This document shows, piece after piece, positions 1 through 64,000 of a stretch of DNA of 64,000 nucleotides. The translations under genes were made by a program, and so were the position numbers. The notes beneath the pieces were generated by a model that was given only the letters and a program-made list of their open reading frames with translations, had not been told where the DNA came from and made no database searches. How positions within the stretch are numbered: position 1 is the stretch's first letter; each line of letters opens with the position of its first letter. The stretch lies in the IMG/VR virus record IMGVR_UViG_3300049215_000529, positions 62,001 through 126,000 of that record. One strand, given 5' to 3'.

Positions 1-28
1 TTGATTTCGTCTACACGCAATCTATAAT
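1..28 (+). promoter_or_regulatory. sigma70-like promoter (TTGATT-N16-TATAAT)
   Basis: TTGATT 1-6, perfect TATAAT 23-28; points against the minus-strand genes; window edge limits context. Confidence 0.4.
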
Positions 29-70
29 ACTTAAATAAACGGGTAATAGGAACCGAGTTAGCGCGACGGA

Positions 71-250
71 TTAAATCTTGGTAGAAGGCTTTTCCTGAAG
101 AAGGCATTGCAAAATCTCCAGCTTCCCCTGGTGTCTCGCCCGAGCTAAAGGATCCGGTTGTATTTGGTAATGGGCACATAATTGTGAATATTTACTAAAA
201 TTATCTTTCTCTTCGGAAATTAATGACAATAGTAGTTCTTTGGTTATCAT
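71..250 (-). CDS. hypothetical protein
   Basis: ORF track 71..361; start moved to ATG 250 (MITKELL) to avoid overlap with 258..770. Confidence 0.5.
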   Translation of the reverse strand: MITKELLLSLISEEKDNFSKYSQLCAHYQIQPDPLARARHQGKLEILQCLLQEKPSTKI

Positions 251-257
251 AGCCAAG

Positions 258-770
258 TTATTCACTCTTTTTATTGGCGTCAAGTGCCTTAGAAATTTCT
301 TTTGAAATCGTTTCGGATAATGTGGCTGGATTTGTTCTTTTTTCCAATTGCAATACTGCATATTCTAACTTATTAATTTTGTCTCGCTGTTTAAAAACAG
401 TTCTCATCAATAAAGTAATCCAGCCCAATGATCCCATGCCTTCCTGCTCTGCTGGATCATTATTGATATCAATTGCAAGCTGGACCATCTTGGTCATGAT
501 TTCTTTTTCCATTTCATTTTGGAAAATATTCTTATTTTCTGGCAGAGTTTTATCTGCTAAGCATTTGTTAAACTGTGTTGCCAAGTCTGCGGCGCGGACT
601 CTGTATCCAGATTTACGCTCTTCACTGTTTTTAACTTTACGATCCAAATCCTCTTGAGTAGGCTTCTTTGGCATAGAATCGAAGATAGACTTCTGGCTGC
701 TAACATTTTTTAGACCAAGCTTCTGCGATTGTACAGAAGGCTGCTCAGTATCTTCTTCGTCAAATGGCAT
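258..770 (-). CDS. hypothetical protein, coiled-coil rich
   Basis: 170-aa ORF, AGG upstream, tightly packed minus-strand run. Confidence 0.7.
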   Translation of the reverse strand: MPFDEEDTEQPSVQSQKLGLKNVSSQKSIFDSMPKKPTQEDLDRKVKNSEERKSGYRVRAADLATQFNKCLADKTLPENKNIFQNEMEKEIMTKMVQLAIDINNDPAEQEGMGSLGWITLLMRTVFKQRDKINKLEYAVLQLEKRTNPATLSETISKEISKALDANKKSE

Positions 771-780
771 GTGACCTCAA

Positions 781-1149
781 TTATTTCTTAGTGAGCGGAG
801 TAACAGCGCGCGAGACAATTAGAAATCTATCTGCTAGCTCCACCACATAAGCTTTACCAACAGCAACTTCCAATGAGGGAAGAACTGCAGTAGAAGTAGC
901 AGTTAAATACAACTTGCTAGGCTCAATGTTTACTGGAGTAGCATGCATATGGACTTTCTGATCTGGAAGGGCAAACATTTCGATGCTCTTATCCTTAATC
1001 TCATTCCAAATAGTACCTGCTTCAGTTCCAGCTAAAGATGTTGCAACTTGCTCCGCTTTAGTTTGATGTGCGGCTTGTGCTTGTTGCGCTAAGGTTGGTT
1101 CTTTTCCAGTCTTCTTCTTACTCATGATATTCTCCAAATTTATGGGCAT
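781..1149 (-). CDS. hypothetical protein
   Basis: 122-aa ORF preceded by CTGATATATA motif 8 nt upstream. Confidence 0.7.
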   Translation of the reverse strand: MPINLENIMSKKKTGKEPTLAQQAQAAHQTKAEQVATSLAGTEAGTIWNEIKDKSIEMFALPDQKVHMHATPVNIEPSKLYLTATSTAVLPSLEVAVGKAYVVELADRFLIVSRAVTPLTKK

Positions 1150-1156
1150 TCAGTTA

Positions 1157-1456
1157 TTATATATCAGCAAATGCGCTCCTCAATGCGCTCGTCATAACCA
1201 AACCATTAATCCTTTTAACTTCTGCTCCATCTACTAAAATCAAAACACTAGGAATTGATTCTATATTGAAGCGACGACATAATCCTTTAAAATGGTCTAC
1301 ATCTATGGCAAAGAATCCAATGTCTTTATGTTTTTCTTCTATCTTTTCAATTATATTAAGCATTTTCTTATGAAAAGGCATCCAGGATGCATAAAAATAG
1401 ATGGATTGCACTTTTTTATTAAAAGTTAAATCGACTTCTTGAGTTAAAAACAACAT
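1157..1456 (-). CDS. thioredoxin-fold protein lacking CXXC
   Basis: FYASW-MPFH in place of WCxxC; IDVD...FNIESIPS...GAEVKRING thioredoxin pattern. Confidence 0.75.
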   Translation of the reverse strand: MLFLTQEVDLTFNKKVQSIYFYASWMPFHKKMLNIIEKIEEKHKDIGFFAIDVDHFKGLCRRFNIESIPSVLILVDGAEVKRINGLVMTSALRSAFADI

Positions 1457-1689
1457 CAGTTATCGGTGCTTTTCTTGTTAAGATTTTTGATAATTTCATC
1501 AATATTACCGGAAACTTGTGCCTTTTCTAAAATAACTCTAGAAAGCTGATCATTCAATTTCTTTATTTCTTGATTAAGGGCGTCTTGTGTAACTACACCG
1601 GCAGCAATTAATACATTTTCAAGCGCTTTAAGTCTAATCAAAGCCTCAGCAACCAACATTTCACTTGGTAATTCTTTTTCTTTTTCCAT
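1456..1689 (-). CDS. hypothetical protein
   Basis: ORF track 1456..1710; GAAGG-preceded ATG at 1689 preferred. Confidence 0.6.
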   Translation of the reverse strand: MEKEKELPSEMLVAEALIRLKALENVLIAAGVVTQDALNQEIKKLNDQLSRVILEKAQVSGNIDEIIKNLNKKSTDN

Positions 1690-2228
1690 TATAATACCTT
1701 CCCGCAACACTTTTTATATTTCTTCCCAGAGCCACAAATGCATGGCTGATTAGGTCCCACCTTGGTTTTATTGATAACGGGCGCGATTTTAGGAATGGCA
1801 CGATCCATAAACAAAGTGGAACTAAGATGATCAATTTCGTGCTGGCATACCACTGCCAATAAGCCAGTTGCTACGAAACTGTACGGCTCTACTAAATTGT
1901 TAGTAACATGTACTTCTTGAAAACGGGTGGTGTCTTCTGTGCGACCAGGAAAAGATAAACATCCCTCCTGTCTAAACATCAGGGGATCATATCCATTTTG
2001 GATTTTAGCATTCACTAAATTTAGGTCCAATCCTTTACCCAGCCTGATAATTGCAATATTTTTAGCAATACCTATTTGTGGCGCCGCTAACCCAATGCCA
2101 CCCTTACCCAATCGGTTGGCTTGATTAAGCTCATTTTCTAGAGTAGCAATTAAGGAACCCACTTCATCAAGTGAAACATCCTCACATTTGACGCGGAGCG
2201 CCTCTTCATTATTCGTAATAATCATCAC
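1689..2228 (-). CDS. def: peptide deformylase with C-terminal SEC-C zinc motif
   Basis: [19 protein letters not shown] motifs; C-terminal [18 protein letters not shown]. Confidence 0.93.
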
Positions 2229-2247
2229 TTACCTATATATCAGTTGC

Positions 2248-2454
2248 CTATTTTCTACCGCCACACCCACAACCTCTGTGTCGGTTCCTCTCCGCAGCAC
2301 TTATTATTCTTTTGAGGCAGGCGGCGCATTGCTTGTTGTTTGCAGAACAAACTTCGCATAGCACAGCTATTGATATAAAAACAGTCTGTTGACAGCGGAC
2401 ACAAGCCTTCTTAGTATTGACAGAAGCGAGCTTAGAACAATTTTCGCATAACAT
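2248..2454 (-). CDS. small Cys-rich zinc-finger protein
   Basis: four CxxC pairs plus C-terminal GCGCG in 68 aa. Confidence 0.65.
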   Translation of the reverse strand: MLCENCSKLASVNTKKACVRCQQTVFISIAVLCEVCSANNKQCAACLKRIISAAERNRHRGCGCGGRK

Positions 2455-2499
2455 AGTGATCCTTATTACTATGCAGGCATATTAACTATGGAGGTTAGC

Positions 2500-2655
2500 A
2501 TGGATATCTTTGACCCTTTGTATGATCCTAAGATCCAACAAAAGAAAGAGTGGGAACCTGAACCTCTATACATCGAACTGGGACCGCCGCCACCAGTAGA
2601 GAAAAAGAAAGACGAAGAGGAAACGCCTCGCGTCATTATCATAGAAATATTATGA
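2500..2655 (+). CDS. small Pro/acidic protein (51 aa; not in ORF track)
   Basis: GGAGG then ATG; MDIFDPLYDPKIQQKKEWEPEPLYIELGPPPPVEKKKDEEETPRVIIIEIL. Confidence 0.6.
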   Translation: MDIFDPLYDPKIQQKKEWEPEPLYIELGPPPPVEKKKDEEETPRVIIIEIL

Positions 2656-2799
2656 TGTGCGCCAGTTTATCTCAAAACTAACCGCATACTTGCCGGGCAC
2701 TTTCCACCATGCAACTCTAAAGAATGCAAATTGGATTTTGTTTACACCTATCCACTTGAATCCGAAACGATTCAGTGTCAATTCAAAATCAACAACCAT
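2650..2799 (-). CDS. small aromatic-rich protein (49 aa; not in ORF track)
   Basis: AAGG then ATG directly after 2805..3050; MVVDFELTLNRFGFKWIG...EINWRTS. Confidence 0.5.
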   Translation of the reverse strand: MVVDFELTLNRFGFKWIGVNKIQFAFFRVAWWKVPGKYAVSFEINWRTS

Positions 2800-2804
2800 T
2801 AACC

Positions 2805-3050
2805 TTATTTCTTTCTAGAATCAAGAATATCTTGTACTTCACCAAATAATTGACGAGTACCAGAAGCTTTCAAATAGCCATTTACGATCTCACGAACCTG
2901 ACGATAGTCTTCGGCTGGATCAGAACTCTCAAGGCATGCTTGGCAAACCTTAAAAGAGGTGACGTTGATTTTAGACAAAGCGACGCTTTCCAGCTCGTCT
3001 GGGTCAAATTCATTGGCACAAATTATGCAGTTACAGCTTACCGAGGTCAT
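2805..3050 (-). CDS. small zinc-binding hypothetical protein
   Basis: CIIC and CQAC pairs; CCGATATATA motif 9 nt upstream. Confidence 0.65.
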   Translation of the reverse strand: MTSVSCNCIICANEFDPDELESVALSKINVTSFKVCQACLESSDPAEDYRQVREIVNGYLKASGTRQLFGEVQDILDSRKK

Positions 3051-3102
3051 GGTCCATCCTATATATCGGGAGACTATATAGTATTCGGTAATATTGCATG
3101 AT

Positions 3103-3137
3103 TGAAGGAGTTAATGTAAGTTACATTAACTCCTTCA
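3103..3137. terminator. 17-bp perfect inverted repeat, probable terminator
   Basis: TGAAGGAGTTAATGTAA-G-TTACATTAACTCCTTCA followed by TTTTT on + strand. Confidence 0.55.
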
Positions 3138-3182
3138 TTTTTGATGCTTTAATCACTATTCCATTAGAAATGGTGAATTTTA

Positions 3183-3695
3183 TTAGGAATTACCCAAGAA
3201 ATCATCCCAATCTGGATGCCAATGCTCTTGTGGGTCAGCAACATAATGCTGTGCAGAAAAAGATGGATGGGTAGGTCTCTTTAGCAATACCATGCTAGCT
3301 TGTTCTGGCGTTCTATCTGCCTTTTTGTTGTTACAAATCTGGCAACAAACTACACAGTTAGTGAAGGACGTGATGCCTCCCTGTGCTCTTGGCAGAACAT
3401 GGTCGATGGTAATTTGGGACGCAGTTAGCTTCTTACCACAGTATTGGCAAGTGCTTCTGTCTCTTTTAACCAAAGCTTTACGGCTGAAATTAGAATTGAA
3501 GTAATTTCTTTTAACGTGATTCTTCAATCTCAAAACAGATGGGTGCTTAATCTTTCCTTGACCCCAAACGATCTTGTCATCCCAATTGGAAATGACTTCA
3601 ACCTTGTCTTTGAACAAAAGTTTGAAGACCTTGCGCTCAGGTATAAATGCGATCACTTCATAAGACGCATTAAGTAATAACGTTTTCTTATTCAT
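3183..3695 (-). CDS. HNH endonuclease (McrA-like)
   Basis: RDRSTCQYCG...TIDHVLPRAQGG...NCVVCCQICNNKK. Confidence 0.9.
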   Translation of the reverse strand: MNKKTLLLNASYEVIAFIPERKVFKLLFKDKVEVISNWDDKIVWGQGKIKHPSVLRLKNHVKRNYFNSNFSRKALVKRDRSTCQYCGKKLTASQITIDHVLPRAQGGITSFTNCVVCCQICNNKKADRTPEQASMVLLKRPTHPSFSAQHYVADPQEHWHPDWDDFLGNS

Positions 3696-4434
3696 CTTCT
3701 ATTGCCATCGATTAGATTTTGCTTTGCTGATAGCGGGCGTAAATTATTCAACGCCCAACACTTTTTGAAATTGTCGTCTTCCATACTTGAATATGGCAAT
3801 GAGGAATGTGGAATTATATGATCTATATTCCAAGTCCATGTTGTAGGAGCATTATCGTCCCAATTTTTACGATCATACTTCCCTTGATTATCCCATGTCA
3901 TCCACGGCTCAAACTGTTTTTCTTTTTCAAGAAACCAAATATGGCGGTAGATAAGTTCATCCTTAATCTAAAGAAAGGATCGGTATCATATCGTAGCTTT
4001 TGATTTTTATTTCTTTCTTCTTTGTGAGAGAGTCGATACTGTTCTCTTGTAGCCCTACACATCTCAAAATTATTTTCGTAATACTCTTTCTGATTTTCAA
4101 GAATGACTTCTTTGTTCTCTTCGTAATACTGTTTTCTATTTTCCTTCAGTTTATCCGCATTTTCAGTAGCATACTCACGAACTCGACTCTTTATTTCTTC
4201 TTTGTTTTCTTGGTAATACTTGGCATTCTTTTCTTTGAAGAGCGGCTTATTAGCTTCATAAATCGGTTTTTTATTGTCCTGATAATACTGTCTATCATAT
4301 TCTTGTTGTTCTGCTTTATGGTCATAACGATATTGTTTATCACAATCTTTACATTGCGATTTTAGATAGCCTTTACCGCCCTTACTAAAACAACTTTCAT
4401 CTTTTGGTAGCCCGCATTTAGAACAAATCTTCAT
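3692..4434 (-). pseudogene. HNH-type endonuclease split by an internal frameshifting deletion
   Basis: N-part 3898..4434 (CSKC, CKDC, YxExN repeats) and C-part 3692..3901 (WNIDHIIP...NLRPL); second frame reads EKQFEPWMTW at the junction; paralog at 23874 has about 25 extra aa here. Confidence 0.8.
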
Positions 4435-4889
4435 TTGATATTTGTTAGATCAATTACCGGCATACAAAACAATTTGCCATGCTTATCTCTGTGGCTTTCT
4501 TCGCCAAAATAAAATTCAATTGTTATTTTAGCTTGTGTTGGCTTTGTATCTGAGAATTTTTTCATTTCTACACTAGGCTCTACCAAACCCATTGATGTTG
4601 GTAGTCCATTTTCATTAAGATTTTCATAATCAAAACCTTCATATGGTATACCATTTGCCTCTTGTTGATAAGCACATGCTTCCAATGCCTTATCTACGAC
4701 ATCATGTACCGCTTTCTTAACTTGCTCTGAATTAATTATTGATTTAGGCATATTATCTAGTCCTTTTCTAATTAGAGTTCTAACCAGAGCAGAAAATGAG
4801 GTATGTTCTTTTTCTGATAATTTGCGAGCTAACTCTTCAATTTCTTGAATTGTCGCCTTATCAATTCTCAATAATTTTGGAATCAACAT
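4431..4889 (-). CDS. hypothetical protein with N-terminal ribbon-helix-helix-like segment
   Basis: LRID...IEELARK...SFSALVRTLIRKGL resembles CopG/RHH. Confidence 0.55.
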   Translation of the reverse strand: MLIPKLLRIDKATIQEIEELARKLSEKEHTSFSALVRTLIRKGLDNMPKSIINSEQVKKAVHDVVDKALEACAYQQEANGIPYEGFDYENLNENGLPTSMGLVEPSVEMKKFSDTKPTQAKITIEFYFGEESHRDKHGKLFCMPVIDLTNIK

Positions 4890-4905
4890 TTTTTCTCCGA
4901 TATAT

Positions 4906-4933
4906 ATTGTATATCGCTTTATTGATATGTCAA
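4906..4933 (-). promoter_or_regulatory. sigma70-like promoter TTGACA-N16-TACAAT with overlapping palindrome
   Basis: -35 at 4933-4928, -10 at 4911-4906; CGATATA-N5-TATATCG at 4898-4916. Confidence 0.65.
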
Positions 4934-5004
4934 ATTAAAAATAATTTGCCTTGACATGACGACACAATAATCCTTGGAAATTGAACGGTCAAGGGATACT
5001 AATA

Positions 5005-5733
5005 TTATAAATTAGCGAGTGAGTCCCTGATATCCTCGCCGTAACAAACCTCATTGCCTAAGCAAGTCCAGTCTGGACGAACACGACGAGCAAATAATTC
5101 AAGCTTATCACTCTTTGGAAACATAATCTCCAATGAATCCTGCAATGTCTCGGGCTTAGCTGAATGTTTCAAATTTTCAGCGAAACATACAGAGCGCTGA
5201 GATTTGTTGGCTAGTTGCTTGTATATCTTGTTATTGCTGGTTCCTATTAAACAAATTTCATGAGTCTGTCTAAATAAACGACCCATTCCAAAAGCTAATA
5301 CATTATCAAGTGATAATTCTTTAAAAGAGTTAATAAAATAATTTTGCCAAACCTTTAACTTATATTTATCACTATTAGAAACACCTGGTCGCTTTTCAAG
5401 TAAATAACCAGTTGATATTATATCTTTTAGGAGTCCTGGCAAAAAAGATTTAAACGATTCTTTTTTATTCTTAACCCAAATATAAGTTTGTTTATGATGG
5501 AAACCCCAAGCACTCATGGTATCTAAACCTTCTTGCAATAGCGAGGATGGAACCCATAAAGCCAAGATGCTACCAGAAGGCGAGATAAAGTCTTTTACTG
5601 GCAACTGCTTAATATCAGAAATTGACATGGTGCTGTAGTTAGCCTTGGCACCACGTTTAACATCTGACATCTTTAAAGAATCAGAAAACGACCACGGCGG
5701 GTCTGCAACTATAACCCCAAATTTCTTACTCAT
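5005..5733 (-). CDS. MT-A70 family N6-adenine methyltransferase
   Basis: VIVADPPWSF, LALWV, HSAKPE, LELFARR. Confidence 0.88.
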   Translation of the reverse strand: MSKKFGVIVADPPWSFSDSLKMSDVKRGAKANYSTMSISDIKQLPVKDFISPSGSILALWVPSSLLQEGLDTMSAWGFHHKQTYIWVKNKKESFKSFLPGLLKDIISTGYLLEKRPGVSNSDKYKLKVWQNYFINSFKELSLDNVLAFGMGRLFRQTHEICLIGTSNNKIYKQLANKSQRSVCFAENLKHSAKPETLQDSLEIMFPKSDKLELFARRVRPDWTCLGNEVCYGEDIRDSLANL

Positions 5734-5746
5734 ATGTAAACCTAAA

Positions 5747-6565
5747 TTATGACTTAATAATCATGACTTGTAACTCCAATGGAGATACGCTGCCATCAAC
5801 TTCAACATCTTGAACTGCTTCAATCTTTTCTTTGGTTAAAGACTCTCGTTTGCGAACAGTGACTCTATATCCGCCAATAGGTAAAGCAGCTTGCCATTTA
5901 CCAGTTCCATTGGTTCTAGTTTTAGAAACCGTCTCTCCACTTGAGTGAGAAACAATCTCTACATCCGCCAAAAACACGGAGTTACCACTTTTATTAACTA
6001 CACGTTGTTGAACTGGAATAGCATTTTGCGCTAAAGCTGGATGTGCTAATTTAGTTTTAGTTGGCGCTGTTTTGTTGGTAGCTTCGGGTGGAACAAAAGC
6101 TTCCGCTTGTGGACCTCTTCCTGGTGGTGCCTTAGGAAGTTGAACTGGATATTTGTGAGTTTCTTCTGGTTCGGATTTTGGTAAATAAGCATTATCGCCC
6201 TCAAAAGTTTCTGGCCTAGAAGTTCTCCTAAATCCTTTTGGAGAATTCTCTAGTGGCAGTTTATTATCTGCAGAAATGGGAACTCGTCTTTCAGGATCAA
6301 ATGGTATGTTAGAACCTTGCTTTTCAGAATCAAGTGGAACGCTCTGGTTTTGATAGCGCCAAGTTTGCGGCGGAACCTGTACAGCCTCTACCGTAATTTT
6401 TGGTGGACCAGCTGATAGTTTTTCCACAATCTGCATTACTTCATTTAACTTATTAGAAACGATCTTAAGACTTAAATCTTGAGAGCGAACAATACCAATT
6501 AGAACCTTAATATCAGATTCTAGTTCTAGCAACACATCAGAAGCTTTTCTTTTTTCGTCGGTCAT
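5747..6565 (-). CDS. hypothetical protein: coiled coil, Pro-rich linker, C-terminal beta-sandwich-like domain
   Basis: 272-aa ORF; C-terminal VVNKSG..LADVEIV..TNGTGKWQAALPIGGYRVTV resembles carboxypeptidase-regulatory-like folds. Confidence 0.65.
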   Translation of the reverse strand: MTDEKRKASDVLLELESDIKVLIGIVRSQDLSLKIVSNKLNEVMQIVEKLSAGPPKITVEAVQVPPQTWRYQNQSVPLDSEKQGSNIPFDPERRVPISADNKLPLENSPKGFRRTSRPETFEGDNAYLPKSEPEETHKYPVQLPKAPPGRGPQAEAFVPPEATNKTAPTKTKLAHPALAQNAIPVQQRVVNKSGNSVFLADVEIVSHSSGETVSKTRTNGTGKWQAALPIGGYRVTVRKRESLTKEKIEAVQDVEVDGSVSPLELQVMIIKS

Positions 6566-6576
6566 AGAAACTCCTA

Positions 6577-7299
6577 TTATTCCAAAAAGAGTCCAATTTT
6601 AAATTTAACTCTTCGTAGGACAGTAATGTCCTCAATTGGCATCGGGTCTCCACCACACAACGGATGCTCTCCAAACACGAGCGCCCTAGTCTGTTCCTGA
6701 ACTGCATCTAAATCACCGGAACAGATGGCTTTGCCATCTACTAGAAGTACAAACTCACCTTCATTTAAGTTCTTTAGAACGGCAGATAAGTACTCTTCAT
6801 GCAATGCATCTTGAAGTTCATTTTCTGTTAAGAAAGTCTTGGCAGGTGGTTGCACCGGAGCATCTTCAACCTCCAAGGGCTCTTCAGAATCGGACTCGCT
6901 AGAAATGCCTAAAGCTGCGTCGCTAACAAAATCATTGTTATCGAGCATCTCTTGGTCAATATCAATATCTTCGGAAAGATCATCAATAATCTCTCCATCT
7001 ACACTGGACCAAGTTTGTTCCATGTTGTTACCAACATTTGGTAATGGTCCTTTACCTCTGCCCACTGGTGATGGCACGGCTTCTGCATAAGGCTGACGCA
7101 TCATAGGTCGTGGGGCACGGGGATTAGTTTTAGGAAGAGGTTGTGGCTTAGTAGCCGCCTCAATACGATAGCTTGCGGATAGCGGACTATTGTATTCCTC
7201 AGGCTCTACGCCCCTCAGTTGATACTGAGGGATGTAGGGCTTTAAGTTGGTCGGTCTATTTCTTTCAGGATTTTTGTAAAGTTTTACTTTTCCAGACAT
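6577..7299 (-). CDS. hypothetical protein, Pro-rich then acidic
   Basis: 240-aa ORF in operon-like run. Confidence 0.7.
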   Translation of the reverse strand: MSGKVKLYKNPERNRPTNLKPYIPQYQLRGVEPEEYNSPLSASYRIEAATKPQPLPKTNPRAPRPMMRQPYAEAVPSPVGRGKGPLPNVGNNMEQTWSSVDGEIIDDLSEDIDIDQEMLDNNDFVSDAALGISSESDSEEPLEVEDAPVQPPAKTFLTENELQDALHEEYLSAVLKNLNEGEFVLLVDGKAICSGDLDAVQEQTRALVFGEHPLCGGDPMPIEDITVLRRVKFKIGLFLE

Positions 7300-7310
7300 A
7301 TTATTTCCAG

Positions 7311-7688
7311 TTATTCTGGAGATACGCTAGACTTGGGGTGGCGCTTGAAAGAAGGCTTATTCTTTCTTTCGTAGAATTGATTTTGACCGGTTGAATCAAT
7401 TTCCAAACGCTTTCTCTTCATCTCGTTACGTTTTCTCCTGTGTTTATCAGATGGCTTCTCGTAAGACTGCTTCTCTTTATAGGTAGAGAGAATGCGTTCT
7501 TTTTGAACGAGGGCTCTAAAGGCGCGGAGGGCTTTGTCAAAATTACCGTGGTAAACTTTGACTTCTAGTGGTTGTGCTTGCACTGGTTGGATATGTGCAA
7601 ATTTGTCGTTGACTTCGACTTGGCTCGATTCACCTCCCCTCGGTGCCTTTTTAAAGTTCTTTCTCGATTTCTTATAATTATCTTTCAT
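7311..7688 (-). CDS. rpsU: ribosomal protein bS21 with N- and C-terminal extensions
   Basis: core VKVYHGNFDKALRAFRALVQKERILSTYKEKQSYEKPSDKHRRKR. Confidence 0.85.
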   Translation of the reverse strand: MKDNYKKSRKNFKKAPRGGESSQVEVNDKFAHIQPVQAQPLEVKVYHGNFDKALRAFRALVQKERILSTYKEKQSYEKPSDKHRRKRNEMKRKRLEIDSTGQNQFYERKNKPSFKRHPKSSVSPE

Positions 7689-7704
7689 TTCTCAATAACC
7701 CGTT

Positions 7705-9021
7705 TTAACCTTTGTTAAAGTATTTGTCCGTGTTAATAGCGTTACCGCTATTTAATATATTTTTATCTTTTACTAAGCGATTAAGTGCATTATCTATATC
7801 TTTTAATGTCGGTGCCTTGCGATTATGAGCCAAAGCCTCGAACATAGATGAGATATACAGCTCTTTCAAATAGGCATAAGAAAACTCATACATCTCTGCA
7901 TACTTAGCAAGCTCTTTACATTTCTTGTTGTCAATGAGATTGCCAAACCATCTCTTTAGATATATATAAGCCATTTTTTGATTTGGTAAGGGAATTTCAA
8001 ATTTTCTATCAAATCGGGATGGTCGTTGGGTAATATTGGCGGTTAGCTTTTTAACTTCATTTGCCGTAGCAATCACCAATAGACCGTTTTTTGTCGAAAT
8101 GCCGTCCATCAAATTTAAGAAGGTTGATTTATCCACTCCCCTCTCAAACAGAGAATCTAGGTCTTCAAAGTACAATAAAGACGGACTTTGTTCTTCGGCA
8201 TATGAAAACGCCTCACGAACCGAGTTGTCATCGGCACCAGGTTCAATTGTAACTGGCTTGAAATTATACTCAGAGATAATGGTGCGAATAATAGAGGTCT
8301 TACCATTACCTGGCTTACCATACAATAGCACGCCACGCTTCCATGGAATCTTCTTTTCCAGATAAAAATCCTTGGATGCCAAGAAATTCTCAACTAAACT
8401 CTTCAAATCATTTTTGATATCGTCGGGCAAGAACATTTGATCCCAAGTAACATCTTTAGTATACGGAATATCATCTCCATCTACTACATGAATGTTAAGA
8501 TTGCTTCTGTCTCTTTGTTGAACCCACTCATCGAACTTATTGCGAAAAACGATATAGTTCTCATAGTCTTTTTCGGACACAAGAACAAAAAAGCTAATCT
8601 CATCTTCATTCTGATTGCCCTTATGAAATAAGGCTGCATGAATAAAATTCACATTTTTTGATGTGATATGGAAAATTCCCTGAACAAAAAACTTTTCATA
8701 ATTGTTCTCAGACTTCCAAGAAATAATAGAGTCTTTCCAAAGACACTCTATCTTCACAGAGTTTTCTTCACAGAACTCTAGGAATTGTCCATCTATGATA
8801 ATTCTGTTATGAACTAACTTCAAAACCGGTTCTTTCAGAACGCCATTAGCAAAATTGTCTTTTGTCCAATTCATCAAGTCTATGAAATTTGCTGGCGGTC
8901 TTGCAGTAATTAAACTAGCAGGACTACATGATGGAGTAAGCGCCTTTAAACGCGATAAAGATAAATGCTCTTGTCTCTCCATATCAACCGGGGTCAAATA
9001 GTCTTTGTTTTTATCTACCAT
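7705..9021 (-). CDS. AAA+ ATPase (Bcs1-like core)
   Basis: KRGVLLYGKPGNGKTS, YFEDLD, ATAN, RPSRFD. Confidence 0.88.
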   Translation of the reverse strand: MVDKNKDYLTPVDMERQEHLSLSRLKALTPSCSPASLITARPPANFIDLMNWTKDNFANGVLKEPVLKLVHNRIIIDGQFLEFCEENSVKIECLWKDSIISWKSENNYEKFFVQGIFHITSKNVNFIHAALFHKGNQNEDEISFFVLVSEKDYENYIVFRNKFDEWVQQRDRSNLNIHVVDGDDIPYTKDVTWDQMFLPDDIKNDLKSLVENFLASKDFYLEKKIPWKRGVLLYGKPGNGKTSIIRTIISEYNFKPVTIEPGADDNSVREAFSYAEEQSPSLLYFEDLDSLFERGVDKSTFLNLMDGISTKNGLLVIATANEVKKLTANITQRPSRFDRKFEIPLPNQKMAYIYLKRWFGNLIDNKKCKELAKYAEMYEFSYAYLKELYISSMFEALAHNRKAPTLKDIDNALNRLVKDKNILNSGNAINTDKYFNKG

Positions 9022-9052
9022 GAAACGATATACTCGTTCTTTCTAAAAATAG

Positions 9053-10834
9053 TTATGCGGCTTTTGTCACTGGTTTAGTATTACGACATTTGGGATATGC
9101 AGAACAAGCTAAAAATTTCTCTTTGCTTTCCTTGGCTTCTCTGACTGCCATCGGGCTTCCACATTTATCACAAAGCGTTCCACCATAACCTACATATGCC
9201 TTGTTTAATTCCTGTTTGAATTCTGGATAAAACTTTTTTAGCATATCGACATGATTAACTTTTCCAGCCTCTATTTCATCTAATTGCTGTTCCATTTTGG
9301 CTGTGTAATTATAGTCCATGAATGTAAAATATTGAGCCAGCACATCAGTAATCTTTTTGCCCAAATCGGTGGCATGAAAAACATTACCCTTCTTCTCAAC
9401 ATAATTGCGAGCAGTAATTTTGCTCAATAACTCAGCATAGGTTGCTGGACGACCAATGTTTTTATTAACCAGCTCTTTGATGAGTTTGTCTTCGGAGTAA
9501 CGTGCAGGTGGTTGAGTTTGTTTCTTTTCCACTCTAACAGGCGGCTTTCCAAGTACAGTAAGCGCATCACCCACATTGAGAGATGGAATTTCAATCTTAC
9601 TTTCTTCCACGCTGCCTAAAATCTCCATGAATCCAAGGCTTCTAAGAGCTTTGCCAGAGGCTTTAACTTCAGCTGATTTATCGTCCTTAACATGAGCAGT
9701 TACCTTTAATGTATCATATACTGCAGGCATCATTTGACTGGCAACAAAACATTTCCAAATAGTTTCATAAACCAGTTTCTCATCTGGGTCGATGATGGCA
9801 TAGTTGGCATTGGGCAACAATGTTAGGTCAGATGGACGAATACACTCATGTGCATCTTGTGCCGCATCTTTGTTCTTGTAAGAATTTGCTTTCTTTGGAA
9901 CTGCATGATTATTTGCAACAAGCCATTGTCTGACTTCTGATAATGCCTCATCACCAACTCGAACAGAATCGGTTCTAATATAAGTACAATAACCAGATTC
10001 ATAAAGAGCCTGAGCTGCCTTCATCGTACGATCAGCACTAAATCCATGTTGCTTAGACATAAGGCGTTGCAAAGTAGAAGTTACTAGAGGGGCTTGCGGA
10101 GCCCTCTTCTCTTCCTCTGCCAAAACCTCTGAAACAACATAATCTTTATGGTTAAGAGAGGTTGTTACATAATTGGCTCTTTTTTGGTCTGTAACTTTCC
10201 CTGGATATTTAGCTTCAAAACTGTCGGCGCCATTAGATAGTTCTACGTGAATAGTCCAATAATCTTCCGGAACAAATGCTTCAATTTCCCTTTCGCGATC
10301 AATGACCATACGAGTAACTACTGACTGAACACGCCCAGCTGATAGCTTGGGTCCGAAAAAATTCATTAGGAAAGGGGAGGCAGTAAATCCGACGAGACGA
10401 TCCAAAATTCTTCTTGCTTCCTGCGAGTGAAAGAGATTCATGTCGATATCGCGAACCTCTTTAGCGGCTTTTTGTAGTTTAGCCTTTTTGATTTCGTTGA
10501 ACACCATTCTTTTGATTGGTTTGCCGGTATCTGCTAGGCGTTCTGCTAGGTGCCAAGCAATAGCCTCGCCTTCTCTATCAGGGTCGCTTGCTACAAAGAT
10601 TTGATCAACCTTCTTAGCAGCTGCCAACAAACTATCCATTATGTCAAGTCTATCGTCCATCAAAACATATCGTGGTTTGAAATTATTGTCGATATCTACT
10701 CCCAAACCAAAGGGACCGCCCTTAGCCAAATCTGTGATGTGACCTTTACTTGCCATCACGATAAAATCTTTACCCAAATACTCTTGAATCTTTTGACCCT
10801 TAGCAGGGGATTCGACTATCACTAATGTTTTCAT
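9053..10834 (-). CDS. topA: DNA topoisomerase I (type IA) with one C-terminal zinc ribbon
   Basis: LVIVESPAK, SDPDREGEAI, SAGRVQS, TYIRTDS catalytic Tyr, GRPATYA, CDKCG...CSAYPKC. Confidence 0.95.
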   Translation of the reverse strand: MKTLVIVESPAKGQKIQEYLGKDFIVMASKGHITDLAKGGPFGLGVDIDNNFKPRYVLMDDRLDIMDSLLAAAKKVDQIFVASDPDREGEAIAWHLAERLADTGKPIKRMVFNEIKKAKLQKAAKEVRDIDMNLFHSQEARRILDRLVGFTASPFLMNFFGPKLSAGRVQSVVTRMVIDREREIEAFVPEDYWTIHVELSNGADSFEAKYPGKVTDQKRANYVTTSLNHKDYVVSEVLAEEEKRAPQAPLVTSTLQRLMSKQHGFSADRTMKAAQALYESGYCTYIRTDSVRVGDEALSEVRQWLVANNHAVPKKANSYKNKDAAQDAHECIRPSDLTLLPNANYAIIDPDEKLVYETIWKCFVASQMMPAVYDTLKVTAHVKDDKSAEVKASGKALRSLGFMEILGSVEESKIEIPSLNVGDALTVLGKPPVRVEKKQTQPPARYSEDKLIKELVNKNIGRPATYAELLSKITARNYVEKKGNVFHATDLGKKITDVLAQYFTFMDYNYTAKMEQQLDEIEAGKVNHVDMLKKFYPEFKQELNKAYVGYGGTLCDKCGSPMAVREAKESKEKFLACSAYPKCRNTKPVTKAA

Positions 10835-10872
10835 TCAGTCACCAATGTCTTTCAATATTTCTGTATTTATAA

Positions 10873-11325
10873 ATGGATACTCTTCACGGAAACATCACAA
10901 ATTTTTTTGAAGAACTTCTAACGGATTTGGATTGCCAATGCGACACCAAAGCATACATTGTTAGTATTTATGGAAAATATAAATCGGCGGAGTTCGATCT
11001 ATCTAAAGATAGTGTCACTTTACTATTTGCGCAAGCCCGATACAATCAAGATTTTTTAACCTATCAAAATTTAGGAGATTGGATATTTTTCTCCAATACT
11101 CTCGCGCCTGAGCATCTTAAATTTGCTAGCAAAGATTATTACGATACAGTAGCCAGGTTGTCCTATTATTCTTGCTACAAATTAATCAATAAACAATGGA
11201 AACTATTTGAAGAGTTATCTGATAACTTTTTGACTCTAGAGTCACAAGTCAAACGCAAATTAAGCGCAATACACCTCAGTAATCAAACTTGTGAGGGTAT
11301 CTATATCGAGCCTTTCTTTGACTAA
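10873..11325 (+). CDS. hypothetical protein
   Basis: 150-aa ORF divergent from topA. Confidence 0.65.
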   Translation: MDTLHGNITNFFEELLTDLDCQCDTKAYIVSIYGKYKSAEFDLSKDSVTLLFAQARYNQDFLTYQNLGDWIFFSNTLAPEHLKFASKDYYDTVARLSYYSCYKLINKQWKLFEELSDNFLTLESQVKRKLSAIHLSNQTCEGIYIEPFFD

Positions 11326-11761
11326 TCTCGGGACGGCGCCTACTACCTTTATTATTGAAAGCCCAGGCAGTCAAACCACACGGACACCATAATGTTTCCT
11401 TGCATTCGCTCTTTTCGTACAATCTACTTCTAAAAGCATGAGAGCTTAAACTTTTATAGCTTGGAGAGTGTTTAAACATAGCTAAACTATTAAATGCAGA
11501 TGGATTAGTATCTAAATAGAAATCATAGCATATCTTTTTATAGACCTTCTTAACAATATTAAAATGCTTACGAACTATGGAATGATCTCTAATGGGATTA
11601 GGACCTTTTTCAACAGAATATTCTGTTGGACCAGATTGACAATATTTACATCTGGCTCTAGCCATGAAAGAGGATGATAAATTAATGTAGATAATTTCAG
11701 GGGTGTACGTAGAGATTTTTTTAGCTTTACTCATCTTTACTGTTTTCCAACAAAATTGCAC
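11276..11761 (-). CDS. hypothetical protein with CxxC/CxC motifs
   Basis: CKYC, WCPCG; start uncertain. Confidence 0.55.
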   Translation of the reverse strand: MQFCWKTVKMSKAKKISTYTPEIIYINLSSSFMARARCKYCQSGPTEYSVEKGPNPIRDHSIVRKHFNIVKKVYKKICYDFYLDTNPSAFNSLAMFKHSPSYKSLSSHAFRSRLYEKSECKETLWCPCGLTAWAFNNKGSRRRPEISQRKARYRYPHKFDY

Positions 11762-13100
11762 GATCTACAATTTTCTTACGAACTCGATTAATGTAAACCA
11801 TACCTCCCATTTGGTAATGAGGGGGTACTCTTAAATGAGTAACTATTACTTTAGTTCCAGGAGTTATGTCTTTTATCTTAATAAGAGAGAAAGTATATTC
11901 TGATACAAGATCAATAATTGGTTCTTTATTGTCTTTTCTAACAACACTCAGAAGCTTACCAATATAATATGGTTTGGTTACCTTAGCTTTTCTGCCACCA
12001 ATATAAAATTCTTGAGTATTATTTTTGATAGTTAATCTTTCATTAACTACTCCATCAAATACACTAATTCCTCCAAATAAAGAAAGATTCTCATCTAACA
12101 GAGATTCCACTTTGTGAAGTTTGTTATGTTTCTTAAATGTGAAGGGAAGAGACTCTTCGAGCAACCTAATATATTCTTGAAATATTTTATGTTGAAATCC
12201 GCCAGAGCGACTTTTATTCAAAAGATAATCTACCATCTCAGTTGGATATTTTGTCAGCAAATTGTCAAAAGCTTGGTAGGCTAAACACTTGTGCTTGACA
12301 GTAAAATCCGAGCTACTGTAGGGAACATTGTTGCTTTGATAGTCTATGACCTCTCGTACTAATGCAACTTTATTTTCTAGCGCTTCACGAATCTCTAACT
12401 GATCTTGGGCGTTCATAACAGCATCTGGCACGTCACCCTTCAAACCCGAACCATTCTTGATGGGCGCGTCCAGTGTAAGAAGTTCTACGTTGCTCTGTGA
12501 GCTTGGATGATGCATTCTTCCAAGACTAGACCATTGTCCAACGAAACAACAATCGAAATAGGGACATGCTACTATTGGAGAGTCATCCAAAGGATGCGGA
12601 ATAAATCTATCGCAATCTTCACAGTGATAACCGTTCTTATTGTGTTTAAAAAAGGTCCTGAAAAAAGCAATCTTTTTTGGATCTATTGTTTGCCTTAACT
12701 CATCCTCGCACTCTTCGCACTTGAAAACTTTGTTAATGATAGTAACCAAATTTTCCTTCTTCAAAAATAAACAGCCGGGACATAGATATTCTGTCTTTTT
12801 CTTGAGCTGAGGGACTGCCTTCTTTTTACAGTAGTCGTTGACGATGTAGAAAAGATATGAGTTAAGACCCTCTAAATCATCATTCTTATTGATGAAGGTC
12901 ACGCTCCCAGTTCTCAACACATCCATCAATTCTGCAACCAAAGCACGAACAGATAGCGGATCGCTGTTATGGAAGAACACACGATGTACAGTGGCAATGC
13001 CACTAGCGTGCTCCCGTAAAAAAGCATCGACAAGAGCATCCACCTCTAACAAATTGTTGGGACGTGATTCTAAAGACATTATTTTCCGAAGTATGAACAC
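11727..13100 (-). CDS. hypothetical protein with Cys-rich central region
   Basis: 457-aa ORF; CPGC, CEEC, CEDC, CPYFDCC. Confidence 0.75.
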   Translation of the reverse strand: MFILRKIMSLESRPNNLLEVDALVDAFLREHASGIATVHRVFFHNSDPLSVRALVAELMDVLRTGSVTFINKNDDLEGLNSYLFYIVNDYCKKKAVPQLKKKTEYLCPGCLFLKKENLVTIINKVFKCEECEDELRQTIDPKKIAFFRTFFKHNKNGYHCEDCDRFIPHPLDDSPIVACPYFDCCFVGQWSSLGRMHHPSSQSNVELLTLDAPIKNGSGLKGDVPDAVMNAQDQLEIREALENKVALVREVIDYQSNNVPYSSSDFTVKHKCLAYQAFDNLLTKYPTEMVDYLLNKSRSGGFQHKIFQEYIRLLEESLPFTFKKHNKLHKVESLLDENLSLFGGISVFDGVVNERLTIKNNTQEFYIGGRKAKVTKPYYIGKLLSVVRKDNKEPIIDLVSEYTFSLIKIKDITPGTKVIVTHLRVPPHYQMGGMVYINRVRKKIVDRAILLENSKDE

Positions 13101-14065
13101 ACTTCTTGTGGAGTAATATATGCCACCTGGAATCGCTCTAGATATCTTGAATTATCTCGGATCAGTGCATCGCCTTTTCCTAGCAAATTTTCTGCTCCGC
13201 TGGAGTCTAAAATTACTTTCGAATCGACGTGACTTGCCACACGACACGCAATACGTGCCGGGAAATTGGCTTTAATAGTGCCGTTGATAATATTTACGGA
13301 TGGTCTTTGAGTTGCAAGCACCAAATGAATGCGAGCGGCGCGACACTTCTGTGCTAAACGACATAGCGCAATGTAAAACTCATCCTCTTTATCTTGCATG
13401 ATGAGATCGGCAAATTCATCGATCATCACGACTATTGGCTTGAGGCTAGTAGCTGGCGCACCTGCACGAAGCCTGTCATATCGATCTTCCATTACTTCTA
13501 GAAGATTGTTAAGTAGGTGCAAAGCGTCATCATACGTATAAAGTACTGGAACACCAAGTTTAGTTTCGTACTCTGCAAATTCGATTCTCTTTGGGTCCAC
13601 TAAATGAAGATCAACATCATTATAATTAAACAAGTTAGCAATTATATTGTGGAGTAGTGTGCTCTTACCGGAGCCAGTTGTGCCAGCTACCAACATATGC
13701 GGATTCTGTGCCAAATCCATCCACATGCAACGTCCATCAACAGTTTGACCTAACAAACAGTTTATCTCTCCCTTGGGAAGATGCTTGTTGGTAAAACCAT
13801 CCAATAATTTGAGTGCCTCTGTGCGTGGCGACGCGAATTCCAAACGAACCACGCCCTCATTATGCAGCACTTTTACACTCGGTTTGCATGGCGTTTTCAA
13901 TGCCAGCGAAATCTCGTCGCTATACTTTTGAATGTCCTTCACTCGGGCGTGAGGATTCAACTTCAAATCGTAGTAGAAATAGCTGTCAACTTTGCTATGA
14001 TTGACGCAAGAAGCTTTGATATTAAAAGACTGGAGAATGTTATTAAATTCTTGAATGAGTTCCAT
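13079..14065 (-). CDS. FtsK/SpoIIIE-family ATPase (motor domain only)
   Basis: PHMLVAGTTGSGKS, DPKRIE, VMIDEFADL, GIHLVLATQRPS-like, AENLLGKGD; no TM or gamma domain. Confidence 0.9.
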   Translation of the reverse strand: MELIQEFNNILQSFNIKASCVNHSKVDSYFYYDLKLNPHARVKDIQKYSDEISLALKTPCKPSVKVLHNEGVVRLEFASPRTEALKLLDGFTNKHLPKGEINCLLGQTVDGRCMWMDLAQNPHMLVAGTTGSGKSTLLHNIIANLFNYNDVDLHLVDPKRIEFAEYETKLGVPVLYTYDDALHLLNNLLEVMEDRYDRLRAGAPATSLKPIVVMIDEFADLIMQDKEDEFYIALCRLAQKCRAARIHLVLATQRPSVNIINGTIKANFPARIACRVASHVDSKVILDSSGAENLLGKGDALIRDNSRYLERFQVAYITPQEVCSYFGK

Positions 14066-14110
14066 CTTGATGACTCTATTGTAATCACGAAAATTTGAGG
14101 GGCAAGGGGC

Positions 14111-14518
14111 TCAAATTTTTACAATTCTGTGGTATTTTTCGGCAATAATCTTTTTTAATTCTTCTTCCGTAGGCTTTACCAAACCGACTCTATGTCCTAA
14201 TTTTATTCCAGAAGAATTGGCTGTTCCATAAGGAAGCTCAATAACCAAATCACTGAAATTATTATCACCAATTGCGGCAGTAGAATAAGGTTCACCTTTG
14301 CAAATTTGCTTGACAATACCCTTCAAACAGAAAACAATATCCAATGGACTCGGAGTATTTTTCATCCAAAATTTATTAATGCGAGCATGTGAATAAATAA
14401 ATGACATAACTGGAGGTGGCCAATCCTGTTCCATTAATCCTTGTGTTTGTTCATCCTCTGAAATCGCAAGAAGAGTTGGAAACACATTGTTATGAATATA
14501 TATGTATCCTTCTTCCAT
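14111..14518 (-). CDS. DUF192 family protein
   Basis: QGLM...FWMKNTPSPLDIVF...VIELPYG. Confidence 0.8.
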   Translation of the reverse strand: MEEGYIYIHNNVFPTLLAISEDEQTQGLMEQDWPPPVMSFIYSHARINKFWMKNTPSPLDIVFCLKGIVKQICKGEPYSTAAIGDNNFSDLVIELPYGTANSSGIKLGHRVGLVKPTEEELKKIIAEKYHRIVKI

Positions 14519-16060
14519 TTAAACTCCAGAATGCTGCAAGGCGCGGGTCATTCCTCTAAGGGAAGTTATTTCTTTATTAACGCTTTTAATTAGTGGATCT
14601 AACTGATCAACATCCATGCCCTTCTCAAGCAAATCCATAATTTGATCTAAACTCTTTCTTATCTCGCCAGCCATCTTATAAATGTCTAGGCGGTAAGAAG
14701 AAGTTGAATCAAACAAGCTAAGTTGGTGCATAGTTTTACCATACCACTTTTTCAAGAAGTCTTGAGCTACTTTGTTTAATTCAGCTGAAGCTGTCTTAGG
14801 TGGTTCTGGTGTTGCTACAGGTGGTGTCACCACTGCTGGTGGAGTGGATGGAACTGGTGCTACCTTAGGTGGAACTGCTTTCACTTTTGCTTTAGCTTTT
14901 TGTTGAGTAGCAATTTCTTTTAAAGAAAGACCAGAGGTACCAAGTTCCGAATTTAATTGGGAAACCAAATGACCATACGTTGTACTCATCTGATTGACTA
15001 TGTTACTCTTATTTTGTTTTGGAGATGTTTTAAATGAATCAATCAAATTTCCAAGCTCCATTAGCTCGGGTGGACCTATTCCAAAATATAATGGAGCATA
15101 GGCTTTATAATCAGATATTATTCTTTTTGCGCTGTCGGCATCCAGGCTTTCTAATAAAACATTAGGAATAGTAGATGATGGCTCAGGTGGCGCTGATGGT
15201 TCTTCATCTCTTGGCGAGCCTGGATCCTTAAGCTCATCAGAAGGCTCAGCTAATGGATTAGAGTAATGCTCACGCTCTTCTCTTTTTTCTTTTGCCTTTT
15301 CATCATCCAACTCAGCTTCTAATTCAGGAGGTAATGCAATCTCTCCACCAGGATCTGCAACTTGTGCTGGCATGCTGCTCTTGTAGATAGTAAATCCTCT
15401 TGCAACTAGAACCCAACTATTCCAAGCCTCATTTAGTTTTTTGAAAGCGGCTGGAATACTAGACTTAGAAGATTTTACAACTTCCACTTGAAGTTTCCCC
15501 AAATCTTTATAGGTACGAGCACAGGCATTAAGCATAGCCATTCTTGCACGACGAACTCTTGCTGCCTCACTAGTTCCCATAGTAGGGGTTAATAGTTTAG
15601 TGAAAAATCTGGAAACGGGATTAGAGCCCTGTGCCACCAATTGATATTTAGTTTCCCAGGCTGCTAATTGTTTAGTTAAATCAGGCGTACCAGGGGCTGG
15701 GGGTGTTGGAGCAGGGGTTGCAGGACCAGCTTCAGGAGCAAGAGCTGCAGGAGCTTTAGGTTGCTTCTTGCGACGAGTTTTAGAATACTCTAATTGTTCA
15801 GCAACTAATGAATTACCACGCTGAGCAATATCTTGAAAATCCGCTGCTAATGATCCAATAATAGTTCCTGGATCTGCAGGCATTGCTTCACCAATACGAG
15901 ATCTTTCTTTGAAAAACTTAGATGGCCAACCATTCATTAGCTTCTTTAAATGGATCAAATCATTAACAAAGGCGGATACATCCTTGTTCCATAGCGCTTT
16001 GTTTTGTCTGAGTTTCTCCTGAGCTGGGTCAGCAGACGGCTTTCTGGCAGTCTTTTCCAT
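14519..16060 (-). CDS. large Pro/Ala-rich hypothetical protein, possibly virion-associated
   Basis: 513 aa; KTA/KVAQ motifs, PAPTPP tracts. Confidence 0.7.
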   Translation of the reverse strand: MEKTARKPSADPAQEKLRQNKALWNKDVSAFVNDLIHLKKLMNGWPSKFFKERSRIGEAMPADPGTIIGSLAADFQDIAQRGNSLVAEQLEYSKTRRKKQPKAPAALAPEAGPATPAPTPPAPGTPDLTKQLAAWETKYQLVAQGSNPVSRFFTKLLTPTMGTSEAARVRRARMAMLNACARTYKDLGKLQVEVVKSSKSSIPAAFKKLNEAWNSWVLVARGFTIYKSSMPAQVADPGGEIALPPELEAELDDEKAKEKREEREHYSNPLAEPSDELKDPGSPRDEEPSAPPEPSSTIPNVLLESLDADSAKRIISDYKAYAPLYFGIGPPELMELGNLIDSFKTSPKQNKSNIVNQMSTTYGHLVSQLNSELGTSGLSLKEIATQQKAKAKVKAVPPKVAPVPSTPPAVVTPPVATPEPPKTASAELNKVAQDFLKKWYGKTMHQLSLFDSTSSYRLDIYKMAGEIRKSLDQIMDLLEKGMDVDQLDPLIKSVNKEITSLRGMTRALQHSGV

Positions 16061-16110
16061 ATCATAGATGAAGTTTTATTGATATTCCTTCTCTTTAGGA
16101 AGTAGAAACA

Positions 16111-16138
16111 ATAATGCCCTGTTTTACCAGGGCATTAT
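16111..16138 (-). terminator. intrinsic terminator-like hairpin after clpP
   Basis: ATAATGCCCTG-N6-CAGGGCATTAT, 11-bp stem. Confidence 0.55.
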
Positions 16139-16161
16139 CGACTCCACAACAAAACTGCAAG

Positions 16162-16752
16162 TTAAGGTACAATATGGTCAACGATTCCGTATTCTAGCGC
16201 CTGTTTGGCGTCTAACCAGACATCATGGAGGCAATCTGCCTTGATTTTTTCCAAGGACTGTCCCGTATGTTGTGCCAGGATTTTCATTATGTTATCGTTG
16301 TTTTCTTTAAGAAAATCGTAATAGTTCTTGGTATTTATAACGTCATGCCCAGGTAATGGGAAGCCGCATTGAATTCCATGAATCATAATATTGGCGTTTC
16401 GGAAAGCATAGCGCTGTCCTTTGGTGCCAGCAGCCAATATAACAGCTCCAGCAGAGTAACATTTGCCAATGCAAATAGTTTTAACGGGCGCCCTAATCAT
16501 TTGCATTACATCGATGATGTTTGCTAAACCTGCAGCATCGCCACCATCCGAATGAATATACAACTCAATCATGGATTCATGATCTTCGTGATCATAATAC
16601 AATAGGAGGGCTGATAGTTGGGCAGCAGATTCTTTAGTAACTATCTCCGACATAAAAATAACGCGATCCTTAGCTAGTCTAATATAAGTTTCCTCATATC
16701 CCATCATCGGACGCATAGCATGTTCATGATCGTGATTGCTTTTCTTGTTCAT
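16162..16752 (-). CDS. clpP: ClpP protease subunit, catalytic triad present
   Basis: YIHSDGG, GKCYSAG (Ser), IMIHG (His), HDVWL (Asp). Confidence 0.9.
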   Translation of the reverse strand: MNKKSNHDHEHAMRPMMGYEETYIRLAKDRVIFMSEIVTKESAAQLSALLLYYDHEDHESMIELYIHSDGGDAAGLANIIDVMQMIRAPVKTICIGKCYSAGAVILAAGTKGQRYAFRNANIMIHGIQCGFPLPGHDVINTKNYYDFLKENNDNIMKILAQHTGQSLEKIKADCLHDVWLDAKQALEYGIVDHIVP

Positions 16753-16761
16753 GAGTTTACC

Positions 16762-17346
16762 TTACTTAGCCGATCCTACAACATGATCAATTAACCCATA
16801 TTTCACAGCTTCAGAAGCATTCATAAACACTCTTCTATCAAAATCTTCCGAAACTTGCTTATAGGTTTTCTTAGTGCTCTTAGCAAAAATATCCATCATT
16901 TTTTTGTTGTCAGCGGTTACTTTTTCTAAAGCTTTTTTCGCGTCGGTCATGTCAGAAAATGATGCCCAATTAGTTACTAGCTGACTTACTGCAATGACAG
17001 AATTTTTCGTAGCTAGTCTCATGCCAGGAGTTCCCGCCGCCAAAATAATTGCGGCTTCATCCATAGCGGATCCAATGCAAACAGTCTCTATTGGAGATTC
17101 AATCATTTTCATCATATCATAAATCATTAAGACATTGCGAATATCGCCGCCATCAGAGTTAATAAATAATGTGATTTTTTTATCAGTATCCTCTGCATCT
17201 TTTAATAGCAACGTAGCCACAATATCAGTTGCCAATTTATCATCGATATTATTACAGATGAATAATATTCGATCATTAGATAGCTTCTGATAAATGTCCA
17301 CGGGCATTTCACCGTGCTCGGTCGATTCAAGTAGAATGGTATTCAA
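16762..17346 (-). CDS. ClpP-family subunit lacking catalytic Ser and His (ClpR-like)
   Basis: DIYQKLSNDRILF, FINSDGG; GSAMDEAA replaces GxAASM; IAVSQ replaces MIHQ. Confidence 0.85.
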   Translation of the reverse strand: MNTILLESTEHGEMPVDIYQKLSNDRILFICNNIDDKLATDIVATLLLKDAEDTDKKITLFINSDGGDIRNVLMIYDMMKMIESPIETVCIGSAMDEAAIILAAGTPGMRLATKNSVIAVSQLVTNWASFSDMTDAKKALEKVTADNKKMMDIFAKSTKKTYKQVSEDFDRRVFMNASEAVKYGLIDHVVGSAK

Positions 17347-17349
17347 AAT

Positions 17350-17700
17350 TTAGAATCTCTTTCTTTGTTTATCCTCTGCCTCACGCTCTTCAGCGCAACC
17401 AACACAGGTTAAAAAATGTGGATTAATCAGCAATCGTTTTTCCGGAATCTGTTCTCCGCAATCTTGGCACAAACCATAAGAAGAATCTTCGATTCTTTTT
17501 AAAGCGTCTTCGATTTGTGTTAACTTTGCACTATTACGTGTATTAAGTTGATTGTGTAAATCAATTAAAATGTGAGCTTGAATTTCGTCAGTTTCATCTC
17601 CATCTGTGTCTATATCGTGACCCTGTGTAGACTGACCAATTAGCTCGTCTCTTTGAGCAAGCAATTTTTCTTTAGTTTTCTTCAAGAAAGCTTTTTTCAT
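17350..17700 (-). CDS. DksA/TraR C4 zinc-finger protein
   Basis: DETD tip, IEDALKRIEDSSYGLCQDCGEQIPEKRL...CVGC. Confidence 0.9.
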   Translation of the reverse strand: MKKAFLKKTKEKLLAQRDELIGQSTQGHDIDTDGDETDEIQAHILIDLHNQLNTRNSAKLTQIEDALKRIEDSSYGLCQDCGEQIPEKRLLINPHFLTCVGCAEEREAEDKQRKRF

Positions 17701-18086
17701 TATATGAACCTCAAGTCGGAAACGGGAACTGTAATAGTTCCCTTGGGAGCGGGCATCTTTTTGTCATCTACCCTTTTGATAAAGACTAAATATGCCTGGT
17801 TTTCCGGCTCTTTCAATATGAACGCGTTAACCGTCCAATCATCATAGATAGCCTTTTTAGTCTCGTTAGAAAATTTAAGATTCCTCGTGTTCTCAATTAC
17901 TTGAGCCCTCTTTTTGTAAAACGGACCCATCACTTCTTTGGGTTGCATTAGAAAAGTTTCAGTAAATATGTTTGATGCTTCCTCGGGCGACGCAGCAGGA
18001 ATTACTTTAGTTAATAATTCTCCGACGCTTCCGAGACCTGCACAAACGAACACGGTGGGGCGGGCGCCTTTTCTACTCATAATCAT
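17700..18086 (-). CDS. hypothetical protein
   Basis: 128-aa ORF, stop/start overlaps with neighbours. Confidence 0.65.
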   Translation of the reverse strand: MIMSRKGARPTVFVCAGLGSVGELLTKVIPAASPEEASNIFTETFLMQPKEVMGPFYKKRAQVIENTRNLKFSNETKKAIYDDWTVNAFILKEPENQAYLVFIKRVDDKKMPAPKGTITVPVSDLRFI

Positions 18087-18408
18087 TCCTCAAAGTTTTG
18101 TCAATGTCTAGATATTCACACAGCTTTTTGCGAAGAGGCGGCGTCAATTTGAATCTTAAAATTCTATAACCTTTAGATAGTACCATCTCTTTACGAACCA
18201 CGTCATGATATAAACGAGGTTTTGTATTCTTAAGTTCTAGAATTCCAAAATTAAATATCTTAATTGGCTTACCACTTTTTAAATCTTTAACTATCTCTTC
18301 AAACAAAATGTCGATTATACTAGCCACGTGATAATGATGAACAAATCTATTTATCTTTTTATTAATGTAACGCCAAAATACTCGACGATTAATGCTGTCA
18401 GGAATCAT
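18073..18408 (-). CDS. HU/IHF-family DNA-binding protein
   Basis: GKPIKIFNFGILELKNTKPR...RFKLTPPLRK. Confidence 0.75.
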   Translation of the reverse strand: MIPDSINRRVFWRYINKKINRFVHHYHVASIIDILFEEIVKDLKSGKPIKIFNFGILELKNTKPRLYHDVVRKEMVLSKGYRILRFKLTPPLRKKLCEYLDIDKTLRNDYE

Positions 18409-18869
18409 TACTTCTCCTGAAATACAAAATTCAAATAATCGTCAAATGCTTCCCCACGCAATAAACAACTACCCATTTTAGTAATAATTTTAAGTTCGAG
18501 TAGTTGTTTAATACAAAATACGATATCTTGATTAGAAAACTTACTATGTAACCAGCTTATATCCATATTTGTCGTTTTAAGATTGTTGCAAATTTCTTTG
18601 CAGATATTAGGGTATTGTATCTTAAAAAATTCTAATGCCTTAATCTCTTTGGAAGAGATAACTTTGGCTGATTCATCAAAAGTACTTATTACATCAAGAA
18701 GTTTAGATCTAACTAGTTTTAGATTTTCTACTTCTTTAATTTTATTATCAATTACAGATATTCTGTTCTTAGCTTCGGATACAATTTCTTCGGCAGTGAA
18801 TTTATTGTTTCCAACACACTCAGCAATAAACTTACTAAGAAATTCGGGGTCTTTTTTCTTACCGCGCAT
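18408..18869 (-). CDS. hypothetical protein
   Basis: 153-aa ORF in coupled run. Confidence 0.65.
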   Translation of the reverse strand: MRGKKKDPEFLSKFIAECVGNNKFTAEEIVSEAKNRISVIDNKIKEVENLKLVRSKLLDVISTFDESAKVISSKEIKALEFFKIQYPNICKEICNNLKTTNMDISWLHSKFSNQDIVFCIKQLLELKIITKMGSCLLRGEAFDDYLNFVFQEK

Positions 18870-19428
18870 CGTCGTCCCTGTAAACTAAATCATGATATCT
18901 AATAAAAGAAAGTAATGCACTATGCTGATCTTTATAATTCGAACACTTGCTCCAAGTCAATCCAACATCCCTAACTTGCTCCATGGCTGCTAGGAAGGTT
19001 GCTTGCAAAAAAGTATTGCATTCCATCCAGTCTTTTCCATTAAGTGAACACGCTATCATTGGTTCTGGATCAATAAATTCTGGTGGCTCAATTTGGGTTG
19101 CAGGATCAAATTGTTCTTGTCCAACCAAGTATAAACCATAGAATGGTAAATTTTTCAACTGAATCACCATTGCCATCTCTGGTAAATTTTTTGTAAGGGA
19201 ACAATCTCCTAACAATACTTTAAGTTCTTGTGTATCAGCCGATAATTGACATCCCCAAATACTATTTTGAGAATCTTCACCTTCTGATTCAAATGTTAAT
19301 TTGTCAGACAAAAGATACTCATTTCTCATTAAAGATTTGCTTTTATTAAAATCTACGTAAAGAGAAGGATATACTGCAAAATTAGAAAAGATATGTTTAA
19401 CTATTTCTTCCAATAGAACACGATTCAT
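18859..19428 (-). CDS. hypothetical protein
   Basis: 189-aa ORF in coupled run. Confidence 0.65.
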   Translation of the reverse strand: MNRVLLEEIVKHIFSNFAVYPSLYVDFNKSKSLMRNEYLLSDKLTFESEGEDSQNSIWGCQLSADTQELKVLLGDCSLTKNLPEMAMVIQLKNLPFYGLYLVGQEQFDPATQIEPPEFIDPEPMIACSLNGKDWMECNTFLQATFLAAMEQVRDVGLTWSKCSNYKDQHSALLSFIRYHDLVYRDDDAR

Positions 19429-19748
19429 TTGTTCAACTTTCTACCGATAGCTTGTTGTAACGCTTCTCGGATGTCAAATACTCCGAAGTTGAGCTTAGGC
19501 AGATCATTGTATGAATTATCAATGTATGTTTCATAATTAAAAACATCACCAGCCAAGCGTCGTTTTGCTAACTCTTCCATACACATGACTGCAATTTCTC
19601 GGTAACAACCAAAATATCTGTCACATACAATCATTTCACATAATTTTTCTGAAGAATAAGATGGTACGTTCTTGCGGACTAATTCTAAATCTAAAGTAGT
19701 CGCCTCAATTTCTTCAGTTGGAAATTCAAATAAATCTTTATCACTCAT
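19425..19748 (-). CDS. hypothetical protein
   Basis: 107-aa ORF, ATGA overlap. Confidence 0.65.
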   Translation of the reverse strand: MSDKDLFEFPTEEIEATTLDLELVRKNVPSYSSEKLCEMIVCDRYFGCYREIAVMCMEELAKRRLAGDVFNYETYIDNSYNDLPKLNFGVFDIREALQQAIGRKLNK

Positions 19749-20088
19749 GGTGCCTCATCGGGGGCGGTGTAGAAACTTTCACTTTTAAAGACGGTAATAT
19801 ATGACCGCCCTTGCGATAGTCAAAGAAATGTAATTTCGTATCAAAAAATAAGTTATTGAAATTCAGAACTTTTCCCAGAATCAACAAATCCCTCATGCTT
19901 TGAAAAACTGCCGTAATTACCTGAGCTACTTCTGCTTTGGAAATTAAAGGATATCTAGCATAAACACGATTAACTAAATCTTCATTGTATTGAAGATTGA
20001 TAGGACTATCTGAATTGAGTTGATCTACCATCTCTTGATGAGATCGATCTTTAAAGAAAAACGGTTTAACTGTCTTAGGCTTCTTCAT
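19741..20088 (-). CDS. second, divergent HU/IHF-like protein
   Basis: ISKAEVAQVITAVFQSMRDLLILGKVLNFNNL helix pattern; start set at MKKPK (track 20130). Confidence 0.55.
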   Translation of the reverse strand: MKKPKTVKPFFFKDRSHQEMVDQLNSDSPINLQYNEDLVNRVYARYPLISKAEVAQVITAVFQSMRDLLILGKVLNFNNLFFDTKLHFFDYRKGGHILPSLKVKVSTPPPMRHHE

Positions 20089-20134
20089 GGTTCCGTAATA
20101 TATAACTACTCCCCCTATAAGATCCCCCATTCAT

Positions 20135-20821
20135 TTGTCGAGATCGAGTTCGCAAACTTTATTAATTTTCGGTGTCGTCCAAGTAGTTATATTCAGATCA
20201 CAAATGACAGCTCGTATCCTGCAAAACCTAACTCATAAAATTCTAGTAGTCGGACCTGTTTACGATCAGTTAAGCAAGCTAGTAAAATTGGAAAGTTTAT
20301 TATCTGATTACTCACATATCATCGTTAATGGAAATCTTTGTTATCCAAATGATAATTTAGATGAGGTTCAAAAAAGAATTGACATTATGTCAGTACTTTG
20401 CAGCAGGGGAGTTATTTACAATTTGGGTAATTTTGATTTAAAACTATTAAGTAAATTAGAAGAATCGGGAGAATATCCCAAAATACAGAAATGGCTTAAA
20501 GAACACAACAATGTAGTAATTGCCCATTACCACGCTCAACCAACATACATAATTACTTCGGGTGGAATTACTCCTGAAATGACCAAAGAAGACATTGTGA
20601 ATGGGCTAGAAACGAGTTTTGTATCAAAGGTCAAAGATGCTCCATGGCATCGATGGTACGGTGGAGGACATGGCTACGTAATTTCCAATATGCCATTGAC
20701 CTTTAGTCCGCCCCAATTTTACAACTTTTCCGCCCAAATTGGAAATGTTTACCATGAAAAGGTAGAAGTTTATGCGCAAGAAGCGGGACCTGGTGGTTTG
20801 GGTCGCACTTTTCCCTTATAA
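20135..20821 (+). CDS. degenerate calcineurin-like metallophosphoesterase
   Basis: VVGPVYD, NGNLCY, GNFD align to GDIHG, GDLIDRG, GNHE; start uncertain. Confidence 0.65.
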   Translation: MSRSSSQTLLIFGVVQVVIFRSQMTARILQNLTHKILVVGPVYDQLSKLVKLESLLSDYSHIIVNGNLCYPNDNLDEVQKRIDIMSVLCSRGVIYNLGNFDLKLLSKLEESGEYPKIQKWLKEHNNVVIAHYHAQPTYIITSGGITPEMTKEDIVNGLETSFVSKVKDAPWHRWYGGGHGYVISNMPLTFSPPQFYNFSAQIGNVYHEKVEVYAQEAGPGGLGRTFPL

Positions 20822-20880
20822 AGATACTAATAAAAGCATATCTTTGTGGAATTCCCTCCACCGTTATAAACAGGTAATCA

Positions 20881-21321
20881 ATGGATAAGTGCAGCAAAGT
20901 CGCGGCTTTATATATAGCTACTCTTAAAGCCATCGCTCTAATTCATCAGAATAGTCACTGGACTACCAAAGGCGAACCATTTTATGGGGATCATTTGTTA
21001 TTTGAAAGACTGTATAATTCTGCATTAGAAGACCTAGACGTTGCGGCTGAGAAATTTGTGGGGCTATTTGGTAGTGAAGTGTTAAATTATGATCTTCAGG
21101 CTGACCTGCTACATAAAGTTCTTTTGAAGTATAGCGGCTTGGAGGGTTCACCCACGGAAATGTCCTTGGCAATCGAGAAAGAATTTCTTAAATTCTCTAG
21201 GAGCGCCTACGATTGCTTTGAGGAAGAGGGTCGCGCTTCTCAGGGATTAGAAGATATGATGCCTGCAATTGCAAGTTCCCGCGAAACGTCAGTCTATTTA
21301 CTACAACAAAAACTCAAGTAA
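20881..21321 (+). CDS. Dps/ferritin-like protein
   Basis: HQNSHWTTKGEPFYGDHLLFERLY...DVAAEK. Confidence 0.7.
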   Translation: MDKCSKVAALYIATLKAIALIHQNSHWTTKGEPFYGDHLLFERLYNSALEDLDVAAEKFVGLFGSEVLNYDLQADLLHKVLLKYSGLEGSPTEMSLAIEKEFLKFSRSAYDCFEEEGRASQGLEDMMPAIASSRETSVYLLQQKLK

Positions 21322-21341
21322 GAAGAAACTAGGAGATACTT

Positions 21342-21689
21342 ATGGATCAGAAGAAGGTTAATGAATTGTTACTAAAGATTGCTTCCAATCAACAAAAGAT
21401 CATCAACAAGCTTGCTCAGCAACACTTGGGTGATCCATCTGCCCCACCTCCACAAAGCCTACCAGCTCCAGCTCATCCAGAGCTTCAGCCAGGCAAAGTG
21501 GTTATGAATGCGTTACCACCAACAGCAAAGCCTGCTGTCAAGGACATTCAAGCTAAGGGCAATGTATTAGAAGTGAGCTTCAATCAACCAAGCCAAGCAG
21601 CTCTTGACGCAGTTACCCAAACTGTACAGAAGCTACTTAACGCAAAACCACCTCTACTACCATTCGCTTACACTGTCAAAGCAGTCTAA
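21342..21689 (+). CDS. hypothetical protein (KIAS/KLAQ motif, Pro-rich)
   Basis: AGGAG then ATG; 115 aa. Confidence 0.7.
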   Translation: MDQKKVNELLLKIASNQQKIINKLAQQHLGDPSAPPPQSLPAPAHPELQPGKVVMNALPPTAKPAVKDIQAKGNVLEVSFNQPSQAALDAVTQTVQKLLNAKPPLLPFAYTVKAV

Positions 21690-21690
21690 G

Positions 21691-21990
21691 TTAAGTAGTT
21701 GAATACTTTTGGCTGTAGTGTTCAACGCTACGGTATTGTAAAGCGATGCTCAAAGCTTCGAATACGTTAATGTTGTCTTTTAAAGACAATCCGGTTAACG
21801 TCAATAAAATCTCGCCCATTGCGCGAGATTTTAGCTTTTGGCGTTCGTCTTCGGGAACTTCTGTCTTTTGATCAATCACTTTGTAAAGATTGACCTTCAT
21901 CATTAGCTCGTCCATAAGTGACGCTTCGCCTTGGGTTTCTTGATGCAGCTTTTCGCATCTTTCCCATAGCTCTTCAAAGTGCATTGGCAT
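21691..21990 (-). CDS. MazG-like helical protein, degenerate
   Basis: MGEILLTLTGLSLKDNINVFEAL resembles ExGDxL...IDLEEAL. Confidence 0.5.
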   Translation of the reverse strand: MPMHFEELWERCEKLHQETQGEASLMDELMMKVNLYKVIDQKTEVPEDERQKLKSRAMGEILLTLTGLSLKDNINVFEALSIALQYRSVEHYSQKYSTT

Positions 21991-21991
21991 G

Positions 21992-22186
21992 TTAATCCTC
22001 GACGTCTTTGTTATCCATCAAAGCGATTTGAAGTTGTTCATCACCTTTGTCAGAAATGAACACCAAAAAGACAGCGCCCTTCTCACAATCAATCAAAACC
22101 GGAGCCTTGACCTTACCGACATAAAAAATCATTCCGTCTTTGTCAGTACGAGCCTTCAAATCAATAGTAATATTCTTGTTAGACAT
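21992..22186 (-). CDS. hypothetical protein
   Basis: 64 aa, GGAG upstream. Confidence 0.6.
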   Translation of the reverse strand: MSNKNITIDLKARTDKDGMIFYVGKVKAPVLIDCEKGAVFLVFISDKGDEQLQIALMDNKDVED

Positions 22187-22197
22187 AAAATCTCCAA

Positions 22198-23103
22198 TTA
22201 TAAATTCTTAACGTATTTAGCCATACAATCTGCTAGAGCTTGTTTAGCTGGTGTCATAGTGAATCCTGCTGCTGCCAATTTATCACTGTTAATAATACAG
22301 TTAGAACGCTTAGCAGTTGTTAATCCATCTAGTTGCTGTTCGCTAATTATTTCGAAAGAATGCGATGGCACATATTTTTGATACTCTCTCATAACTTGAG
22401 CTGCCGTTAAAGGCTCTGGATTGGTCACGTGGAATATTCCAGTTTTTTCATTTTGAATCGCCCAATCTACACATCGAGCCAAGTCATCCATAAAAGTAAC
22501 TGAGTTAGGAATATCAATCACTTGTTTATAGCCTCGCAATTTGTTAATCAAGTTGCGTGAGGTGTTTCGGGTGGAGATTGGCATGCGAATGCGCAAAGTG
22601 GTTACATGGCTCATGCTACCAATCATTAAATCGCAAGCATACTTACTCTTTGAGTAAAATGACTTTGGATTAGCAAAGTCCGTTTCCATCCAGCCATCAT
22701 CTATTTTTTTAGCTGGCAATGTCACGGTGTGTGGCATATTCCAGCTAACATCTGGCATAGGCTTACCATCAGCTTGCACATAATGAAAATTAGGAGACTC
22801 GCCAAAGTAAATGCAGCCGGAACCAATCTGCACAAGACGAACAGAATGCTTGGCACAAACTTCAGCCAACACGATTGGTAGAACTACGTTCGCAGATGCA
22901 GTTTCTTCTTTGTGGGTTTCGCACCAGTCCACATTAGGACGACCAGTCTTGCCAATGCAATTAACTATCACATCTGGTTTGTATTGCTCAATAATACTTT
23001 GCATCTGCCCAATACTATTAGCAACAACTCTTTCATTGCCGCCCAAAATTTCATGTGGTAGATGTTCGGCTACAAATCCATTACCAATCGTCAATACTTT
23101 CAT
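22198..23103 (-). CDS. NDP-4-keto-6-deoxyglucose 3,5-epimerase/4-reductase (NRS/ER, UER1 type)
   Basis: GKTGRPNVDWCETHKEET, SFYSKSK, TLRIRMPIS, IDIPNS, AKRSN. Confidence 0.85.
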   Translation of the reverse strand: MKVLTIGNGFVAEHLPHEILGGNERVVANSIGQMQSIIEQYKPDVIVNCIGKTGRPNVDWCETHKEETASANVVLPIVLAEVCAKHSVRLVQIGSGCIYFGESPNFHYVQADGKPMPDVSWNMPHTVTLPAKKIDDGWMETDFANPKSFYSKSKYACDLMIGSMSHVTTLRIRMPISTRNTSRNLINKLRGYKQVIDIPNSVTFMDDLARCVDWAIQNEKTGIFHVTNPEPLTAAQVMREYQKYVPSHSFEIISEQQLDGLTTAKRSNCIINSDKLAAAGFTMTPAKQALADCMAKYVKNL

Positions 23104-23142
23104 GATACCTCAAATAGGAAATAACAATCAACAACTATTATA

Positions 23143-23892
23143 TCACATCTGAGTGATTCCGTGTTCCTTTTGATAGAAAAAATGATTGACATAGCTTATA
23201 GATTCATGAGTTCCAGCATCGCTCCATAAACCATTAACCATACTGTAATGAAGATTATCAGCCTCTAGATATTTTCTAATAATATCTGTAATTTCATATT
23301 CACCACGTGCACTAGGCTTTAGTTCTTTGAAGTACTCAAAGAAAACTGGAGTAAACAAATAACATCCAGAGATTGCCATGTTAGTAAATTGCGGGTCTAA
23401 TGACTTAGGCTTTTCTTCAATTTTGACAATTTTATTATTATCATCTATGGAGGCAACACCAAAGCGCGTTAAAGAGGGATGATTTGCCAGCATAATTTGG
23501 GCACGCGGATGAGTTTTCCAGTTAGGATTATTCCAACGTGGAGCCTTCTCAAACACATTGTCTCCCAAGATGACGGAAAAATCAACATCATCTCTAACGA
23601 ATCTTTCGCACAAGCTGATTGCGTGAGCGATTCCCTTGGGCTCAGGCTGGTAAACGTAATTAAAATTCATTCCATAACGACTACCATCGCCAAGATAACC
23701 CACTACTTGGGAGAAGTGATTGCCACCCAAAATAACGGTAACGTCTTGACAACCCAATTGTTTCAGGGTATCAATAGGATAATCTATAATGAACTTTCCA
23801 TTAAGATCTAATAGATGTTTATTAACTACACTAGTGAGTGGGGCTAGACGAGAGCCAGTTCCGCCTGCGAGAATTATACCATTTTTTGCCAT
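23143..23892 (-). CDS. rmlA: glucose-1-phosphate thymidylyltransferase
   Basis: GIILAGGTGSRLAPLT, QPEPKGIAHA, ILGDN, SARGEYEITD, WSDAGT. Confidence 0.9.
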   Translation of the reverse strand: MAKNGIILAGGTGSRLAPLTSVVNKHLLDLNGKFIIDYPIDTLKQLGCQDVTVILGGNHFSQVVGYLGDGSRYGMNFNYVYQPEPKGIAHAISLCERFVRDDVDFSVILGDNVFEKAPRWNNPNWKTHPRAQIMLANHPSLTRFGVASIDDNNKIVKIEEKPKSLDPQFTNMAISGCYLFTPVFFEYFKELKPSARGEYEITDIIRKYLEADNLHYSMVNGLWSDAGTHESISYVNHFFYQKEHGITQM

Positions 23893-24598
23893 CCAACAAC
23901 CTTCCTATCTCCTTCTATAACATTGAGTTTTGCGGAGTAAGGTCGAAGGTTAGATAATTCCCAGCACTTCTTAATTTCTTCAGGTTTAGAAAAATCAAAA
24001 GAACTCTGTGGAATGATATGATCTAACTGCCAAGTCCAAGTAGAAATGTCATCATCTTTCCAAATTTCTACCTGATACTTTCCTTGGTTGTTCCAACTCA
24101 TCCAAGGTTCAAATTGTTTTTCAATATGAGTAATAAGCTCTTGAATAGAAAAAGAAATATAATCCATACAGCTATTCATTTTATTCAATCCGACTTTAGA
24201 TAGATAAAAATTGATTGATCTGGAGATATTCTTTCTCAATCTGTAAGATGGATCATTTTGCCTGCGGTCAGTTTCGTATTTACGATCTTTCTTTCTGATT
24301 TTCTCTTTATTGTTTGCCCTATAATTTTTACCATACTCTTGATTATAAAGTTTAACTTTTTCTGGGTTCTTTTCTCTATACTTTTTAGTATACTGGCGTT
24401 CAACAGAATTTTTCTTGATCTGCTCTTTATTTTCTTCGTAGTAACTGCGTCGATATTCTAATTTTTCTTCTTTATGAGAAGAATAAAATTGTTTATCTCT
24501 TTCTCTCAAGAGAGGTAGGTTATCCTGTCTATACTCTTTTTTCAAGCGTAAGATTGATGCTTTATTAGCTTGGTAATATTCTCTCTTACACTCTTTAC
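23874..24598 (-). pseudogene. HNH-type endonuclease, 3' part, disrupted by IS605
   Basis: WQLDHIIP...NLRPY; joins in frame to 26191..26273 once the IS is removed (SQFT-CKEC-KREYY). Confidence 0.85.
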
Positions 24599-24725
24599 GA
24601 TCTCCAAAGCAGAAAGCCAACCACTTCAGTGGTTGGATGAATGCGTTAGCAGTTATTTGTCAGATAGATATTATTTTTATTTGAATATATACAGCTTCTG
24701 ATATATACATGTCAGAAGGTAATGT

Positions 24726-25124
24726 ATGAGCGCACGATGGACACATAGCAATAAGGCAATCTATAACATTGGATACCATATTATTTGGTGTCCAAAGTAT
24801 CGTCGTAAAGTCTTAGTAGATCAGATTGAAGTTAGGCTAAAAGAACTTCTTATTGAGATTAGTTCTTCAATTGATTGTCAGATTGAAACTATGGAAATTA
24901 TGCCTGATCATGTTCATATCTTCATTAAATGCTCTCCAGTTCATTCTCCGCACTATGTAGTTCAGCAATTGAAAGGCAAATCATCTCATATATTGAGAGA
25001 AGAGTTTCCATTATTGAAAACTAGATTGCCAACTCTTTGGACAAGAAGTTATTATTGCGAAAGCGTGGGACATATCTCTGCTGCCACAGTTGAAAAATAT
25101 ATCTTGGAACAGAAGGCACGATGA
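24726..25124 (+). CDS. tnpA: Y1 HuH transposase
   Basis: YHIIWCPKYRR, MPDHVHIF, LKGKSS, WTRSYY, VEKYILEQ. Confidence 0.95.
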   Translation: MSARWTHSNKAIYNIGYHIIWCPKYRRKVLVDQIEVRLKELLIEISSSIDCQIETMEIMPDHVHIFIKCSPVHSPHYVVQQLKGKSSHILREEFPLLKTRLPTLWTRSYYCESVGHISAATVEKYILEQKAR

Positions 25125-26137
25125 GTATATTAGTTATCAAAATCAAACATAATGCCGATCTAACAGAACATTTGCGGAAGGCGGCGTTGGTAGCTAACTA
25201 TGCGATCAAAAATCGCATGAAATTATCATCAGTTAATGTCTCTAATATTGGTCTGCCTTCAGCAATTAGCAATCAAATTCTCCGCAAGTATGGCAAGAAC
25301 AAGAAGTGCAAGCGCATCAATCCAACGAAGATCAAGTTAGTAGCACCGGCACAGTCGATCAAGGTAGAAAGCTCTAAAATAAGAGTAGTACCTCTAAAAT
25401 TAACGCTAAACAATGAGAGTAAATATCAGATCGTAAAGGTCAAGCAGATTGAATTAGATGCTACTTATGCTTATGTTGCATTCGAGCAACAAGATCAGCC
25501 TATGCAACAATTGGAAAATTTTATTGGAGTTGATCTGAATGCAACATCTCATTGTGCGGTAGCTGCCGAACCTATTAGTGGTAAAGTTATTAAGCTTGGT
25601 AAGCAAGCACCTCATATACATAAGAAGTATAAGGCATTAAGAAGTAGTTTGCATAAGCAAAAATTATATAAGAAGTTGAAAGAAACAAAAGGTAAAGAAA
25701 CCAGAAAAGTAAAGTATCTTAATCATAAGATTAGCAAACAGATTGTTCAGTTTGCTAAAGACAACAATTGTGGTATCAAGTTAGAACAACTAACAGGTAT
25801 TCTCAATAGTAAAAAGAATAGTAAATCATTCCGTTATATTCTGAACTCTTGGAGCTACTATCAATTAGGCACAATGATCGCCTACAAAGCTCTACTTGCA
25901 GGTATTCCAGTATTGCATATTCGTCCAGCATACACCAGCCAAAACTGTAGTAAATGTGGCGAACTTGGAAAACGAAATGGTAAGAGGTTTAGCTGTTGTC
26001 ATTGCAAACACAGCGATCATGCGGATGTTAATGCGGCTTTCAATATCGCAAAGTCATCTGCCTTGATCACTTCCAAACAGACAGAGTTGTTTGGAAATGG
26101 TGCTACTGAAGCGCCTATGAGGCAATTCAATGTCTGA
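25121..26137 (+). CDS. tnpB: RNA-guided nuclease TnpB, compact (338 aa), RuvC D-E-D intact
   Basis: IGVDLN, IKLEQL, YTSQNCSKCG...CCHC, HADVNAAFNI. Confidence 0.93.
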   Translation: MSILVIKIKHNADLTEHLRKAALVANYAIKNRMKLSSVNVSNIGLPSAISNQILRKYGKNKKCKRINPTKIKLVAPAQSIKVESSKIRVVPLKLTLNNESKYQIVKVKQIELDATYAYVAFEQQDQPMQQLENFIGVDLNATSHCAVAAEPISGKVIKLGKQAPHIHKKYKALRSSLHKQKLYKKLKETKGKETRKVKYLNHKISKQIVQFAKDNNCGIKLEQLTGILNSKKNSKSFRYILNSWSYYQLGTMIAYKALLAGIPVLHIRPAYTSQNCSKCGELGKRNGKRFSCCHCKHSDHADVNAAFNIAKSSALITSKQTELFGNGATEAPMRQFNV

Positions 26138-26210
26138 AGCAAGACTTTTGAAACCTCAGAACCCAACGACTTTAGTCGTTGGTTATTCAGAAGTGAATTG
26201 AGAGGTGCCA
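26066..26210 (+). ncRNA. predicted omegaRNA of TnpB (scaffold to 26190, guide from 26191)
   Basis: overlaps tnpB 3' end and right end; stems 26071-26096 and 26163-26182; guide AAGTGAATTGAGAGGTGCCA; 5' end approximate. Confidence 0.7.
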
Positions 26211-26273
26211 TTGGCATTCTTGTATTCAGTTTTTTTCGCAACCATGTTTGGAGCAAATTGTTCCGTTCTTCAT
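26191..26273 (-). pseudogene. 5' fragment of the IS-disrupted HNH gene
   Basis: MKNGTICSKHGCEK/TEYKNANGTSQFT with a +1 frameshift in an A7 run (T7 at 26230-26236 on +). Confidence 0.7.
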
Positions 26274-26303
26274 AATAAGAATGATCAATTATTGGCAGAT
26301 TTG

Positions 26304-26378
26304 TGGTCTCCCCGGCAGGATTCGAACCTGCGGCATTCAGTTTAGGAAACTGACGTTCTGTCCGCTGAACTACGGGGA
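26304..26378 (-). tRNA. tRNA-Arg(CCT)
   Basis: D arm GTTC/GAAC, anticodon arm TCAGT-TTCCTAA-ACTGA, T arm GCAGG-TTCGAAT-CCTGC, CCA; 3' acceptor strand 1 nt short. Confidence 0.85.
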
Positions 26379-26386
26379 GATACCAA

Positions 26387-26923
26387 TTATGCCTTTTGTT
26401 TAGTAGGCATAACTATCATACTCATAAATTTACCTTCCAAGGAAGTTGAGGGCGCAGGGGCAATCAAGCCAGCTAACTGCTGCAAAATCCAGTCCATCTT
26501 ATCCCTGCCTACTTGAGGATGGGTAATCTCACGACCACGGAAGCGAATAGTAAACTTAACTTTATGTCCCTCTGCCAAAAATTCTTTGGCTTGCTGAAGC
26601 TTGTGGTTCAAGTCATTCTCATCAGTATTGGGACGGAAAGTGAGTTCTTTCAATTCCTGAAGCCTTTGATTTTTCTTGGCTTCAGCCATTTTCTTTTTTT
26701 CTTCGTACTTATACTTACCGTAATCCATAATCTTACAGACAGGCGGAACAGCTCTTGGATTAATTTCTACCAAATCTAGGACTTGATCTTGAGCCATCTT
26801 AAGTGCATCACGTGTTGCCATGACGCCAGCATTGGTTCCATCGCTTAAAACCACACGAATTTGTGGGATGCGGATTTGATTGTTAATACGAATTCTTTGA
26901 TTAGTTGTTTGTGCGTTACTCAC
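26387..26923 (-). CDS. infC: translation initiation factor IF-3
   Basis: RINNQIR, DLVEINP..PPVCKIMDYGKYKYE, KELTFRPNTDENDL, GHKVKFTIRFRGRE. Confidence 0.95.
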   Translation of the reverse strand: MSNAQTTNQRIRINNQIRIPQIRVVLSDGTNAGVMATRDALKMAQDQVLDLVEINPRAVPPVCKIMDYGKYKYEEKKKMAEAKKNQRLQELKELTFRPNTDENDLNHKLQQAKEFLAEGHKVKFTIRFRGREITHPQVGRDKMDWILQQLAGLIAPAPSTSLEGKFMSMIVMPTKQKA

Positions 26924-27279
26924 TCAGTTTCCTCTTGTTTTTCTTTAAGAACTTCAATGGCAGCTTCTAGCAAATCTTCTTTACGATTTGTAGTATAGAA
27001 TTGTCCCTCTATACCTCGGGTATTGTAAACCTTGTAACCTTGTTTGGTTAGTTCGGTAAAAACTTTGTCATGAGAAGGGTCTACCATGGTTTTGTCCAGC
27101 TCTAAGGCTACTGCTAGGGGACAAAACTTCCCATCCTCATAATTATAGGTATCTAGTACCATCTCTTCTGGATAAGTAATCACTCTTTGCAATTGTGCAA
27201 TAGTCAATTGTCGTAATCCATTTTTTAATCCAGTTTTACGAGGATCTTCATTTTTTAATTTTATTGACGTCAATCCCAT
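26920..27279 (-). CDS. hypothetical protein
   Basis: track 26920..27363; start set at MGLTSIK. Confidence 0.6.
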   Translation of the reverse strand: MGLTSIKLKNEDPRKTGLKNGLRQLTIAQLQRVITYPEEMVLDTYNYEDGKFCPLAVALELDKTMVDPSHDKVFTELTKQGYKVYNTRGIEGQFYTTNRKEDLLEAAIEVLKEKQEETE

Positions 27280-27659
27280 ACTCTTCCAGGCAAGATATAT
27301 CCAAAGTCCATTGTTTACGGCTGCGCATAACCCAAGTCCAAAAAGAGCCTTTAACATAAACATCAGCTTCTGGGCGCTTCATTTTATTGACTTTCATCAA
27401 ATGCTGAAGAGCCGCTTCGCCTTTACCTCGGGTTTGGGCGAGACCTATATGTTTAACCATGTGACAGTCGGGACACAAGGCAATCATACCTTCCAATTTT
27501 TGAATTAAATTCTTGTCGTCATAATTCCAAATTTCATGACATTCTACCGGATGCTTTGGACCGACTTCACCACAAATTTCACAAGTATGCCACGCTTTGC
27601 CATATACTTGAGATTTTACTGCATCCCATTGTTTCTGCGTTAATACAGAGCGAACATTG
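27248..27659 (-). pseudogene. 5'-truncated HNH-like protein abutting the orphan IS right end
   Basis: open frame NVRSVLTQKQWDAVK...CEICG...HPVECHEIW...LCPDCHMVKH begins at the right-end junction with no start codon. Confidence 0.75.
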
Positions 27660-27784
27660 CTGAATAACCAACGACTAAAGTCGTTGGGTTCCGAGGTTCA
27701 AAAAGCTTTTCTTCAAGCATTTGATTGCCTCATAAGCGTTTCAGTACCACTATTCCATATAGGCTTTTGCTATATGGAGTGAAT
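27660..27784 (-). mobile_element. orphan IS605 right end / omegaRNA scaffold, no tnpB or left end
   Basis: last 32 nt identical to 26159-26190; similarity extends about 120 nt; upstream stem has different but paired sequence. Confidence 0.85.
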
Positions 27785-27879
27785 AATTTTCTCAAATTAT
27801 TCAATGTCGAAAACCTGCTTTTATGAGCAGTTGTAAAAATATTACCACAGCTCCCACATTTTAGTTCAATTATTTTCAT
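27730..27879 (-). CDS. 49-aa CxxC ORF running into the orphan scaffold (not in track)
   Basis: MKIIELKCGSCGNIFTTAHKSR...KRL. Confidence 0.35.
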   Translation of the reverse strand: MKIIELKCGSCGNIFTTAHKSRFSTLNNLRKLFTPYSKSLYGIVVLKRL

Positions 27880-27920
27880 GTAATCACATATAACACGATG
27901 TGTGGAGGTGTTCAGTAATT

Positions 27921-28277
27921 TGGTGGAGATGTAGGGTACTGCCCCCTAGTCCGCGATATGCCCTTATCAAAACTCGTTCACAAACTTAGTCAATATCAAC
28001 GTCATTGACAACGTTGCTAGATTGTCGCTCTAGCGGGTTATTTACTGTTTATTTCAAATCCACAATCCGTAGCCGAATGTGGACTCTATCTTTAGTGGGT
28101 TGAATGTCCTTTGATTACCAAAGCTATCTCATCTGGGACATATCATCATGCGGCTAGCGCAAATGATTCAAATGCATTATCGTTTGCATTTATACGTCGA
28201 TTACTTTTGGAGGGGCAATCATCCTCTGTTTGCGTCATTCTGATAATTCGTTATCCCGTCGAATCTATGTCATCCCC
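27921..28277 (-). ncRNA. ssrA: tmRNA, complete; tag ANDNAFESFALAA
   Basis: GGGGATG/CATCTCC-A-CCA with G3:U70, TTCGAC, pk1, tag 28187-28149 then TGATGA, T arm TAGGG-GGCAGTA-CCCTA. Confidence 0.93.
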
Positions 28278-28451
28278 ATTTTTAGTTTTAAGCCATTCTA
28301 TTAAGTCAACAAAGAAATCAGAAACCTTCTGTGCAGCTTCTTTCTCTTCTAAGCCTAACCCATATTTTTTATCCTGCAACCAATAAGATAGTTGAGGCGA
28401 GCCAGGACATTTAGGAAATTTCTGTCTACGAAAACTCTGATACTCTTCCAT
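28251..28451 (-). CDS. hypothetical protein between the two tmRNAs
   Basis: 66-aa ORF; last 9 codons lie inside the tmRNA 5' end. Confidence 0.5.
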   Translation of the reverse strand: MEEYQSFRRQKFPKCPGSPQLSYWLQDKKYGLGLEEKEAAQKVSDFFVDLIEWLKTKNGDDIDSTG

Positions 28452-28466
28452 GAGATCAATCGAGAT

Positions 28467-28746
28467 ACTTAGTCATTGGCAACAAAGACAGATAATCGCT
28501 CCATCGAGCTATCTACTGTTAATCTTATTATCATACATCGTAGCCCTATATGATAACCAGCTTTGTGGGTTGACGTTCTTTTGATTACTCAAGCAGTCTT
28601 ATCTCAGAACGTATGGGCCTTACTCAGGCAGCCATAGCATATGCATTATCGTTTGCATTTATTACGTTGATTACTTTGGTAGGTGTAATCGCCTCTGTCT
28701 GAATCATTTTGTCAATTCTTTACCACGTCGAAACCCGTGCATGCCC
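28467..28746 (-). ncRNA. ssrA: second tmRNA, 3'-truncated; tag ANDNAYAMAA
   Basis: GGGCATG..TTTCGACG, intact pk1, tag 28656-28627; colinear with the complete copy up to GACTAAGT, then no T arm or acceptor end. Confidence 0.85.
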
Positions 28747-28754
28747 TTAAATAA

Positions 28755-28773
28755 AACCCGCATTGTGCGGGTT
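28755..28773 (-). terminator. hairpin plus U-rich tail after tRNA-Thr(CGT)
   Basis: AACCCGCA-CAA-TGCGGGTT-TTATTT. Confidence 0.55.
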
Positions 28774-28847
28774 GGAGCTGATGATCGGTACTGCCCCGAT
28801 GCTATCTCGTTACGAGTGAGATGTTCTGCTATTTAAACTACATCAGC
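28773..28847 (-). tRNA. tRNA-Thr(CGT) with non-canonical GGCAGTA T-loop
   Basis: GCTGATG/CATCAGC-T-CCA, loop CT-CGT-AA, T arm ATCGG-GGCAGTA-CCGAT. Confidence 0.85.
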
Positions 28848-29477
28848 TTTTATAGCGGCTATAACTTCTTTTTCAATCTTATAGCGTTTAGCCCTTTCAA
28901 ATCTACCATTACCTTTATTACGACCTGCAAAAGTAGGTGTTTGAGCGTCACAATTATGGCAGATTAATCGTAGATTACATATGCTGCTATCATGTGGGTT
29001 ACCATCAATATGATCCATAACTAAAGGAACGGGTTTGTTCATCCATTCTGTGATAAAGCAAATTTCACATCGAACGCCTCTTGTTTCTAAGAGAAAATTT
29101 TTTAACCTGCGTACCGATACATTTCTATTATCAGAAGATAATAATTCTTCTTTACTAGACTTCCACTCAAAATCTTTTTGACAAGAATTGCTACAAAATT
29201 TACGATTAGCTCTAGCTGCCTTTTTACCACAAGCTAAACAATTAGAAGCTTCTTGACCGTGCCTTCTAACACCTTTATTGTTGAAAGCGGCACCACATGA
29301 TTGGTTGCAAAAATCATTATATCTTTTCTCATAAGAGATAGGTGCATTGCAAAACTTGCATAATTTTGGATTGGCATTCCAATCATCGATGCGATTTTGT
29401 TTTCGCATAGCTGCTGTTTTTGCAGCTTCAATTCCGCCTAATTTACCAGCTTCACTGGTGGTCAGCCCTTGTCTCAT
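28833..29477 (-). CDS. free-standing HNH homing endonuclease
   Basis: CKFC, FCNQSC, CLACG, FCSNSC, CEIC, MDHIDGN..NLRLICHNC; start at 29477 because the track extension crosses a tRNA. Confidence 0.85.
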   Translation of the reverse strand: MRQGLTTSEAGKLGGIEAAKTAAMRKQNRIDDWNANPKLCKFCNAPISYEKRYNDFCNQSCGAAFNNKGVRRHGQEASNCLACGKKAARANRKFCSNSCQKDFEWKSSKEELLSSDNRNVSVRRLKNFLLETRGVRCEICFITEWMNKPVPLVMDHIDGNPHDSSICNLRLICHNCDAQTPTFAGRNKGNGRFERAKRYKIEKEVIAAIKADVV

Positions 29478-29518
29478 ATGAATGAATATATCAGCTAATT
29501 TTAGGATTCGAACTTTAT

Positions 29519-29593
29519 TGGAGCTGTAGGTGGGGATCGAACCCACGACCACTACTTTACCAAAGTAGTATTCTACCACTGAACTACTACAGC
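29519..29593 (-). tRNA. tRNA-Thr(GGT)
   Basis: GCTGTAG/CTACAGC-T-CCA, CTACT-TTGGTAA-AGTAG, GTGGG-TTCGATC-CCCAC. Confidence 0.93.
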
Positions 29594-29653
29594 TTATTCG
29601 GTTTCAGCTTGTTTCGTACCCAGTATATTCACCGAAAACTTTAACCTGGGACT

Positions 29654-29728
29654 TGGAGCTGGTGCCGAGAATCGAACTCGGGTCTCTGCGTTACAAGGGC
29701 AGGGTCTTACCATTAGGACGAAACCAGC
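29654..29728 (-). tRNA. tRNA-Thr(TGT)
   Basis: GCTGGTT/CACCAGC-T-CCA (one mismatch), loop CT-TGT-AA, CCGAG-TTCGATT-CTCGG. Confidence 0.88.
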
Positions 29729-29740
29729 TTACGTGTACAT

Positions 29741-29768
29741 ATTATAACACTTTATTCCCATGTGTCAA
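29741..29768 (-). promoter_or_regulatory. consensus sigma70 promoter TTGACA-N16-TATAAT for the tRNA/tmRNA run
   Basis: perfect hexamers, -10 ends 12 nt before the first tRNA. Confidence 0.8.
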
Positions 29769-29786
29769 CCGCCCCAAATTAAAAAA

Positions 29787-30572
29787 TTATTGTGGGGCTC
29801 GGAAAATATCGGATCCATGTTTAAAAATATTCGATAAAAAGGATTGGTCCTTGGTGAAAATAGGCAGGTCCGGACTGACCATCCATTTATTCTTCATGGT
29901 ACCATCTTCCATTATCTTAGGCGCCTTATAACAAGCAGCACCTCTCCTAAAAGCCATGGGGCAGTTATTAAAATCAATGTTGGCTTCCTGATTCAATAAA
30001 TCAATCTTTTCATCAACACTCATTCCACTCAACATGTCTTTGATGGTATTTTTATCGTACTTCTTTAATAGTTCATAGAAGCAAGCAGATTGAATAGAAG
30101 TATGAAAATTATTCTGCTGCTTATGTACTAAAGTATTGATGGCTTCCATAATATTCGGTACGGCAAATACTTGAGAGGTGAAGATTGCATCTCCCATTAG
30201 ATTCAAGTCTATAGCGCTGGCACACTTATTGAAGTGCAGAGTAGCGATGGCAGCAGTAACCGAGGCAATCTTTTGGACGCGATTGTCATACCATGGAGTC
30301 GTTTCCTGACTTTGATCATTGCGGGCGATGATTACAATTTCATCATTGTGTTGGTAAGCAAAAAGGGCGCCTTCAACCTCGGTGCAAAGTTTCAACATGG
30401 TTGACATGATGCATTCTGAAAACTTGGGACAGTATGGCTTATCCAATAGCGAAGTCAGCTTAGAGAACGCCCTTCCATTGACACAAATGACAATGGGTAG
30501 ACGAGCTAGAAGCTTGGTGTCTGACGATTCCCGATAGGAATCGATTCTGTCTTTCAGTTTTAGATTTGACAT
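29787..30572 (-). CDS. Thg1/TLP-family protein, first catalytic Asp replaced by Asn
   Basis: VICVNGRAF (normally RxDGxxF), YQHNDEI, WYDNRVQKIASV, FRRGAAC. Confidence 0.85.
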   Translation of the reverse strand: MSNLKLKDRIDSYRESSDTKLLARLPIVICVNGRAFSKLTSLLDKPYCPKFSECIMSTMLKLCTEVEGALFAYQHNDEIVIIARNDQSQETTPWYDNRVQKIASVTAAIATLHFNKCASAIDLNLMGDAIFTSQVFAVPNIMEAINTLVHKQQNNFHTSIQSACFYELLKKYDKNTIKDMLSGMSVDEKIDLLNQEANIDFNNCPMAFRRGAACYKAPKIMEDGTMKNKWMVSPDLPIFTKDQSFLSNIFKHGSDIFRAPQ

Positions 30573-30587
30573 GATAATGAATATAAC

Positions 30588-31121
30588 TTAACGCAATACT
30601 GTCGGGTTATTACTTTTAATACTATTTAGGGTTTGCATCAATCTATCTTGCAAATTATATCCCAATTTTGAGGAAATATTTGGATTAAGCCCAGTTAATG
30701 CTCTAAATTGACCATTGCCCAACATAGCGTCTGCCCAAGTATGAATTTCATTAGGGGTAACTTTCCTTCCATACAAAGAGCCCTTATTCAAAAAAGTATC
30801 ATAAAACATTTGAGCAACAGTGCTGACATTCTTTTGGTCACCAGTGCTAGTACGATCGAGAACTCGGTCTATTATTTTTTGAAAGTTATCTTTGCCTTGG
30901 CTAGCGAAGTGCATAGCATCATTGAGCATTTTGGTCAATGTCCCAAATAGATTAACAGTGGGACCATTATATTCCCTTTTCCTATTAACCAATAACATGC
31001 CAGGTACAGCTGGAGGTGGTGGCAAAGCAGGAACAGTAGCCGCAGGTTGAGCAGGCTGCGTCGTAGGCGGAGTTGCCTGCGCTACCTTCTCTAATAGCTT
31101 AATTCTTAGTTTCCTGTTCAT
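30588..31121 (-). CDS. hypothetical protein (KVAQ motif, Pro-rich N-terminus)
   Basis: 177-aa ORF. Confidence 0.7.
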   Translation of the reverse strand: MNRKLRIKLLEKVAQATPPTTQPAQPAATVPALPPPPAVPGMLLVNRKREYNGPTVNLFGTLTKMLNDAMHFASQGKDNFQKIIDRVLDRTSTGDQKNVSTVAQMFYDTFLNKGSLYGRKVTPNEIHTWADAMLGNGQFRALTGLNPNISSKLGYNLQDRLMQTLNSIKSNNPTVLR

Positions 31122-31209
31122 CTAGTACTTTATGCCGAAAATATAGTAGACCCAGGATTAGGAGCCACATAATTCCATACAATATCCAGCCACCATCAAG
31201 ATCTATCAT
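31099..31209 (-). CDS. 36-aa single-TM peptide (not in track)
   Basis: AAAGGT upstream; MIDLDGGWILYGIMWLLILGLLYFRHKVLDEQETKN. Confidence 0.45.
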   Translation of the reverse strand: MIDLDGGWILYGIMWLLILGLLYFRHKVLDEQETKN

Positions 31210-31249
31210 AATTTACTACCTTTGCGATTCCTATATACCAAAAAGGGGC

Positions 31250-32065
31250 GTGAGCGATATATTCCTGTTAGAAGAATTGTCGGAGAAATTAATGACCACA
31301 TCCATAATGTTTGTAACCTACAACAGATTAGATTTGACAAAAAGAATGTTGGATAGCTTAGTCAAAAATACAAACTCCCCGTACCGACTAATTATTGTAG
31401 ATAATGCATCTACAGATGGTACGGCAGAGTGGCTTATAAAATTGAAGCGCTCCTACCTTAATTATCTGTCTGATTCTACGCATTGTCAAGGCTTAGACAT
31501 TCATATTAACGATAAAAATCTTGGTATCGGTCCTGGTAGAAACAAAGGTTTAGAAATCGCCGCCCAATACAAAGACCCATGGCTTTCCACGCTGGATAAT
31601 GATGTGGAGCTGAATCCTGGTTGGTTAAAAGAATGTATTGAAATTATGGAAGTGAATCCTAGATTGGCATTAGGTCTCAACATGGAAAATGTTGCATACC
31701 CTTTGGTAACTAGGGGCGGTAAGACTTTTCAGGTCAAACCAGCTGGAAATTTAGGAACTGCTTGTACGGTTTTTCATCGTGATTTGCACGATCGCATTGG
31801 ATTCTTTAATACTGAATATGGGCTATATGGTGAGGAAGATGCCGACTTCTTTTTTCGAGCCCGTTTAGTTGGCTGGGATCTTGGTTATTTAAAAGATATG
31901 GGAGTTCACTTTGGTCAAGGTGAATTAGATACGGGTGAGTATAGAGAATTTAAAGATTCTTGTCGCGGAAAAAATCTTGTCAAATTTAGGCAAAACTGTA
32001 GGGATTATGCTGCTGGGCAAAAACCATATTACATTCCGTTGCCCAAATCCGCCAATAATTCATAA
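31250..32065 (+). CDS. glycosyltransferase family 2
   Basis: FVTYNR, IIVDNASTDGT, NKG, LDNDVE, YGEEDAD. Confidence 0.88.
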   Translation: MSDIFLLEELSEKLMTTSIMFVTYNRLDLTKRMLDSLVKNTNSPYRLIIVDNASTDGTAEWLIKLKRSYLNYLSDSTHCQGLDIHINDKNLGIGPGRNKGLEIAAQYKDPWLSTLDNDVELNPGWLKECIEIMEVNPRLALGLNMENVAYPLVTRGGKTFQVKPAGNLGTACTVFHRDLHDRIGFFNTEYGLYGEEDADFFFRARLVGWDLGYLKDMGVHFGQGELDTGEYREFKDSCRGKNLVKFRQNCRDYAAGQKPYYIPLPKSANNS

Positions 32066-32105
32066 TATATAGTGGTAGTCTGATTAAGAATGGAAGAGGT
32101 CAGTT

Positions 32106-34511
32106 TTGTTTGACGGAAAATACCTAGAGTGGAATCAGAAGCGTATTAAGGGAATCCTTGAATTTTATGGCGGACATAAGTTTTGGTACTTCAAAAAAGT
32201 ATTAGATTTAGGTTGTGGTCAAGGCGATATTATTGGAGCCTTGTATCGCTTGGGAGCAGATGTTTTAGCATTAGATGCTAGACAAGAACATTTACAAACA
32301 GCTGGAAAGAAATTCCCCGGATTAAAAACAATCAAAGCCGATTTGGATAGAGATTGGCCTTTTCCTAATAAGAAATTTGATGTTATTTTAGATTTGGGAT
32401 TGCTTTGTCACGTAAGAGACTATGAAGCTCATTTGAGGGCAGTATGTGCATCTACAACTCACTTGATATTGGAAACAGCTGTCTGTGACTCAGATGATCC
32501 AAATAAATGTATTATTTCTTCTGAAAATAAAAACATTTTTGATTTGTCAGTTAATGGTGTTAGTTCAAGACCAACAGCGGCAGCAATTGAAAGAGTGTTA
32601 ACCGAATGCAGTATGAACTTCAAACGTGTCGATAATGCTAAGTTCAATGCTGGTAATTTTACATATGATTGGCAAGTTCAAAATACTGGAGATACTAGTA
32701 TTTTAAGAAGAAGAATTTGGTTTGCAGTTAAAAATAGCAGCCCAATTCAATTTGCTAAGCCAGCGGTACAAAGTACTTATACTCCTCCTCCAATGGCGCC
32801 TCCTCCGATAATGTTTTCTCATCCTGCTTTTAGCGGCAATAATCATGCGCCAAGACTCGCTCAAATTCCAAATATTAATGACACTTTGCCACATAACAGA
32901 CAGATTAGTCAGGCGGGCGCAATTGTTGGAATTTGGAAGAGAGATGGTGCAAATTGGATTTGGGATAACGGCGCCGCCCCAAGTACATCAACAATTCCAC
33001 CACCCACACCAGCATCGAATGGAGTTCCAAATTGGGATAGTCCAATTAAGAAATTCGTAATTGTAATTCCAAGTTATAATAATAGTAAATGGTGTGTTCA
33101 AAATATTAATTCTGCATTAAGTCAAAACTATGATCAATTTAGAATTATATTTACTGACGACTGTTCCAGTGATGATACTTTTACTAAAGTAAGTGAGGCA
33201 GTTAATGCTTCACCTCGCGCCGACAAGGTTACACTAATTAAAAATGTGAACCGTATCGGCGCACTAGCAAATTTGTATAATATGATTCATAGCTGTGATG
33301 ACGATGAAATCATTCTTACACTAGATGGTGATGATTGGTTTCCAGATGACAATGTGTTGAATCGTCTAAAACAGATTTATTCTAGCCGCGACATTTGGAT
33401 GACTTACGGACAATATAAGAATAGTACGGATGGTAGCACTGGTGTGGCTGCACCTTATCCGCCTCACATCGTAAATACTGGAGCATTCAGACATACAACT
33501 TGGGGAGCTTCTCACTTAAGAACTTTCTATGCATGGCTATTCAAGAAGATCAACAAAGAAGACTTGCAGCAGAATGGCAATTTCTTCCAAATGACTTGGG
33601 ACTTTGCTATCATGTTCCCAATGCTAGAAATGTCTGGAGATCATTCTCAATTCTTGTCTGATATTCTATACGTTTACAATCTTGATAATCCAATTAACGA
33701 TCATAAAGTCAGTCGTCAATTGCAACAAAGTCTGGATTCGTACATTAGGAACATGCCGAAGTACGCCAAAACAGAGAGACCACCACCACCAAAGATTGCG
33801 GTTGGATTGTTGCTTATTGCAACCAATAAGTATCAAAAATTTATTCAAGGACTCATCTCTTCGGCAGATAAGTATTTCTTAAATGATAGATTCCAAGTTA
33901 CTTACTATGTATTTAGTGATACTAATAATCAAATTGAAACCAATAGAAATGTAGTACAAATACATATTGATCATAAGCCTTTCCCACATGCCAGCATGGA
34001 TAGATTCAAGCATTTTACAAATTACGCTAGCCAATTTAGCAAACAAGATTTCTTATACTACGTGGACGTAGACTGTTTGTTTGTTGACAACATATCTACC
34101 GAAATTCTTGGCAACTTGGTTGGAGTAAGACACTGCGGATACTTTAGCTCTCAAGGTCCATATGAGCATAATCCACAATCATCTCTTTACGTGCCAGTTG
34201 AATATCCTAAACGTTACAAATACTACTTCGGTGGTGGTTTCAGTGGTGGACAACGCGACAGTTATCTAAACTTATCCCGCTGGTGTAGTGAGATGATTGA
34301 CAAAGACTTAGCCAATGGAATAACTCCAGTTTGGCATGATGAAACGGCTATCAATAGGTATTTCTTGGACAATGAACCAGATATAGTATTGTCTCCAAGT
34401 TATCACTACCCTCAATCAAATATAGAGTATTATCGAAGACAGTGGGGTTCCAATAACTTTCATCCTAAAATCTTGCTCTTAGATAAAAATCACCAGGATA
34501 TACGCGGATGA
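32106..34511 (+). CDS. fusion: class I methyltransferase + Pro-rich linker + GT2 + GT6
   Basis: LDLGCGQG; IPSYN, TDDCS, LDGDDW; LLLIATNKY, YVDVD, YYFGGGFSGG, WHDETAINRYF. Confidence 0.85.
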   Translation: MFDGKYLEWNQKRIKGILEFYGGHKFWYFKKVLDLGCGQGDIIGALYRLGADVLALDARQEHLQTAGKKFPGLKTIKADLDRDWPFPNKKFDVILDLGLLCHVRDYEAHLRAVCASTTHLILETAVCDSDDPNKCIISSENKNIFDLSVNGVSSRPTAAAIERVLTECSMNFKRVDNAKFNAGNFTYDWQVQNTGDTSILRRRIWFAVKNSSPIQFAKPAVQSTYTPPPMAPPPIMFSHPAFSGNNHAPRLAQIPNINDTLPHNRQISQAGAIVGIWKRDGANWIWDNGAAPSTSTIPPPTPASNGVPNWDSPIKKFVIVIPSYNNSKWCVQNINSALSQNYDQFRIIFTDDCSSDDTFTKVSEAVNASPRADKVTLIKNVNRIGALANLYNMIHSCDDDEIILTLDGDDWFPDDNVLNRLKQIYSSRDIWMTYGQYKNSTDGSTGVAAPYPPHIVNTGAFRHTTWGASHLRTFYAWLFKKINKEDLQQNGNFFQMTWDFAIMFPMLEMSGDHSQFLSDILYVYNLDNPINDHKVSRQLQQSLDSYIRNMPKYAKTERPPPPKIAVGLLLIATNKYQKFIQGLISSADKYFLNDRFQVTYYVFSDTNNQIETNRNVVQIHIDHKPFPHASMDRFKHFTNYASQFSKQDFLYYVDVDCLFVDNISTEILGNLVGVRHCGYFSSQGPYEHNPQSSLYVPVEYPKRYKYYFGGGFSGGQRDSYLNLSRWCSEMIDKDLANGITPVWHDETAINRYFLDNEPDIVLSPSYHYPQSNIEYYRRQWGSNNFHPKILLLDKNHQDIRG

Positions 34512-35221
34512 TTTCGTTCAAAAACTTAGGAAATATGGGAAGGTTGGGAAACCAATTATTTCAAATAGCTACAACAATATCGTTGGCTGTTGAAAATAAT
34601 GAAGAATATATGTTCCCAGAATGGGAATATTCTTCCTATTTTAGCTTAACTCGTTGTTTTTCCAACAACATTCCTAATTTAGAGACATATAAAGAATCGG
34701 GTTTCGTGTACACCCCGATTCCTTATCGACCCAACTTAAATTTGGAAGGATTTTTTCAATCCGAAAAGTATTTTATTAGGTCTCAAGATATAATACAAAA
34801 TTTACTAACTCCTAAAGTAGGTGGACCTATTCAATGGGATCATACTGCAGTACATATTAGGCGTGGTGATTACTTAAATCTTAAACAGGAGTATGTTCAG
34901 TTGGGTATGGATTATTACTCAAAAGCTATGCAAATGACAGCAACTAAGAATTATATTATATTTTCTGATGATATGGCTTGGTGTAAAGCAAATTTTCAAG
35001 GTGATAACATTACATTTTCAGAAGGCAAGTCACCAGTAGAAGATTTGGCATTGATGTTGAGCTGTGAACACACAATTATAGCTAATAGCAGTTTTTCTTG
35101 GTGGGGAGCTTACTTAAATAAGAATCCCTCTAAAATTGTAATTGCACCTCAAAGATGGTTTGGACCGAATTTGCCACATGATACGAGAGATTTGTTGCCT
35201 TCCCAATGGACAAAATTATGA
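34508..35221 (+). CDS. glycosyltransferase family 11 (alpha-1,2-fucosyltransferase type)
   Basis: GRLGNQLFQ, VHIRRGDY, IANSSFSWWGAYL. Confidence 0.92.
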   Translation: MISFKNLGNMGRLGNQLFQIATTISLAVENNEEYMFPEWEYSSYFSLTRCFSNNIPNLETYKESGFVYTPIPYRPNLNLEGFFQSEKYFIRSQDIIQNLLTPKVGGPIQWDHTAVHIRRGDYLNLKQEYVQLGMDYYSKAMQMTATKNYIIFSDDMAWCKANFQGDNITFSEGKSPVEDLALMLSCEHTIIANSSFSWWGAYLNKNPSKIVIAPQRWFGPNLPHDTRDLLPSQWTKL

Positions 35222-35886
35222 CGATATACGAGAAAACCAGCAACTTCTATAATCAAAAAATAAATATTTCTAATATTAGAGAGTGGAGATTTGAATTCTT
35301 CGCAAAAACATGTCTTGGAAAGAGGGTTCTACATATAGGTTGCGCCGATTCGATGGTGTATGATCCCGAATCTAATCTTCATATTTATCTATCAAAAATA
35401 TATCAAAATAGCGACGAGTCACCCGCTCCCACTACCGTCTTGCACGGATTAGATATTGATGTTGAAACTACCAAAAAACTTTTAGAGGCATGTCCTGGAA
35501 CCTATTTTACATCATATGAGGATGTAAAAGAGGAATATGATATAGTTTTAGTTCCAGAAGTAATAGAACACGTTCCAAATGTTAATTCTTTTCTTAAAGA
35601 CATATTTTCAGTTAAATCTAAAGAATATTTAATTACTGTACCTAATATGAGTGTTGCTCAAATATTTTGTGATGATGAATATGCATTAGAGATGGTTCAT
35701 CCTGATCATAAATATTGGTTTTCACCTTATACACTATATAATACAGTAATACCTTTCCTTCCAGAAAATTTCAAAATGAAAATGTACTATCTAGAAAGAA
35801 AAGCTCAAATAGGAATACATTTCCAAAAGAAAACTGATTGTGAACTACACCTAGAGCAAAAAGAACAAGAGAAGGCGGCAGTATGA
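35206..35886 (+). CDS. class I SAM methyltransferase-like protein
   Basis: VLHIGC, HGLDID, EVIEHVPN, ITVPN. Confidence 0.7.
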   Translation: MDKIMTIYEKTSNFYNQKINISNIREWRFEFFAKTCLGKRVLHIGCADSMVYDPESNLHIYLSKIYQNSDESPAPTTVLHGLDIDVETTKKLLEACPGTYFTSYEDVKEEYDIVLVPEVIEHVPNVNSFLKDIFSVKSKEYLITVPNMSVAQIFCDDEYALEMVHPDHKYWFSPYTLYNTVIPFLPENFKMKMYYLERKAQIGIHFQKKTDCELHLEQKEQEKAAV

Positions 35887-36476
35887 CAACTTGGTGGAAT
35901 AAAAATGTAGTAAATAGAATGTCTGACTTTGAGGGTTGGATTGGAGATTTTGATCAACCAACAAAACTATTTTGTAGAAAATATGTTGCTGCCACAGGTT
36001 ACAAATCAATTATTGATTGTGGTTGTGGACTTGCGACAGAATATTTTGGATATAAAAATGATCAGTATGATGTGGATTATACTGGATTAGATAGCTGTAC
36101 ATACTTAGTTGACAAGAACAAAAATCTTGGTATCAAGATGGTAGAGGCTGAGCTTGAAGTAAACTTGCCACTGAAAGACAGCTCTTATGAATGTGTATAT
36201 TGTCGTGGAGTTATAGAACACCTTTCCTATTATGAAAAAACTATTAATGAATTCATCAGAGCTGCTAAAAAGGAAGTTTTAATTGGTTGGTTTATTAAAC
36301 CAGATAATGCAGATGATAAAATAGATTATTGGGTCGAGGAAGATTTGTATCATAATAAATATAATAAAGACAAGTTAGAAAAATTCATTATGAGCAACCC
36401 TAAAGTTGATAGAATTTTTTGGGATGAAATTGATGAAAAAGAAAACGTTCTGCACATCATGATAAAGGAAGTATGA
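35883..36476 (+). CDS. class I SAM methyltransferase
   Basis: IDCGCG, YTGLD, GVIEHL. Confidence 0.8.
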   Translation: MTTWWNKNVVNRMSDFEGWIGDFDQPTKLFCRKYVAATGYKSIIDCGCGLATEYFGYKNDQYDVDYTGLDSCTYLVDKNKNLGIKMVEAELEVNLPLKDSSYECVYCRGVIEHLSYYEKTINEFIRAAKKEVLIGWFIKPDNADDKIDYWVEEDLYHNKYNKDKLEKFIMSNPKVDRIFWDEIDEKENVLHIMIKEV

Positions 36477-37543
36477 GATTTTTTAATATAGATCAACACG
36501 TTTCAGTAATTGCCGACCTTGCTCATATCTTTAAAGATTTTGGGCATGAGACGGATGACTGGACGCTATCTGGGCACAACTGGGTTTTGAATAAACCAAA
36601 AAATACAATTAGGCTAGGCACCAGTGCTCTCACATGTTCTGGTGTTTGCTCAGAAGAAGTTTGTGATATTTTTTATGAAACTTATAAAGAAGAGTTCAAA
36701 AAATACGACGCTTTTATTGCTTGTTATCCAGCAGAATTTGCAATGCTTTATGAAAGATGGAACAAGCCCATTATTGTAATCAACTGCATTAGATATCAGC
36801 ATCCCAATACTTTTGATAACCCACATCTAGTAAAAAGATTAGAAGATTTTATGGCTAGAAAAACTGCTGATGGAACATTATATTGGGTATGTAGTAATAG
36901 AGGCGATCAGTGGTATACAGAATATCATACTGGTATTAAGGGAACATTTATTCCTCATTGGGGAACTTACACGAATCTAAAATATACAGGAACAAAAGAT
37001 AAATATATAATAGCTAATAGAACTGAAATATCAGTCTCTGGCGATTTAGCTATTCCTCTTTCTTCAATAAGAGATTCTAATTGGAGATATACTTGGGAAA
37101 ATTTATATAGTTATAAGGGAGTAATTCATATCCCATATGCAAATTCCACGTCATCAATGCATGAACAGTATACTGCAAACGTTCCACAATTTTTTCCATC
37201 TAAACAATATTGTAAAGAGATTTACCATCAAGGTAAAGCATTAGAAGAATTAACATTCTATAAAATAAACAAAAAACAAGAGCCAGATGATATTAATAAT
37301 CCCAACAGTCTTCGCAATCCTGCCATTTTAGAAAAGTGGTTAGACACTTCAGACTATTATGATCCAAAAGGTTTTTTGAAATATATTCAGTATTATGATT
37401 CGCCTGCCCATCTAGATCATTTATTAAGAACAGTCAACGCACGTGAAATTAGTAATGATATGTCATTTGCTAATATTGCAAAAAAAGAATACGCATATTC
37501 TGAATGGAAAAAAATACTTGACAGTATTAAAAATAAAACCTAA
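36473..37543 (+). CDS. putative glycosyltransferase-like protein
   Basis: island context; YKGVIHIPY..SSMHEQYTANVPQFFPS resembles GT-B C-terminal lobes. Confidence 0.5.
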   Translation: MRFFNIDQHVSVIADLAHIFKDFGHETDDWTLSGHNWVLNKPKNTIRLGTSALTCSGVCSEEVCDIFYETYKEEFKKYDAFIACYPAEFAMLYERWNKPIIVINCIRYQHPNTFDNPHLVKRLEDFMARKTADGTLYWVCSNRGDQWYTEYHTGIKGTFIPHWGTYTNLKYTGTKDKYIIANRTEISVSGDLAIPLSSIRDSNWRYTWENLYSYKGVIHIPYANSTSSMHEQYTANVPQFFPSKQYCKEIYHQGKALEELTFYKINKKQEPDDINNPNSLRNPAILEKWLDTSDYYDPKGFLKYIQYYDSPAHLDHLLRTVNAREISNDMSFANIAKKEYAYSEWKKILDSIKNKT

Positions 37544-37557
37544 TTAATGGAACTAAT

Positions 37558-38334
37558 ATGAAAATCTCTTTATTTTCTTTTGCCGTAAATGAAAAATTTC
37601 CAATTGATATTGCACACAGGCAATTCAAAAAATATATGAAGGAAGATTTTGAGTTTATTTTATTTAATGATGCCATGGATGTTCAATCAGAACAAAATAT
37701 TAATATGATTTGTTCATATAACAATATAAAATGTGTAAGGGTACCTCAACATATTCATAGAGTACAAAATCCTTCGGAGGGATATGCTGCAACATTGAAT
37801 TGGGCAGTCCATGAGTACGCCCCACAAAATGGCTGCGAAATAATTGTTCTCCTTCATACGGACGTATTTCCAATTTGTGATGTTGTAGTTTCTGACATTA
37901 TTGGAGAGAACATTGTAGCAAGTACTAGTGAATTTAGAATTATGGATGGCAAAGGAGTTAATTATTTTTATCCAGCTTTAACAATGGTTAATATGAAGCG
38001 TCTTGCAAACCCTCATGAATTAGATTTTGGATTAGCTCCTGGATTAGATTGTGGTGGAAAAACTAAAGATTTTATCAAGTCCCATGAATCAGCAGTAAAA
38101 TTTTTGAACAATCATCAAATTTCGTACATGATTGCTATACTGACAGGGCAACCAATTGCAGAATATTTTTCGAATGATTTAGCAATTTGCAGATCACACG
38201 GTTTAAGTGCAGGTTGGGTTGCCGATGGATTTTATCACTATATGGCGGGCTCACAATGGAACAATGCAGAAAATCCAACTTTCGCTGCTGGACACAAATT
38301 AAGAATGGATCTGTTCTTAAATTATTTCTATTGA
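37558..38334 (+). CDS. putative GT-A fold glycosyltransferase-like protein
   Basis: FILFND, LLHTDVFP, LDCGG, FYHYMAGSQW. Confidence 0.5.
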   Translation: MKISLFSFAVNEKFPIDIAHRQFKKYMKEDFEFILFNDAMDVQSEQNINMICSYNNIKCVRVPQHIHRVQNPSEGYAATLNWAVHEYAPQNGCEIIVLLHTDVFPICDVVVSDIIGENIVASTSEFRIMDGKGVNYFYPALTMVNMKRLANPHELDFGLAPGLDCGGKTKDFIKSHESAVKFLNNHQISYMIAILTGQPIAEYFSNDLAICRSHGLSAGWVADGFYHYMAGSQWNNAENPTFAAGHKLRMDLFLNYFY

Positions 38335-38337
38335 TAT

Positions 38338-38915
38338 TTATTTCTTCAATAAATGGGCTAATCCGGTAGTAGCATTAATAACATCAACAATTTCCCAGCC
38401 GTCAAAGCTTTTCTTTTCCAGATATTGCTTGACAAATGTTCCGCGCCCGCCATCAACGGTCCAATCATGCAATAGAACATTAGTTCCAGGCTTTACTTTT
38501 GCCTCTAAGATTTTAAATGATTGTAAGTTTTCAGAAATATCTGGATACAGTTCTGCAGGAAATGGCAGCTTTGCATCCCATGTTTCATCTCCCCATCTAA
38601 AAATATTACAACACTATTATCTTCAAAGTTGTATCTCTTAGTAGCATTGATAAAATCTTCGTTAAATAATGAAATGTATGGTTTGTATACTGACTGCTCA
38701 TAAAAATTATTTGCACACTCCCAGTATGGAGTATAAGTTTCATAGGTGTGAAGTTGCCCTGCTTTATTTTCAAATAGAGCTTTTACTAAAAATAAAGTGC
38801 TTCCGCCACCCTGCCAAGTTCCACTTTCTATAACTAAATTTGGCTTTAAAGAAACGACCAAATTAAATAGATAGTCTCTTTCAACATTGCTGAGTTGCCC
38901 GTCTGGTATTTGCAT
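38338..38915 (-). pseudogene. class I methyltransferase (Methyltransf_24-like) with 1-nt frameshift
   Basis: VIESGTWQGGGST...FLDG; one extra G in the G4 run (38591-38594) gives GDETW...VLLHDW...LLKK stop. Confidence 0.75.
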
Positions 38916-38926
38916 AAATATCTCCT

Positions 38927-39739
38927 TTAAATCCCTGGGGCATCCAAAACAATTCCCTTTTCGCGAGCGTAGTTTCTTACTACTTCTAGGGCTCGCGGCG
39001 GAATGTGTTCTGTAATTCCTCCAATAAGAACTGGATGGGTTTGTCTGCAGTGAGCACAATGGAAAGCATTCATTGAATTAGCCTCTCTAAAAGAAAGACC
39101 TGGAACTGGTTCATCCCACTCTTGATAGGAAGGTATGGGGGCACGATGACCGTCCTCACCAAAATAACCATTAACTAATAGTTGTCCCTGATTATTATAT
39201 TGAGGATTTCCAAAATGAACTAGTAAATTATGCGTAACATTTGGATAGATCTTTTCAGCTAAAAATCCCTGATCATATGTGCCGGTTTTGCAGAATTCTT
39301 CCACCAAATCTTTCATCTCTGGAAGCATATAATTTCGAACGCCCCACATGCCGCCCATTATTTTTTGGCTGTGATAGCAATGATCTCTGATGATATGGAA
39401 ACTTCTATCACCTTCGAGCCACTGATCAACACACACTTTCTCTCTGACAGAAACCCAAGAGTCTGCATCTCTAGAGATCATAACTGTGTCGTATTCAGAA
39501 GCTGGCAAGAATCTCCATAGCATAGCCTCACTTCCACGATGATGCGGCATAACTACAACTTCAACATGTTCAAATGTTCTAAGAAGTTGTTCTATGCTTG
39601 GTGGTACAGTATCATCAATGTAAAATCTGGCAACCCAGCCGGGATAAATTTGTGGAATTAAAAGGCAGTTAATAATTGCGTTGATGCAATCTTTCGGACG
39701 GTTATTGTACAGCGAGTAGCTTACTATCTTCTTCATCAT
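38927..39739 (-). CDS. putative glycosyltransferase-like protein
   Basis: KKIVSYSLY, IYPGWVARFY, WRFL, SRDADS, RDH, IMGGMWG, DQGFL. Confidence 0.65.
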   Translation of the reverse strand: MMKKIVSYSLYNNRPKDCINAIINCLLIPQIYPGWVARFYIDDTVPPSIEQLLRTFEHVEVVVMPHHRGSEAMLWRFLPASEYDTVMISRDADSWVSVREKVCVDQWLEGDRSFHIIRDHCYHSQKIMGGMWGVRNYMLPEMKDLVEEFCKTGTYDQGFLAEKIYPNVTHNLLVHFGNPQYNNQGQLLVNGYFGEDGHRAPIPSYQEWDEPVPGLSFREANSMNAFHCAHCRQTHPVLIGGITEHIPPRALEVVRNYAREKGIVLDAPGI

Positions 39740-39773
39740 ACTAATAAGGTTATATTGATATGGTGAGGCATAA

Positions 39774-40673
39774 ATGAGCAAGGGAAAAATTGGTATTTTT
39801 TGTGGTGAACAGCATGGTGATATTGGACTCTGTACAGCTGTTTTAAAATATAAAGATGTGTTGTGGCCAGATAAAGATATCGTATGGTTTGCCAATTTAG
39901 CTCCTGAAAAAGCTACTTATGTAGACATGCTTAAATTCAATGATGCAATTTCTGAAATTAGACAACAACCTCCAATTTGGTTTAGAGATATAATCGATAG
40001 GGACGGGCATCTTCTTCCAGAAAAAATGACAGATTTCGAGCAAACAAAAGACTTAGATGCAGGCTATTATCCAGCCCCATGGGCAGTGTTACCTAATCCA
40101 AAATTAGATAGTGTAAACTATTCAAACATACCTAGAATGGTTTGTGGAGCCGATCCTTCGTGGGAATGGCATTCATATTTAGGATTTTCTGATGAAGAAA
40201 GAGAAATGGCTAAAGATTTTTATGCCAGTTTGCCTCACGCAAAAACAGTTATGCTGGAAACCGAGTTAAGATCGGCTGGCAATTTTCAATTATTTGAAGA
40301 TTCAACTAGAAATATAATTCACCAATGTCGAAGCAAATTTGGCAAATGCAACTTCATTTTTGCTAGCAAAGTTGATCATACAAAGTTTGCAGATGACATA
40401 GGCGTTGTTTCTGGATCACAATTTACAGTTAGACAAACTGCACTGTTACATGCTCAATGTGATTTGTTCATCGGAGTAAGTAGCGGCATCACAGTTGCTG
40501 CAAATTGCTGGGGCAATAAGCCAGTTCCTAGGGTTGAATTTTGTGGATCTACTATCGTAAGCTCAATAATGGCTCATGGTCCAGTTAACAGCTTCATTTG
40601 TGACAACCTTACCGTAGAACAAAAGAAGGCAGGGCTAGAGCGCACCTTGGCGGATACCTTAAGTAGAATTTAA
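39774..40673 (+). CDS. putative GT-B (GT9-like) protein
   Basis: HGDIGLC, CDLFIGVSSG. Confidence 0.5.
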   Translation: MSKGKIGIFCGEQHGDIGLCTAVLKYKDVLWPDKDIVWFANLAPEKATYVDMLKFNDAISEIRQQPPIWFRDIIDRDGHLLPEKMTDFEQTKDLDAGYYPAPWAVLPNPKLDSVNYSNIPRMVCGADPSWEWHSYLGFSDEEREMAKDFYASLPHAKTVMLETELRSAGNFQLFEDSTRNIIHQCRSKFGKCNFIFASKVDHTKFADDIGVVSGSQFTVRQTALLHAQCDLFIGVSSGITVAANCWGNKPVPRVEFCGSTIVSSIMAHGPVNSFICDNLTVEQKKAGLERTLADTLSRI

Positions 40674-40682
40674 GGAATTCTT

Positions 40683-41300
40683 ATGGTTAAGACTATTTGT
40701 ATATTTGGTGCAGGCGGTTTTGCTAGAGAAGTCTTTTGGCTCGCTAATCAGTGCGGCTGTGAGGTAGACGCTTTTATCGATGTGCAGGCAGGCAAAGACT
40801 ATTGTGGAGTAAAAGTAGAGGACGAGAATTATTTTGATCCCAACAAACATTTAGCTGTAGTTGCTGTTGGTAATCCGCGTATCCGCGAAATTATTGTAAA
40901 AAAAATTATTGACCACCATGGAGATAGTGTCTTCAAAACACTTATTCATCCCCGAGCTATTTTAATGGATCCCAATATTAGTATTGGCTCTGGTTCAGTT
41001 ATTTGTGCCAACTGTCTATTAACATGTGATATACAATTGGGGGCATTCTCACAGCTCAATTTAGCCACAACTATTGGTCACGATACTGTTACTGGAGATT
41101 TTTTTACTACCGCCCCAGGTGTTCACGTTAGTGGTCATGTGAAGACTGGTAACAGAGTGTATCTAGGCACCAACTCTTCAACCGTTGAAGATATTGCGAT
41201 CTGTAGCGATGTAACTATTGGTGCGGGCGCATGTGTGGTAAAAGATATTGCAGAAAGTGGAACTTATGTAGGTATACCTGCTAAGAAATTAAAGACATGA
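40683..41300 (+). CDS. NeuD/PglD-family sugar acetyltransferase
   Basis: IFGAGGFARE, VAVGNP, TLIHP, IGHD, hexapeptide repeats. Confidence 0.9.
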   Translation: MVKTICIFGAGGFAREVFWLANQCGCEVDAFIDVQAGKDYCGVKVEDENYFDPNKHLAVVAVGNPRIREIIVKKIIDHHGDSVFKTLIHPRAILMDPNISIGSGSVICANCLLTCDIQLGAFSQLNLATTIGHDTVTGDFFTTAPGVHVSGHVKTGNRVYLGTNSSTVEDIAICSDVTIGAGACVVKDIAESGTYVGIPAKKLKT

Positions 41301-42409
41301 TTCCAATTTATAAGCCATACTTGCCAAAATCTTCTTTAGCATATGCACATGAAGCCCTGGATTCTACCTGGATTTCTTCGCAAGGAAAATACATACAACT
41401 AGCACAAGAAGCGTTACAGGAGCTGCTTAATGCGCCTTATGTTATTTTATTAAATAATGGCACTAGTGCCTGCCATCTAGTGGCTAAGTGTTTAGCAACC
41501 AAACAAAATAAGAATGAAATTATAGTTCCAAACAACGTCTATGTGGCAGCTTGGAATGCCTTTTTATTTGATAGAGATTACAAAATCTTCACTGTGGATG
41601 CCGACCTCAACACTTGGAATTACAATCTAGATGAACTAGATAAATCCATTATCGCTCATCCAAATGCTGCAGTCCTAATAGTACATAATATTGGAAATAT
41701 TATTAATGTGCCTAAATTAAAAAGAAAATATCCTAATACATTATTTGTTGAAGATAATTGTGAAGGATTTTTAGGAACTTATGAAAATGTCTTTACCGGC
41801 ACTGCCTCTTATGCTTCTAGCATTTCTTTTTTTGGAAATAAAAACATAACTAGTGGTGAAGGTGGCGCCTTCATTACTAACGATGAAGATGTATGTCTTT
41901 TTGCAAAGTGTGTGCAAGGTCAAGGACAATCTGCTAAACGATTCATTCACGATGAGTTGGGTTATAACTACCGCATGACCAATATTCAAGCGGCTATTTT
42001 GTATGGACAGCTTGAAATTTTACCAACTATCTTAGACCTGAAACACAAGATATTTGATAGATATCGCACCGAATTTCAAGACCGCTCAGACATTTTTATT
42101 CAAAAGAATGCAGATAATACAAAAAATGCTAATTGGCATTTTGGCGTTAGAGTGCCGGGGCAAACAAGCTATGAAGTGGCTGAGTCATTTTTCAAACAAC
42201 GCAGCATTGAAATTAGACCAATGTTTTACCCTATGCATGCACACAAATATATTAGTGACATGGATTGCATACAACAAGAAGATTCGACTAATGCCGTTCT
42301 TCTTAACAAAGAGTGTTTTCTTCTTCCAAGTTATCCAGAATTAAAATCGGATGAACAGGACTATATATTAAAATCTGTTAACGATTATCTAAATTCTGGT
42401 AAAAGATAA
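41297..42409 (+). CDS. DegT/DnrJ/EryC1/StrS aminotransferase (perosamine-synthase-like)
   Basis: EDNCE, SFFGNKNITSGEGG, GYNYRMTNIQAA. Confidence 0.9.
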   Translation: MIPIYKPYLPKSSLAYAHEALDSTWISSQGKYIQLAQEALQELLNAPYVILLNNGTSACHLVAKCLATKQNKNEIIVPNNVYVAAWNAFLFDRDYKIFTVDADLNTWNYNLDELDKSIIAHPNAAVLIVHNIGNIINVPKLKRKYPNTLFVEDNCEGFLGTYENVFTGTASYASSISFFGNKNITSGEGGAFITNDEDVCLFAKCVQGQGQSAKRFIHDELGYNYRMTNIQAAILYGQLEILPTILDLKHKIFDRYRTEFQDRSDIFIQKNADNTKNANWHFGVRVPGQTSYEVAESFFKQRSIEIRPMFYPMHAHKYISDMDCIQQEDSTNAVLLNKECFLLPSYPELKSDEQDYILKSVNDYLNSGKR

Positions 42410-43023
42410 GTGTCAGCCCTCTTTTTCAACATCTCAACTATTTCATCAGGATATTGATTTGCTGCAGATATGCTGTTTATTTTGTTCATATCAAAAGCGG
42501 CAGGATCTATCCACCAATCTTCAAATGGAAGATTGGGACCCATACCACAACCAAGTGGCGCACATACGTCAGGAAATACTCGTACATAGCCATAGCTGTC
42601 CAAAATAGCGCGCTCCGCAATTCTAGCAGCGTCACCAATTCTATAAGCATCATGCTCTATAGTAATAGTAGTGAATCTGTAATCAGCTAGCGGTAATTGT
42701 TTAAGTGCATCTACACTGCTATCATCACAATCTAATGAAAGATAATCTATTCTAGACGGATATCCTAAAGATTGAAATACTTCTTTATAATTAACTTTAG
42801 TTGCATCCTCATTTACAAAGTGACATGTTCTTTCCTTATATTGTTCTGCATATTGTGGACCTATTTCTACACAAATACCTTTCCAATTATATAGGTGTTC
42901 TAGAAGCCAAGAATTATTTAGATTCTTAGCATCATTGCTGCCAATATCCAAATAGGTTCCATCTCGCTTAAAGCTTAACATATTCCAAACAAAACTCTCT
43001 TGCCATGCCTGTGATCCGCCCAT
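42385..43023 (-). CDS. FkbM-like methyltransferase
   Basis: SQAWQE, YLDIGS, NNSWLLE, IDYLSLD, TIEHD, EDWW. Confidence 0.75.
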   Translation of the reverse strand: MGGSQAWQESFVWNMLSFKRDGTYLDIGSNDAKNLNNSWLLEHLYNWKGICVEIGPQYAEQYKERTCHFVNEDATKVNYKEVFQSLGYPSRIDYLSLDCDDSSVDALKQLPLADYRFTTITIEHDAYRIGDAARIAERAILDSYGYVRVFPDVCAPLGCGMGPNLPFEDWWIDPAAFDMNKINSISAANQYPDEIVEMLKKRADTYLLPEFR

Positions 43024-43033
43024 GTGTTTTTCC

Positions 43034-44251
43034 TTATATTCCAATAATTTCAAACTGAGGACATGGTACAATGAATTTACCACCTGCCCTCAAAAAATCT
43101 ATTTCGCGCGCCACAAATTCATTAATAAAATGCCACGGTAATACCAGTAAATAGTCTGGTTTATTTTTTCGCATATCTTCTTCCGAATAAATCGGAATAT
43201 TGGTTCCGACAGTATGCAAGCCAAATTTGTATGGACTACGTTCTGCCACACCATCAATTACAGTATGATCTAATCCAAAATATTGGAGCAGTGTATTGCC
43301 CTTAGTCGAGGCACCATACGCCCATATAGTTTTACCTTTGGCTTTTTCAGATTTGACAAAATCAACCGTTTGTTCGCGGAGCGCATTAATTCTATCATAA
43401 AAATGCTTCCAAGTTAAAATAGAGTCTAGGTGCAAAGTATCTTCAAACGCAAGAAGTGAATTAACTCTAAATTCACAAACATCACGATATGGCTGTGTCG
43501 CAAAATGTTTAGGATTGGAGCCTTGCTTCATAATGTAAACACGAAATGAACCGCCGTTTATATCATTCAATTGACAGTCCATTATTTTAAAACCATGCTT
43601 TTCTAGTAAAGATTTTAAATTAAATAACGAGTAATAGTAAATATGTTCGTGGCAAATGTTGTCGAAAGCGAGCTGCTGCAACATAAGAGGAGTATAGCTT
43701 AGTTGCATTACCCAAAGACCATCGCAATCCAATACGTCATAAATATCTTCAATAAAAGCATCCGGATGTTCTAAATCATAGAACATAGCAATAGAGGTGA
43801 TTACCTTGGCTTTTTTATCACCAAATTTTGATTGTTTAAAAACGTCAGCACTAAAATAGTCTTGAATAATTAGATCGGCACGTTTTTCTGACTCTGCCTT
43901 GTAGGTATCATCGGCTGGATCAATTCCCACTTTGACAACATTTGGCAGAATAAAACTAAGAAGCGTACCATCATTACAGGCAATATCTATCCAAAGATCA
44001 TTATTTTGCAAACTTATTACGCCAGTAATGGACTCGACAATGCCTTTAAGTTCATTGGTCATGGTAGCATTGATGCCAGAGCGATACCAATATCTGCCAT
44101 ACATTGCCTCTTTAGGAGCCTGTTTTTCTAGGCGAACAGCCCCGTTATCATCGAGCAAAAGTTTCATTTCTACCTTATCAGCACGAGGAGAATCCTCTGC
44201 TTTTAAGAAGTCAGAAACATATAGCTCGCCCAAAGAAAACAATTCTTTCAT
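43034..44251 (-). CDS. NDP-sugar C-methyltransferase
   Basis: YWYRSGIN, DIACNDG, CHEHIYYYS, YGASTKGNTLLQY, LPWHF. Confidence 0.88.
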   Translation of the reverse strand: MKELFSLGELYVSDFLKAEDSPRADKVEMKLLLDDNGAVRLEKQAPKEAMYGRYWYRSGINATMTNELKGIVESITGVISLQNNDLWIDIACNDGTLLSFILPNVVKVGIDPADDTYKAESEKRADLIIQDYFSADVFKQSKFGDKKAKVITSIAMFYDLEHPDAFIEDIYDVLDCDGLWVMQLSYTPLMLQQLAFDNICHEHIYYYSLFNLKSLLEKHGFKIMDCQLNDINGGSFRVYIMKQGSNPKHFATQPYRDVCEFRVNSLLAFEDTLHLDSILTWKHFYDRINALREQTVDFVKSEKAKGKTIWAYGASTKGNTLLQYFGLDHTVIDGVAERSPYKFGLHTVGTNIPIYSEEDMRKNKPDYLLVLPWHFINEFVAREIDFLRAGGKFIVPCPQFEIIGI

Positions 44252-44511
44252 TATTTTTCCTTGCCATACATCTTATTTTTTCCCTGACCATATAGCTTTT
44301 GAACGGTTCCATTCTTTACCATATCATTTAGACATTCATCAATCTCCTGTATTAAATCATTTCTTTGTTGATTTGCTACATTAGTAAGGCGAGTTGCATC
44401 AGCAATTTGTTTATCAGTAGCATTTGGATCACGTTTAATATCTTCTGCCATCCAAATTCTAATATTTACAATGGTCAATTGGTCAATTAGGTTGCCTATG
44501 GTAACTTTCAT
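44251..44511 (-). CDS. small helical hypothetical protein
   Basis: TIGNLIDQLTIVNIRIW..ED...NQQRNDLIQEID. Confidence 0.7.
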   Translation of the reverse strand: MKVTIGNLIDQLTIVNIRIWMAEDIKRDPNATDKQIADATRLTNVANQQRNDLIQEIDECLNDMVKNGTVQKLYGQGKNKMYGKEK

Positions 44512-44579
44512 GTTATGTCCTTTACATCGAAAATGTGGATATATACATAGATAGCAAGCTATTGAAATTGAGGCATTAA

Positions 44580-45497
44580 ATGAGTATTTGTTTAGTTACT
44601 GGTGGAGCGGGATTCATTGGTAGTCATATTGTTGACTCTCTCATTGATAAGGGTCATCAGGTAGTAATTATAGACAATCTTGTTACTGGAAATATCAAGA
44701 ATCTTAATCCTAGAGCTACCTTTTACCAGCAAAACGTCATCAATCCTCTAAATTATATTTTCGATAAATTCAAATTTGATTATGTTTTTCATTTAGCTGC
44801 ACAAATTAATCTAAGACATTCCATCAAAGAACCGGCTGAAGACGCTCTAGCCAATGTAGTTGGCAGCCTCAACATCCTTGAAAATTGCGCGCGCGCTAAT
44901 GTAAAACGAGTCATCTTTTCTTCCACGGGCGGAGCCATCTATTCGCCCCATGAAATTTTACCATTTACCGAACAATCCCTGGCATATCCGGAGTCGCCTT
45001 ATGGCTTAGCAAAACAAACAGTAGAGAAGTATTTGGAAATTTTTCAAAAACTATATGGTCTACAATATACGGTATTAAGATACAGCAATGTTTTTGGTCC
45101 CCGTCAAGATAGCAAGGGTGAAGCTGGCGTCATCGCTATTTTCATCCAAAGAGCGCTTGCGGACGAAGATTTGACCATCTTTGGAGATGGAAAGCAGACC
45201 AGAGACTTTGTTTATGTGCAAGATGTAGTTCAGGCGAATATGTTAGCATTAGAGCAAGAACTGAATGGTACTTTTAATGTCAGCTCTAATTTACAATACA
45301 GTGTGAATGATGTTGCTCAAAAGATAGTTCAATATATTCCGACATCCTCTAAAATTGTTCATACAGCGCCTATTGTTGGAGAATTACTGTACACTCAATT
45401 AAGTGCCGAAAAATTAAAAGCCAGAGGGTGGAATAATTTCTGGTCTCTAGATAATGGAATAGTTGAAACGATCAAGTATTTTGATGATTTGATATAA
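44580..45497 (+). CDS. NAD-dependent epimerase/dehydratase (GalE-like SDR)
   Basis: VTGGAGFIGSH, HLAAQ, SSTGGAIY, YGLAK, LRYSNVFGPRQ. Confidence 0.9.
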   Translation: MSICLVTGGAGFIGSHIVDSLIDKGHQVVIIDNLVTGNIKNLNPRATFYQQNVINPLNYIFDKFKFDYVFHLAAQINLRHSIKEPAEDALANVVGSLNILENCARANVKRVIFSSTGGAIYSPHEILPFTEQSLAYPESPYGLAKQTVEKYLEIFQKLYGLQYTVLRYSNVFGPRQDSKGEAGVIAIFIQRALADEDLTIFGDGKQTRDFVYVQDVVQANMLALEQELNGTFNVSSNLQYSVNDVAQKIVQYIPTSSKIVHTAPIVGELLYTQLSAEKLKARGWNNFWSLDNGIVETIKYFDDLI

Positions 45498-45517
45498 TCA
45501 AGATAAAGGAATATTAA

Positions 45518-46519
45518 ATGGCACCTACGGCTTGCATTACTGGAATTACTGGACAAACTGGATCATATTTATGTGAATTACTCTTAGAAAAGGGATATCA
45601 GATATACGGTCTTAAAAGACGCAGCTCTTCATTTAATACAGAAAGATTAAATCATGTATATGAAGATCCACATGCTGATAGTAAACTAAAATTGGTTTAT
45701 GGTGATTTGTCTGACTTCTCTTCTTTATCTAGTTTAGTTGCTGAGGTGAAGCCTGATTTATTTTTTAATCTTGCAGCTCAAAGTCACGTGCGTGTTAGCT
45801 TTGATATTCCAGAGTATACGATGGATGTTACCGGAACTGGCGTAATAAGAGCGCTTGAAGCTATTCATAAGCACAGCCCTCAAACCAAATTTTTAACGGC
45901 ATCAAGCTCTGAAATGTTTGGTTCCACTCCTCCACCCCAAAGCGAGACCACACCATTTCATCCTCGCTCTCCATACGGAGTCGCCAAAGTGGCAGGCTTT
46001 TGGGCAACCACCAATTACCGCGAATCTTATGGAATGCATGCCTGTAATGCTATTTCTTTCAATCATGAATCTGGCAGGCGCGGAGAGACCTTCGTTACCC
46101 GTAAAATTACTATGGCAGCGACCAGAATCAAGCTTGGTTTACAAGACAAGCTCTATTTAGGAAATTTGGAAGCTAAGCGAGACTGGTCTCACGCCGCCGA
46201 TGTGGCTGATGCAATGTTTAAAATTATCACAGCGCCAGAGCCAGATGATTATGTGGTAGCCAGTGGCGAGATGCATTCAGTGCGCGAGTTTGCTGAAATG
46301 GTCTTCAACAAGCTTGATTTGGATTATTCTAAATATGTAGAATTTGACGCAAGATATTTGAGACCAGCCGAAGTTGATGCTTTGTGCGGGGATCCTACCA
46401 AATTAAAAACTAAATTAGGATGGCAGCCAAAGTATACCTTTGAACAGCTCGTCGATGAGATGATTGCTTCTGATATGGAACTGGCTCGTCAAGAAAAGAT
46501 CTTAAAGGACAACAAATGA
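45518..46519 (+). CDS. gmd: GDP-mannose 4,6-dehydratase
   Basis: [48 protein letters not shown]. Confidence 0.95.
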
Positions 46520-47457
46520 AAATCTTGGTCACGGGTGGCACTGGTTTTCTTGGAAAGCACGTAGTACCAAAATTAAAAGAGCAGCATGAGGTTTGGGCAC
46601 CTTCAAGCAAAGAAGTAAATGTACTAGACTTCTACGCACTTAATCATGCTGTAGTGCAGTCTGGTCCAGATGTAATTTTACATATGGCTGCCAAATGTGC
46701 GGGTATCCTTGGTAACCGCATCAATCCAGCTGACTTTTTAAGAGATAATACTCAAATGGGTCTCAATGTTTATGAAGTTGCCCGTATTTTAAAAATAGAG
46801 ACAGTTTATACTTTGGGTTCAGTATGTGCTTATCCAAAATTTTGTCCAGCCCCATTCAAAGAGGAAAACATTTGGAATGGTGCAGCAGAGGAAACAAACT
46901 TCCCATATGGTCAAGCCAAAAGAACGCTAATGATGTTAGGGCAAACTTATCGCCAACAATACGGCATGAAAGGCGCTCACCTTATTCCTGTAAATATGTA
47001 TGGAGAGTATGACACATTCGATCCAACTTACAGTCATGTTATTCCGGCACTTATTCGTAAATTTGAAGAGGCGATCCGCAATGATAGCGGAGTTGTTAAA
47101 TGCTGGGGAACTGGTGAAGCTACCAGAGAATTCTTGTACGCTGGCGACTGCTCTGAAGCCATTTTAAAAGCCGTAAACGACGGACTCGATACCGATTTAC
47201 CAATTAATCTTGGAGTTGGCAAGGATATTTCTATTAAAGATCTGGCTCATTTGGTCGGGCATCTGACTGGATTTCAAGGAGAAATCGTCTTCACGAATGA
47301 GGTGTCAGATGGGCAGCCTAAGAGAATGTTAGATGTTTCCCGCGCTAAAGAAATGCTTGGCTGGGCAGCAAAGACAGACTTTAAAGACGGACTACTTCGT
47401 GTCATTCAATGGTATCGAGATAATAGAGACCGGGTTATTGCGCAGGACGTTTCTTAA
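46516..47457 (+). CDS. fcl: GDP-L-fucose synthase
   Basis: [53 protein letters not shown]. Confidence 0.9.
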
Positions 47458-47602
47458 TTATTACGACTTCAGGCTCTTTTTTATCAGTAGCATCAGCATT
47501 GGTAAAGCCACACTGATTACACTTTACTTTTTTATTAATGGCACGATCATTGCCAACTATTTCCACTTCGCCACGACAGTATTTGCATCTAAGTAATTTC
47601 AT
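47435..47602 (-). CDS. 55-aa zinc-ribbon protein (not in track)
   Basis: GGAAG upstream; CKYC...CNQCG. Confidence 0.6.
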   Translation of the reverse strand: MKLLRCKYCRGEVEIVGNDRAINKKVKCNQCGFTNADATDKKEPEVVIIKKRPAQ

Positions 47603-47610
47603 ATCTTCCT

Positions 47611-48090
47611 TTATACAAATAACAAAAGTTTTTGTAATCTGGGTTCCATATACTTTTTATCTAAAGATATGCCAGGGTGCTCTTTGATAAAATTCATAAT
47701 TTCTGTTCTACACGTATTAAACATCTTCTCACTAAAATTACGCTGTTTGAAATTAGCCATCATTTTGGAAAATCTAATAATTCTCCTGTAATTTCCCGCC
47801 TCAAAAGTATGATCAACATAAACTAGTTTATTACGGCGTGGCGTAGAGAAAATCTTTACTGTTTCTGATTTATTATTGTGAGTGAATTCTAAATTAAAAT
47901 AAGGGCTCACATACAACATTTTATTCCAAGTTTCGAATTCAAAATCAGTGTAGTTTTGATTAACTGTTTTGGAAGAAAATTCTCCCATCCAATTAACAGT
48001 AGTGTCAGGAAACTTATCTTTCACCGCATTATGTTTGGCTAAATCTAATTCTAGATGTTCTATTCGTTGTTTGATTTTCTCGGTCGGCAT
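47611..48090 (-). CDS. hypothetical protein
   Basis: 159-aa ORF. Confidence 0.65.
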   Translation of the reverse strand: MPTEKIKQRIEHLELDLAKHNAVKDKFPDTTVNWMGEFSSKTVNQNYTDFEFETWNKMLYVSPYFNLEFTHNNKSETVKIFSTPRRNKLVYVDHTFEAGNYRRIIRFSKMMANFKQRNFSEKMFNTCRTEIMNFIKEHPGISLDKKYMEPRLQKLLLFV

Positions 48091-48099
48091 AATTCGCTC

Positions 48100-48270
48100 T
48101 TAATAATGAACAACATTAAAGGCTTTATCAGTAGCATACTGAACTGCAGTTAGAACTACTGCTGCCACAATTCCGATTATCCAGCTTCCAGATAAGCCCC
48201 AACCAAATACTACCCACATAGCAAATAATGCTGCTTCGCTAATAAACCATATTGCTTTTCTTTTATTCAT
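48100..48270 (-). CDS. small two-TM membrane protein
   Basis: GAGGA upstream of MNKRK; two hydrophobic stretches. Confidence 0.6.
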   Translation of the reverse strand: MNKRKAIWFISEAALFAMWVVFGWGLSGSWIIGIVAAVVLTAVQYATDKAFNVVHY

Positions 48271-48271
48271 A

Positions 48272-48787
48272 TCATTCCTCATGATCAAACGAAACAATGG
48301 TAAATCTATCGCCCAAGATTGGAGCAATAACTGGCTTCACTTCCGCCCAAGTCAATCCCCCGATCCCTACGCCAGGTCTCGGCAGGATTATTTGCTTAAG
48401 ATCAAATTGTTCGGCGTAGTCCGCCATAATCGTTGCAGATTGTTTAATTAATTGAATATTGGATTCCTTTCCCAAATTATTAATAGTTGGGAAGCTAAAG
48501 ATTAAACACTTATATTTATGATCCTTAATCATCTTTGGTGTCATATCTAAATGATTTCCTTGAGCATCAACAGCGCCAATAACAAAAGGAATGTTATTAT
48601 GATACTGCTTAAGTAGCTTTCCTAATCTTTTAGGAACTTCTGGCCAACGTCTTGCAGCTACACCAGCACATCCACCACCCATGCAAGCTAATCCGCCAAC
48701 AGTATAGTTTCCATTGGTAGTGACACAAATAGCATCTACACCATCATCAGCGATACACTCGAAAAGATCTTTCTTAATTTCTTTCAT
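48272..48787 (-). CDS. macro domain protein
   Basis: DAICVTTNG, MGGGCA, FPT, LPRPGVGIGGLTW. Confidence 0.8.
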   Translation of the reverse strand: MKEIKKDLFECIADDGVDAICVTTNGNYTVGGLACMGGGCAGVAARRWPEVPKRLGKLLKQYHNNIPFVIGAVDAQGNHLDMTPKMIKDHKYKCLIFSFPTINNLGKESNIQLIKQSATIMADYAEQFDLKQIILPRPGVGIGGLTWAEVKPVIAPILGDRFTIVSFDHEE

Positions 48788-49137
48788 TTGATTATCTCAA
48801 AATCTGCTACCACACCCTTAGCATACTCTCTTAGAGTTGGTGAAGGATCATTGGTAGCCAATGCCTTTAATCTATCCAATATATCTTGAGGCGGCTTTCT
48901 ATCCAAATAAAAAGTAGAAACTCCAATAGCAGCACCTTCTCTAACAATGGCGTTCACATGTTTGAGAAGCTGTCTAAATACAGGGACGACCAACATTTCA
49001 TCAGTTACTTCGCCTCCTAAAATTTCAGCCCCAGAAGCCAACAATCTCATGTCGGCATTGGGGCTGGTTAAAATTCGTACTAACTCTTTAGGATTTGCTT
49101 TTGCTAGACTGATTAGTTGGGCGTCTGAATATTTCAT
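48784..49137 (-). CDS. HEAT-repeat-like protein
   Basis: LLKHVNAIVREGAA, NDPSPTLRE. Confidence 0.65.
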   Translation of the reverse strand: MKYSDAQLISLAKANPKELVRILTSPNADMRLLASGAEILGGEVTDEMLVVPVFRQLLKHVNAIVREGAAIGVSTFYLDRKPPQDILDRLKALATNDPSPTLREYAKGVVADFEIIK

Positions 49138-49859
49138 TTTATTTCGAAGTCTGACTTGTAGTATGTCCGCTTTGCTTGAACCTGAACAATTTCCTTAGTC
49201 TCTAAGATTAAGGCTGTTAGCCTGCCGCCAAAGCAGCCGCCAGTATCCAAACCATAACACATCACACCCGGTACCACCTCTTCAATAAGCGGATCTTCAT
49301 ATGAATGTACGTTGTGCCCATACACTACTGATTCTGGACCATCCCAGAACTCAGTCCAAAAGTGCGCGCCCGTTGCTTCTATTCCAAGCTTGCTAATTTT
49401 CTTCAAGCTAATAAATTTGTTATCATGATCCATGTACCTAATGTAGTACAGATCATCTTTCTTTTGATCTTGTAATTTGATGCCTGCTCTTAGTCCAGCA
49501 TGAACCACAATAGTATTAAATTCTTCCAATACAATGTAAGAAGACATACGAGCAATATAATTCACATCCTCATCTGAGAATTGTGTGTAGTGAGGGTGTC
49601 GATCATAAACTGCGTTCTGAGAGCCAAAGCTTTTGTACCACTTCATGAAGTTGTATTCATGGTTGCCCATAACACATTCCAAATTCATTTCTCTAGCACG
49701 TTTAACCATGCCAACAGAATCAGGACCACGATCAATCAAGTCACCTAACAAAATGAGCCTATCTGACTCTTTGTCATAGTTAAGCTTCTTAATTAGCTCA
49801 TCAAACTCATCCACACAGCCGTGGATGTCTCCAACTATAATAGTTCTCTTAATTCCCAT
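49134..49859 (-). CDS. calcineurin-like metallophosphoesterase (ApaH/PrpE-like)
   Basis: GDIHG, GDLIDRG, GNHE, VHAG, YGH, LDTG. Confidence 0.92.
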   Translation of the reverse strand: MGIKRTIIVGDIHGCVDEFDELIKKLNYDKESDRLILLGDLIDRGPDSVGMVKRAREMNLECVMGNHEYNFMKWYKSFGSQNAVYDRHPHYTQFSDEDVNYIARMSSYIVLEEFNTIVVHAGLRAGIKLQDQKKDDLYYIRYMDHDNKFISLKKISKLGIEATGAHFWTEFWDGPESVVYGHNVHSYEDPLIEEVVPGVMCYGLDTGGCFGGRLTALILETKEIVQVQAKRTYYKSDFEIK

Positions 49860-50103
49860 TCCTCTTTAATTCTTCTTTCTTTGATGGGTCAGGATCATCG
49901 AACACAATTTTGGTTCTACCCTCATGTCCATGAATAAATTGAACGTCTGCGAGACTGTTGTATAGGTTGGTGCTTGAATGCGCTCCAAACCATTCCAAGG
50001 CAACTTTGCCATCGGAGAATACACAACCCTCAGCAACAACTCCACAACCACTTACTCCAGACGCATCTTCCAGTCTTTCAAAATGAAATCTACGCATTCC
50101 CAT
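49849..50103 (-). CDS. hypothetical protein
   Basis: 84 aa, overlaps neighbour start. Confidence 0.65.
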   Translation of the reverse strand: MGMRRFHFERLEDASGVSGCGVVAEGCVFSDGKVALEWFGAHSSTNLYNSLADVQFIHGHEGRTKIVFDDPDPSKKEELKRNGN

Positions 50104-50172
50104 TTTATTATCCTTGTTCCCCCTCGCCTCAATATCTCAATATTCACATAATAAGCACGAGGCGTCCGGTAG

Positions 50173-50847
50173 TCAAGATGGCTTGAGTTTATTCTTAATG
50201 ATTTCCTGGTCTTTCCAATGATCTGAAGTTTGTACATGATTAGCTCTAACACACTTCATAACCGATTTGGAGAAATCCTCATCACTAAAATGACTTGCGA
50301 CCCTGACCACTACGCCCTCCCTTATACCACCGCATAAGGAAGGTTGAATCATAAAAGATTCGACTAATTCTTTCAATTCCTTTTCCGAATGGACTATTCC
50401 TTTGAATAAGACTGGGACGGTAGGAACACCAAGCTCCTCTGCCCAAAGCTCAACTTCTTCCCAGCTTTGCCATAGAGGCTTTTCCTCATCATATGGTTCC
50501 AAATCACGCACATTAAACAAAAGGAAATAGCCAGGAAGCTCTTGATAAGCAATAGAGTGTAAAGCAAAGCACCATTCCCCAAACAGTTGTATACCTTCAG
50601 GAATGCTGTATTTAAGAGAAGCATGAAGCGCCTTCAATCCATCAAAAGAGGTGTGGCTAGGAGGTCCTGAGTGAGTTCTGGCAAAACAGCCACCAGATTC
50701 TAGGGAAGTGTTGCTGCCATCTATTTTCTCGGTAATTACAATTTGTACATTGAGAAGGCTGTCTACAGACGCAGCTATTTTGTCATCGTTGGTACACCCA
50801 GGTGACCACGGAAAATGCGGCGTTCGATTATATTTTGGAGAATCCAT
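50173..50847 (-). CDS. ATP-dependent RNA ligase family protein
   Basis: KYNRTPHFPWSPG, TEKIDGSN, FGEW, REGVVVR. Confidence 0.85.
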   Translation of the reverse strand: MDSPKYNRTPHFPWSPGCTNDDKIAASVDSLLNVQIVITEKIDGSNTSLESGGCFARTHSGPPSHTSFDGLKALHASLKYSIPEGIQLFGEWCFALHSIAYQELPGYFLLFNVRDLEPYDEEKPLWQSWEEVELWAEELGVPTVPVLFKGIVHSEKELKELVESFMIQPSLCGGIREGVVVRVASHFSDEDFSKSVMKCVRANHVQTSDHWKDQEIIKNKLKPS

Positions 50848-50895
50848 GATTCATTCCTTACTGCCAATAATAGCGGATATAGTATACAGGATAGC

Positions 50896-51495
50896 ATGAA
50901 AATTCAAAATCTTCTTCTAATTTTCACCCATATTGTAAGTATTTTAAGTCTAGGTATACTTTTTAATTTCGTAGTAGAAATTTACGATCCAACCTATCCT
51001 AATGTGGTTCATAAGACTTTATACATAGAAAGAAATTTTAATCAAGATGAAGTGGCTATGATTACTAATGCAGCAATCGCATGGACTCAAGCAACTCATC
51101 ATATTGCTGAAATTAATGTTGTTACTTTGCCTACATCTGAAAAGATGGATTTAATAAATGGCATTGTAGTGCTTAAAGAAACCTCTGACTTTCCAGAAAT
51201 TATCGTTTTAGACGGCGCCAATGAGAATTCTACAGTTGGGTATTGCAACAAACACGGAGTTATCCCATACATCGCATTAGTGTCTGACAGATTAAAGGAT
51301 GACGACGATGAATTTCAAACGGTAATTATACATGAACTGGGGCATGCACTCGGTCTACAGCACACCCACGGAATAGCTGGTATGAATTCAGTTATGTATC
51401 CAAATGTACTGGTGAGTGCCGACCACATTACTTCGTTAGATTTGGAACAGTTTTGCTCATTATATCATTGCGACGCTAACAAGTTAAAGAACTAA
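50896..51495 (+). CDS. matrixin-like (metzincin) metalloprotease with N-terminal TM/signal
   Basis: HELGHALGLQH and SVMYP Met-turn. Confidence 0.85.
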   Translation: MKIQNLLLIFTHIVSILSLGILFNFVVEIYDPTYPNVVHKTLYIERNFNQDEVAMITNAAIAWTQATHHIAEINVVTLPTSEKMDLINGIVVLKETSDFPEIIVLDGANENSTVGYCNKHGVIPYIALVSDRLKDDDDEFQTVIIHELGHALGLQHTHGIAGMNSVMYPNVLVSADHITSLDLEQFCSLYHCDANKLKN

Positions 51496-52197
51496 AAAGA
51501 ACTTCTTCATCTTAGAACGCCTAACATATTTTGCAAATTTTTTGATCTCATTTATATTATCAGAATCCAAAACTACTTGCTCTATTTTTTCTACATTAGC
51601 TAGCTTGATCTTTTCAGCAAATAACTTCATGTAAGTGAATGAACCTGATTCAATAATAAGATTTTCTATCTGTTCAATATCTTTTGGATTAGTCAAATGC
51701 TTGGCGAGTTCAAATAAATATCTTGGTTTCTTGGACGAGATTATAATATCTTTAAATTTGTTGACGCTAGATCCCCTAACATGCTTTAGAAACATGTGAG
51801 CATATTTGACATTCTTAGATTTAAGAATGATAGATTCGAGTGGTTTACGATCCGCATTCTTCACAAAACAAGCAAATCTACAAATATACTTTGTCTTTTT
51901 AGACTCAACTACAACATGCCGCAATGCTTTGACATCACAATTGCGAATGTTTTGGGCAAACAATAGAGCATACTTGGCATTCTTATTATCTAAGATTACT
52001 TTCTGCATTCGATGAGGTTTGAAGCCATATTCAAATGCAAAAAAATAAGCCAGGGCTGAATCATTGTTTCTTATGATTTCTTCTTGAACCTTGTCCAATA
52101 CTTCATCTAAATTGTTATGGGCAGTAATCTTTTCACATTTCTGCGCCCATCTTAAAGAATCAGCACTATAGTCCCTTTCAAATAAGTATTTACTCAT
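51484..52197 (-). CDS. helical-repeat hypothetical protein
   Basis: repeated Y(A/I)xxFA units; CTGATATATA 7 nt upstream. Confidence 0.7.
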   Translation of the reverse strand: MSKYLFERDYSADSLRWAQKCEKITAHNNLDEVLDKVQEEIIRNNDSALAYFFAFEYGFKPHRMQKVILDNKNAKYALLFAQNIRNCDVKALRHVVVESKKTKYICRFACFVKNADRKPLESIILKSKNVKYAHMFLKHVRGSSVNKFKDIIISSKKPRYLFELAKHLTNPKDIEQIENLIIESGSFTYMKLFAEKIKLANVEKIEQVVLDSDNINEIKKFAKYVRRSKMKKFFLVL

Positions 52198-52220
52198 ACC
52201 TATTTATATATCAGGGGCTA

Positions 52221-52772
52221 TTATTCTAATCCAATCCAGTCTTTCATAAAGAGTAAGCCAGCTTTATGATTAGATTGATAAAAATGTCCGCCTTTCAAAT
52301 GATAAGACATTCCTTTAAAATGTTGGTTTAAACAGTGTGAGTGGTCTTTAGGTGGAACGATAAAATCATACTTGCCCTCAAAAGTTAGGGCTTTGTGGGG
52401 ACCAATAAGGTTAGGATTGGGCGTTTTACGTGGAGGATAATGTCGCTTTGTCGCGTTGAAAATAGGATAGTCGGTAGTGTCACCTAGTGGTGTCCAAAAG
52501 ACTAGCTTACTAATATTTGCATTGGGGCTGCAAGCTAGATTAGCTGCCCACCAGGCACCAAGCGAGTGCCCCGCCAGAATAGCATCTGGAAACAAATTAA
52601 CTAAATGACAAAGCTTATCTAACTCCCTATCAACCATAGAGTCAGACAATGGAGTTTTGCTAGGAAGATAAATACGACGATAATATTTCCACAGAGAATC
52701 GTTCCACACAAACCTGCTTTTGGCAAGCCATTTGGGAACCATAAATCCTGATATGAAAATAATTGTACGCAT
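52221..52772 (-). CDS. alpha/beta hydrolase
   Basis: GHSLG, YDFIVP, GGHF. Confidence 0.8.
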   Translation of the reverse strand: MRTIIFISGFMVPKWLAKSRFVWNDSLWKYYRRIYLPSKTPLSDSMVDRELDKLCHLVNLFPDAILAGHSLGAWWAANLACSPNANISKLVFWTPLGDTTDYPIFNATKRHYPPRKTPNPNLIGPHKALTFEGKYDFIVPPKDHSHCLNQHFKGMSYHLKGGHFYQSNHKAGLLFMKDWIGLE

Positions 52773-52841
52773 GGTTTAAATCAAAATGCTCAGTTCATTT
52801 TAGTCTCGTACTTTATTGTAGGCATAATCTGATATGAAATT

Positions 52842-53630
52842 ATGCCCTATTTTATCTATGTTCTGCAAAATAAACTCGATAATAAATTGTATGTTGGTTA
52901 TACGTCCAATTCAAAGAGAAGGCGTAGAGAGCACTTCAAATTTGGATATAGACCGATGCTAAACAAACATCTTTACAACGCTATGAAGAAGTGTGGTTCC
53001 GACAATTTTATTTTCACAATTTTAGAAGAATTTGATAATTCTTTAGATGCTTTCGAGGCAGAAGTTTTTTGGATTGAATATTTTCGCTCTTGGGATCACG
53101 ATTTTGGTTATAACGATAGTCGAGGCGGTGAAAGCGGCAGTAAAGGAAGAAAACATAGCCCAGAAACTAAAAAGCGTTATAGTGAGGAACGCAAAGGAAG
53201 CCTCAACAAATTTGCCTCTCTTAACGAAGAGATAGTCTTATCAATCAGACAAAACTATTCTATAACTGATGATCCACTATTTGTTATTAGGACTGCTGAA
53301 CAGTATCGAGTATCTCAAGCCTGTATCTACCAGGTTTTACAAGGTAGAAGCTGGAAGCACGTCCCAATGGTCGAACGAACCAAACCCATAATTAGGCAAC
53401 AAATTAGTAAAGAAAATATAAGTAAAAGTAAGAAAGGACATACCACTAGCATTGGTTCTAAAAATTCAAGGGCGCAGTTTACAGAGGATCAAGTAAGAGA
53501 AATGAGAGAGCTATTTGCTATGAGTAATAAATCGGTAGAAACCAAGAAAAAATTGGCACTACAATTCAATATCACTTACAAAAATCTCTCTCAAATACTC
53601 TCTGGTCGCAGATGGAAACACGTCAAATAA
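52842..53630 (+). CDS. GIY-YIG homing endonuclease with NUMOD-like repeats
   Basis: FIY..YVG..RRREH, EVFWIE, GYN, KHSPETKKR. Confidence 0.88.
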   Translation: MPYFIYVLQNKLDNKLYVGYTSNSKRRRREHFKFGYRPMLNKHLYNAMKKCGSDNFIFTILEEFDNSLDAFEAEVFWIEYFRSWDHDFGYNDSRGGESGSKGRKHSPETKKRYSEERKGSLNKFASLNEEIVLSIRQNYSITDDPLFVIRTAEQYRVSQACIYQVLQGRSWKHVPMVERTKPIIRQQISKENISKSKKGHTTSIGSKNSRAQFTEDQVREMRELFAMSNKSVETKKKLALQFNITYKNLSQILSGRRWKHVK

Positions 53631-54852
53631 CTGATAAAATCTTATCAAGAAAACTATTTGACCACGTTCCGTCTTTACGATTTTTCTCAATGAAGTTTTT
53701 TATCGAACCTGCTTTATCATCATAAATAGCAAACAGTGCCGATGGTAAAGCTGGCTGATATTTTTGCACCGTCAAAGCAAACGTCTTCTTGTCGGGCGCA
53801 ATGGATTTTGCTTCATTTGAGATCACTTGGACTAAATCTTCTTGGGTTTTCAGCCATATCACAAATTTCTCTTTCAAAGAAACAAGATTTGCTTGTATTT
53901 CTTGTGGCAAAAAAGATGCTGCATCATCATCTTTACCCAACAAGATAAGCTCCAAACAATTTCGGGGAGAAGTAGCTAAAGACTCCCTATTTTTGGACGC
54001 TGCAACGTAGGCTGCGTTCTTGACCTTAATTCGGTTGAACTTCGAGTCTCGAACCACTACACCTTCGTGCTCCATTGGATTCAATGAAGAAACCCAATCA
54101 ACAAGTTCGTTCACAGACGTGTACGTATGTGCCTGAACAACTGGAACTCCAATAACGGACACCAGTCCAAGACCTGCCGGATTTTCTTCTTGCATAGTCT
54201 TCATATTGCGAGCAGCCAACAAAGTTATTCTGTTGTTTGGGTAAGCGACCACGATACGATTGTATAGGGTAGTTAACTCAAAGCAATAAGTATATGACTT
54301 GTCCAAATAAGAAGAAAGATCGTTGAAGGTAAACTTGCAAGTCTCTTCTAATGCCTTCTCGAACAAAGTTCGGAAAGTGAACAGTCCGTTATCCATTATC
54401 AAGTCAGCTTCTGGCACTGAACGAGTAGCTACGCACCACCCATTCACACCCGTAGGGTCCTTGAATGGATCCCAATAGACGATGCATAAGGTTCCATCTA
54501 ACTTTTCCAAAACAGCCAACTTTGGATCAGACCAATCGATATTAGCTGCGGAACCTTGACCATGATTGAAGAAGCGCTTCATTGGATAAGCAAGAACAGT
54601 GGTCTTGCCTGGGATCATGTTATCTCTGATGATTTTTCCATCTTTCATTTCGCCAAAAACTGGGCGTCCATCTTCACAAGATAAGACTAATCCACGGCAT
54701 TCTTGTGCTAATGGATCAGATTCCTTAGCTTCAATCTGATCATAGTTCAAAGAAAACTTGTGTCCAGACTTGGAAAAGGACGCATAAACGCCGTGCTCTT
54801 TTACTAAATCACCAAACGTCTTGTTTTCTAAAAACTTTTGCACCAACAACAT
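53623..54852 (-). CDS. T4 Rnl1-like RNA ligase
   Basis: ECRGLV, KRFFN, LEKLDGTL, CFEL, EGVVVRD, RIKVKN. Confidence 0.85.
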   Translation of the reverse strand: MLLVQKFLENKTFGDLVKEHGVYASFSKSGHKFSLNYDQIEAKESDPLAQECRGLVLSCEDGRPVFGEMKDGKIIRDNMIPGKTTVLAYPMKRFFNHGQGSAANIDWSDPKLAVLEKLDGTLCIVYWDPFKDPTGVNGWCVATRSVPEADLIMDNGLFTFRTLFEKALEETCKFTFNDLSSYLDKSYTYCFELTTLYNRIVVAYPNNRITLLAARNMKTMQEENPAGLGLVSVIGVPVVQAHTYTSVNELVDWVSSLNPMEHEGVVVRDSKFNRIKVKNAAYVAASKNRESLATSPRNCLELILLGKDDDAASFLPQEIQANLVSLKEKFVIWLKTQEDLVQVISNEAKSIAPDKKTFALTVQKYQPALPSALFAIYDDKAGSIKNFIEKNRKDGTWSNSFLDKILSVI

Positions 54853-54862
54853 AACACACCTA

Positions 54863-55303
54863 TTACTTAAATCTTAAACCTGGGTCAATATGAAATGAAG
54901 GAGTATTCTTCAGATATTGTTCACGAGCTTCGGCTCCTTCTTTCAAAGCTTGGTCGATTGCCGCATCAGACATCGAATCCATTTTCTTAACTCTACCGAA
55001 CTCTTCATCAGTAATGCTTATGAGCATCCAATTCTTACCGTATTTGGCTTTCATGTAAGCAGTGAAGTGCTCATCTGTCATAGCGTCTAGTTCGTTCTTC
55101 AAAAGAACTCTAGCCAAAAGTGTATCAGAAATGAGATCTCCAATTATCTTACCTAGATTAGCGCCAAGTGTACGAAGCTCGTTCTCTGACATACTTTTTA
55201 CAGCCTCCTGCATAAAAGTGACAGCTAAACCAAAATTAAAATCTTCAACAAGTTTTTTACCTTCTTCTGACAAAAAACCATTATCCGTAAAATACTTATT
55301 CAT
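54863..55303 (-). CDS. hypothetical protein
   Basis: 146-aa ORF. Confidence 0.65.
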   Translation of the reverse strand: MNKYFTDNGFLSEEGKKLVEDFNFGLAVTFMQEAVKSMSENELRTLGANLGKIIGDLISDTLLARVLLKNELDAMTDEHFTAYMKAKYGKNWMLISITDEEFGRVKKMDSMSDAAIDQALKEGAEAREQYLKNTPSFHIDPGLRFK

Positions 55304-55304
55304 G

Positions 55305-55544
55305 TTATTCCCTTGTGTGAGCCAATGCCAACAGCACTACAACCGTTGGAATAATAGACGCCCAACTAAATGATTGTCCTGAAAATGTTAAAGGGCAATG
55401 ATGCAACATGGGAACAGAACTGAGAAACCAGTACATCCCCAACCAACCAAAGACACCTAATGTTAACTTCCAAAGCGCTCCCTTAATCAAAAGCACCCAT
55501 AGAAGATATATCGCGATTAATAAGCAAACGCCAAATACCATCAT
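55305..55544 (-). CDS. small membrane protein
   Basis: three hydrophobic segments in 79 aa. Confidence 0.65.
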   Translation of the reverse strand: MMVFGVCLLIAIYLLWVLLIKGALWKLTLGVFGWLGMYWFLSSVPMLHHCPLTFSGQSFSWASIIPTVVVLLALAHTRE

Positions 55545-55545
55545 G

Positions 55546-56301
55546 TTAATATTTCGCTTCCTCCAAATTGTTATAGACAGGAACCCTATCTATTAAATGA
55601 CTACCTGAATTCAAAATCTTCTGAAGAAAATCATACCTAACATATTTGTATCTATTAAGTACTTGAAAATCATCTTCATGTTTAATGTATAAACCTTCCA
55701 TCATTCCAGACTCATCAGTCTCCGATAATACCTTGATGAAAGGAAACCCATACATATTACACTTATCTTGCAACTTGTTTTGCCAAAATGCTGACTGATA
55801 CTTAGACCGTCCAACCAAGCCCGTGATTTGCCACATAGCGGATGGCTTAAAGGCAGATATTACTGGAACTCGTTGAATATACTTGTGTTTGGACAGCAAG
55901 CTATTACGAGCGCTGGTAGATAACCAAATTCCCTTATCTTTATCATAGACGTCTGACTCTAGGAAGTATGCCGGAAGCTTATCATAGAAAATGGTATGTT
56001 TATGGTACATCCATTCACCAAATAGCACATAACGCTCGCCCAATAGGTCTAATAGGTCTTCCCAATGGTTTTCTGCCCATTCGTGGAGTAATCGGTACTC
56101 CTTGCCGGTGGCGGGGCTGCCACGATGGTCAATCTGGAGGTCCCAGTGGGTGTCTAGGCTGATGGAGACACCGCTGCCATCTACCTTCTCCTCGATAACC
56201 AGGAACTCCCCACACAATTTACTAAATTGTATTGCGTCGGGATCGGTCTGTCCCTCGGCGAGACGGGATCCTTCAATGTGTAGAGTTCTGGGCAGTTTCA
56301 T
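55546..56301 (-). CDS. ATP-dependent RNA ligase family protein (second type)
   Basis: KLPRTLHIEGSR, EEKVDGS, FGEWM, EGLYIK. Confidence 0.85.
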   Translation of the reverse strand: MKLPRTLHIEGSRLAEGQTDPDAIQFSKLCGEFLVIEEKVDGSGVSISLDTHWDLQIDHRGSPATGKEYRLLHEWAENHWEDLLDLLGERYVLFGEWMYHKHTIFYDKLPAYFLESDVYDKDKGIWLSTSARNSLLSKHKYIQRVPVISAFKPSAMWQITGLVGRSKYQSAFWQNKLQDKCNMYGFPFIKVLSETDESGMMEGLYIKHEDDFQVLNRYKYVRYDFLQKILNSGSHLIDRVPVYNNLEEAKY

Positions 56302-56312
56302 GGTACACCTGT

Positions 56313-56340
56313 AGCATAATCATTGGAAATTGGGTGTCAA
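56313..56340 (-). promoter_or_regulatory. sigma70-like promoter TTGACA-N16-TATGCT
   Basis: 12 nt upstream of ligase ATG; CTTGACACCCAATTT shared with 59115-59129. Confidence 0.6.
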
Positions 56341-56357
56341 GCCGTTAATTTTATAAT

Positions 56358-56627
56358 TTAGACGCCCTCCACATGAGAATCAATGATAGACACCACTTCG
56401 GCATCAATCAGTCCCTTATTGAGTTTCTCCCAGACTATTTCTGGGAACTCAATAAGAACTTCTTTGCTCTCTGGATATTCTTTTAGAATCTTGACAGTCT
56501 TGGTTTCAAAGAAGGAGTTTAGCTGTTCTTTGAATTGCTTAATAGCGTCATCAAATACTTCTTGATGCCTAGCTTGTCCCTCTGATTTCTTCAGCCATTC
56601 AACTTTTAGTATTATCAGTCTTTTCAT
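56358..56627 (-). CDS. hypothetical protein
   Basis: 89-aa ORF. Confidence 0.6.
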   Translation of the reverse strand: MKRLIILKVEWLKKSEGQARHQEVFDDAIKQFKEQLNSFFETKTVKILKEYPESKEVLIEFPEIVWEKLNKGLIDAEVVSIIDSHVEGV

Positions 56628-57066
56628 TAGTCACCGATAATTGTGAGGCGCTTTCAGAACCATTATTTGATTCTATTTTCACTTTTGTATGAAATTTGGC
56701 AAAGAAATTTTTAAATTCTTCTGCGTCTTTTTCATTGGCACGTGAGATACCAGCATCGGTAGCTTTTTTATGAGCTAACAATTTGTCTTTTAAAGAAGTT
56801 CCAAACAATCTATCTACTAGTCCACAAACCTTTTCTTTTGTATCAAAATCATTGGGTGTACGCCATACTTTATCTTTTTTCATCCAAGACCCATCAAGGA
56901 GTTTTATCTCCTTAATGAAGACTTCGTTGTATGGCACTTCCACATTGATCGAGTGAGAGTGTCTAGTTCCATGAAGTCGAGTATAAATATAAATTCCTTT
57001 ACTCTCGTCTTTTAATAGAGATTTGTGTTTATCATAGGTCTGACCACATTTAAGTTTTTTAGACAT
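56599..57066 (-). CDS. hypothetical protein
   Basis: GAGGGG upstream of MSKKLK. Confidence 0.6.
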   Translation of the reverse strand: MSKKLKCGQTYDKHKSLLKDESKGIYIYTRLHGTRHSHSINVEVPYNEVFIKEIKLLDGSWMKKDKVWRTPNDFDTKEKVCGLVDRLFGTSLKDKLLAHKKATDAGISRANEKDAEEFKNFFAKFHTKVKIESNNGSESASQLSVTNEKTDNTKS

Positions 57067-57074
57067 AATACCCC

Positions 57075-58064
57075 TCAAAAATTACCGGGCGCCACTTGGA
57101 AGCAAGTCAAGCCCTTTTCACGCCAGAACTGGACAACAGAATTTCGATCGTCTAATACGCAAAGCACATTATACTTACCTTCGATTTGACCTTGGTAAAT
57201 CTCTTCCTTGATGATGGCGTCCTTACGGAAATCATCAGTCTTGCGCATGAAGAGTTGGTATGGGATTGGTGCTGTGACCATTTCTGCACCCAATACATCT
57301 GGATTGCTTGCCCACTTATCATACTCATATGTGCAGTGCTTTTCAATAAAGCGAATTGTCTCTGGTCGATATTTATCTTCACGCCCGGAGCAGAAAATGA
57401 TCTTTCGACCTGCTGCATGGTGAGCTTTAATGGTCTCGATAACTGGAACATTTGGAAGATCCTTAATATCACAGTCAGAGGCATCGTATGGGCTTCGACC
57501 ATGAATCAAAGCTAGCGTACCATCCAAGTCACAGATGATCGCTTCTGGAGCGCCCAGTACATGAGCAGGAGCTTCCACTGCAACATTGTTGCCTCTGTGT
57601 TCAGTAAAGATTTCTACACGTGGGTGATAGAACTTGAACTGCTTTCCGCCCGAGTCCTTCCACCATTTGCGAATTACTTCTTCCCCGACCTTAGCCTTAC
57701 CTTCACGCTTTGAATCGCGAGCGATTGCTTCATCCAATTCAATGTAAAAAGCCTTCTCGAACACTTGAATGTCAGAGTTGACCGACTTAGCGATCTTGCA
57801 AACATCATCGAAGTGACGACGATTAAGATTTAGGTTGTCGATAACAACGTTCTTACCACGCTTGAGAGCGTCTCGGATCAAATAGTTACGAGCATCCGTA
57901 ATCATCTTTTCATAGTCCGCTGACCAGACAGATCCATTCATCATAGCACGAAGGTCGTCATTGTTGACGCGAACCCAGTTGTTTGGATCTTTGGAAACTA
58001 ATTGCTTTGCATACGTGGACTTTCCTGAAGCAGGCAATCCCACCAACATTTCTACTCTAATCAT
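57075..58064 (-). CDS. pseT: polynucleotide 5'-kinase/3'-phosphatase (T4 PseT-like)
   Basis: GLPASGKST, VNNDDLR, IDNLN, DLDGT, SGR, DDR. Confidence 0.92.
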   Translation of the reverse strand: MIRVEMLVGLPASGKSTYAKQLVSKDPNNWVRVNNDDLRAMMNGSVWSADYEKMITDARNYLIRDALKRGKNVVIDNLNLNRRHFDDVCKIAKSVNSDIQVFEKAFYIELDEAIARDSKREGKAKVGEEVIRKWWKDSGGKQFKFYHPRVEIFTEHRGNNVAVEAPAHVLGAPEAIICDLDGTLALIHGRSPYDASDCDIKDLPNVPVIETIKAHHAAGRKIIFCSGREDKYRPETIRFIEKHCTYEYDKWASNPDVLGAEMVTAPIPYQLFMRKTDDFRKDAIIKEEIYQGQIEGKYNVLCVLDDRNSVVQFWREKGLTCFQVAPGNF

Positions 58065-58420
58065 AGCTTTATATCCTTGGAAATAACTTTCATTGCGGCT
58101 ATAACGACACGATCTGCATCATCTATGCCTTTATCATCTTTATTTATTCCGTTACCATCTTTGGCTGCACTAATAGAATCATCCATGCATTTAAACTGAG
58201 CTAACAACTCATCTTCGGGCAAAGCATAAACCGCATTTACTATGTCATCTACTAAAACATCACCGTGATTTGGATAATCTGACTTAATCCAATTAAGTGT
58301 TTTCTCTTTATCAAAATGACCCCATATAGCCAACTTAGCCATAAAGATACAGTGCTTTCTAGTCAGAACTTTCATCGACTTATCCTGTGTGAAAAGAAGC
58401 GCAGATGATACCTTTTTCAA
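58061..58420 (-). CDS. hypothetical protein
   Basis: 119-aa ORF, coupled. Confidence 0.6.
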   Translation of the reverse strand: MKKVSSALLFTQDKSMKVLTRKHCIFMAKLAIWGHFDKEKTLNWIKSDYPNHGDVLVDDIVNAVYALPEDELLAQFKCMDDSISAAKDGNGINKDDKGIDDADRVVIAAMKVISKDIKL

Positions 58421-58689
58421 GGTGCTCTGCCGCTTCGCCTAAATACTTCTAAAGCTTCTTCATACAATGCTTCATAAATTTTATCAGCTTCTTTGCTGGT
58501 CTTCTCAGCTTCCTTGTTCAAGCGAGCTGCTTCAAGCGCTAGGCGAGCTTGCTCTACTCTTTGCTTAGCCTCTGTTAGGGCATCTTTTCTTTTGGGGCGG
58601 AGATCACGTATCATTTTAAATAAAGGGATGCCAATAAAAATTGTAGTGGTCCCTGCCAATATTAGCAATATCAAAGTTTCAAATAACAT
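58417..58689 (-). CDS. membrane-anchored coiled-coil protein
   Basis: N-terminal TM then EAK/EAAR coiled coil. Confidence 0.6.
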   Translation of the reverse strand: MLFETLILLILAGTTTIFIGIPLFKMIRDLRPKRKDALTEAKQRVEQARLALEAARLNKEAEKTSKEADKIYEALYEEALEVFRRSGRAP

Positions 58690-58706
58690 AATGTCACCCA
58701 ATAAAA

Positions 58707-58727
58707 AAGCCAGCATATAGCTGGCTT
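58707..58727 (-). terminator. intrinsic terminator after trxA
   Basis: AAGCCAGC-TATAT-GCTGGCTT-TTTTATT. Confidence 0.65.
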
Positions 58728-58753
58728 AGAATTACAAGTAGTACGATAATTAC

Positions 58754-59074
58754 TTACGCACCAAAAGCTATCTTCCTCAAAGTATCTAATGTAGTTAATC
58801 CAACTTGAGAAGCCTTCTTCTCACCATGTTGGAAGACTAACATTGTAGGAACTCCCTTAATGCCAAACTTAGATGCAATGGCTGGAGATTCATCAACATC
58901 AATCTTACAGACTTTAACCTTATTCAGGTTCTCAGTTGCAAACTTTTCTACAATAGGCATTTGCCTTTGGCATGGTCCGCACCATGTCGCACTAAAATCA
59001 ACTAATACGGGCATTTCCGACTTTAGGACTTCAGTTTCAAAATTATTCTCGTCAACGTATACTACATCGCTCAT
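58754..59074 (-). CDS. trxA: thioredoxin
   Basis: VLVDFSATWCGPC, IDVD, GVPT. Confidence 0.95.
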   Translation of the reverse strand: MSDVVYVDENNFETEVLKSEMPVLVDFSATWCGPCQRQMPIVEKFATENLNKVKVCKIDVDESPAIASKFGIKGVPTMLVFQHGEKKASQVGLTTLDTLRKIAFGA

Positions 59075-59100
59075 GGATGCCTCGCTTATTATGTGTGGGT

Positions 59101-59128
59101 AAAGTAAATCTTACAAATTGGGTGTCAA
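59101..59128 (-). promoter_or_regulatory. sigma70-like promoter TTGACA-N16-TACTTT
   Basis: upstream of trxA. Confidence 0.5.
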
Positions 59129-59138
59129 GGACGGGGCA

Positions 59139-60251
59139 TCACTTCTTTAGCGTAACGTTTTCATTAAGCTTATTGAAGTGTTCGAAGAAAGCTTTACAAG
59201 AATATAATTTATGCTTGGTTATCATATCAAAATCAAAGGAATTATAAAATCCCATGACTTGAACCTCGTGCTCCACACTATAGTCTGTAAGAAATTTACA
59301 TAAGTGTTCTAGATATACAAACCTATTCTTAGATTTTGCAGCTTCTGAAAAAACTTTTTGCTTGGCAAAATAGCAAGCAGAAACTACGAAAACAACCTTC
59401 TCACTTGGAGCTAATGACTGGAAGTCAAACTTCATCGTTCCAGATTCAATTAGGGAATGAATAAATGGTTCAAATTTACGATAATGCTCATACCAAATTT
59501 TGAATCTTAGCCCCGCCTCATTTCCAACAAAGCCGGAAATGATTTGAGTGACGGTCTCTATATCAACAATCTTTAGGTCTTTAGCCTTAATCAAAGCATC
59601 AGAGGCTTGAATCCAACCTCTTGGAGAAGGGCTGGCATAGCAAGAGTCTTCAATGCTTCCACAAGCAAAAGAGGGATCACTTCTTAAGAACCCCAAAATC
59701 AAATCATGAACCTGATTGGCTTTCGCCCAATCTACCCACCTTTCAAAATTAAAAGATAGGATATACTTGGATCCTCTATCCAATAACGCACTGCTAATCT
59801 GATTGGAGTATGCTCCTTCATTGGAAAGATTTCCAGTTAGAATGCAAGAGGCAGCGTTGATAGGAATCCCGTTAATAGATTTGAATTGCAAAATTTCAAG
59901 TAATGGTGCCGTAACTTCTGATGGCGCCTTATCTACTTCATCGAAAAGAATAACACTATCGGGTTCTTTTCCCTTCTCTAATCGCGGCAAAAAGGATGGT
60001 GATTTGAATGTAATAACTTCACCAGGAGCATTTATATTAGGGTATCCGGCTAAGTCGGGTCGTTCAATTACACTTAAGTTAATGTAATTGACTTTCATCT
60101 TGCACTCTTGTGCTGCCTGAATTACTATATGAGTTTTACCAACGCCCCTTCTTCCGAAGAGGAATAAATTTTGTTGTGCCCTGATAGAAAACTTACTAAG
60201 ATTGAACGCCTGCTCTTGGTCTATTTCCGGCAAGTTGAGTGAATTGGTCAT
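59139..60251 (-). CDS. MoxR-like AAA+ ATPase
   Basis: GRRGVGKT, DLAGYP, FDEVDKA, TGN, SALLDR, SPRGW. Confidence 0.82.
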   Translation of the reverse strand: MTNSLNLPEIDQEQAFNLSKFSIRAQQNLFLFGRRGVGKTHIVIQAAQECKMKVNYINLSVIERPDLAGYPNINAPGEVITFKSPSFLPRLEKGKEPDSVILFDEVDKAPSEVTAPLLEILQFKSINGIPINAASCILTGNLSNEGAYSNQISSALLDRGSKYILSFNFERWVDWAKANQVHDLILGFLRSDPSFACGSIEDSCYASPSPRGWIQASDALIKAKDLKIVDIETVTQIISGFVGNEAGLRFKIWYEHYRKFEPFIHSLIESGTMKFDFQSLAPSEKVVFVVSACYFAKQKVFSEAAKSKNRFVYLEHLCKFLTDYSVEHEVQVMGFYNSFDFDMITKHKLYSCKAFFEHFNKLNENVTLKK

Positions 60252-60301
60252 GCTTTTCTCTGAGATATCATATGACTATATATCTCAGCCCCAATCACAC
60301 A

Positions 60302-61309
60302 TTACAGCAAAGGCAATAAAGATTTGTACTCTGGAAAATTTTTAATGAATTCTACCAACCATTTTTCACTCTTAAGTTCAATTAATTTTCGTAAAATCTT
60401 CCTCTTTTTACTAAAGGAAACTTCTATCGCATATTTTACAATATGATCTGGGTCGGCATTATCTAAAAAGGAATCTTCAAATTCTTCCACTTTATCTGGA
60501 TAATGATCCTTTAAATAAAGACAAAAGTGTTTTACTAATTTTGTATTGAAGGTAAGTCCATTAATAATCTGTGACCACAAAGCTGCCTGACATTTCCACT
60601 TATTATCATCTATGAGGGAACGAGTAAACTTATCGGTTATTGAAATAATCTCAACAATAATAGATAAATAATGTTCTAGTCCATTATCGTAATGTTGTAT
60701 AAGGGTTGGAATTATATGATTTTCTAGAGTCTCGGGCTCATTTGCTATAACTTCAGAAATATAGCGCTTAACTGAGAAATTCCAGGACCTGTCTAGTTTA
60801 GTAACCAATAATTTTTTAAGAAAGTAACTTGGATCCTTATCAATAAGCCGAAGAAACTTATTTATGACTTTTATCTGAGCCTCTCGGTTCAAATAGATAA
60901 GTTCAATAAAAATTGTCTCAGAGCTATCTGTATTGATACCTCTAGCAATTTTTTCTTCCAAAAATACAAAAAAGTGATCTGGATGATTGTGTTTGGCTAA
61001 ATGAGTCTCAAGCTGTTCAATCAATTCATTGTCGCCCAAATCTAAAATAACTCTGATTAATTTTCTGTAAGATAGAAAACGAGACATATCGTGGGGCTTA
61101 ATGATCTTCGATGCCTCGCAGACCTTATCATATAGAACATCAATAATAAATTGTTTTAGATCAACATAAGCCATAAAAGTTTTTACCGTTTCAGTAAAAA
61201 CAACTATATCTTCGTCTGAGAAATTATAATATATTAATTGATGGATTACAAAATCTAATTTCTCAGCAAATTCAATTTCTAATTGAGTTCGTTCTTCTAA
61301 ATCAGTCAT
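60302..61309 (-). CDS. hypothetical all-helical protein
   Basis: 335-aa ORF. Confidence 0.7.
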   Translation of the reverse strand: MTDLEERTQLEIEFAEKLDFVIHQLIYYNFSDEDIVVFTETVKTFMAYVDLKQFIIDVLYDKVCEASKIIKPHDMSRFLSYRKLIRVILDLGDNELIEQLETHLAKHNHPDHFFVFLEEKIARGINTDSSETIFIELIYLNREAQIKVINKFLRLIDKDPSYFLKKLLVTKLDRSWNFSVKRYISEVIANEPETLENHIIPTLIQHYDNGLEHYLSIIVEIISITDKFTRSLIDDNKWKCQAALWSQIINGLTFNTKLVKHFCLYLKDHYPDKVEEFEDSFLDNADPDHIVKYAIEVSFSKKRKILRKLIELKSEKWLVEFIKNFPEYKSLLPLL

Positions 61310-61312
61310 AAT

Positions 61313-61537
61313 TTAATTATATAGTACTTTTTGCTCTTTTATATCGTGCAATATTTCTGGAATGAAGAATGGAGAATCATACACTTGAACAGCAACTTCT
61401 GCTTGGTCATTGCCTTCCTTTTTTGCTTGTTTGAGAAACTCGGTCAAATCATGATTGGCAGCTTCCTGAGAGATAGCCAATGATACCAAGTGCCACGCTG
61501 CTTTCGGTCTGCTCTTCAAATAGATCCCATGAATCAT
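61313..61537 (-). CDS. hypothetical protein
   Basis: AAGGA upstream; 74 aa. Confidence 0.6.
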   Translation of the reverse strand: MIHGIYLKSRPKAAWHLVSLAISQEAANHDLTEFLKQAKKEGNDQAEVAVQVYDSPFFIPEILHDIKEQKVLYN

Positions 61538-61545
61538 ATCATTCC

Positions 61546-61887
61546 TTATACGCTAAAAGAGTGTCCACATCCACACTGGCTTTTAACATTAGGATTCAAG
61601 AACTTAAATCCCTGATTCATTAGAGATTGTTCCCAATCTAATGTACAGCCATCCAAATACAGAATGCTTTTGCGATCCACTATTAAGTGAATGCCTTCTA
61701 CTTCAAAAACTAAATCTTTAGATTTAGAAGCATCCTCATATTGTAAAACATATGAGAAGCCAGAGCAGCCTCCACCCTTAACACCTAACCTTACACATGC
61801 ATTAGGAGTTCCTCGGGCAACAAGTTGCTTAGTAATTTGTTCAGCAGCTAGGGCTGAAACAAAGACTTGGTACTTCTCTACTTCCAT
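61546..61887 (-). CDS. iscA: A-type Fe-S carrier (IscA/SufA/HesB)
   Basis: VRLGVKGGGCSGFSY, GFKFLNPN, CGCGHSF. Confidence 0.92.
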   Translation of the reverse strand: MEVEKYQVFVSALAAEQITKQLVARGTPNACVRLGVKGGGCSGFSYVLQYEDASKSKDLVFEVEGIHLIVDRKSILYLDGCTLDWEQSLMNQGFKFLNPNVKSQCGCGHSFSV

Positions 61888-61905
61888 CTTATTAATGCAA
61901 CTTTA

Positions 61906-62268
61906 TTATCTTTTTGCCTTCTTAGGGGCTTCTTCCTGAGCTGCCACCATATTTGGAATGGCATCGATACGAGTCTTCAAATTATCTTCAAAGATTGCTT
62001 TGTCAGCATGAAGAAACTCAATACGCTCTACTAACTTTTGGACCATCTCATCAGATAGGTTGTGGGCATTGTCGGTTATGAACTTTTCAATGTCCTTAGC
62101 GCTATCTGATGTGAGTTTGACTCTGGCAATCTTATCAGAATCAGAAATGTCACTCTTGCGTTTGCGAAAAGATTTCCATCTATCCGAAAGAGAGTCTGAG
62201 ATGAAAACATCCCACATTAAGATGGCAGCGCCGACTCCGAAAACTATTTCAATAATATGTTCCAACAT
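61906..62268 (-). CDS. membrane-anchored hypothetical protein
   Basis: N-terminal TM, soluble tail. Confidence 0.6.
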   Translation of the reverse strand: MLEHIIEIVFGVGAAILMWDVFISDSLSDRWKSFRKRKSDISDSDKIARVKLTSDSAKDIEKFITDNAHNLSDEMVQKLVERIEFLHADKAIFEDNLKTRIDAIPNMVAAQEEAPKKAKR

Positions 62269-62269
62269 G

Positions 62270-63424
62270 TTACCCTACTAATCGATTAATCATTTTTTGT
62301 ACGTTATACCAAGAGTACTTCGATAGAGATTTCTCTACCAGTTCAATGCACAGCTTATCTAGCTTCTCTTTGTCAGGAGTCTTAGGTAGAACATTAGTGC
62401 TGTTGTATAATGAGTTGAGTTCTTTATCTTCTCTCTCAGCAAATTCAATTAACTGATCATAACTCCAAGCACCATTACGAATGGATAGTAGTTCCTCGCG
62501 GTCGGGACGTTTGACGACTACTTTTCCAGTGGTCAGAACCTCACGACACATACGAATCAATCGAACCAAATGATAGGCATGCTTGGTGTCATAGCCATAT
62601 TTCTCTTCTAAGGCAGAGCGGGTTGGGTTACGAGTCTTCTTCCAGTTTTGATACTGATCCCACTCACGCTTAGCGTTGGTATACATACGCTCGCGCTGCA
62701 TGAGTTCAATGAAATTGTCATCGAGACCAATCTTACGAGCCGCACTCATCCAGTGCTGATCGGCAGTAATCTTCAGCTCTGCTAACATTTCGGTGACTGT
62801 AGTTCGGATACCAATCTTCTGAGATTCTTCGAGTCCTTCCATAAAATCGAACTGGAATCGGTCTAACTCCTTCTGGATCTCCGCGCTAGCAGCTGCAAGC
62901 TGACCCGCATCAATTAGAGTGGTTTCCGGTAATCCAAAGCCAGTTCGTGTCGGCTCATCGACCGGAGGAGTCATAATCCATCGTTTGTGGGTCTTAATTC
63001 TCTTTAGCTGTGAAACAGAGTAGCCAAGGAAGGTATGCTTGATTTTCTTTGATAGGAAGTCATCTTTATGTTCCAGAATAACTTCACCAATGGAATCAAC
63101 GACGAAGTGGTCGCTAGGATCTGTATGTAGAACCTCTACAATATTTGGATTGCTATCTGCTGCCAAGTTAAAAAATTTTCGTATATCGTAAATTACTGCA
63201 TCCGGATCTGGTGCTTTTAACTCTGCTTGTTCAAATCTTTTGGTATAACCAAAAAAATATTCTTTGGTAGGAATACAAACACCTTTAAAATCCTCATCAG
63301 AGGTAGCGACATTAGTTCCATATGCATGGCTACCATGCCTCACTAAGAGGCAGGTGCCTTTAGTAATCCACGATAAATGTGGAGAATTTTTCACAATAGT
63401 ATCTAAAACGGGATGATTTTGCAT
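62270..63424 (-). CDS. Pol-beta superfamily nucleotidyltransferase (RlaP/PF10127-like)
   Basis: HGSHAYGTNVATSDEDFKGV, NPNIVEVL, YDTKHAYHLVRL. Confidence 0.85.
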   Translation of the reverse strand: MQNHPVLDTIVKNSPHLSWITKGTCLLVRHGSHAYGTNVATSDEDFKGVCIPTKEYFFGYTKRFEQAELKAPDPDAVIYDIRKFFNLAADSNPNIVEVLHTDPSDHFVVDSIGEVILEHKDDFLSKKIKHTFLGYSVSQLKRIKTHKRWIMTPPVDEPTRTGFGLPETTLIDAGQLAAASAEIQKELDRFQFDFMEGLEESQKIGIRTTVTEMLAELKITADQHWMSAARKIGLDDNFIELMQRERMYTNAKREWDQYQNWKKTRNPTRSALEEKYGYDTKHAYHLVRLIRMCREVLTTGKVVVKRPDREELLSIRNGAWSYDQLIEFAEREDKELNSLYNSTNVLPKTPDKEKLDKLCIELVEKSLSKYSWYNVQKMINRLVG

Positions 63425-63471
63425 TATTCTATCAATTCTAACCCATGCTATATATCGCTAGGGTTGCAATC

Positions 63472-64000
63472 ATGAAACAGTGTAATACGTGCAAAGAAAA
63501 CAAAAAGCTAGGTGATTTTCACAAAAAGAGTTGTGTGCCTGATGGTCATAGCAATAAATGTAAAACGTGCCAAAAGAAATATCAGCAAAGTCATTACTTG
63601 CGAAACAAAGACAGAATTTACCAAAACAATCTTTCTAAAAGAAAATACCTTGCTCAAGAAGTGGATAAACTAAAAGATTATCCTTGCAAAGATTGTGGCA
63701 AAAAGTATGAACCATTCTGTATGGACTTTGACCACTTATCAGATAAGATCATGGCTGTATCAAAAATGGTTCACGAAACTTTTTCTTTGGAGAAGATTAA
63801 AGAAGAAATTACCAAATGTGAATTGGTTTGCGTCCTCTGTCATAAAAATAGAACCTACCAAAGATTACAAGAAATAGAAAAGAAGAAACTATATCCTTGT
63901 TATGATAGGAATCGAGAAATTATCAAACTTGCCAAAAATCAACCATGTGCCGTTTGCAATATTCAGTACCAGTCATGGCAAATGGAATTTGATCACATTG
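63472..64000 (+). CDS. HNH endonuclease with tandem HNH modules, partial at window end (not in track)
   Basis: CNTC..CKTC; PCKDCG..MDFDH..CELVCVLCH; second PCAVC..MEFDH. Confidence 0.8.
   Translation, partial: MKQCNTCKENKKLGDFHKKSCVPDGHSNKCKTCQKKYQQSHYLRNKDRIYQNNLSKRKYLAQEVDKLKDYPCKDCGKKYEPFCMDFDHLSDKIMAVSKMVHETFSLEKIKEEITKCELVCVLCHKNRTYQRLQEIEKKKLYPCYDRNREIIKLAKNQPCAVCNIQYQSWQMEFDHI

What the first reader, a model, noticed from the sequence alone, without database searches (positions are those of the whole stretch)
1158..63458. Recurrent CTGATATATA-like motif upstream of genes: candidate element-specific promoter, possibly making leaderless mRNAs
Seen: CTGATATATA at 1158-1167, 2234-2243, 52205-52214 (all -) and 24698-24707 (+); variants at 3060-3069, 20097-20106, 29485-29494, 60277-60286, 63449-63458 (-) and 44536-44545 (+). 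Six copies sit 7-9 nt before an ATG with no -35 box. Inference: a T4-late-like single-box promoter; at that spacing +1 would fall on or near the start codon, which may connect to the encoded IF3 and bS21.
Basis: partly seen in the sequence, partly recalled or inferred. Interest (0 to 1): 0.6.

Follow-up and report, generated by a model that had tools for sequence, protein, structure and literature searches.

The report
Single-box promoter of a huge phage
A short conserved DNA word (core GATATATA) in front of genes and tRNAs of an uncultivated ~450-kb peat/moss phage is almost certainly a promoter that needs no -35 box, and at several genes it sits so close to the ATG that the mRNA would have essentially no leader.

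Summary
All listed copies are at the stated coordinates, and six sit 7-9 nt before an ATG. The conserved unit is an 8-mer, G-[A/T]-TATA-[A/T]-[A/T], not the 10-mer; the leading CT is not conserved in relatives.

In intergenic DNA, GATATATA occurs 13 times in the sense of the downstream gene. Dinucleotide shuffles give 1.3-1.5, and the opposite orientation has 1. Two complete relatives (452 and 480 kb) reproduce this. Orthologous genes at 63-80% protein identity keep the motif and its spacing while the flanks diverge.

The motif also lies 9-15 nt before tRNA 5' ends, so it is a transcription signal rather than a ribosome signal. Only 5 of 138 sites have a TTGACA-like -35.

Across three genomes, an ATG opening a long ORF follows at 6-9 nt in 33 cases against 11.5 expected (p=1.6e-7). 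GTG and TTG show no such peak, and these sites almost never carry a Shine-Dalgarno.

Reading: a single-element promoter with a leaderless subset.

The T4-late label is not supported: no gp55 or gp45 homologue was found. This phage and its relatives encode a sigma70-family factor, which is the likeliest reader but unproven.

The IF3/bS21 link is unsupported. No transcript 5' ends could be obtained.

The parts
52205..52212 (-). GATATATA box, 7 nt before the ATG (52197) of a 237-aa gene (51484-52197). This is the best leaderless candidate in the window.
   Evidence: In 11 orthologous loci GATATAT and the ATG are invariant, the spacing is 6-7 nt, and the upstream sequence is unalignable.
2234..2241 (-). 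GATATATA box, 8 nt before the ATG (2225) of peptide deformylase (1689-2225). A GTG lies at 5 nt.
   Evidence: The Pfam Pep_deformylase match starts at residue 2, which supports this start. Most of 35 relatives keep [G/T]ATATA plus about 7-11 nt plus ATG.
3060..3067 (-). GATATATA box, 9 nt before the ATG (3050) of an 81-aa gene (2805-3050).
   Evidence: The orthologue in G003 has GATATATA plus 9 nt plus ATG.
29485..29492 (-). GATATATT box, 7 nt before the ATG (29477) of a 214-aa HNH-like gene. It lies 26 nt after tRNA-Thr.
   Evidence: A longer ORF would run into the tRNA, so 29477 is the first usable ATG.
30580..30587 (-). GTTATATT box, 7 nt before the ATG (30572) of a 261-aa gene (29787-30572).
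   Evidence: The G003 orthologue has GTTATATT plus 7 nt plus ATG. G001 has GGTATATT plus 9 nt.
1158..1165 (-). GATATATA box, 8 nt before the ATG at 1149. The case is ambiguous: an in-frame ATG at 1125 is preceded by GGAG, which would give a leader of about 25 nt.
   Evidence: The N-terminus is not conserved in relatives, where alignment begins at residue 36-47, but the box is conserved in G003.
20099..20106 (-). Whether the downstream ORF is a real gene is uncertain.
   Evidence: The Bac_DNA_binding hit is weak, E 0.0019. A TTGACT-N16-TATATT promoter lies at 19823-19796 inside the ORF.
24700..24707 (+). GATATATA box, 18 nt before the ATG (24726) of an IS200-type transposase. The short leader holds AAGG.
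   Evidence: The transposase has no counterpart in G001 or G003.
44538..44545 (+). GATATATA box, 34 nt before the ATG (44580) of an NAD-dependent epimerase. Leadered, with a GAGG Shine-Dalgarno.
60277..60284 (-). GATATATA box, 25 nt before the ATG (60251) of an AAA ATPase. Leadered.
   Evidence: G003 keeps GTTATATA at 25 nt. G001 has GTTATATG at 7 nt.
63449..63456 (-). GATATATA box, 24 nt before the ATG (63424) of an RlaP-type nucleotidyltransferase. Leadered.
23137..23144 (-). GATATAAT box, 33 nt before the ATG (23103) of a 301-aa gene. Leadered, with GAGG.
45491..45498 (+). GATATAAT box, 19 nt before the ATG (45518) of a 333-aa gene. The short leader holds AAGGA.
26387..26923 (-). Phage IF3 gene.
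   Evidence: IF3_C, 94.4 bits.
7311..7688 (-). Phage bS21 gene.
   Evidence: Ribosomal_S21, 54.1 bits.

Best explanation
The element G-[A/T]-TATA-[A/T]-[A/T], most often GATATATA, is the single recognition box of a promoter class. The class is shared by a clade of uncultivated ~450-480 kb phages from peat and moss. The box acts like a -10 element with a conserved G at -14 and needs no -35 hexamer.

RNA polymerase is host core enzyme, because no phage RNAP subunit was found. It opens the DNA at the box and starts about 5-9 nt downstream.

Three arrangements occur:
- At tRNA genes the start gives a precursor with a leader of a few nt.
- At many protein genes it gives a 15-45 nt leader that carries a normal Shine-Dalgarno.
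- At a subset the ATG lies 6-9 nt after the box, so the transcript begins at or within about 0-4 nt of the AUG and must be translated as a leaderless mRNA. There are 5-7 such genes in this window and 33 in three genomes.

The most likely specificity subunit is the phage's own ~210-aa sigma70-family factor. It is encoded about 89 kb beyond the left end of this record, on an overlapping contig that is 100% identical where sampled, and in all five complete relatives. The host primary sigma working in extended -10 mode is the main alternative.

Shown: the motif, its orientation, its spacing and its conservation; the absence of a -35; the lack of SD in the subset; the presence of a sigma gene.
Inferred: that it is a promoter, where transcription starts, and which sigma reads it.
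For: Enrichment and strand:
- GATATA and GATATATA are the top upstream k-mers (replicated in G003).
- Intergenic sense counts against shuffles are 13 vs 1.5 (G000), 17 vs 2.7 (G003) and 9 vs 3.2 (G001). Opposite-orientation counts are 1, 1 and 0.
- Intergenic density is 30-70 times the coding density.

Transcription rather than translation:
- The same box lies 9-15 nt before mature tRNA 5' ends in three genomes.
- It also lies 15-45 nt before SD-led genes.

Register as a -10 element:
- G is preferred two bases before TATATA, in 20 of 32 cases.
- Versions without the G show no spacing peak.
- The few sites that do have TTGACA have it at spacing 16, the same as the phage's separate TTGAC[AT]-N16-TAnnnT class.

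Leaderless geometry:
- ATG at 6-9 nt occurs 33 times against 11.5 expected, p=1.6e-7, with a peak at 7.
- There is no peak for GTG or TTG, or for reversed or scrambled controls.
- An SD-like 4-mer is present in 3 of 33 candidates, against 46% of all genes and 53% of leadered motif genes.
- tRNA 5' ends at 9 nt or more cap how far downstream the start can lie.
- A -19.7 kcal/mol hairpin (z -4.6) followed by a U-rich tract lies 13 nt upstream of the box of the RuvC-like gene at genome 42019. Its G003 orthologue has a -20 kcal/mol hairpin plus T5 lying 10 nt upstream of the box. Only about 24-28 nt therefore remain in which to re-initiate before the ATG.

Conservation: orthologous footprints are seen.

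Sigma:
- TIGR02937 scores over its cut-off in G001-G005 and in G007. G007 is 100% identical to this record over three sampled loci.
- No RNAP beta subunit was found.
- The dominant hexamer TATATA has A where sigma70 -10 boxes have T. The phage's own -35-type promoters have T there in 71% of cases. This fits a non-host specificity.

Precedents:
- phiEco32 gp36 uses a single-element promoter, tAATGTAtA, with starts 6-8 bp downstream (PMC8948821).
- P23-45 middle and late promoters are of the extended -10 type (PMC7403470).
Against: - No transcript 5' end was observed. The only RNA data are sparse metatranscriptome contigs, which cannot show starts. One of them (2983-3133) runs across the 3060 box.
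- Host and infection timing are unknown.
- Motif-bearing genes are not one functional or temporal class, and motif sites are interspersed with TTGACA-type promoters. A dedicated sigma regulon is therefore not demonstrated.
- The phage sigma shows a weak region-4 match, which would normally go with a -35 contact.
- The sigma gene itself is preceded by ATCAATA-N6-TATACA, not by an obvious host-type promoter.
- Some near-ATG cases have alternative starts, as at 1158.
- My gene calls are crude: an ORF and codon-usage heuristic that gave 81% coding density in G003 (the G001 figure was not printed).
- Only 2 of 33 candidates had a clear upstream terminator by my scan, so most of these genes may also be read from upstream transcripts.
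Confidence: 0.62

Rival explanations
1. These are ordinary host-sigma70 promoters of the extended -10 class, not element-specific. The host primary sigma reads G(-14) plus TATAWW through regions 3.0 and 2.4, and the phage sigma plays no part.
For: - G sits at the position of the G in the extended -10 TGn element, and T is weakly preferred before it, about 40%.
- The family includes perfect TGATATAAT boxes, one with TTGACA at 16 nt before tRNA-Gly.
- The genes served look early or metabolic.
- The spacing to TTGACA equals that of the phage's -35-type class.
Against: - The most enriched and most conserved form, TATATA, has A at -7, where sigma70-type recognition strongly prefers T. It is invariant in 11 orthologous promoters.
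- T at -15 is not conserved.
- The motif is weak or not strand-biased in the more distant relatives G004 and G005. This argues for a lineage-specific reader, although those phages may simply have other hosts.
Confidence: 0.3
2. The box is the binding site of a phage transcription regulator, for example the 146-aa region-4/HTH protein. In this reading it is an operator next to weak promoters rather than the -10 element itself.
For: - A conserved 146-aa HTH protein is encoded in this record and in its relatives, and carries a box upstream of its own gene.
- The sequence is nearly palindromic (ATATAT).
Against: - The fixed distance to tRNA 5' ends and to ATGs, the strict orientation (13:1), and the requirement for the flanking G fit a polymerase start signal better than an operator.
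- No separate -10 box is visible between the motif and the near ATGs.
Confidence: 0.08
3. It is an RNA-level signal: either a Shine-Dalgarno-independent ribosome-binding or enhancer sequence, perhaps used with phage bS21, or an endonuclease processing site that creates leaderless and tRNA-precursor ends.
For: - In the near-ATG class the box occupies -15 to -8, where an SD would sit, and those genes lack an SD.
- The phage encodes bS21, IF3 and tmRNA.
Against: - The same box precedes tRNA genes, and also lies 15-45 nt upstream of genes that have their own SD. A ribosome-binding role does not explain either placement.
- Resemblance to a -10 box with a -14 G, and occasional pairing with TTGACA at 16 nt, are DNA-level features.
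- A processing site cannot be excluded from sequence alone.
Confidence: 0.06
4. It is a chance or compositional effect of AT-rich intergenic DNA.
For: Intergenic DNA is AT-rich. TATAAT is only about 2.7-fold denser there than in coding DNA, and the 10-mer with one mismatch is not enriched.
Against: - Dinucleotide-preserving shuffles of the intergenic segments never reach the observed counts for the exact GATATATA 8-mer in any of the three genomes; for the degenerate G[AT]TATAWW pattern in G001 the shuffle maximum (41) exceeds the observed 39.
- The orientation bias is 13:1.
- The spacing peak has p=1.6e-7 with flat controls.
- Orthologous positions are conserved.
Confidence: 0.02

Closest known systems
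phiEco32 middle/late promoters read by the phage sigma gp36
   Same: - A single conserved 8-9 bp element near -10 ending in TATA-like bases, with no -35.
- Host core RNAP with a phage-encoded sigma70-family factor.
- Starts 6-8 bp downstream of the element (PMC8948821), the same window that the tRNA and ATG spacings imply here.
   Different: - The consensus differs: tAATGTAtA against GATATATA.
- gp36 lacks region 4, while the factor here has a weak region-4 match.
- The phage here is about 6 times larger and unrelated.
- Reading by the phage sigma is not shown here.
- A leaderless subset is not a described feature of phiEco32 in the paper read.
Extended -10 promoters, for example the middle/late promoters of Thermus phage P23-45 used with the -35-blocking protein gp39
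   Same: - The -10 box with an upstream G-containing extension works without a -35.
- The phage also has separate -35/-10 promoters, so a switch between classes is conceivable (PMC7403470).
- From my own memory, not checked because the paper is not held: many P23-45 middle and late transcripts are leaderless.
   Different: - T at -15 is not conserved.
- The dominant hexamer has A at -7.
- No gp39-like factor was identified.
- The host sigma is unknown.
T4 late promoters (TATAAATA; gp55, gp33, gp45)
   Same: An 8-bp AT-rich single box at -10, no -35, A at the position equivalent to -7, and a start a few bp downstream.
   Different: - The sequence differs at three positions.
- No gp55 or gp45 homologue was detected.
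- The box is not restricted to late or structural genes.
- T4 late mRNAs are leadered with an SD (my own knowledge).
Leaderless genes predicted from a -10-like box about 6-10 nt upstream of the start codon (Actinobacteria, Deinococcus-Thermus and others)
   Same: A TA-rich -10-like signal at a fixed short distance from an ATG, and no SD (PMC3160421; PMC4611024 for the AUG requirement).
   Different: Here the signal is a longer, phage-lineage-specific 8-mer. Only a minority of genes use it this way, and most genes in the same genome have an SD.

Membership tests
T4-type late promoter system | Box TATAAATA centred near -10 | tested here: not met
   The consensus is G[A/T]TATA[A/T][A/T], dominated by GATATATA. 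The single-box architecture is the same but the sequence is different.
T4-type late promoter system | gp55-type sigma and gp45 sliding-clamp activator encoded by the phage | tested here: not met
   phmmer with T4 gp55 and gp45 against all six-frame ORFs of at least 60 aa in G000, G001 and G003 gave no hit at E<=10. A single-sequence search has limited sensitivity. gp33 was not tested.
T4-type late promoter system | Serves late (structural) genes | tested here: inconclusive
   Boxes precede tRNAs, PDF, exonuclease, RuvC-like, NadR-like and HTH genes, and also the portal gene. No timing data exist.
Extended -10 sigma70 promoter | TG at -15/-14 upstream of the -10 hexamer | tested here: inconclusive
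   G at -14 is strongly preferred, in 20 of 32 TATATA sites. T at -15 is present in only about 40% and is not conserved in orthologues.
Extended -10 sigma70 promoter | Canonical -10 hexamer with A at -11 and T at -7 | tested here: not met
   A(-11) is present. The commonest and best-conserved form has A at -7 (intergenic GATATATA 14 against GATATAAT 6, GATATATT 3). The phage's -35-type promoters have T(-7) in 71%.
Extended -10 sigma70 promoter | Functions without a -35 hexamer | tested here: met
   Only 5 of 138 sites have at least 5/6 of TTGACA at the proper spacing. There is no conserved upstream block in orthologous alignments. This shows sequence absence only, not function.
Phage-sigma single-element promoter (phiEco32 type) | Phage encodes a sigma70-family factor | tested here: met
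   TIGR02937 scores over its cut-off in five complete relatives and in contig G007, which is 100% identical to this record over 16.5 kb sampled. It also matches phrog_351. The gene is not inside the 204-kb record itself.
Phage-sigma single-element promoter (phiEco32 type) | That sigma, with core RNAP, initiates at the box | not testable with these tools
   This needs in vitro transcription or in vivo 5'-end mapping.
Leaderless mRNA | The transcript 5' end is at the start codon or within a few nt of it | not testable with these tools
   RNA runs hold only sparse contigs, 100% identical to the window, which cannot show ends. The geometry (box to ATG 6-9 nt, tRNA ends at 9 nt or more) implies a leader of 0-4 nt.
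Leaderless mRNA | AUG start codon (GUG and UUG not tolerated) and no Shine-Dalgarno | tested here: met
   The spacing peak exists for ATG only: 33 against 11.5, compared with GTG 2 against 2.4 and TTG 4 against 3.7. An SD-like 4-mer occurs in 3 of 33 candidates against 46% of all genes. The AUG requirement is taken from PMC4611024.

The most novel reading that the evidence does not exclude
The phage runs a private expression channel. Its own sigma factor drives GATATATA promoters, and a defined subset of these produces leaderless mRNAs. Translation of that subset is then tuned, switched on or off at a set time, by the phage-encoded initiation machinery (IF3, bS21, perhaps tmRNA). Transcription specificity and an SD-independent initiation mode would thus be coupled in one regulon of a huge phage.
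Probability: 0.1. Interest if true: 0.8.

Novelty: new member of a known kind. Interest (0 to 1): 0.45.

Why it matters
Huge phages (over 200 kb) are known almost only from metagenomes. Their sigma factors, IF3, bS21 and tRNAs have been catalogued (PMC7162821), but how their genes are switched on is essentially unknown.

This work gives a concrete, conserved promoter word for one ~450-480 kb clade. It also gives a second TTGACA-N16 class, and a list of genes predicted to be translated without a leader.

Those predictions are directly testable with recombinant phage sigma plus core RNAP, or with 5'-end-enriched metatranscriptomes. The motif also improves start-codon and operon annotation in these genomes. 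If the leaderless set proves real, the presence of a phage IF3, a factor reported to antagonise leaderless initiation, becomes a pointed question.

Tried and rejected
- Megablast of 5 kb against the phage collection found no match. A tblastn with the 593-aa protein found only distant topoisomerase I hits.
- My EM motif finder first drifted to SD+ATG and then inflated. I replaced it with k-mer enrichment and pattern counts.
- Host inference from IF3 failed. The best cellular matches are 42-52% identical and spread over Zixibacteria, Burkholderiaceae, Clostridia, Steroidobacter, Elusimicrobia and Chitinophagaceae, so no host could be called.
- RNA evidence was uninformative. Four metatranscriptome runs (two data sets, each filed twice) hold a few 150-240 nt contigs identical to window 1-6000. 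They carry no 5'-end information. One contig crosses the 3060 box and one crosses the 1158 box.
- Searches of the 204-kb record itself for Sigma70_r2 and for RNAP beta found nothing.
- The search for T4 gp55 and gp45 found nothing.
- A terminator directly upstream of near-ATG boxes was found by my scan in only 2 of 33 cases, plus one imperfect U-tract case. It is not a general feature.
- The P23-45 primary paper is not held, so its leaderless claim is cited from memory only.
- Motif sites and TTGACA-type sites are interspersed along G003, so genome position gives no temporal classes.
- No alternative genetic code was used.

Full report
**Setting.** The window is bases 62001-126000 of a 204,190-bp linear IMG/VR virus record. 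CheckV rates the record 47% complete. Its G+C is 39.5%. A simple ORF and codon-usage caller finds about 258 genes, 225 of them on the - strand. There are 32 tRNA genes, all on the - strand.

The record carries a portal, a large terminase, a DNA polymerase, an NAD-dependent ligase and a helicase. The window itself holds IF3 (26387-26923), bS21 (7311-7688), peptide deformylase and a tmRNA.

Relatives are 350-480 kb contigs, one of them with terminal repeats. The DNA occurs in moss and peat metagenomes. This is therefore a fragment of an uncultivated huge phage.

**Observation.**
- The exact 10-mer occurs 4 times against 0.22 expected, and nowhere else in the record.
- With one mismatch the 10-mer is not enriched.
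- The real unit is shorter. GATATA, GATATAT and GATATATA are the most over-represented 6-, 7- and 8-mers in the 60 nt upstream of ORFs: 29 vs 4.4, 16 vs 1.4 and 11 vs 0.64.
- Fourteen of the 18 GATATATA copies lie in the ~10% of the genome that is intergenic.
- Within intergenic segments, 13 copies point toward the downstream gene and 1 points the other way. Dinucleotide-preserving shuffles of the same segments give 1.3-1.5, with a maximum of 5.
- The two bases before TATATA are GA in 14 of 32 cases, and G-N in 20 of 32.

**Replication and conservation.** I fetched two complete relatives, G003 (480 kb) and G001 (452 kb, terminal repeats).
- The same k-mers top the upstream enrichment list in G003.
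- Intergenic sense counts against shuffles are 17 vs 2.7 in G003 and 9 vs 3.2 in G001. Opposite-orientation counts are 1 and 0.
- For the 237-aa gene behind the 52205 copy, 11 orthologous loci (63-75% protein identity) keep GATATAT and the ATG invariant, 6-7 nt apart. Everything further upstream is unalignable.
- The deformylase gene keeps [G/T]ATATA close to its ATG in most of 35 relatives.
- Orthologues of six further motif-bearing genes keep the box at the same or nearly the same distance.

This is a phylogenetic footprint, not a compositional accident.

**What kind of signal.** The same box lies 9-15 nt upstream of the mature 5' end of the first tRNA of tRNA clusters in all three genomes. 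It also lies 15-45 nt upstream of protein genes that carry their own GGAG/GAGG/AAGG sequence.

A ribosome-binding role cannot explain either placement. A transcription start signal explains both.

The box looks like a -10 hexamer (TATAWW) preceded by the G of an extended -10 element. Only 5 of 138 sites have a TTGACA-like hexamer, and all five have it at a 16-nt spacing. That is the spacing used by a second, clearly separate promoter class in these phages, TTGAC[AT]-N16-TAnnnT, with 66 intergenic sites.

**Leaderless geometry.** I counted, without any annotation, how often the box is followed at distance d by an ATG that opens at least 60 codons, in the three genomes together.
- d = 6-9 holds 33 cases against 11.5 expected from the other distances (Poisson p = 1.6e-7), with the peak at d = 7 (14 cases).
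- Reversed, scrambled and G-less versions of the box show no peak.
- GTG (2 vs 2.4) and TTG (4 vs 3.7) show no peak either. This fits the reported rule that only AUG works at a 5' end (PMC4611024).
- The 33 candidates have an SD-like 4-mer in 3 cases. The figures for comparison are 46% of all genes, 53% of motif genes with longer leaders, and 18% of random 17-mers.

Bacterial polymerases start about 6-8 nt after a -10-type box; phiEco32 shows 6-8 bp (PMC8948821). The tRNA 5' ends at 9 nt or more set an upper bound here. Transcripts from these promoters would therefore carry 0-4 nt before the AUG.

In one case a strong hairpin (-19.7 kcal/mol, z = -4.6) with a U-rich tail lies 13 nt upstream of the box. 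This is the RuvC-like gene at genome 42019, outside the window. The G003 orthologue has a -20 kcal/mol hairpin plus T5 lying 10 nt upstream of the box. If upstream transcripts stop there, the gene can only be expressed from a start inside the last ~25 nt.

Within the window:
- The good candidates are the ATGs at 52197, 2225, 3050, 29477 and 30572.
- 1149 is ambiguous, because an SD-led in-frame ATG lies 24 nt downstream.
- The ORF behind 20097 is doubtful.

**Which polymerase.** No RNAP beta-like gene occurs in the record or in five complete relatives, so host core enzyme is used.

All five complete relatives encode a 209-225 aa sigma70-family protein (TIGR02937 over its cut-off; phrog_351; weak Pfam region 2 and region 4 matches). 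They also encode a 146-162 aa protein with a region-4-like HTH. The 204-kb record holds the HTH gene (90% identical to the G003 copy) but not the sigma.

Contig G007, from the same sample series, is 100% identical to the record over three sampled loci. It carries the sigma gene about 89 kb beyond the record's left end. The window's phage therefore has its own sigma.

Whether that sigma or the host's primary sigma reads the box cannot be decided from sequence.
- For the phage sigma: the dominant, invariant form has A at the position where sigma70-type -10 boxes have T. The phage's own -35-type promoters have T there in 71% of cases.
- For the host sigma: the G at -14, the inclusion of perfect TGATATAAT boxes, and the early-looking genes served.

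I put about 0.45-0.5 on the phage sigma and about 0.3 on the host sigma.

**Comparison with known systems.** The architecture matches three described strategies:
- phage-sigma single-element promoters (phiEco32 gp36, tAATGTAtA; PMC8948821);
- extended -10 phage promoters used after -35 recognition is blocked (P23-45 gp39; PMC7403470);
- T4 late promoters.

Membership in the T4 late system fails. The box differs, no gp55 or gp45 homologue was found, and the genes are not specifically late.

The IF3/bS21 idea has no support here. IF3 is reported to antagonise leaderless initiation (PMC4611024). Huge-phage IF3 and S21 have been discussed as general tools for redirecting translation (PMC7162821).

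**Limits.**
- No transcript 5' ends were available. RNA runs hold only a few identical contigs.
- The host is unknown.
- Gene calls are heuristic.
- Most near-ATG genes may also be read from upstream transcripts.

**Verdict.** This is a real, conserved, lineage-specific single-box promoter with a probable leaderless subset. It is a new member of a known kind.

Noticed in passing
window 27921-28277 (-): A full-length tmRNA gene (Rfam RF00023, 96 bits) is encoded by the phage. A TTGACT hexamer lies about 25-40 nt upstream of it.
   Followed up: partly
window 28776-28847 (-) and 29657-29728 (-): Two further tRNA-like genes were found by Rfam (44 and 41 bits) but not by ARAGORN. The second sits just downstream of a perfect TTGACA-N16-TATAAT promoter at about 29740-29768.
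   Followed up: no
window 4906-4933 (-), 19796-19823 (-) and 29740-29768 (-); 66 sites in three genomes: A second promoter class is TTGAC[AT]-N16-TAnnnT. It is often preceded by CC and has a T-rich 'caattt' spacer. It looks like the host-sigma70 type and is interspersed with the GATATATA class.
   Followed up: partly
genome 199666 and 201657 (outside the window); L198 about 1290-1320; L096-L100; tRNA promoters of G003: An extra upstream element, (T)ATCAATA, lies 6 nt before the TATA hexamer at tRNA-cluster promoters. It is also present in front of the sigma-factor gene in all relatives examined. It may be a third promoter class or an activator site.
   Followed up: partly
window 24726-26137 (+): An IS200-type transposase (Y1_Tnp, E 3e-39) is followed by a 338-aa ORF that was not examined. 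The transposase has no counterpart in G001 or G003, so this is probably a recent insertion. An exact CTGATATATA copy lies 18 nt upstream of it.
   Followed up: partly
genome 199329-199420 (outside the window); G001 80119-80195; G003 172924-172997, 173183-173255 and 50073-50149: Suppressor-type tRNAs are present, with anticodon CTA in all three genomes and TTA in G003. Under code 11 my crude caller gives 89% coding density in G000 but only about 81% in G003. Stop-codon recoding in part of these genomes was not examined.
   Followed up: no
window 4897-4906 (+): This is the only GATATATA copy in the window that faces no gene. It is the reverse strand of the start region of the TTGACA-N16-TACAAT promoter of the gene at 4431-4889.
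   Followed up: yes
whole record; contigs G006 (130 kb) and G007 (194 kb): Two other IMG/VR contigs of the same sample series are 100% identical to the record over all loci sampled, and G007 extends beyond its left end. The phage genome could be extended by merging them.
   Followed up: partly
window 31250-38334 (+) and 44580-47457 (+): These + strand islands encode sugar-modifying enzymes: an 801-aa methyltransferase/glycosyltransferase fusion and an NAD-dependent epimerase/dehydratase. The rest of the genome is almost entirely on the - strand.
   Followed up: no
window 1-6000: Metatranscriptome contigs from moss and plant samples are 100% identical to the window, with 0 differences. The same strain is therefore present in RNA libraries, although DNA carry-over cannot be excluded.
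   Followed up: partly
window 1689-2225 (-): The phage peptide deformylase carries a C-terminal SEC-C zinc-binding motif (residues 159-176, E 2.5e-8), which is not a usual part of deformylases.
   Followed up: no

What the first reader, a model, noticed from the sequence alone, without database searches (positions are those of the whole stretch)
16162..17346. Adjacent active ClpP and inactive ClpR-like subunit
Seen: first gene in the operon has Ser-to-Asp and His-to-Ser changes; second has the full triad. Established: ClpP/ClpR hetero-oligomers are known from cyanobacteria and plastids. Inference: a self-contained hetero-complex or a modifier of host ClpP; both tmRNA tags end in the AA degron typical of ClpXP substrates.
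Basis: partly seen in the sequence, partly recalled or inferred. Interest (0 to 1): 0.6.

Follow-up and report, generated by a model that had tools for sequence, protein, structure and literature searches.

The report
Huge-phage ClpP pair, one copy inactive
A huge phage from a moss metagenome carries two adjacent ClpP protease genes: one keeps its active site, and the other lost it long ago yet is strictly conserved, a phage-grown counterpart of the cyanobacterial and plastid ClpP/ClpR pair.

Summary
On the minus strand, gene A (17346..16762, 194 aa, TTG start) and gene B (16752..16162, 196 aa) are both full-length ClpP-family proteins.

- **Active sites:** A has lost all three catalytic residues (Ser to Asp, His to Ser, Asp to Arg). 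B keeps Ser-His-Asp.
- **Conservation:** no triad residue appears at its own position in 121 close A homologues, and none in 27 related huge-phage loci. The roughly 33 nearest full-length clusters, down to 38% identity, all lack a complete triad. B's triad is invariant in its 121 homologues. Both genes are under purifying selection, and A is the more conserved.
- **Gene order:** HU, p128, DksA-like, A, B, p513, DUF192, FtsK is fixed across contigs of up to 480 kb.
- **Origin:** in trees, triad-less A-like proteins form one clade (100/99) next to the B lineage. Related phages have a single active ClpP at the same spot. This points to a duplication within the phage lineage and one loss of the triad. 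A is not a relative of cyanobacterial ClpR.
- **Partners:** no ClpX, ClpA/C-type ATPase, ClpS or SspB was found, even in a 97%-complete relative.

Best reading (inferred): A and B form a mixed ClpP barrel that uses a host unfoldase. Assembly remains untested, because the complex prediction gave no verdict. I found no paper describing this.

The parts
16762..17346 (-). Gene A: a ClpP paralogue with no catalytic triad ('ClpR-like'), 194 aa, TTG start. Asp96, Ser121 and Arg172 replace Ser, His and Asp. The N-terminal gating hairpin is canonical and there is no propeptide.
   Evidence: PF00574, 175.6 bits. PDB and E. coli alignments. AlphaFold2 pLDDT 88.8 with an N-terminal hairpin. Best PDB fold match is M. 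tuberculosis ClpP2, TM 0.92 over 191 residues. Residues 2-13 are conserved in 119 or more of 121 homologues, which supports the TTG start.
16162..16752 (-). Gene B: a divergent but catalytically competent ClpP, 196 aa, with Ser100, His125 and Asp177. It has a His-rich N-terminal extension that is predicted to be disordered.
   Evidence: PF00574, 160.8 bits. The triad is invariant in 121 homologues. AlphaFold2 pLDDT 82.3, with residues 1-14 below 50.
17350..17700 (-). A DksA/TraR-type C4 zinc-finger gene. It ends 3 nt before gene A and sits immediately upstream of the ClpP gene or genes in nearly all relatives examined, both single-ClpP and paired (one single-ClpP locus, L158, showed no such hit).
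   Evidence: PF01258, 45.4 bits. phrog_54. Synteny.
16109..16140 (-). A terminator-like hairpin (13-bp stem followed by a T-rich tail) 22 nt after the stop of gene B. It is the likely 3' end of the operon.
   Evidence: Consensus scan and the sequence itself. This is a pattern match only.

Best explanation
Genes A and B are ancient paralogues of a phage ClpP.

**Shown**
- B keeps the Ser-His-Asp site.
- A lost all three residues once, early in the lineage, yet keeps the whole ClpP fold, including the canonical N-terminal gating hairpin and the Glu/Asp-Arg pair next to the former catalytic Asp.
- A is held under stronger purifying selection than B.
- The two genes are adjacent, with gaps from 12 nt down to a 4-nt overlap. 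Wherever an A-type gene was examined, a ClpP-family gene follows it directly: a full-length active B in the 27 IMG/VR loci and other long contigs, a cut-off B-like fragment on two short contigs, and one short contig where the next gene could not be read.

**Inferred**
- The two proteins co-assemble into one 14-subunit ClpP-type chamber in which only B cuts. A acts as a non-catalytic structural or docking subunit.
- The arrangement is either an A ring stacked on a B ring, as in mycobacterial ClpP1P2, or mixed rings, as in cyanobacterial ClpP3/R.
- Because the phage encodes no Clp ATPase or adaptor, the chamber is probably driven by a host unfoldase (ClpX, ClpA or ClpC), which would redirect host-powered proteolysis during infection.
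- Phage tmRNAs whose tags end in LAA, MAA or QAA could supply substrates. This last step is the weakest inference.
For: - **Family and fold:**
- **Triad loss in A is universal:** no catalytic Ser, His or Asp at its own position among 121 homologues or in 27 IMG/VR loci. B's Ser and His are invariant; its Asp is Asp in all 121 homologues and Asp or Glu in the 27 loci.
- **Selection:** dN/dS is about 0.14 for A and 0.19 for B, and A is the more conserved in 279 of 345 genome pairs.
- **Synteny:** all 27 IMG/VR loci and further contigs of up to 480 kb share the order p128, DksA, A, B, p513.
- **Distant A-types:** a library-wide search shows that the roughly 33 nearest full-length clusters (38-68% identity) all lack a complete triad. 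Distant A-types still follow DksA and precede a B-type gene.
- **Tree:** in the careful tree the A-like clade has support 100/99 and is sister to B proper at 100/84.
- **Single-copy relatives:** phages with one ClpP at the same position all have an active one.
- **No phage partners:** no ClpX, ClpA/C-type ATPase, ClpS or SspB.
- **N-terminus and pocket:** A's N-terminal hairpin is nearly invariant and the apical pocket is mostly hydrophobic in both proteins.
- **Transcription hint:** contigs from moss RNA libraries with no differences from the window cover parts of B, A and the DksA-like gene.
- **tmRNA:** a tmRNA with a tag ending in AA lies 8-13 kb from the pair in 4 of 4 genomes.
Against: - There is no direct evidence that A binds B. 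The complex prediction was below the mark and counts neither way.
- A is as far from B (33-36% identity) as from bacterial ClpPs (33-40%). Sequence distance therefore does not favour B over a host ClpP as its partner.
- Pocket residue Tyr60 is replaced in both proteins, and Leu114 is Thr in A, so docking of a host IGF-type loop is uncertain.
- The host is unknown.
- The substituted triad positions vary among distant A-types, so no new chemistry is indicated at that site.
- Contigs from RNA libraries cannot exclude carried-over DNA.
- No other head-maturation protease was detected in these genomes, so a role in the virion is not excluded.
Confidence: 0.6

Rival explanations
1. Decoy or poison subunit. 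A acts against the host rather than with B. It would form inactive rings, or mix into host ClpP rings, and so sequester host ClpX/ClpA or blunt host ClpP. That would protect phage proteins from host proteolysis. B would work on its own.
For: A keeps the canonical N-terminal gating hairpin and a largely hydrophobic docking pocket. A is as similar to bacterial ClpPs as it is to B. The phage has no unfoldase of its own.
Against: A-type genes were never seen without an adjacent B-type gene. The two are each other's nearest relatives and their genes are tightly coupled. A pure inhibitor would not need a linked active paralogue across this much divergence. A family with conserved surfaces argues against tracking many different host ClpPs.
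Confidence: 0.15
2. Virion or prohead protease. The pair processes capsid or scaffold proteins during head maturation, or is packaged into the virion, as ClpP-fold head-maturation proteases are in many phages.
For: Both proteins hit PHROG 'head maturation protease' families (E 1e-14 to 1e-25). No S77, S78 or other ClpP-related head protease was found in the 97%-complete relative. [quoted passage not shown]
Against: Scores against cellular ClpP models are about three times higher (178 and 160 bits) than against the ClpP-related head-maturation model (57.9 and 59.6 bits, cut-off 120). Neither protein has a scaffold or capsid fusion or extension. The neighbours are nucleoid and replication-type genes (HU, DksA, FtsK, topoisomerase), not structural genes. 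The S77 control search matched none of the control genomes, so that negative result is uninformative.
Confidence: 0.1
3. Functionless relic. A is a decaying duplicate of B with no role.
For: The triad is lost, and the replacement residues vary among distant relatives.
Against: The reading frame is intact in every locus. dN/dS is about 0.14, and A is more conserved than the active copy. There are 43 invariant columns across 76 sequences. The family persists down to 38% identity.
Confidence: 0.02

Closest known systems
Cyanobacterial ClpP3/ClpR, the plastid ClpPR core and apicoplast ClpP/ClpR
   Same: An active ClpP coexists with a ClpP paralogue that lacks the catalytic triad, keeps the ClpP fold and is retained by selection. 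In those systems the inactive subunit is part of the proteolytic core (review PMC7966870).
   Different: The origin is independent. A scores 110 bits against NF009204, the model I take to be the cyanobacterial ClpR type (cut-off 263), and branches beside its own neighbour's lineage. It is encoded by a phage, as a two-gene tandem, and no cognate ClpC or ClpX is encoded alongside. Its stoichiometry and ring arrangement are unknown.
Two-ring bacterial ClpP1P2 cores (Mycobacterium tuberculosis, Listeria, Pseudomonas, Streptomyces)
   Same: Two ClpP paralogues are often encoded in tandem and form a heterotetradecamer in which the unfoldase docks on one ring only (established knowledge). A's predicted fold matches M. 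tuberculosis ClpP2, the docking ring, best (TM 0.92).
   Different: In those systems both paralogues keep a triad (Listeria ClpP1 has Asn in place of Asp). Here one paralogue has lost all three residues. These proteins are only 33-40% identical to cellular ClpPs, and both score below the bacterial ClpP equivalog cut-off.
Single ClpP genes of jumbo phages (for example phage G ClpP with ClpX, and ClpP of group 1 and 2.2 jumbo phages)
   Same: These are phage-encoded ClpP-family serine proteases thought to act on host or phage proteins (PMC7824862; PMC12484599). Relatives of this phage with a single active ClpP in the same gene block exist.
   Different: Here the gene is duplicated and one copy is dead, and there is no phage ClpX. 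No GenBank phage record holds an A-type protein above 40% identity.
ClpP-related phage head-maturation proteases (NCBIfam NF045542; PHROG 94, 1684 and others)
   Same: The fold superfamily is the same, and both proteins hit these profiles weakly.
   Different: The scores are far below the cut-off (58 and 60 bits against 120). The full cellular-type architecture is present, with gating hairpin and handle helix. There is no scaffold or capsid context.

Membership tests
ClpP family (Pfam PF00574, MEROPS S14 fold) | Full-length match to the CLP_protease profile above the gathering score | tested here: met
   A scores 175.6 bits over profile positions 3-180 of 182. B scores 160.8 bits over 8-179 of 182. 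The cut-off is 20.2.
ClpP family (Pfam PF00574, MEROPS S14 fold) | ClpP three-dimensional fold with the N-terminal hairpin and handle helix | tested here: met
   A model: pLDDT 88.8, strands 3-8 and 11-16, helix 132-157. Foldseek finds ClpP chains at TM 0.90-0.93 over 186-192 alignment columns. B model: pLDDT 82.3, same core, N-terminus disordered. B was not searched against the PDB by fold.
Catalytically active ClpP | Ser-His-Asp triad at the canonical positions | tested here: not met
   Not met for A, which has Asp96, Ser121 and Arg172. It is also absent in every close A homologue. B meets this feature with Ser100, His125 and Asp177.
Bacterial ClpP equivalog (NCBIfam TIGR00493) | Score at or above the curated cut-off of 308.6 bits | tested here: not met
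   A scores 146.5 bits and B 139.6 bits. Both are only 33-44% identical to cellular ClpPs, which are 57-81% identical to the E. coli protein.
Cyanobacterial/plastid ClpR lineage (NCBIfam NF009204, which I take to be the cyanobacterial ClpR-type model) | Score at or above the curated cut-off of 263 bits, that is, common descent with ClpR | tested here: not met
   A scores 110 bits and B 96 bits. The model passes its cut-off in only 1 of 14 control genomes; the tool does not say which one. None of 10 incomplete-triad cluster representatives outside the A-like clade passed it either. No named ClpR sequence could be placed in the tree.
ClpR as a functional class (non-catalytic ClpP paralogue in a ClpP core) | A paralogue without the triad that is conserved together with an active ClpP | tested here: met
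ClpR as a functional class (non-catalytic ClpP paralogue in a ClpP core) | Physical incorporation into a tetradecamer with the active subunit | tested here: inconclusive
   The complex prediction scored 0.24 against a mark of 0.32, which is no verdict. This needs biochemistry.
Complete Clp protease system (ClpXP, ClpAP or ClpCP) | A cognate AAA+ unfoldase encoded with the peptidase | tested here: not met
   TIGR00382 (ClpX) gave no match in G000-G003. AAA_2 gave only weak hits to unrelated ATPases. There is no ClpS or SspB. One relative is 97% complete; the window's own record is 47% complete.
ClpP-related phage head-maturation protease (NF045542) | Score at or above 120 bits, with structural-gene context | tested here: not met
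   A scores 57.9 bits and B 59.6 bits. The neighbours are DksA, HU, FtsK and topoisomerase genes.

The most novel reading that the evidence does not exclude
A widespread clade of huge phages (about 350-480 kb) has independently evolved its own ClpR. A dead ClpP ring would specialise as a docking and gating adaptor that captures the host's ClpX/ClpA-type motor and couples it to a phage-encoded catalytic ring. Together with phage tmRNAs whose tags end in LAA, MAA or QAA, this would give the phage control over which proteins are tagged and destroyed during infection. It would be a hybrid host-phage protease with a division of labour between rings.
Probability: 0.25. Interest if true: 0.75.

Novelty: new variant of a known kind. 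Interest (0 to 1): 0.58.

Why it matters
Catalytically dead ClpP subunits were known from cyanobacteria, plastids and apicoplasts, and what they contribute is still debated. Here the same solution has arisen independently in viruses.

The phage case offers three advantages:
- The evolutionary path is unusually readable. Related phages carry a single active ClpP at the same position in the gene block, while others carry the pair. The triad was lost once and the inactive copy has been kept ever since.
- It is a compact two-gene system without the multi-paralogue complexity of plastids. That makes it suitable for testing what a non-catalytic ClpP subunit does: assembly, gating, unfoldase docking or tuning of processivity.
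- It bears on how huge phages take over host protein turnover. They encode the peptidase and tmRNAs but not the motor or SmpB, which implies chimeric host-phage machines.

The family is abundant. More than 700 homologues of each protein score E <= 1e-10, and one B protein was seen on 76 contigs. Even so, it has no close relative (above 40% identity) among the GenBank phage records searched.

Tried and rejected
- **Complex prediction of A with B:** score 0.24 against a mark of 0.32, so no verdict. It is not used as evidence either way.
- **blastn of the pair against GenBank phages:** no match.
- **tblastn of A against GenBank phages:** only canonical ClpP-like hits at 39% identity or less. No deposited phage record there carries a close relative.
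- **ARAGORN:** it missed both tmRNA-like genes. Rfam found them.
- **Genome scan with a nine-sequence mixed alignment:** A two-sequence alignment worked but returned only canonical cellular ClpPs. It gave no A-type gene in a cellular genome and no cyanobacterial ClpR for the tree.
- **Naming a ClpR among incomplete-triad outliers of the library search:** none passed NF009204. The 'not ClpR' conclusion therefore rests on profile scores and on A's placement beside B, not on a named ClpR in the tree.
- **AU test:** a tree with all active B-like proteins as one clade excluding A is not rejected (p = 0.465). The order 'single copy first, then duplication' against 'old duplication, then loss of A in some lineages' is unresolved.
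- **Search for a T4-type prohead protease, S77:** the control matched none of the control genomes, so the negative result is uninformative.
- **The AAA+ genes in the window** (7705-9021, YjoB/VAT-like; 59139-60251): considered as phage unfoldases for the pair. I saw no ClpX/ClpA-type IGF-like docking loop and no C-terminal HbYX motif on reading the 438-aa sequence. Left as a lead.
- **The idea that Asp96 and Arg172 form a new salt bridge or a new catalytic site:** dropped, because both positions vary freely in distant A-types.

The costly library-wide protein search was used once. The claim of an independent origin with a single loss of the triad rested on what the nearest relatives outside the close family look like.

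Full report
**What is there.** The finding's coordinates coincide with two minus-strand ORFs.
- Gene A runs 17346..16762 (194 aa, TTG start).
- Gene B runs 16752..16162 (196 aa, ATG start), 9 nt downstream.
- A DksA/TraR-type zinc-finger gene (17700..17350) ends 3 nt before A.
- A 13-bp-stem terminator-like hairpin (16140..16109) follows B.
- Both proteins match Pfam CLP_protease end to end, at 175.6 and 160.8 bits against a cut-off of 20.2. Both match dozens of solved ClpPs at E 1e-28 to 1e-35.
- The window is bases 62001-126000 of a 204-kb IMG/VR virus record that CheckV rates 47% complete. The full genome is therefore probably above 400 kb.
- The DNA is held by moss metagenome runs.

**Check of the observation.** I aligned both proteins to solved ClpPs and to E. 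coli ClpP taken from NC_000913.3.
- A has Asp96 at the catalytic Ser, Ser121 at the His and Arg172 at the Asp.
- B has Ser100, His125 and Asp177.
- A is 33% identical to B. Each is 33-34% identical to E. coli ClpP.

**Is it conserved?** A word-index search found 764 A homologues and 715 B homologues at E <= 1e-10.
- In the best 120 of each, plus the window's own protein, A's three positions read D118/N2/A1, S91/N20/G10 and R109/K8/other. They are never Ser, His or Asp respectively.
- B's Ser, His and Asp are 121/121 each.
- In IMG/VR, 27 loci on contigs of up to 480 kb all carry p128, DksA, A, B and, in 26 of them, p513, in that order. The A-B spacing runs from a 4-nt overlap to a 12-nt gap.
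- In those loci A never has a triad residue. B always has Ser and His, and has Asp or, in about a third, Glu.
- Nei-Gojobori estimates give dN/dS of about 0.14 for A and 0.19 for B. Synonymous sites are largely saturated, so these figures are rough.
- A is the more conserved of the two in 279 of 345 genome pairs.
- The conserved block extends further: HU, p128, DksA, A, B, p513, DUF192, FtsK, p457 and on to topoisomerase I.

**How deep does the inactive lineage go?** The origin claim depends on what lies just outside the close family. I therefore ran the exhaustive library search once.
- Among the 150 best cluster representatives, 32 of the first 33 (38-68% identity to A) lack a complete triad. 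The one exception has Ser and His but Thr at the Asp position and falls outside the A-like clade. The replacement residues are very varied, and the Ser position is Ser in two of them.
- The first proteins with a complete triad appear only at about 36-40% identity.
- Distant A-types at 48% and 42% identity still sit directly after a DksA-like gene. Two A-types (48% and 39%) are followed by a fragment that is B-like.

**Phylogeny.**
- A quick tree of 183 sequences puts all 51 A-like proteins, every one triad-less, in one clade with SH-aLRT 99. It joins that clade to 30 active B-like proteins at 99.
- A careful tree of 95 sequences (LG+C20 PMSF, ultrafast bootstrap / SH-aLRT) gives A-like monophyly at 100/99. 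A-like is sister to the B lineage proper at 100/84. The whole A plus B-like group has 72/80.
- Three active B-like representatives outside the 'A-like plus B proper' group (P0322, P0383, P0289) each come from a contig with a single ClpP. In two of them that gene sits in the same HU ... ClpP, p513-like, DUF192 block, and a DksA-like gene directly precedes it in P0322 and P0289.
- P0279, which lies inside the B lineage proper, is the second gene of a pair.
- The simplest reading is a tandem duplication within this phage lineage, followed by one loss of the triad in the upstream copy. The branch to the A clade is long (0.47).
- An AU test does not reject the alternative in which all active B-likes form a clade excluding A (p = 0.465). 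The timing of the duplication relative to the single-copy lineages is therefore open.
- Both clades are long-branched, so some attraction cannot be ruled out.

**Not a cyanobacterial ClpR.**
- A scores 110 bits against NCBIfam NF009204 (cut-off 263). That model passes its cut-off in only one of the 14 control genomes, and I take it to be the cyanobacterial ClpR type.
- A scores higher against generic ClpP models, at 178 bits.
- None of ten incomplete-triad outliers from the library search passed that model either.
- A scan of 185,579 species genomes, seeded with motifs shared by A and E. coli ClpP, kept the 80 best of 588 confirmed ClpP loci. These were only 33-40% identical to A, and they are 57-81% identical to E. 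coli ClpP.
- GenBank phages hold nothing closer than 39%.
- I could not place a named ClpR in the tree, which is a gap.

**Structure-level reading.**
- The AlphaFold2 model of A (pLDDT 88.8) has the N-terminal beta-hairpin, the core and the long handle helix.
- Its best PDB matches are M. tuberculosis ClpP2 from the ClpP1P2 complex and S. aureus ClpP, at TM 0.90-0.93 over 186-192 alignment columns.
- A starts at the position of the mature E. coli N-terminus, so it has no propeptide. Residues 2-22 are almost invariant.
- This conservation also shows that the TTG start is right. The database's 181-aa gene call (P0001) is 13 residues short.
- B has a different N-terminus: conserved, His-rich (an H-x-H-E motif followed by P-L-x-G-Y) and predicted to be disordered.
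- At the positions I recall as forming the E. coli docking pocket, both proteins are mostly hydrophobic. Tyr60 is Thr in A and Glu or Thr in B, and Leu114 is Thr in A.
- A keeps the Glu/Asp-Arg pair next to the former catalytic Asp, and B does not.
- These features fit an A ring that gates and docks plus a B ring that cuts. They do not prove it, and mixed rings are equally possible.

**Partners.**
- Neither this record nor three relatives (97%, 83% and 79% complete) yielded ClpX, a ClpA/C-type AAA_2 protein above the cut-off, ClpS, SspB or SmpB.
- Each of the four genomes has exactly two ClpP-family genes.
- An unfoldase, if one is used, must therefore come from the host, whose identity is unknown.
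- A YjoB/VAT-like AAA+ protein at 7705-9021 is a phage-encoded candidate without any Clp-docking hallmark.

**tmRNA link.**
- Rfam finds a tmRNA at 27921-28277 (96 bits). It also finds a second tmRNA-like gene at about 28446-28826: 41 bits with the standard model and 46 bits with the permuted model, just under the gathering score.
- Read from the conserved resume context, the tags are ANDNAFESFALAA and ANDNAYAMAA.
- The three relatives each have a tmRNA 8-13 kb from the clp pair, with tags ANDNAFVPMAQAA (two of them) and ANDNAFAMAA.
C-terminal Ala-Ala tags are classic ClpX degrons (established for E. coli).
- A functional link to A and B remains an inference.

**Expression.** Contigs from moss and plant RNA libraries, with no differences from the window, cover 16147-16515 (B), 16951-17206 (A) and 17482-17632 (the DksA-like gene). 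Nothing was laid on the flanks. The four runs appear to be two data sets each filed twice. Contigs cannot exclude DNA carry-over and cannot show co-transcription.

**Interaction test.** The single complex prediction of A with B scored 0.24 and 0.20 against a mark of 0.32, which is no verdict.

**Literature.**
- Searches for ClpP with huge phages, for ClpR with phage, and for 'phage-encoded ClpP' found no description of a dead/active ClpP pair in phages.
- Jumbo-phage surveys mention single ClpP genes and, separately, ClpX, ClpA or ClpS (PMC7824862).
- Phage G has ClpP and ClpX, and both are present in its virions (PMC12484599).
- CLP_protease is listed among the common Pfam domains of the gut 'Jug' phages (PMC12880540).
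- The ClpR concept and the architecture of ClpPR cores are taken from PMC7966870.

**Verdict.** The ClpP/ClpR analogy holds at the level of logic but not of ancestry. The system lacks its own motor. Hetero-oligomer formation is well motivated by evolution but has not been demonstrated. I rate it a new variant of a known kind, of moderate to good interest.

Noticed in passing
window 27921-28277 (-) and about 28446-28826 (-): Two adjacent tmRNA-like genes. The first scores 96 bits with RF00023. The second scores 41 bits with RF00023 and 46 bits with the permuted model RF04321, just under the gathering score. The tags read ANDNAFESFALAA and ANDNAYAMAA. ARAGORN missed both. Relatives G001-G003 each have one tmRNA, 8-13 kb from the clp pair, with tags that also end in AA. 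No SmpB was found in any of the four genomes.
   Followed up: partly
window 17307-17346 (-): Gene A starts at a TTG. The database's own gene call for this protein (181 aa) starts 13 codons later at an ATG and cuts off the conserved N-terminal gating hairpin. In homologues these 13 residues are nearly invariant, and 82 of 121 homologues start with Met at the longer position.
   Followed up: yes
window 16701-16752 (-), the N-terminus of gene B: B carries a conserved His-rich N-terminal extension (an H-x-H-E motif followed by P-L-x-G-Y) in place of the canonical ClpP hairpin. It is predicted to be disordered (pLDDT below 50 for residues 1-14). It could be a propeptide, a metal-binding gate or a partner-binding tail.
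   Followed up: no
IMG/VR loci L031-L057: In about a third of the related loci the catalytic Asp of B is Glu, giving a Ser-His-Glu triad. The 120 closest homologues from the wider protein search all have Asp.
   Followed up: partly
window 7705-9021 (-): A 438-aa classic-clade AAA+ protein. Its best PDB sequence matches are archaeal VAT (a VCP-like ATPase) and B. subtilis YjoB. It is a possible phage-encoded unfoldase, but I saw no ClpP-docking loop or HbYX tail in its sequence. I did not check whether relatives conserve it.
   Followed up: partly
window about 9053-20130 (-): A deeply conserved core block of this phage clade: two HU/IHF-like genes, p128, DksA-like, ClpP(s), a Pro/Ala-rich 513-aa protein with no known family, DUF192, an FtsK/SpoIIIE-type ATPase, a 457-aa unknown and topoisomerase I. 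In one relative (L155) the p513 counterpart hits Xre_MbcA_ParS_C.
   Followed up: partly
window 28776-28847 (-) and 29657-29728 (-): Two extra tRNA-like genes found by Rfam (44 and 41 bits) that ARAGORN did not report. They lie beside tRNA-Thr(GGT) and the tmRNAs.
   Followed up: no
window 32106-34511 (+), 57075-58064 (-) and 62270-63424 (-): An 801-aa fusion of a methyltransferase, a GT2 and a GT6 glycosyltransferase. Also RNA-repair genes: a polynucleotide kinase-phosphatase (PNKP) and an RlaP-family nucleotidyltransferase.
   Followed up: no
window 15500-18500, runs X1-X14: The stretch is held in full by four moss metagenome runs, which are the likely source. Parts of it appear in moss and plant RNA-library assemblies. 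Small shares also occur in sediment, soil and groundwater metagenomes.
   Followed up: partly

What the first reader, a model, noticed from the sequence alone, without database searches (positions are those of the whole stretch)
27640..27802. Orphan second omegaRNA with a different guide 1.5 kb from an intact TnpB
Seen: inverted right-end copy with the last 32 nt identical and no tnpA, tnpB or left end. Its upstream stem differs in sequence but stays paired (TCCATATAG/CTATATGGA versus TTCCAAACA/TGTTTGGAA), with an extra hairpin at 27781-27802. Its flank CAATGTTCGCTCTGTATTAA is the broken 5' end of an HNH-like gene; placing TTAC before it gives F-T-N-V-R-S, fitting the same target rule. Inference: one TnpB with two guides, the second acting in trans against intact alleles in related phages; a minimal multi-guide state. 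The paired stem may instead just reflect a diverged sister element that later lost its body.
Basis: partly seen in the sequence, partly recalled or inferred. Interest (0 to 1): 0.7.

Follow-up and report, generated by a model that had tools for sequence, protein, structure and literature searches.

The report
Guide-RNA-only mini-transposon in a phage
The supposed broken-off transposon end is a complete 173-base insertion carrying only a TnpB guide RNA; it sits right after the TTAC target motif inside a phage nuclease gene, appears in environmental RNA data, and probably borrows the TnpB enzyme of the full transposon 1.5 kb away, which is a known arrangement in an unusual form lacking the left-end hairpin.

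Summary
The repeat is real. The last 32 nt of the right end (RE) of the intact IS200/IS605 element (24599-26190) recur, inverted, at 27691-27660, and about 120 nt are homologous. A covariance model built without this copy recovers it full length (111 bits), with every modelled pair standard. It is not a torn-off remnant. It is a discrete 173-nt insertion (27660-27832, minus strand) lying directly 3' of TTAC (27836-27833). Deleting it fuses 27879-27833 to 27659-27248 into a 152-aa ORF reading ...I-F-T|N-V-R-S..., the normal length for this HNH-endonuclease family. So the gene's 5' end and the predicted TTAC are both present. The unit has no tnpA, no tnpB and no left-end (LE) hairpin; its 5' 53 nt are unrelated to the IS. 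Two metatranscriptomes give contigs across it, while neighbouring protein genes give none. DNA k-mer depth is about 3x that of the flanks, and two assemblies branch at its edges, so further copies probably exist, though none was seen. The best reading is a PATE-like, guide-RNA (omegaRNA)-only element using the neighbour's TnpB in trans to defend its own insertion site, a concept already published. I found no targetable intact allele in related phages, so the 'weapon' reading is unsupported.

The parts
27660..27832 (-). 173-nt protein-less mini-insertion (the 'orphan'): a 5' module plus an omegaRNA/right-end module
   Evidence: Removing it restores a 152-aa ORF. The DNA unitig 27662-27832 is bounded by graph branches and has about 3x the flank depth. 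IMG/VR contigs of the same phage overlap exactly at 27660-27786.
27660..27783 (-). omegaRNA scaffold / transposon right end: stem 1 27778-27754, hairpin 2, composite stem 3, RE hairpin 27687-27668, terminal TTATTCAG 27667-27660
   Evidence: The covariance model R1, built without this copy, matches it over positions 1-125 at 111.5 bits, E 4e-27, with no non-standard pair. nhmmer covers 27661-27779. The folds agree.
27780..27832 (-). 5' module of 53 nt with two hairpins (27830-27815 and about 27803-27780) and no detectable relation to the IS
   Evidence: Fold. No significant local alignment to the IS, its LE or relatives. One weak promoter-like site, TCGACA-16-AATTAT at 27810-27783, is no more than chance would give.
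27640..27659 (-). Guide-encoding flank (CAATGTTCGCTCTGTATTAA), which is codons 17 onward of the interrupted gene
   Evidence: The RNA contig runs 30 nt into it.
27833..27836 (-). TTAC target-adjacent motif directly 5' of the insertion
27833..27879 (-). 5' fragment of the HNH-endonuclease-family gene (MKIIELKCGSCGNIF + T codon split by the insertion)
   Evidence: It fuses in frame to the 3' part and gives the family's length. Its sequence is only weakly family-like.
27248..27659 (-). 3' fragment (136 codons plus stop) of the same gene, with no in-frame start before 27496
24599..26190 (+). Intact 1592-bp IS200/IS605 element: LE hairpin 24617-24636, tnpA 24726-25124, tnpB 25121-26137, omegaRNA scaffold 26066-26190. 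TTAC lies at 24595-24598 and the guide flank starts at 26191.
   Evidence: Pfam Y1_Tnp E 3e-39 and Cas12f1-like_TNB E 6e-22. The RuvC D/E/D residues and zinc-finger motifs are present. Removing the element restores a 256-aa ORF. R1 scores it at 144.8 bits.
27921..28277 (-). tmRNA gene immediately upstream; a possible source of read-through transcription into the mini-element
   Evidence: Rfam RF00023, 96 bits. RNA contigs cover it.

Best explanation
The feature is a 173-nt non-autonomous derivative of an IS200/IS605 element. It keeps only the right end, and therefore a complete omegaRNA gene. It is inserted 3' of TTAC in a phage HNH-endonuclease-family gene, which it disrupts. Shown: its anatomy and boundaries, its descent from a sister lineage of the neighbouring IS, preservation of every omegaRNA helix, and its presence in RNA libraries. 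Inferred: a transcript reading through the unit and about 16-20 nt of flank forms an omegaRNA that the TnpB of the intact IS 1.47 kb away can load in trans. The complex would cut only genomes carrying the uninterrupted site (TTAC + CAATGTTCGCTCTGTA). Those would be phage genomes of the same population that lack or have lost the insert, for example during co-infection or replication. Recombinational repair from an insert-bearing copy would then restore the element, which is restorative homing. Because it lacks an LE hairpin of the family type, TnpA should not be able to excise it. The element would then persist as a TnpB-dependent passenger rather than as a transposon. How it got its TTAC-abutting left edge, and how further copies arose, is unresolved.
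For: Boundaries: TTAC, frame restoration and family length; k-mer graph branches at both edges in two DNA runs; and a 127-nt contig overlap in a separate IMG/VR assembly, possibly of the same sample. Scaffold integrity: a model built without it scores it full length at 111.5 bits with all pairs standard. Six lineages fold into the same four-helix plan. Its private changes at otherwise invariant helix columns come as compensatory pairs, GC->AU at columns 41/57 and UA->CG at columns 75/86. Partner: one intact TnpB with RuvC D-E-D and zinc finger; the only other copy is 5'-truncated. Expression: RNA contigs at 27630-27851 (depth 7.6) and 27662-27812 (2.4) in two metatranscriptomes. In the same runs tmRNA has depth 16.9 and 12.7, and there is nothing over IF3, the rest of the HNH gene or tnpA. 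Self-protection: at the locus the protospacer is preceded by TCAG, not TTAC, and no other TTAC-plus-guide site with 4 or fewer mismatches exists in 204 kb. Precedent: PATEs that encode omegaRNAs needing TnpB in trans (PMC10055086).
Against: No loading or cleavage data exist. RNA evidence comes from unstranded assembled contigs, so neither strand nor ends are known, and the signal could be the structured 5' part of the disrupted mRNA or tmRNA read-through. The scaffold is 76-85% identical to the cognate one, and stem 1 differs at several pairs, so TnpB compatibility is assumed. No empty-site allele was found in any database. The interrupted gene's 3' part is still fully conserved, while its 16-aa 5' part is barely family-like, so the history of the site is not simple. 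Extra copies are inferred from depth and graph topology only.
Confidence: 0.55

Rival explanations
1. It is an inert fossil: a decayed insertion with no present function. The RNA signal would be only the structured, nuclease-resistant 5' portion of the dead HNH mRNA or tmRNA read-through. The helices would be intact only because the element is young or was shaped in a functional full-length ancestor.
For: There is no LE hairpin. The tnpB-derived reading frame in the unit is broken by a 1-nt indel, from my reading. The compensatory changes could predate miniaturisation. No significant promoter of its own was found. No target allele was found.
Against: All 26 modelled pairs are intact and the model scores it full length. 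RNA coverage stops about 30 nt past the RE, while the remaining 380 nt of the same gene have none. Depth and graph data suggest more than one copy.
Confidence: 0.28
2. It is a mobile PATE/MITE-type element in its own right, excised and inserted by a TnpA in trans through an unconventional left end such as the 27803-27780 hairpin. That would account for several copies with different flanks and guides.
For: The insertion lies precisely 3' of TTAC. Unitig depth is about 3x and the assembly graph branches at both edges. PATE-like LE-LE-RE elements with this hairpin family exist in metagenomes (L093).
Against: The 5' hairpins do not resemble the RE or LE hairpin that a Y1 TnpA dimer must bind at both ends. 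No AAAG-type LE guide tetranucleotide lies next to a hairpin. The multi-copy unitig stops at 27832 and does not include TTAC, whereas a multi-copy LE unitig in the same runs does begin with TTAC. So the other copies are probably not preceded by TTAC. No second copy was found in 324 kb of this phage, IMG/VR, JGI contigs or GTDB genomes.
Confidence: 0.12
3. One reading: the second guide is kept as a weapon that lets the phage's single TnpB cut intact alleles of the HNH gene in competing related phages.
For: Phage co-infection makes homing and marker exclusion plausible, and free-standing nucleases do this in T-even phages (review PMC13565253). The RNA is present.
Against: The nearest intact allele lacks TTAC and mismatches the guide heavily. 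119 of 120 homologues have a residue other than T at the junction, which excludes TTAC in that frame. No family allele with TTAC plus seed was found in the IMG/VR rows returned.
Confidence: 0.05

Closest known systems
PATEs (palindrome-associated transposable elements): protein-less IS200/IS605 derivatives, some encoding omegaRNAs used by TnpB in trans (Dyall-Smith 2011, PMC3119063; Meers 2023, PMC10055086)
   Same: It is short and non-coding, derives from an IS200/IS605 element, is inserted at the family's TAM, carries a complete omegaRNA with its own guide, and lies near an autonomous element that could supply TnpB.
   Different: PATEs keep both LE and RE palindromes and are TnpA-mobilisable. 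This unit has no LE-type hairpin, and its 5' 53 nt are unrelated to the IS. It sits in a large phage genome, and only one copy is visible in sequence.
Canonical IS605-group elements with TnpB/omegaRNA (IS608, ISDra2, ISGst)
   Same: It follows the TTAC-type TAM rule. The subterminal RE hairpin has a GAAC guide tetranucleotide and a TCAG terminus, parallel to IS608's GAAT/TCAA (my knowledge of IS608). The omegaRNA overlaps the tnpB 3' end and the RE, and the guide is the 3' flank.
   Different: The nuclease and the transposase are absent from the unit, and the tnpB-derived coding remnant is frameshifted.
IStrons (group I intron fused to an IS200/IS605 element)
   Same: Both are IS200/IS605 derivatives inserted in a coding gene, where the RNA-level behaviour of the insert matters.
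   Different: No group I intron was detected by Rfam, and there is no evidence of splicing. The 173 nt contain stops and break the frame.
CRISPR arrays / Cas12 with trans-supplied guides
   Same: Conceptually, one RuvC nuclease has more than one guide, and one guide is encoded away from the nuclease gene.
   Different: There is no repeat-spacer array and no acquisition machinery. Each guide is fixed by an insertion site.

Membership tests
IS200/IS605 right end carrying a TnpB omegaRNA | Subterminal RE hairpin and terminal cleavage motif of the family | tested here: met
   The last 32 nt are identical to the intact IS, including the CCAACGAC-TTTA-GTCGTTGG hairpin and TTATTCAG.
IS200/IS605 right end carrying a TnpB omegaRNA | Conserved omegaRNA secondary structure supported by covariation | tested here: met
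   Model R1, built without this copy, gives 111.5 bits, E 4e-27, full length, all pairs standard. In the six-sequence alignment, 12 of 22 pairs show double compensatory changes.
IS200/IS605 right end carrying a TnpB omegaRNA | The guide is the 3' flank, and the matching empty site is preceded by the TAM | tested here: met
   Deleting the unit creates TTAC+CAATGTTCGC... in frame.
IS200/IS605 right end carrying a TnpB omegaRNA | tnpB encoded in cis, overlapping the scaffold | tested here: not met
   There is no TnpB similarity upstream of 27779. The nearest tnpB is 1.47 kb away.
IS200/IS605 right end carrying a TnpB omegaRNA | The RNA is made | tested here: inconclusive
   Contigs from two metatranscriptomes cover 27630-27851 and 27662-27812, but strand, ends and processing are unknown.
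IS200/IS605 right end carrying a TnpB omegaRNA | The RNA is bound by TnpB and directs TAM-dependent DNA cleavage | not testable with these tools
   This needs RIP-seq and cleavage or interference assays.
PATE / MITE-like non-autonomous IS200/IS605 element | Short, with no protein-coding capacity | tested here: met
   It is 173 nt, and no ORF lies wholly inside it except a 41-aa TTG frame.
PATE / MITE-like non-autonomous IS200/IS605 element | Inserted 3' of the TAM without target duplication | tested here: met
   TTAC|unit|CAATG, with a scarless in-frame fusion on removal.
PATE / MITE-like non-autonomous IS200/IS605 element | Both LE and RE palindromes recognisable by the family TnpA | tested here: not met
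   The RE is present. No LE-type hairpin or LE tip is present, and the 5' 53 nt have no significant similarity to the LE or IS.
PATE / MITE-like non-autonomous IS200/IS605 element | Several copies at different sites | tested here: inconclusive
   Unitig depth is 32-40 against 10-12 in the flanks, with graph branches at both edges. No second copy was found in any sequence searched.
IStron | Group I intron at the 5' side of the element | tested here: not met
   No intron family was found in Rfam at gathering or at E<=1.
CRISPR-like multi-guide array | Tandem repeat-spacer organisation | tested here: not met
   There are only two scaffolds, convergent and 1.47 kb apart, each at an insertion site.

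The most novel reading that the evidence does not exclude
The 173-nt unit is a self-propagating 'guide-only' selfish element of phage populations. It would have shed both transposon genes and the TnpA-dependent left end, acquired a new 5' module (promoter or stabiliser), and spread and persisted purely by programming another element's TnpB to cut insert-free genomes. That would be a natural stage in which an omegaRNA has become a free-standing, trans-acting guide gene, possibly present in several copies with different guides.
Probability: 0.15. Interest if true: 0.75.

Novelty: new variant of a known kind. Interest (0 to 1): 0.45.

Why it matters
Protein-less IS200/IS605 derivatives that keep an omegaRNA are the natural setting in which a TnpB nuclease serves guides encoded elsewhere. 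That uncoupling is often invoked on the path from transposon nucleases to CRISPR-Cas12. This case lies in a large environmental phage, next to its probable TnpB donor, and it lacks the left-end hairpin it would need to be moved by TnpA. Environmental RNA data show it more clearly than they show the cognate omegaRNA. If the RNA is loaded, the locus would be a compact natural test of trans-guide use and of TnpB-driven homing between co-infecting phage genomes. If it is not loaded, it is an ordinary decaying insertion.

Tried and rejected
1. I looked for the 'missing' 5' end of the gene as an IELVP..W[FL] peptide anywhere in the 204 kb and found none. The 5' end turned out to be present but diverged.
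2. I tested whether the 49-aa ORF upstream (27879-27730) is a degenerate TnpB C-terminus. BLASTP, Pfam and nhmmer gave no signal beyond 27779, although MAFFT gives a suggestive but insignificant alignment.
3. I tested whether the 5' 53 nt are an LE tip or internal IS sequence. Local alignments scored no better than shuffles.
4. I searched for further copies or a full-length sister element by exact patterns. Scans covered IMG/VR, JGI metagenome contigs, GTDB genomes and the two other contigs of this phage. Nothing appeared beyond this phage and known relatives.
5. I searched for intact target alleles. None was usable, and P0042 (F-T-N-V-R) has no retrievable DNA.
6. Rfam has no family for this RNA.
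7. The promoter scan gave one site, below chance expectation.
8. I did not run complex prediction, because shuffled-RNA controls would not separate cognate from sister scaffolds.
9. An early reading placed the LE junction at 24590. The correct TTAC is at 24595-24598.

Full report
Setting. The window is bases 62001-126000 of a 204-kb IMG/VR phage record, which CheckV estimates as 47% complete. The sequence is found in moss metagenomes. The neighbourhood on the minus strand carries tRNA-Arg, an IF3 homologue, a 147-aa ORF, the gene in question, a tmRNA gene and more tRNAs.

The intact element. TTAC lies at 24595-24598 and is followed by a 1592-bp IS200/IS605 element at 24599-26190. The LE tip ends in AAAG and is followed by the hairpin at 24617-24636. 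tnpA spans 24726-25124 (Pfam Y1_Tnp, E 3e-39). tnpB spans 25121-26137 (338 aa; Cas12f1-like TNB domain, E 6e-22). The TnpB keeps the RuvC Asp (GVDLN), Glu (IKLEQL) and Asp (HADVNAA) and both CxxC motifs. Its nearest solved relatives are TnpB and Cas12f. The RE ends ...GAAC-[CCAACGAC TTTA GTCGTTGG]-TTATTCAG at 26190. Removing 24599-26190 joins two minus-strand fragments into a 256-aa ORF, which confirms the ends and the TTAC rule. That host gene has no Pfam or PHROG hit. Its C-terminal LDHIIP...N motif only looks HNH-like to me.

Checking the observation. The 32-nt RE terminus occurs exactly twice in the window, with 0 expected by chance, and twice in the whole record. A profile of five family members aligns to 27661-27779 (E 7e-24) and no further. 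Both copies fold into the same plan (z about -4.8 each). The plan is a 9-bp stem 1 with different sequence, a short hairpin 2, a composite stem 3 and the RE hairpin. The sequence-level observation therefore holds.

The minus strand upstream of the homology reads ...ATG AAA ATA ATT GAA CTA ... AAT ATT TTT AC|A ACT GCT.... TTAC occupies 27836-27833. Deleting exactly 27660-27832 (173 nt) fuses 27879-27833 to 27659-27248. The result is a 152-aa ORF, MKIIELKCGSCGNIFT|NVRSVLTQKQWD.... Full-length homologues are 151-160 aa and begin MKLxIELVPSxSWFxNVR. PHROG 5200 ('HNH endonuclease') matches the 3' fragment from profile position 18 of 154.

Three lines of evidence place the left edge at 27832/27833.
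- The TTAC motif sits there.
- The reading frame and the protein length are restored by the deletion.
- In Logan k=31 contigs of two DNA runs, a 171-nt unitig spans 27662-27832 and overlaps its neighbours by k-1. In a separate IMG/VR assembly (possibly of the same sample), two contigs 100% identical to the window end at 27660 and start at 27786, a 127-nt overlap typical of a branching k-mer node.

One caveat applies. The 16 N-terminal residues add only about 4 bits against a family HMM, and 15 of 200 shuffles do as well. Only the MK.IEL start and the F-x-NVR junction look family-like. By contrast, the 136-aa 3' part keeps all invariant residues and is 81% identical to its best homologue.

Anatomy of the unit. 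The 3' 120-124 nt are the omegaRNA/RE module. A covariance model built from six other family sequences, without this copy, finds it over model positions 1-125 at 111.5 bits (E 4e-27) with no non-standard pair. Only the two scaffolds score in the window and in the 204 kb. Relatives carry 93%, 79%, 76%, 51% and about 42% identical TnpBs (L008, L009/L010, L011, L012-15, L019). All fold to the same four-helix plan, and stem 1 differs in every lineage. The mini-element keeps 31 of 37 columns that are invariant in the other five. Its private changes in helices are compensatory: GC->AU at alignment columns 41/57 and UA->CG at 75/86. Its central part matches the L009/L010 type better than the neighbouring IS. 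It therefore descends from a sister lineage and is not a copy of the neighbour. The tnpB-derived frame in it still ends at the homologous stop but carries a 1-nt indel, from my reading. The 5' 53 nt (27832-27780) form two hairpins and have no significant similarity to the IS, its LE or relatives. There is no CCAAC...GTTGG-type LE hairpin, and no AAAG guide tetranucleotide lies next to a hairpin. Among LEs of this hairpin family in metagenomes, TTAC pairs with ...AAAG and TTAT with ...AAAA. The unit has nothing comparable.

Expression. Two distinct metatranscriptome data sets yield contigs over 27630-27851 (depth 7.6, one mismatch) and 27662-27812 (depth 2.4). The same runs cover the adjacent tmRNA at depths 16.9 and 12.7. 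One run has a weak tnpB fragment at depth 2.2. Neither covers IF3, the remaining 380 nt of the HNH gene, tnpA or the cognate omegaRNA. The first contig spans both junctions, so it comes from this locus. Uniform DNA carry-over is therefore unlikely. However, contigs are unstranded, hide the ends of RNA molecules and show presence only. The one promoter-like site inside the unit (27810-27783) is within chance expectation. Read-through from the gene's own promoter or from tmRNA is equally possible.

Copy number. The 171-nt unitig has depth 32 and 40, against 10-12 for the long flanking unitigs. Together with the graph branches, this implies about two further copy-equivalents in other contexts. 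Yet no other copy exists in the 204-kb record or in the two other contigs of this phage, which total 324 kb. None was found in IMG/VR, JGI contigs or GTDB genomes by exact probes either. The unit is found only in runs that also hold the phage. The multi-copy unitig stops at 27832 and excludes TTAC. An LE-like 172-nt unitig of similar extra depth (22-26) in the same runs begins exactly with TTAC. This suggests, without proving it, that the other copies continue 5' into a longer LE-bearing parent (a true PATE), and that the window copy lost that part. PATE-like elements with this hairpin do exist (L093).

Targets. Within the 204 kb, neither guide has a TTAC-preceded match with 4 or fewer mismatches. 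At the loci themselves the protospacer follows TCAG. The nearest intact allele of the HNH gene (L003, 81% protein identity) reads TGG TTT GCT|AAT GTA CGT, with no TTAC and several seed mismatches. Only 1 of 120 homologues has F-T at the junction, and its DNA could not be fetched. The guide therefore matches only the element's own empty site, as for any IS200/IS605 right end.

Interpretation. The most economical reading is a PATE-like, omegaRNA-only derivative that relies on the neighbour's TnpB in trans for restorative homing at its own site. [quoted passage not shown] The unusual points are the absence of an LE hairpin despite a perfect TAM-abutting edge, the unrelated 5' module, the phage setting, and RNA abundance apparently above that of the cognate omegaRNA. 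They are weighed in their own sections. Loading and cleavage are untested, so the functional part stays an inference.

Noticed in passing
window 27921-28277 (-) and 28446-28738 (-): The phage encodes a tmRNA (Rfam 96 bits), and RNA contigs cover it. A second, diverged tmRNA-like copy lies just upstream (41 bits, below the 47-bit cut-off; about 69% identical over about 265 nt). A tRNA-like match lies at 28776-28847.
   Followed up: partly
window 26387-26923 (-), 26304-26379 (-), 29519-29593 (-), 29657-29728 (-): A phage-encoded translation initiation factor IF3 homologue (both Pfam domains) sits among tRNA genes (Arg-CCT, Thr-GGT and a weaker tRNA match). This is a translation-gene cluster typical of very large phages.
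   Followed up: no
G000:C1:179338-179880 (outside the window): A second, 5'-truncated TnpB remnant (181-aa frame, matching residues 203-310) belongs to a different subfamily. Its RE is ...CCACCAGCCTCGTGCTGGTGG-TAATTGAC. The related contig G003 carries an intact member of that TAATTGAC subfamily (L140 about 1150-1530).
   Followed up: partly
window 23874-24598 + 26191-26244 (-); L011: The intact IS also splits a gene, a 256-aa ORF with an LDHIIP...N motif and no profile hit. In relative L011 the IS lies between HNH-like coding fragments. Insertions of this IS family in phages seem to sit in dispensable nuclease-type genes.
   Followed up: partly
window 27660-27680 (-): Read in the frame of the interrupted gene, the RE terminus plus flank encodes ...S-R-W-L-F-S-N-V-R. 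This mimics the family's S-x-W-[FL]-[NS]-N-V-R N-terminal motif. No in-frame start codon precedes it (upstream stop TGA at about 27700), so it is probably coincidence.
   Followed up: partly
loci L016-L135 (JGI metagenome contigs): The 20-nt hairpin CCAACGACTTTAGTCGTTGG serves as both LE and RE hairpin in many diverged IS200/IS605 lineages from peat, sediment and lake metagenomes. In the LEs, the TAM covaries with the tetranucleotide 5' of the hairpin (TTAC with AAAG, TTAT with AAAA). L093 holds a 415-nt protein-less LE-LE-RE composite.
   Followed up: partly
window 27699: The RNA contig of run X5 reads A where all DNA contigs read C (plus strand), which is a G->U change in the 3' strand of stem 3 of the mini-element RNA. 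It is probably a strain difference between studies.
   Followed up: no
window 24604-24646: In both DNA runs a 172-nt unitig at about twice the phage's depth starts with TTACGATCTC and matches only the first about 50 nt of the LE, then diverges. This points to another multi-copy LE-bearing element in the community, possibly the parent of the mini-element.
   Followed up: no
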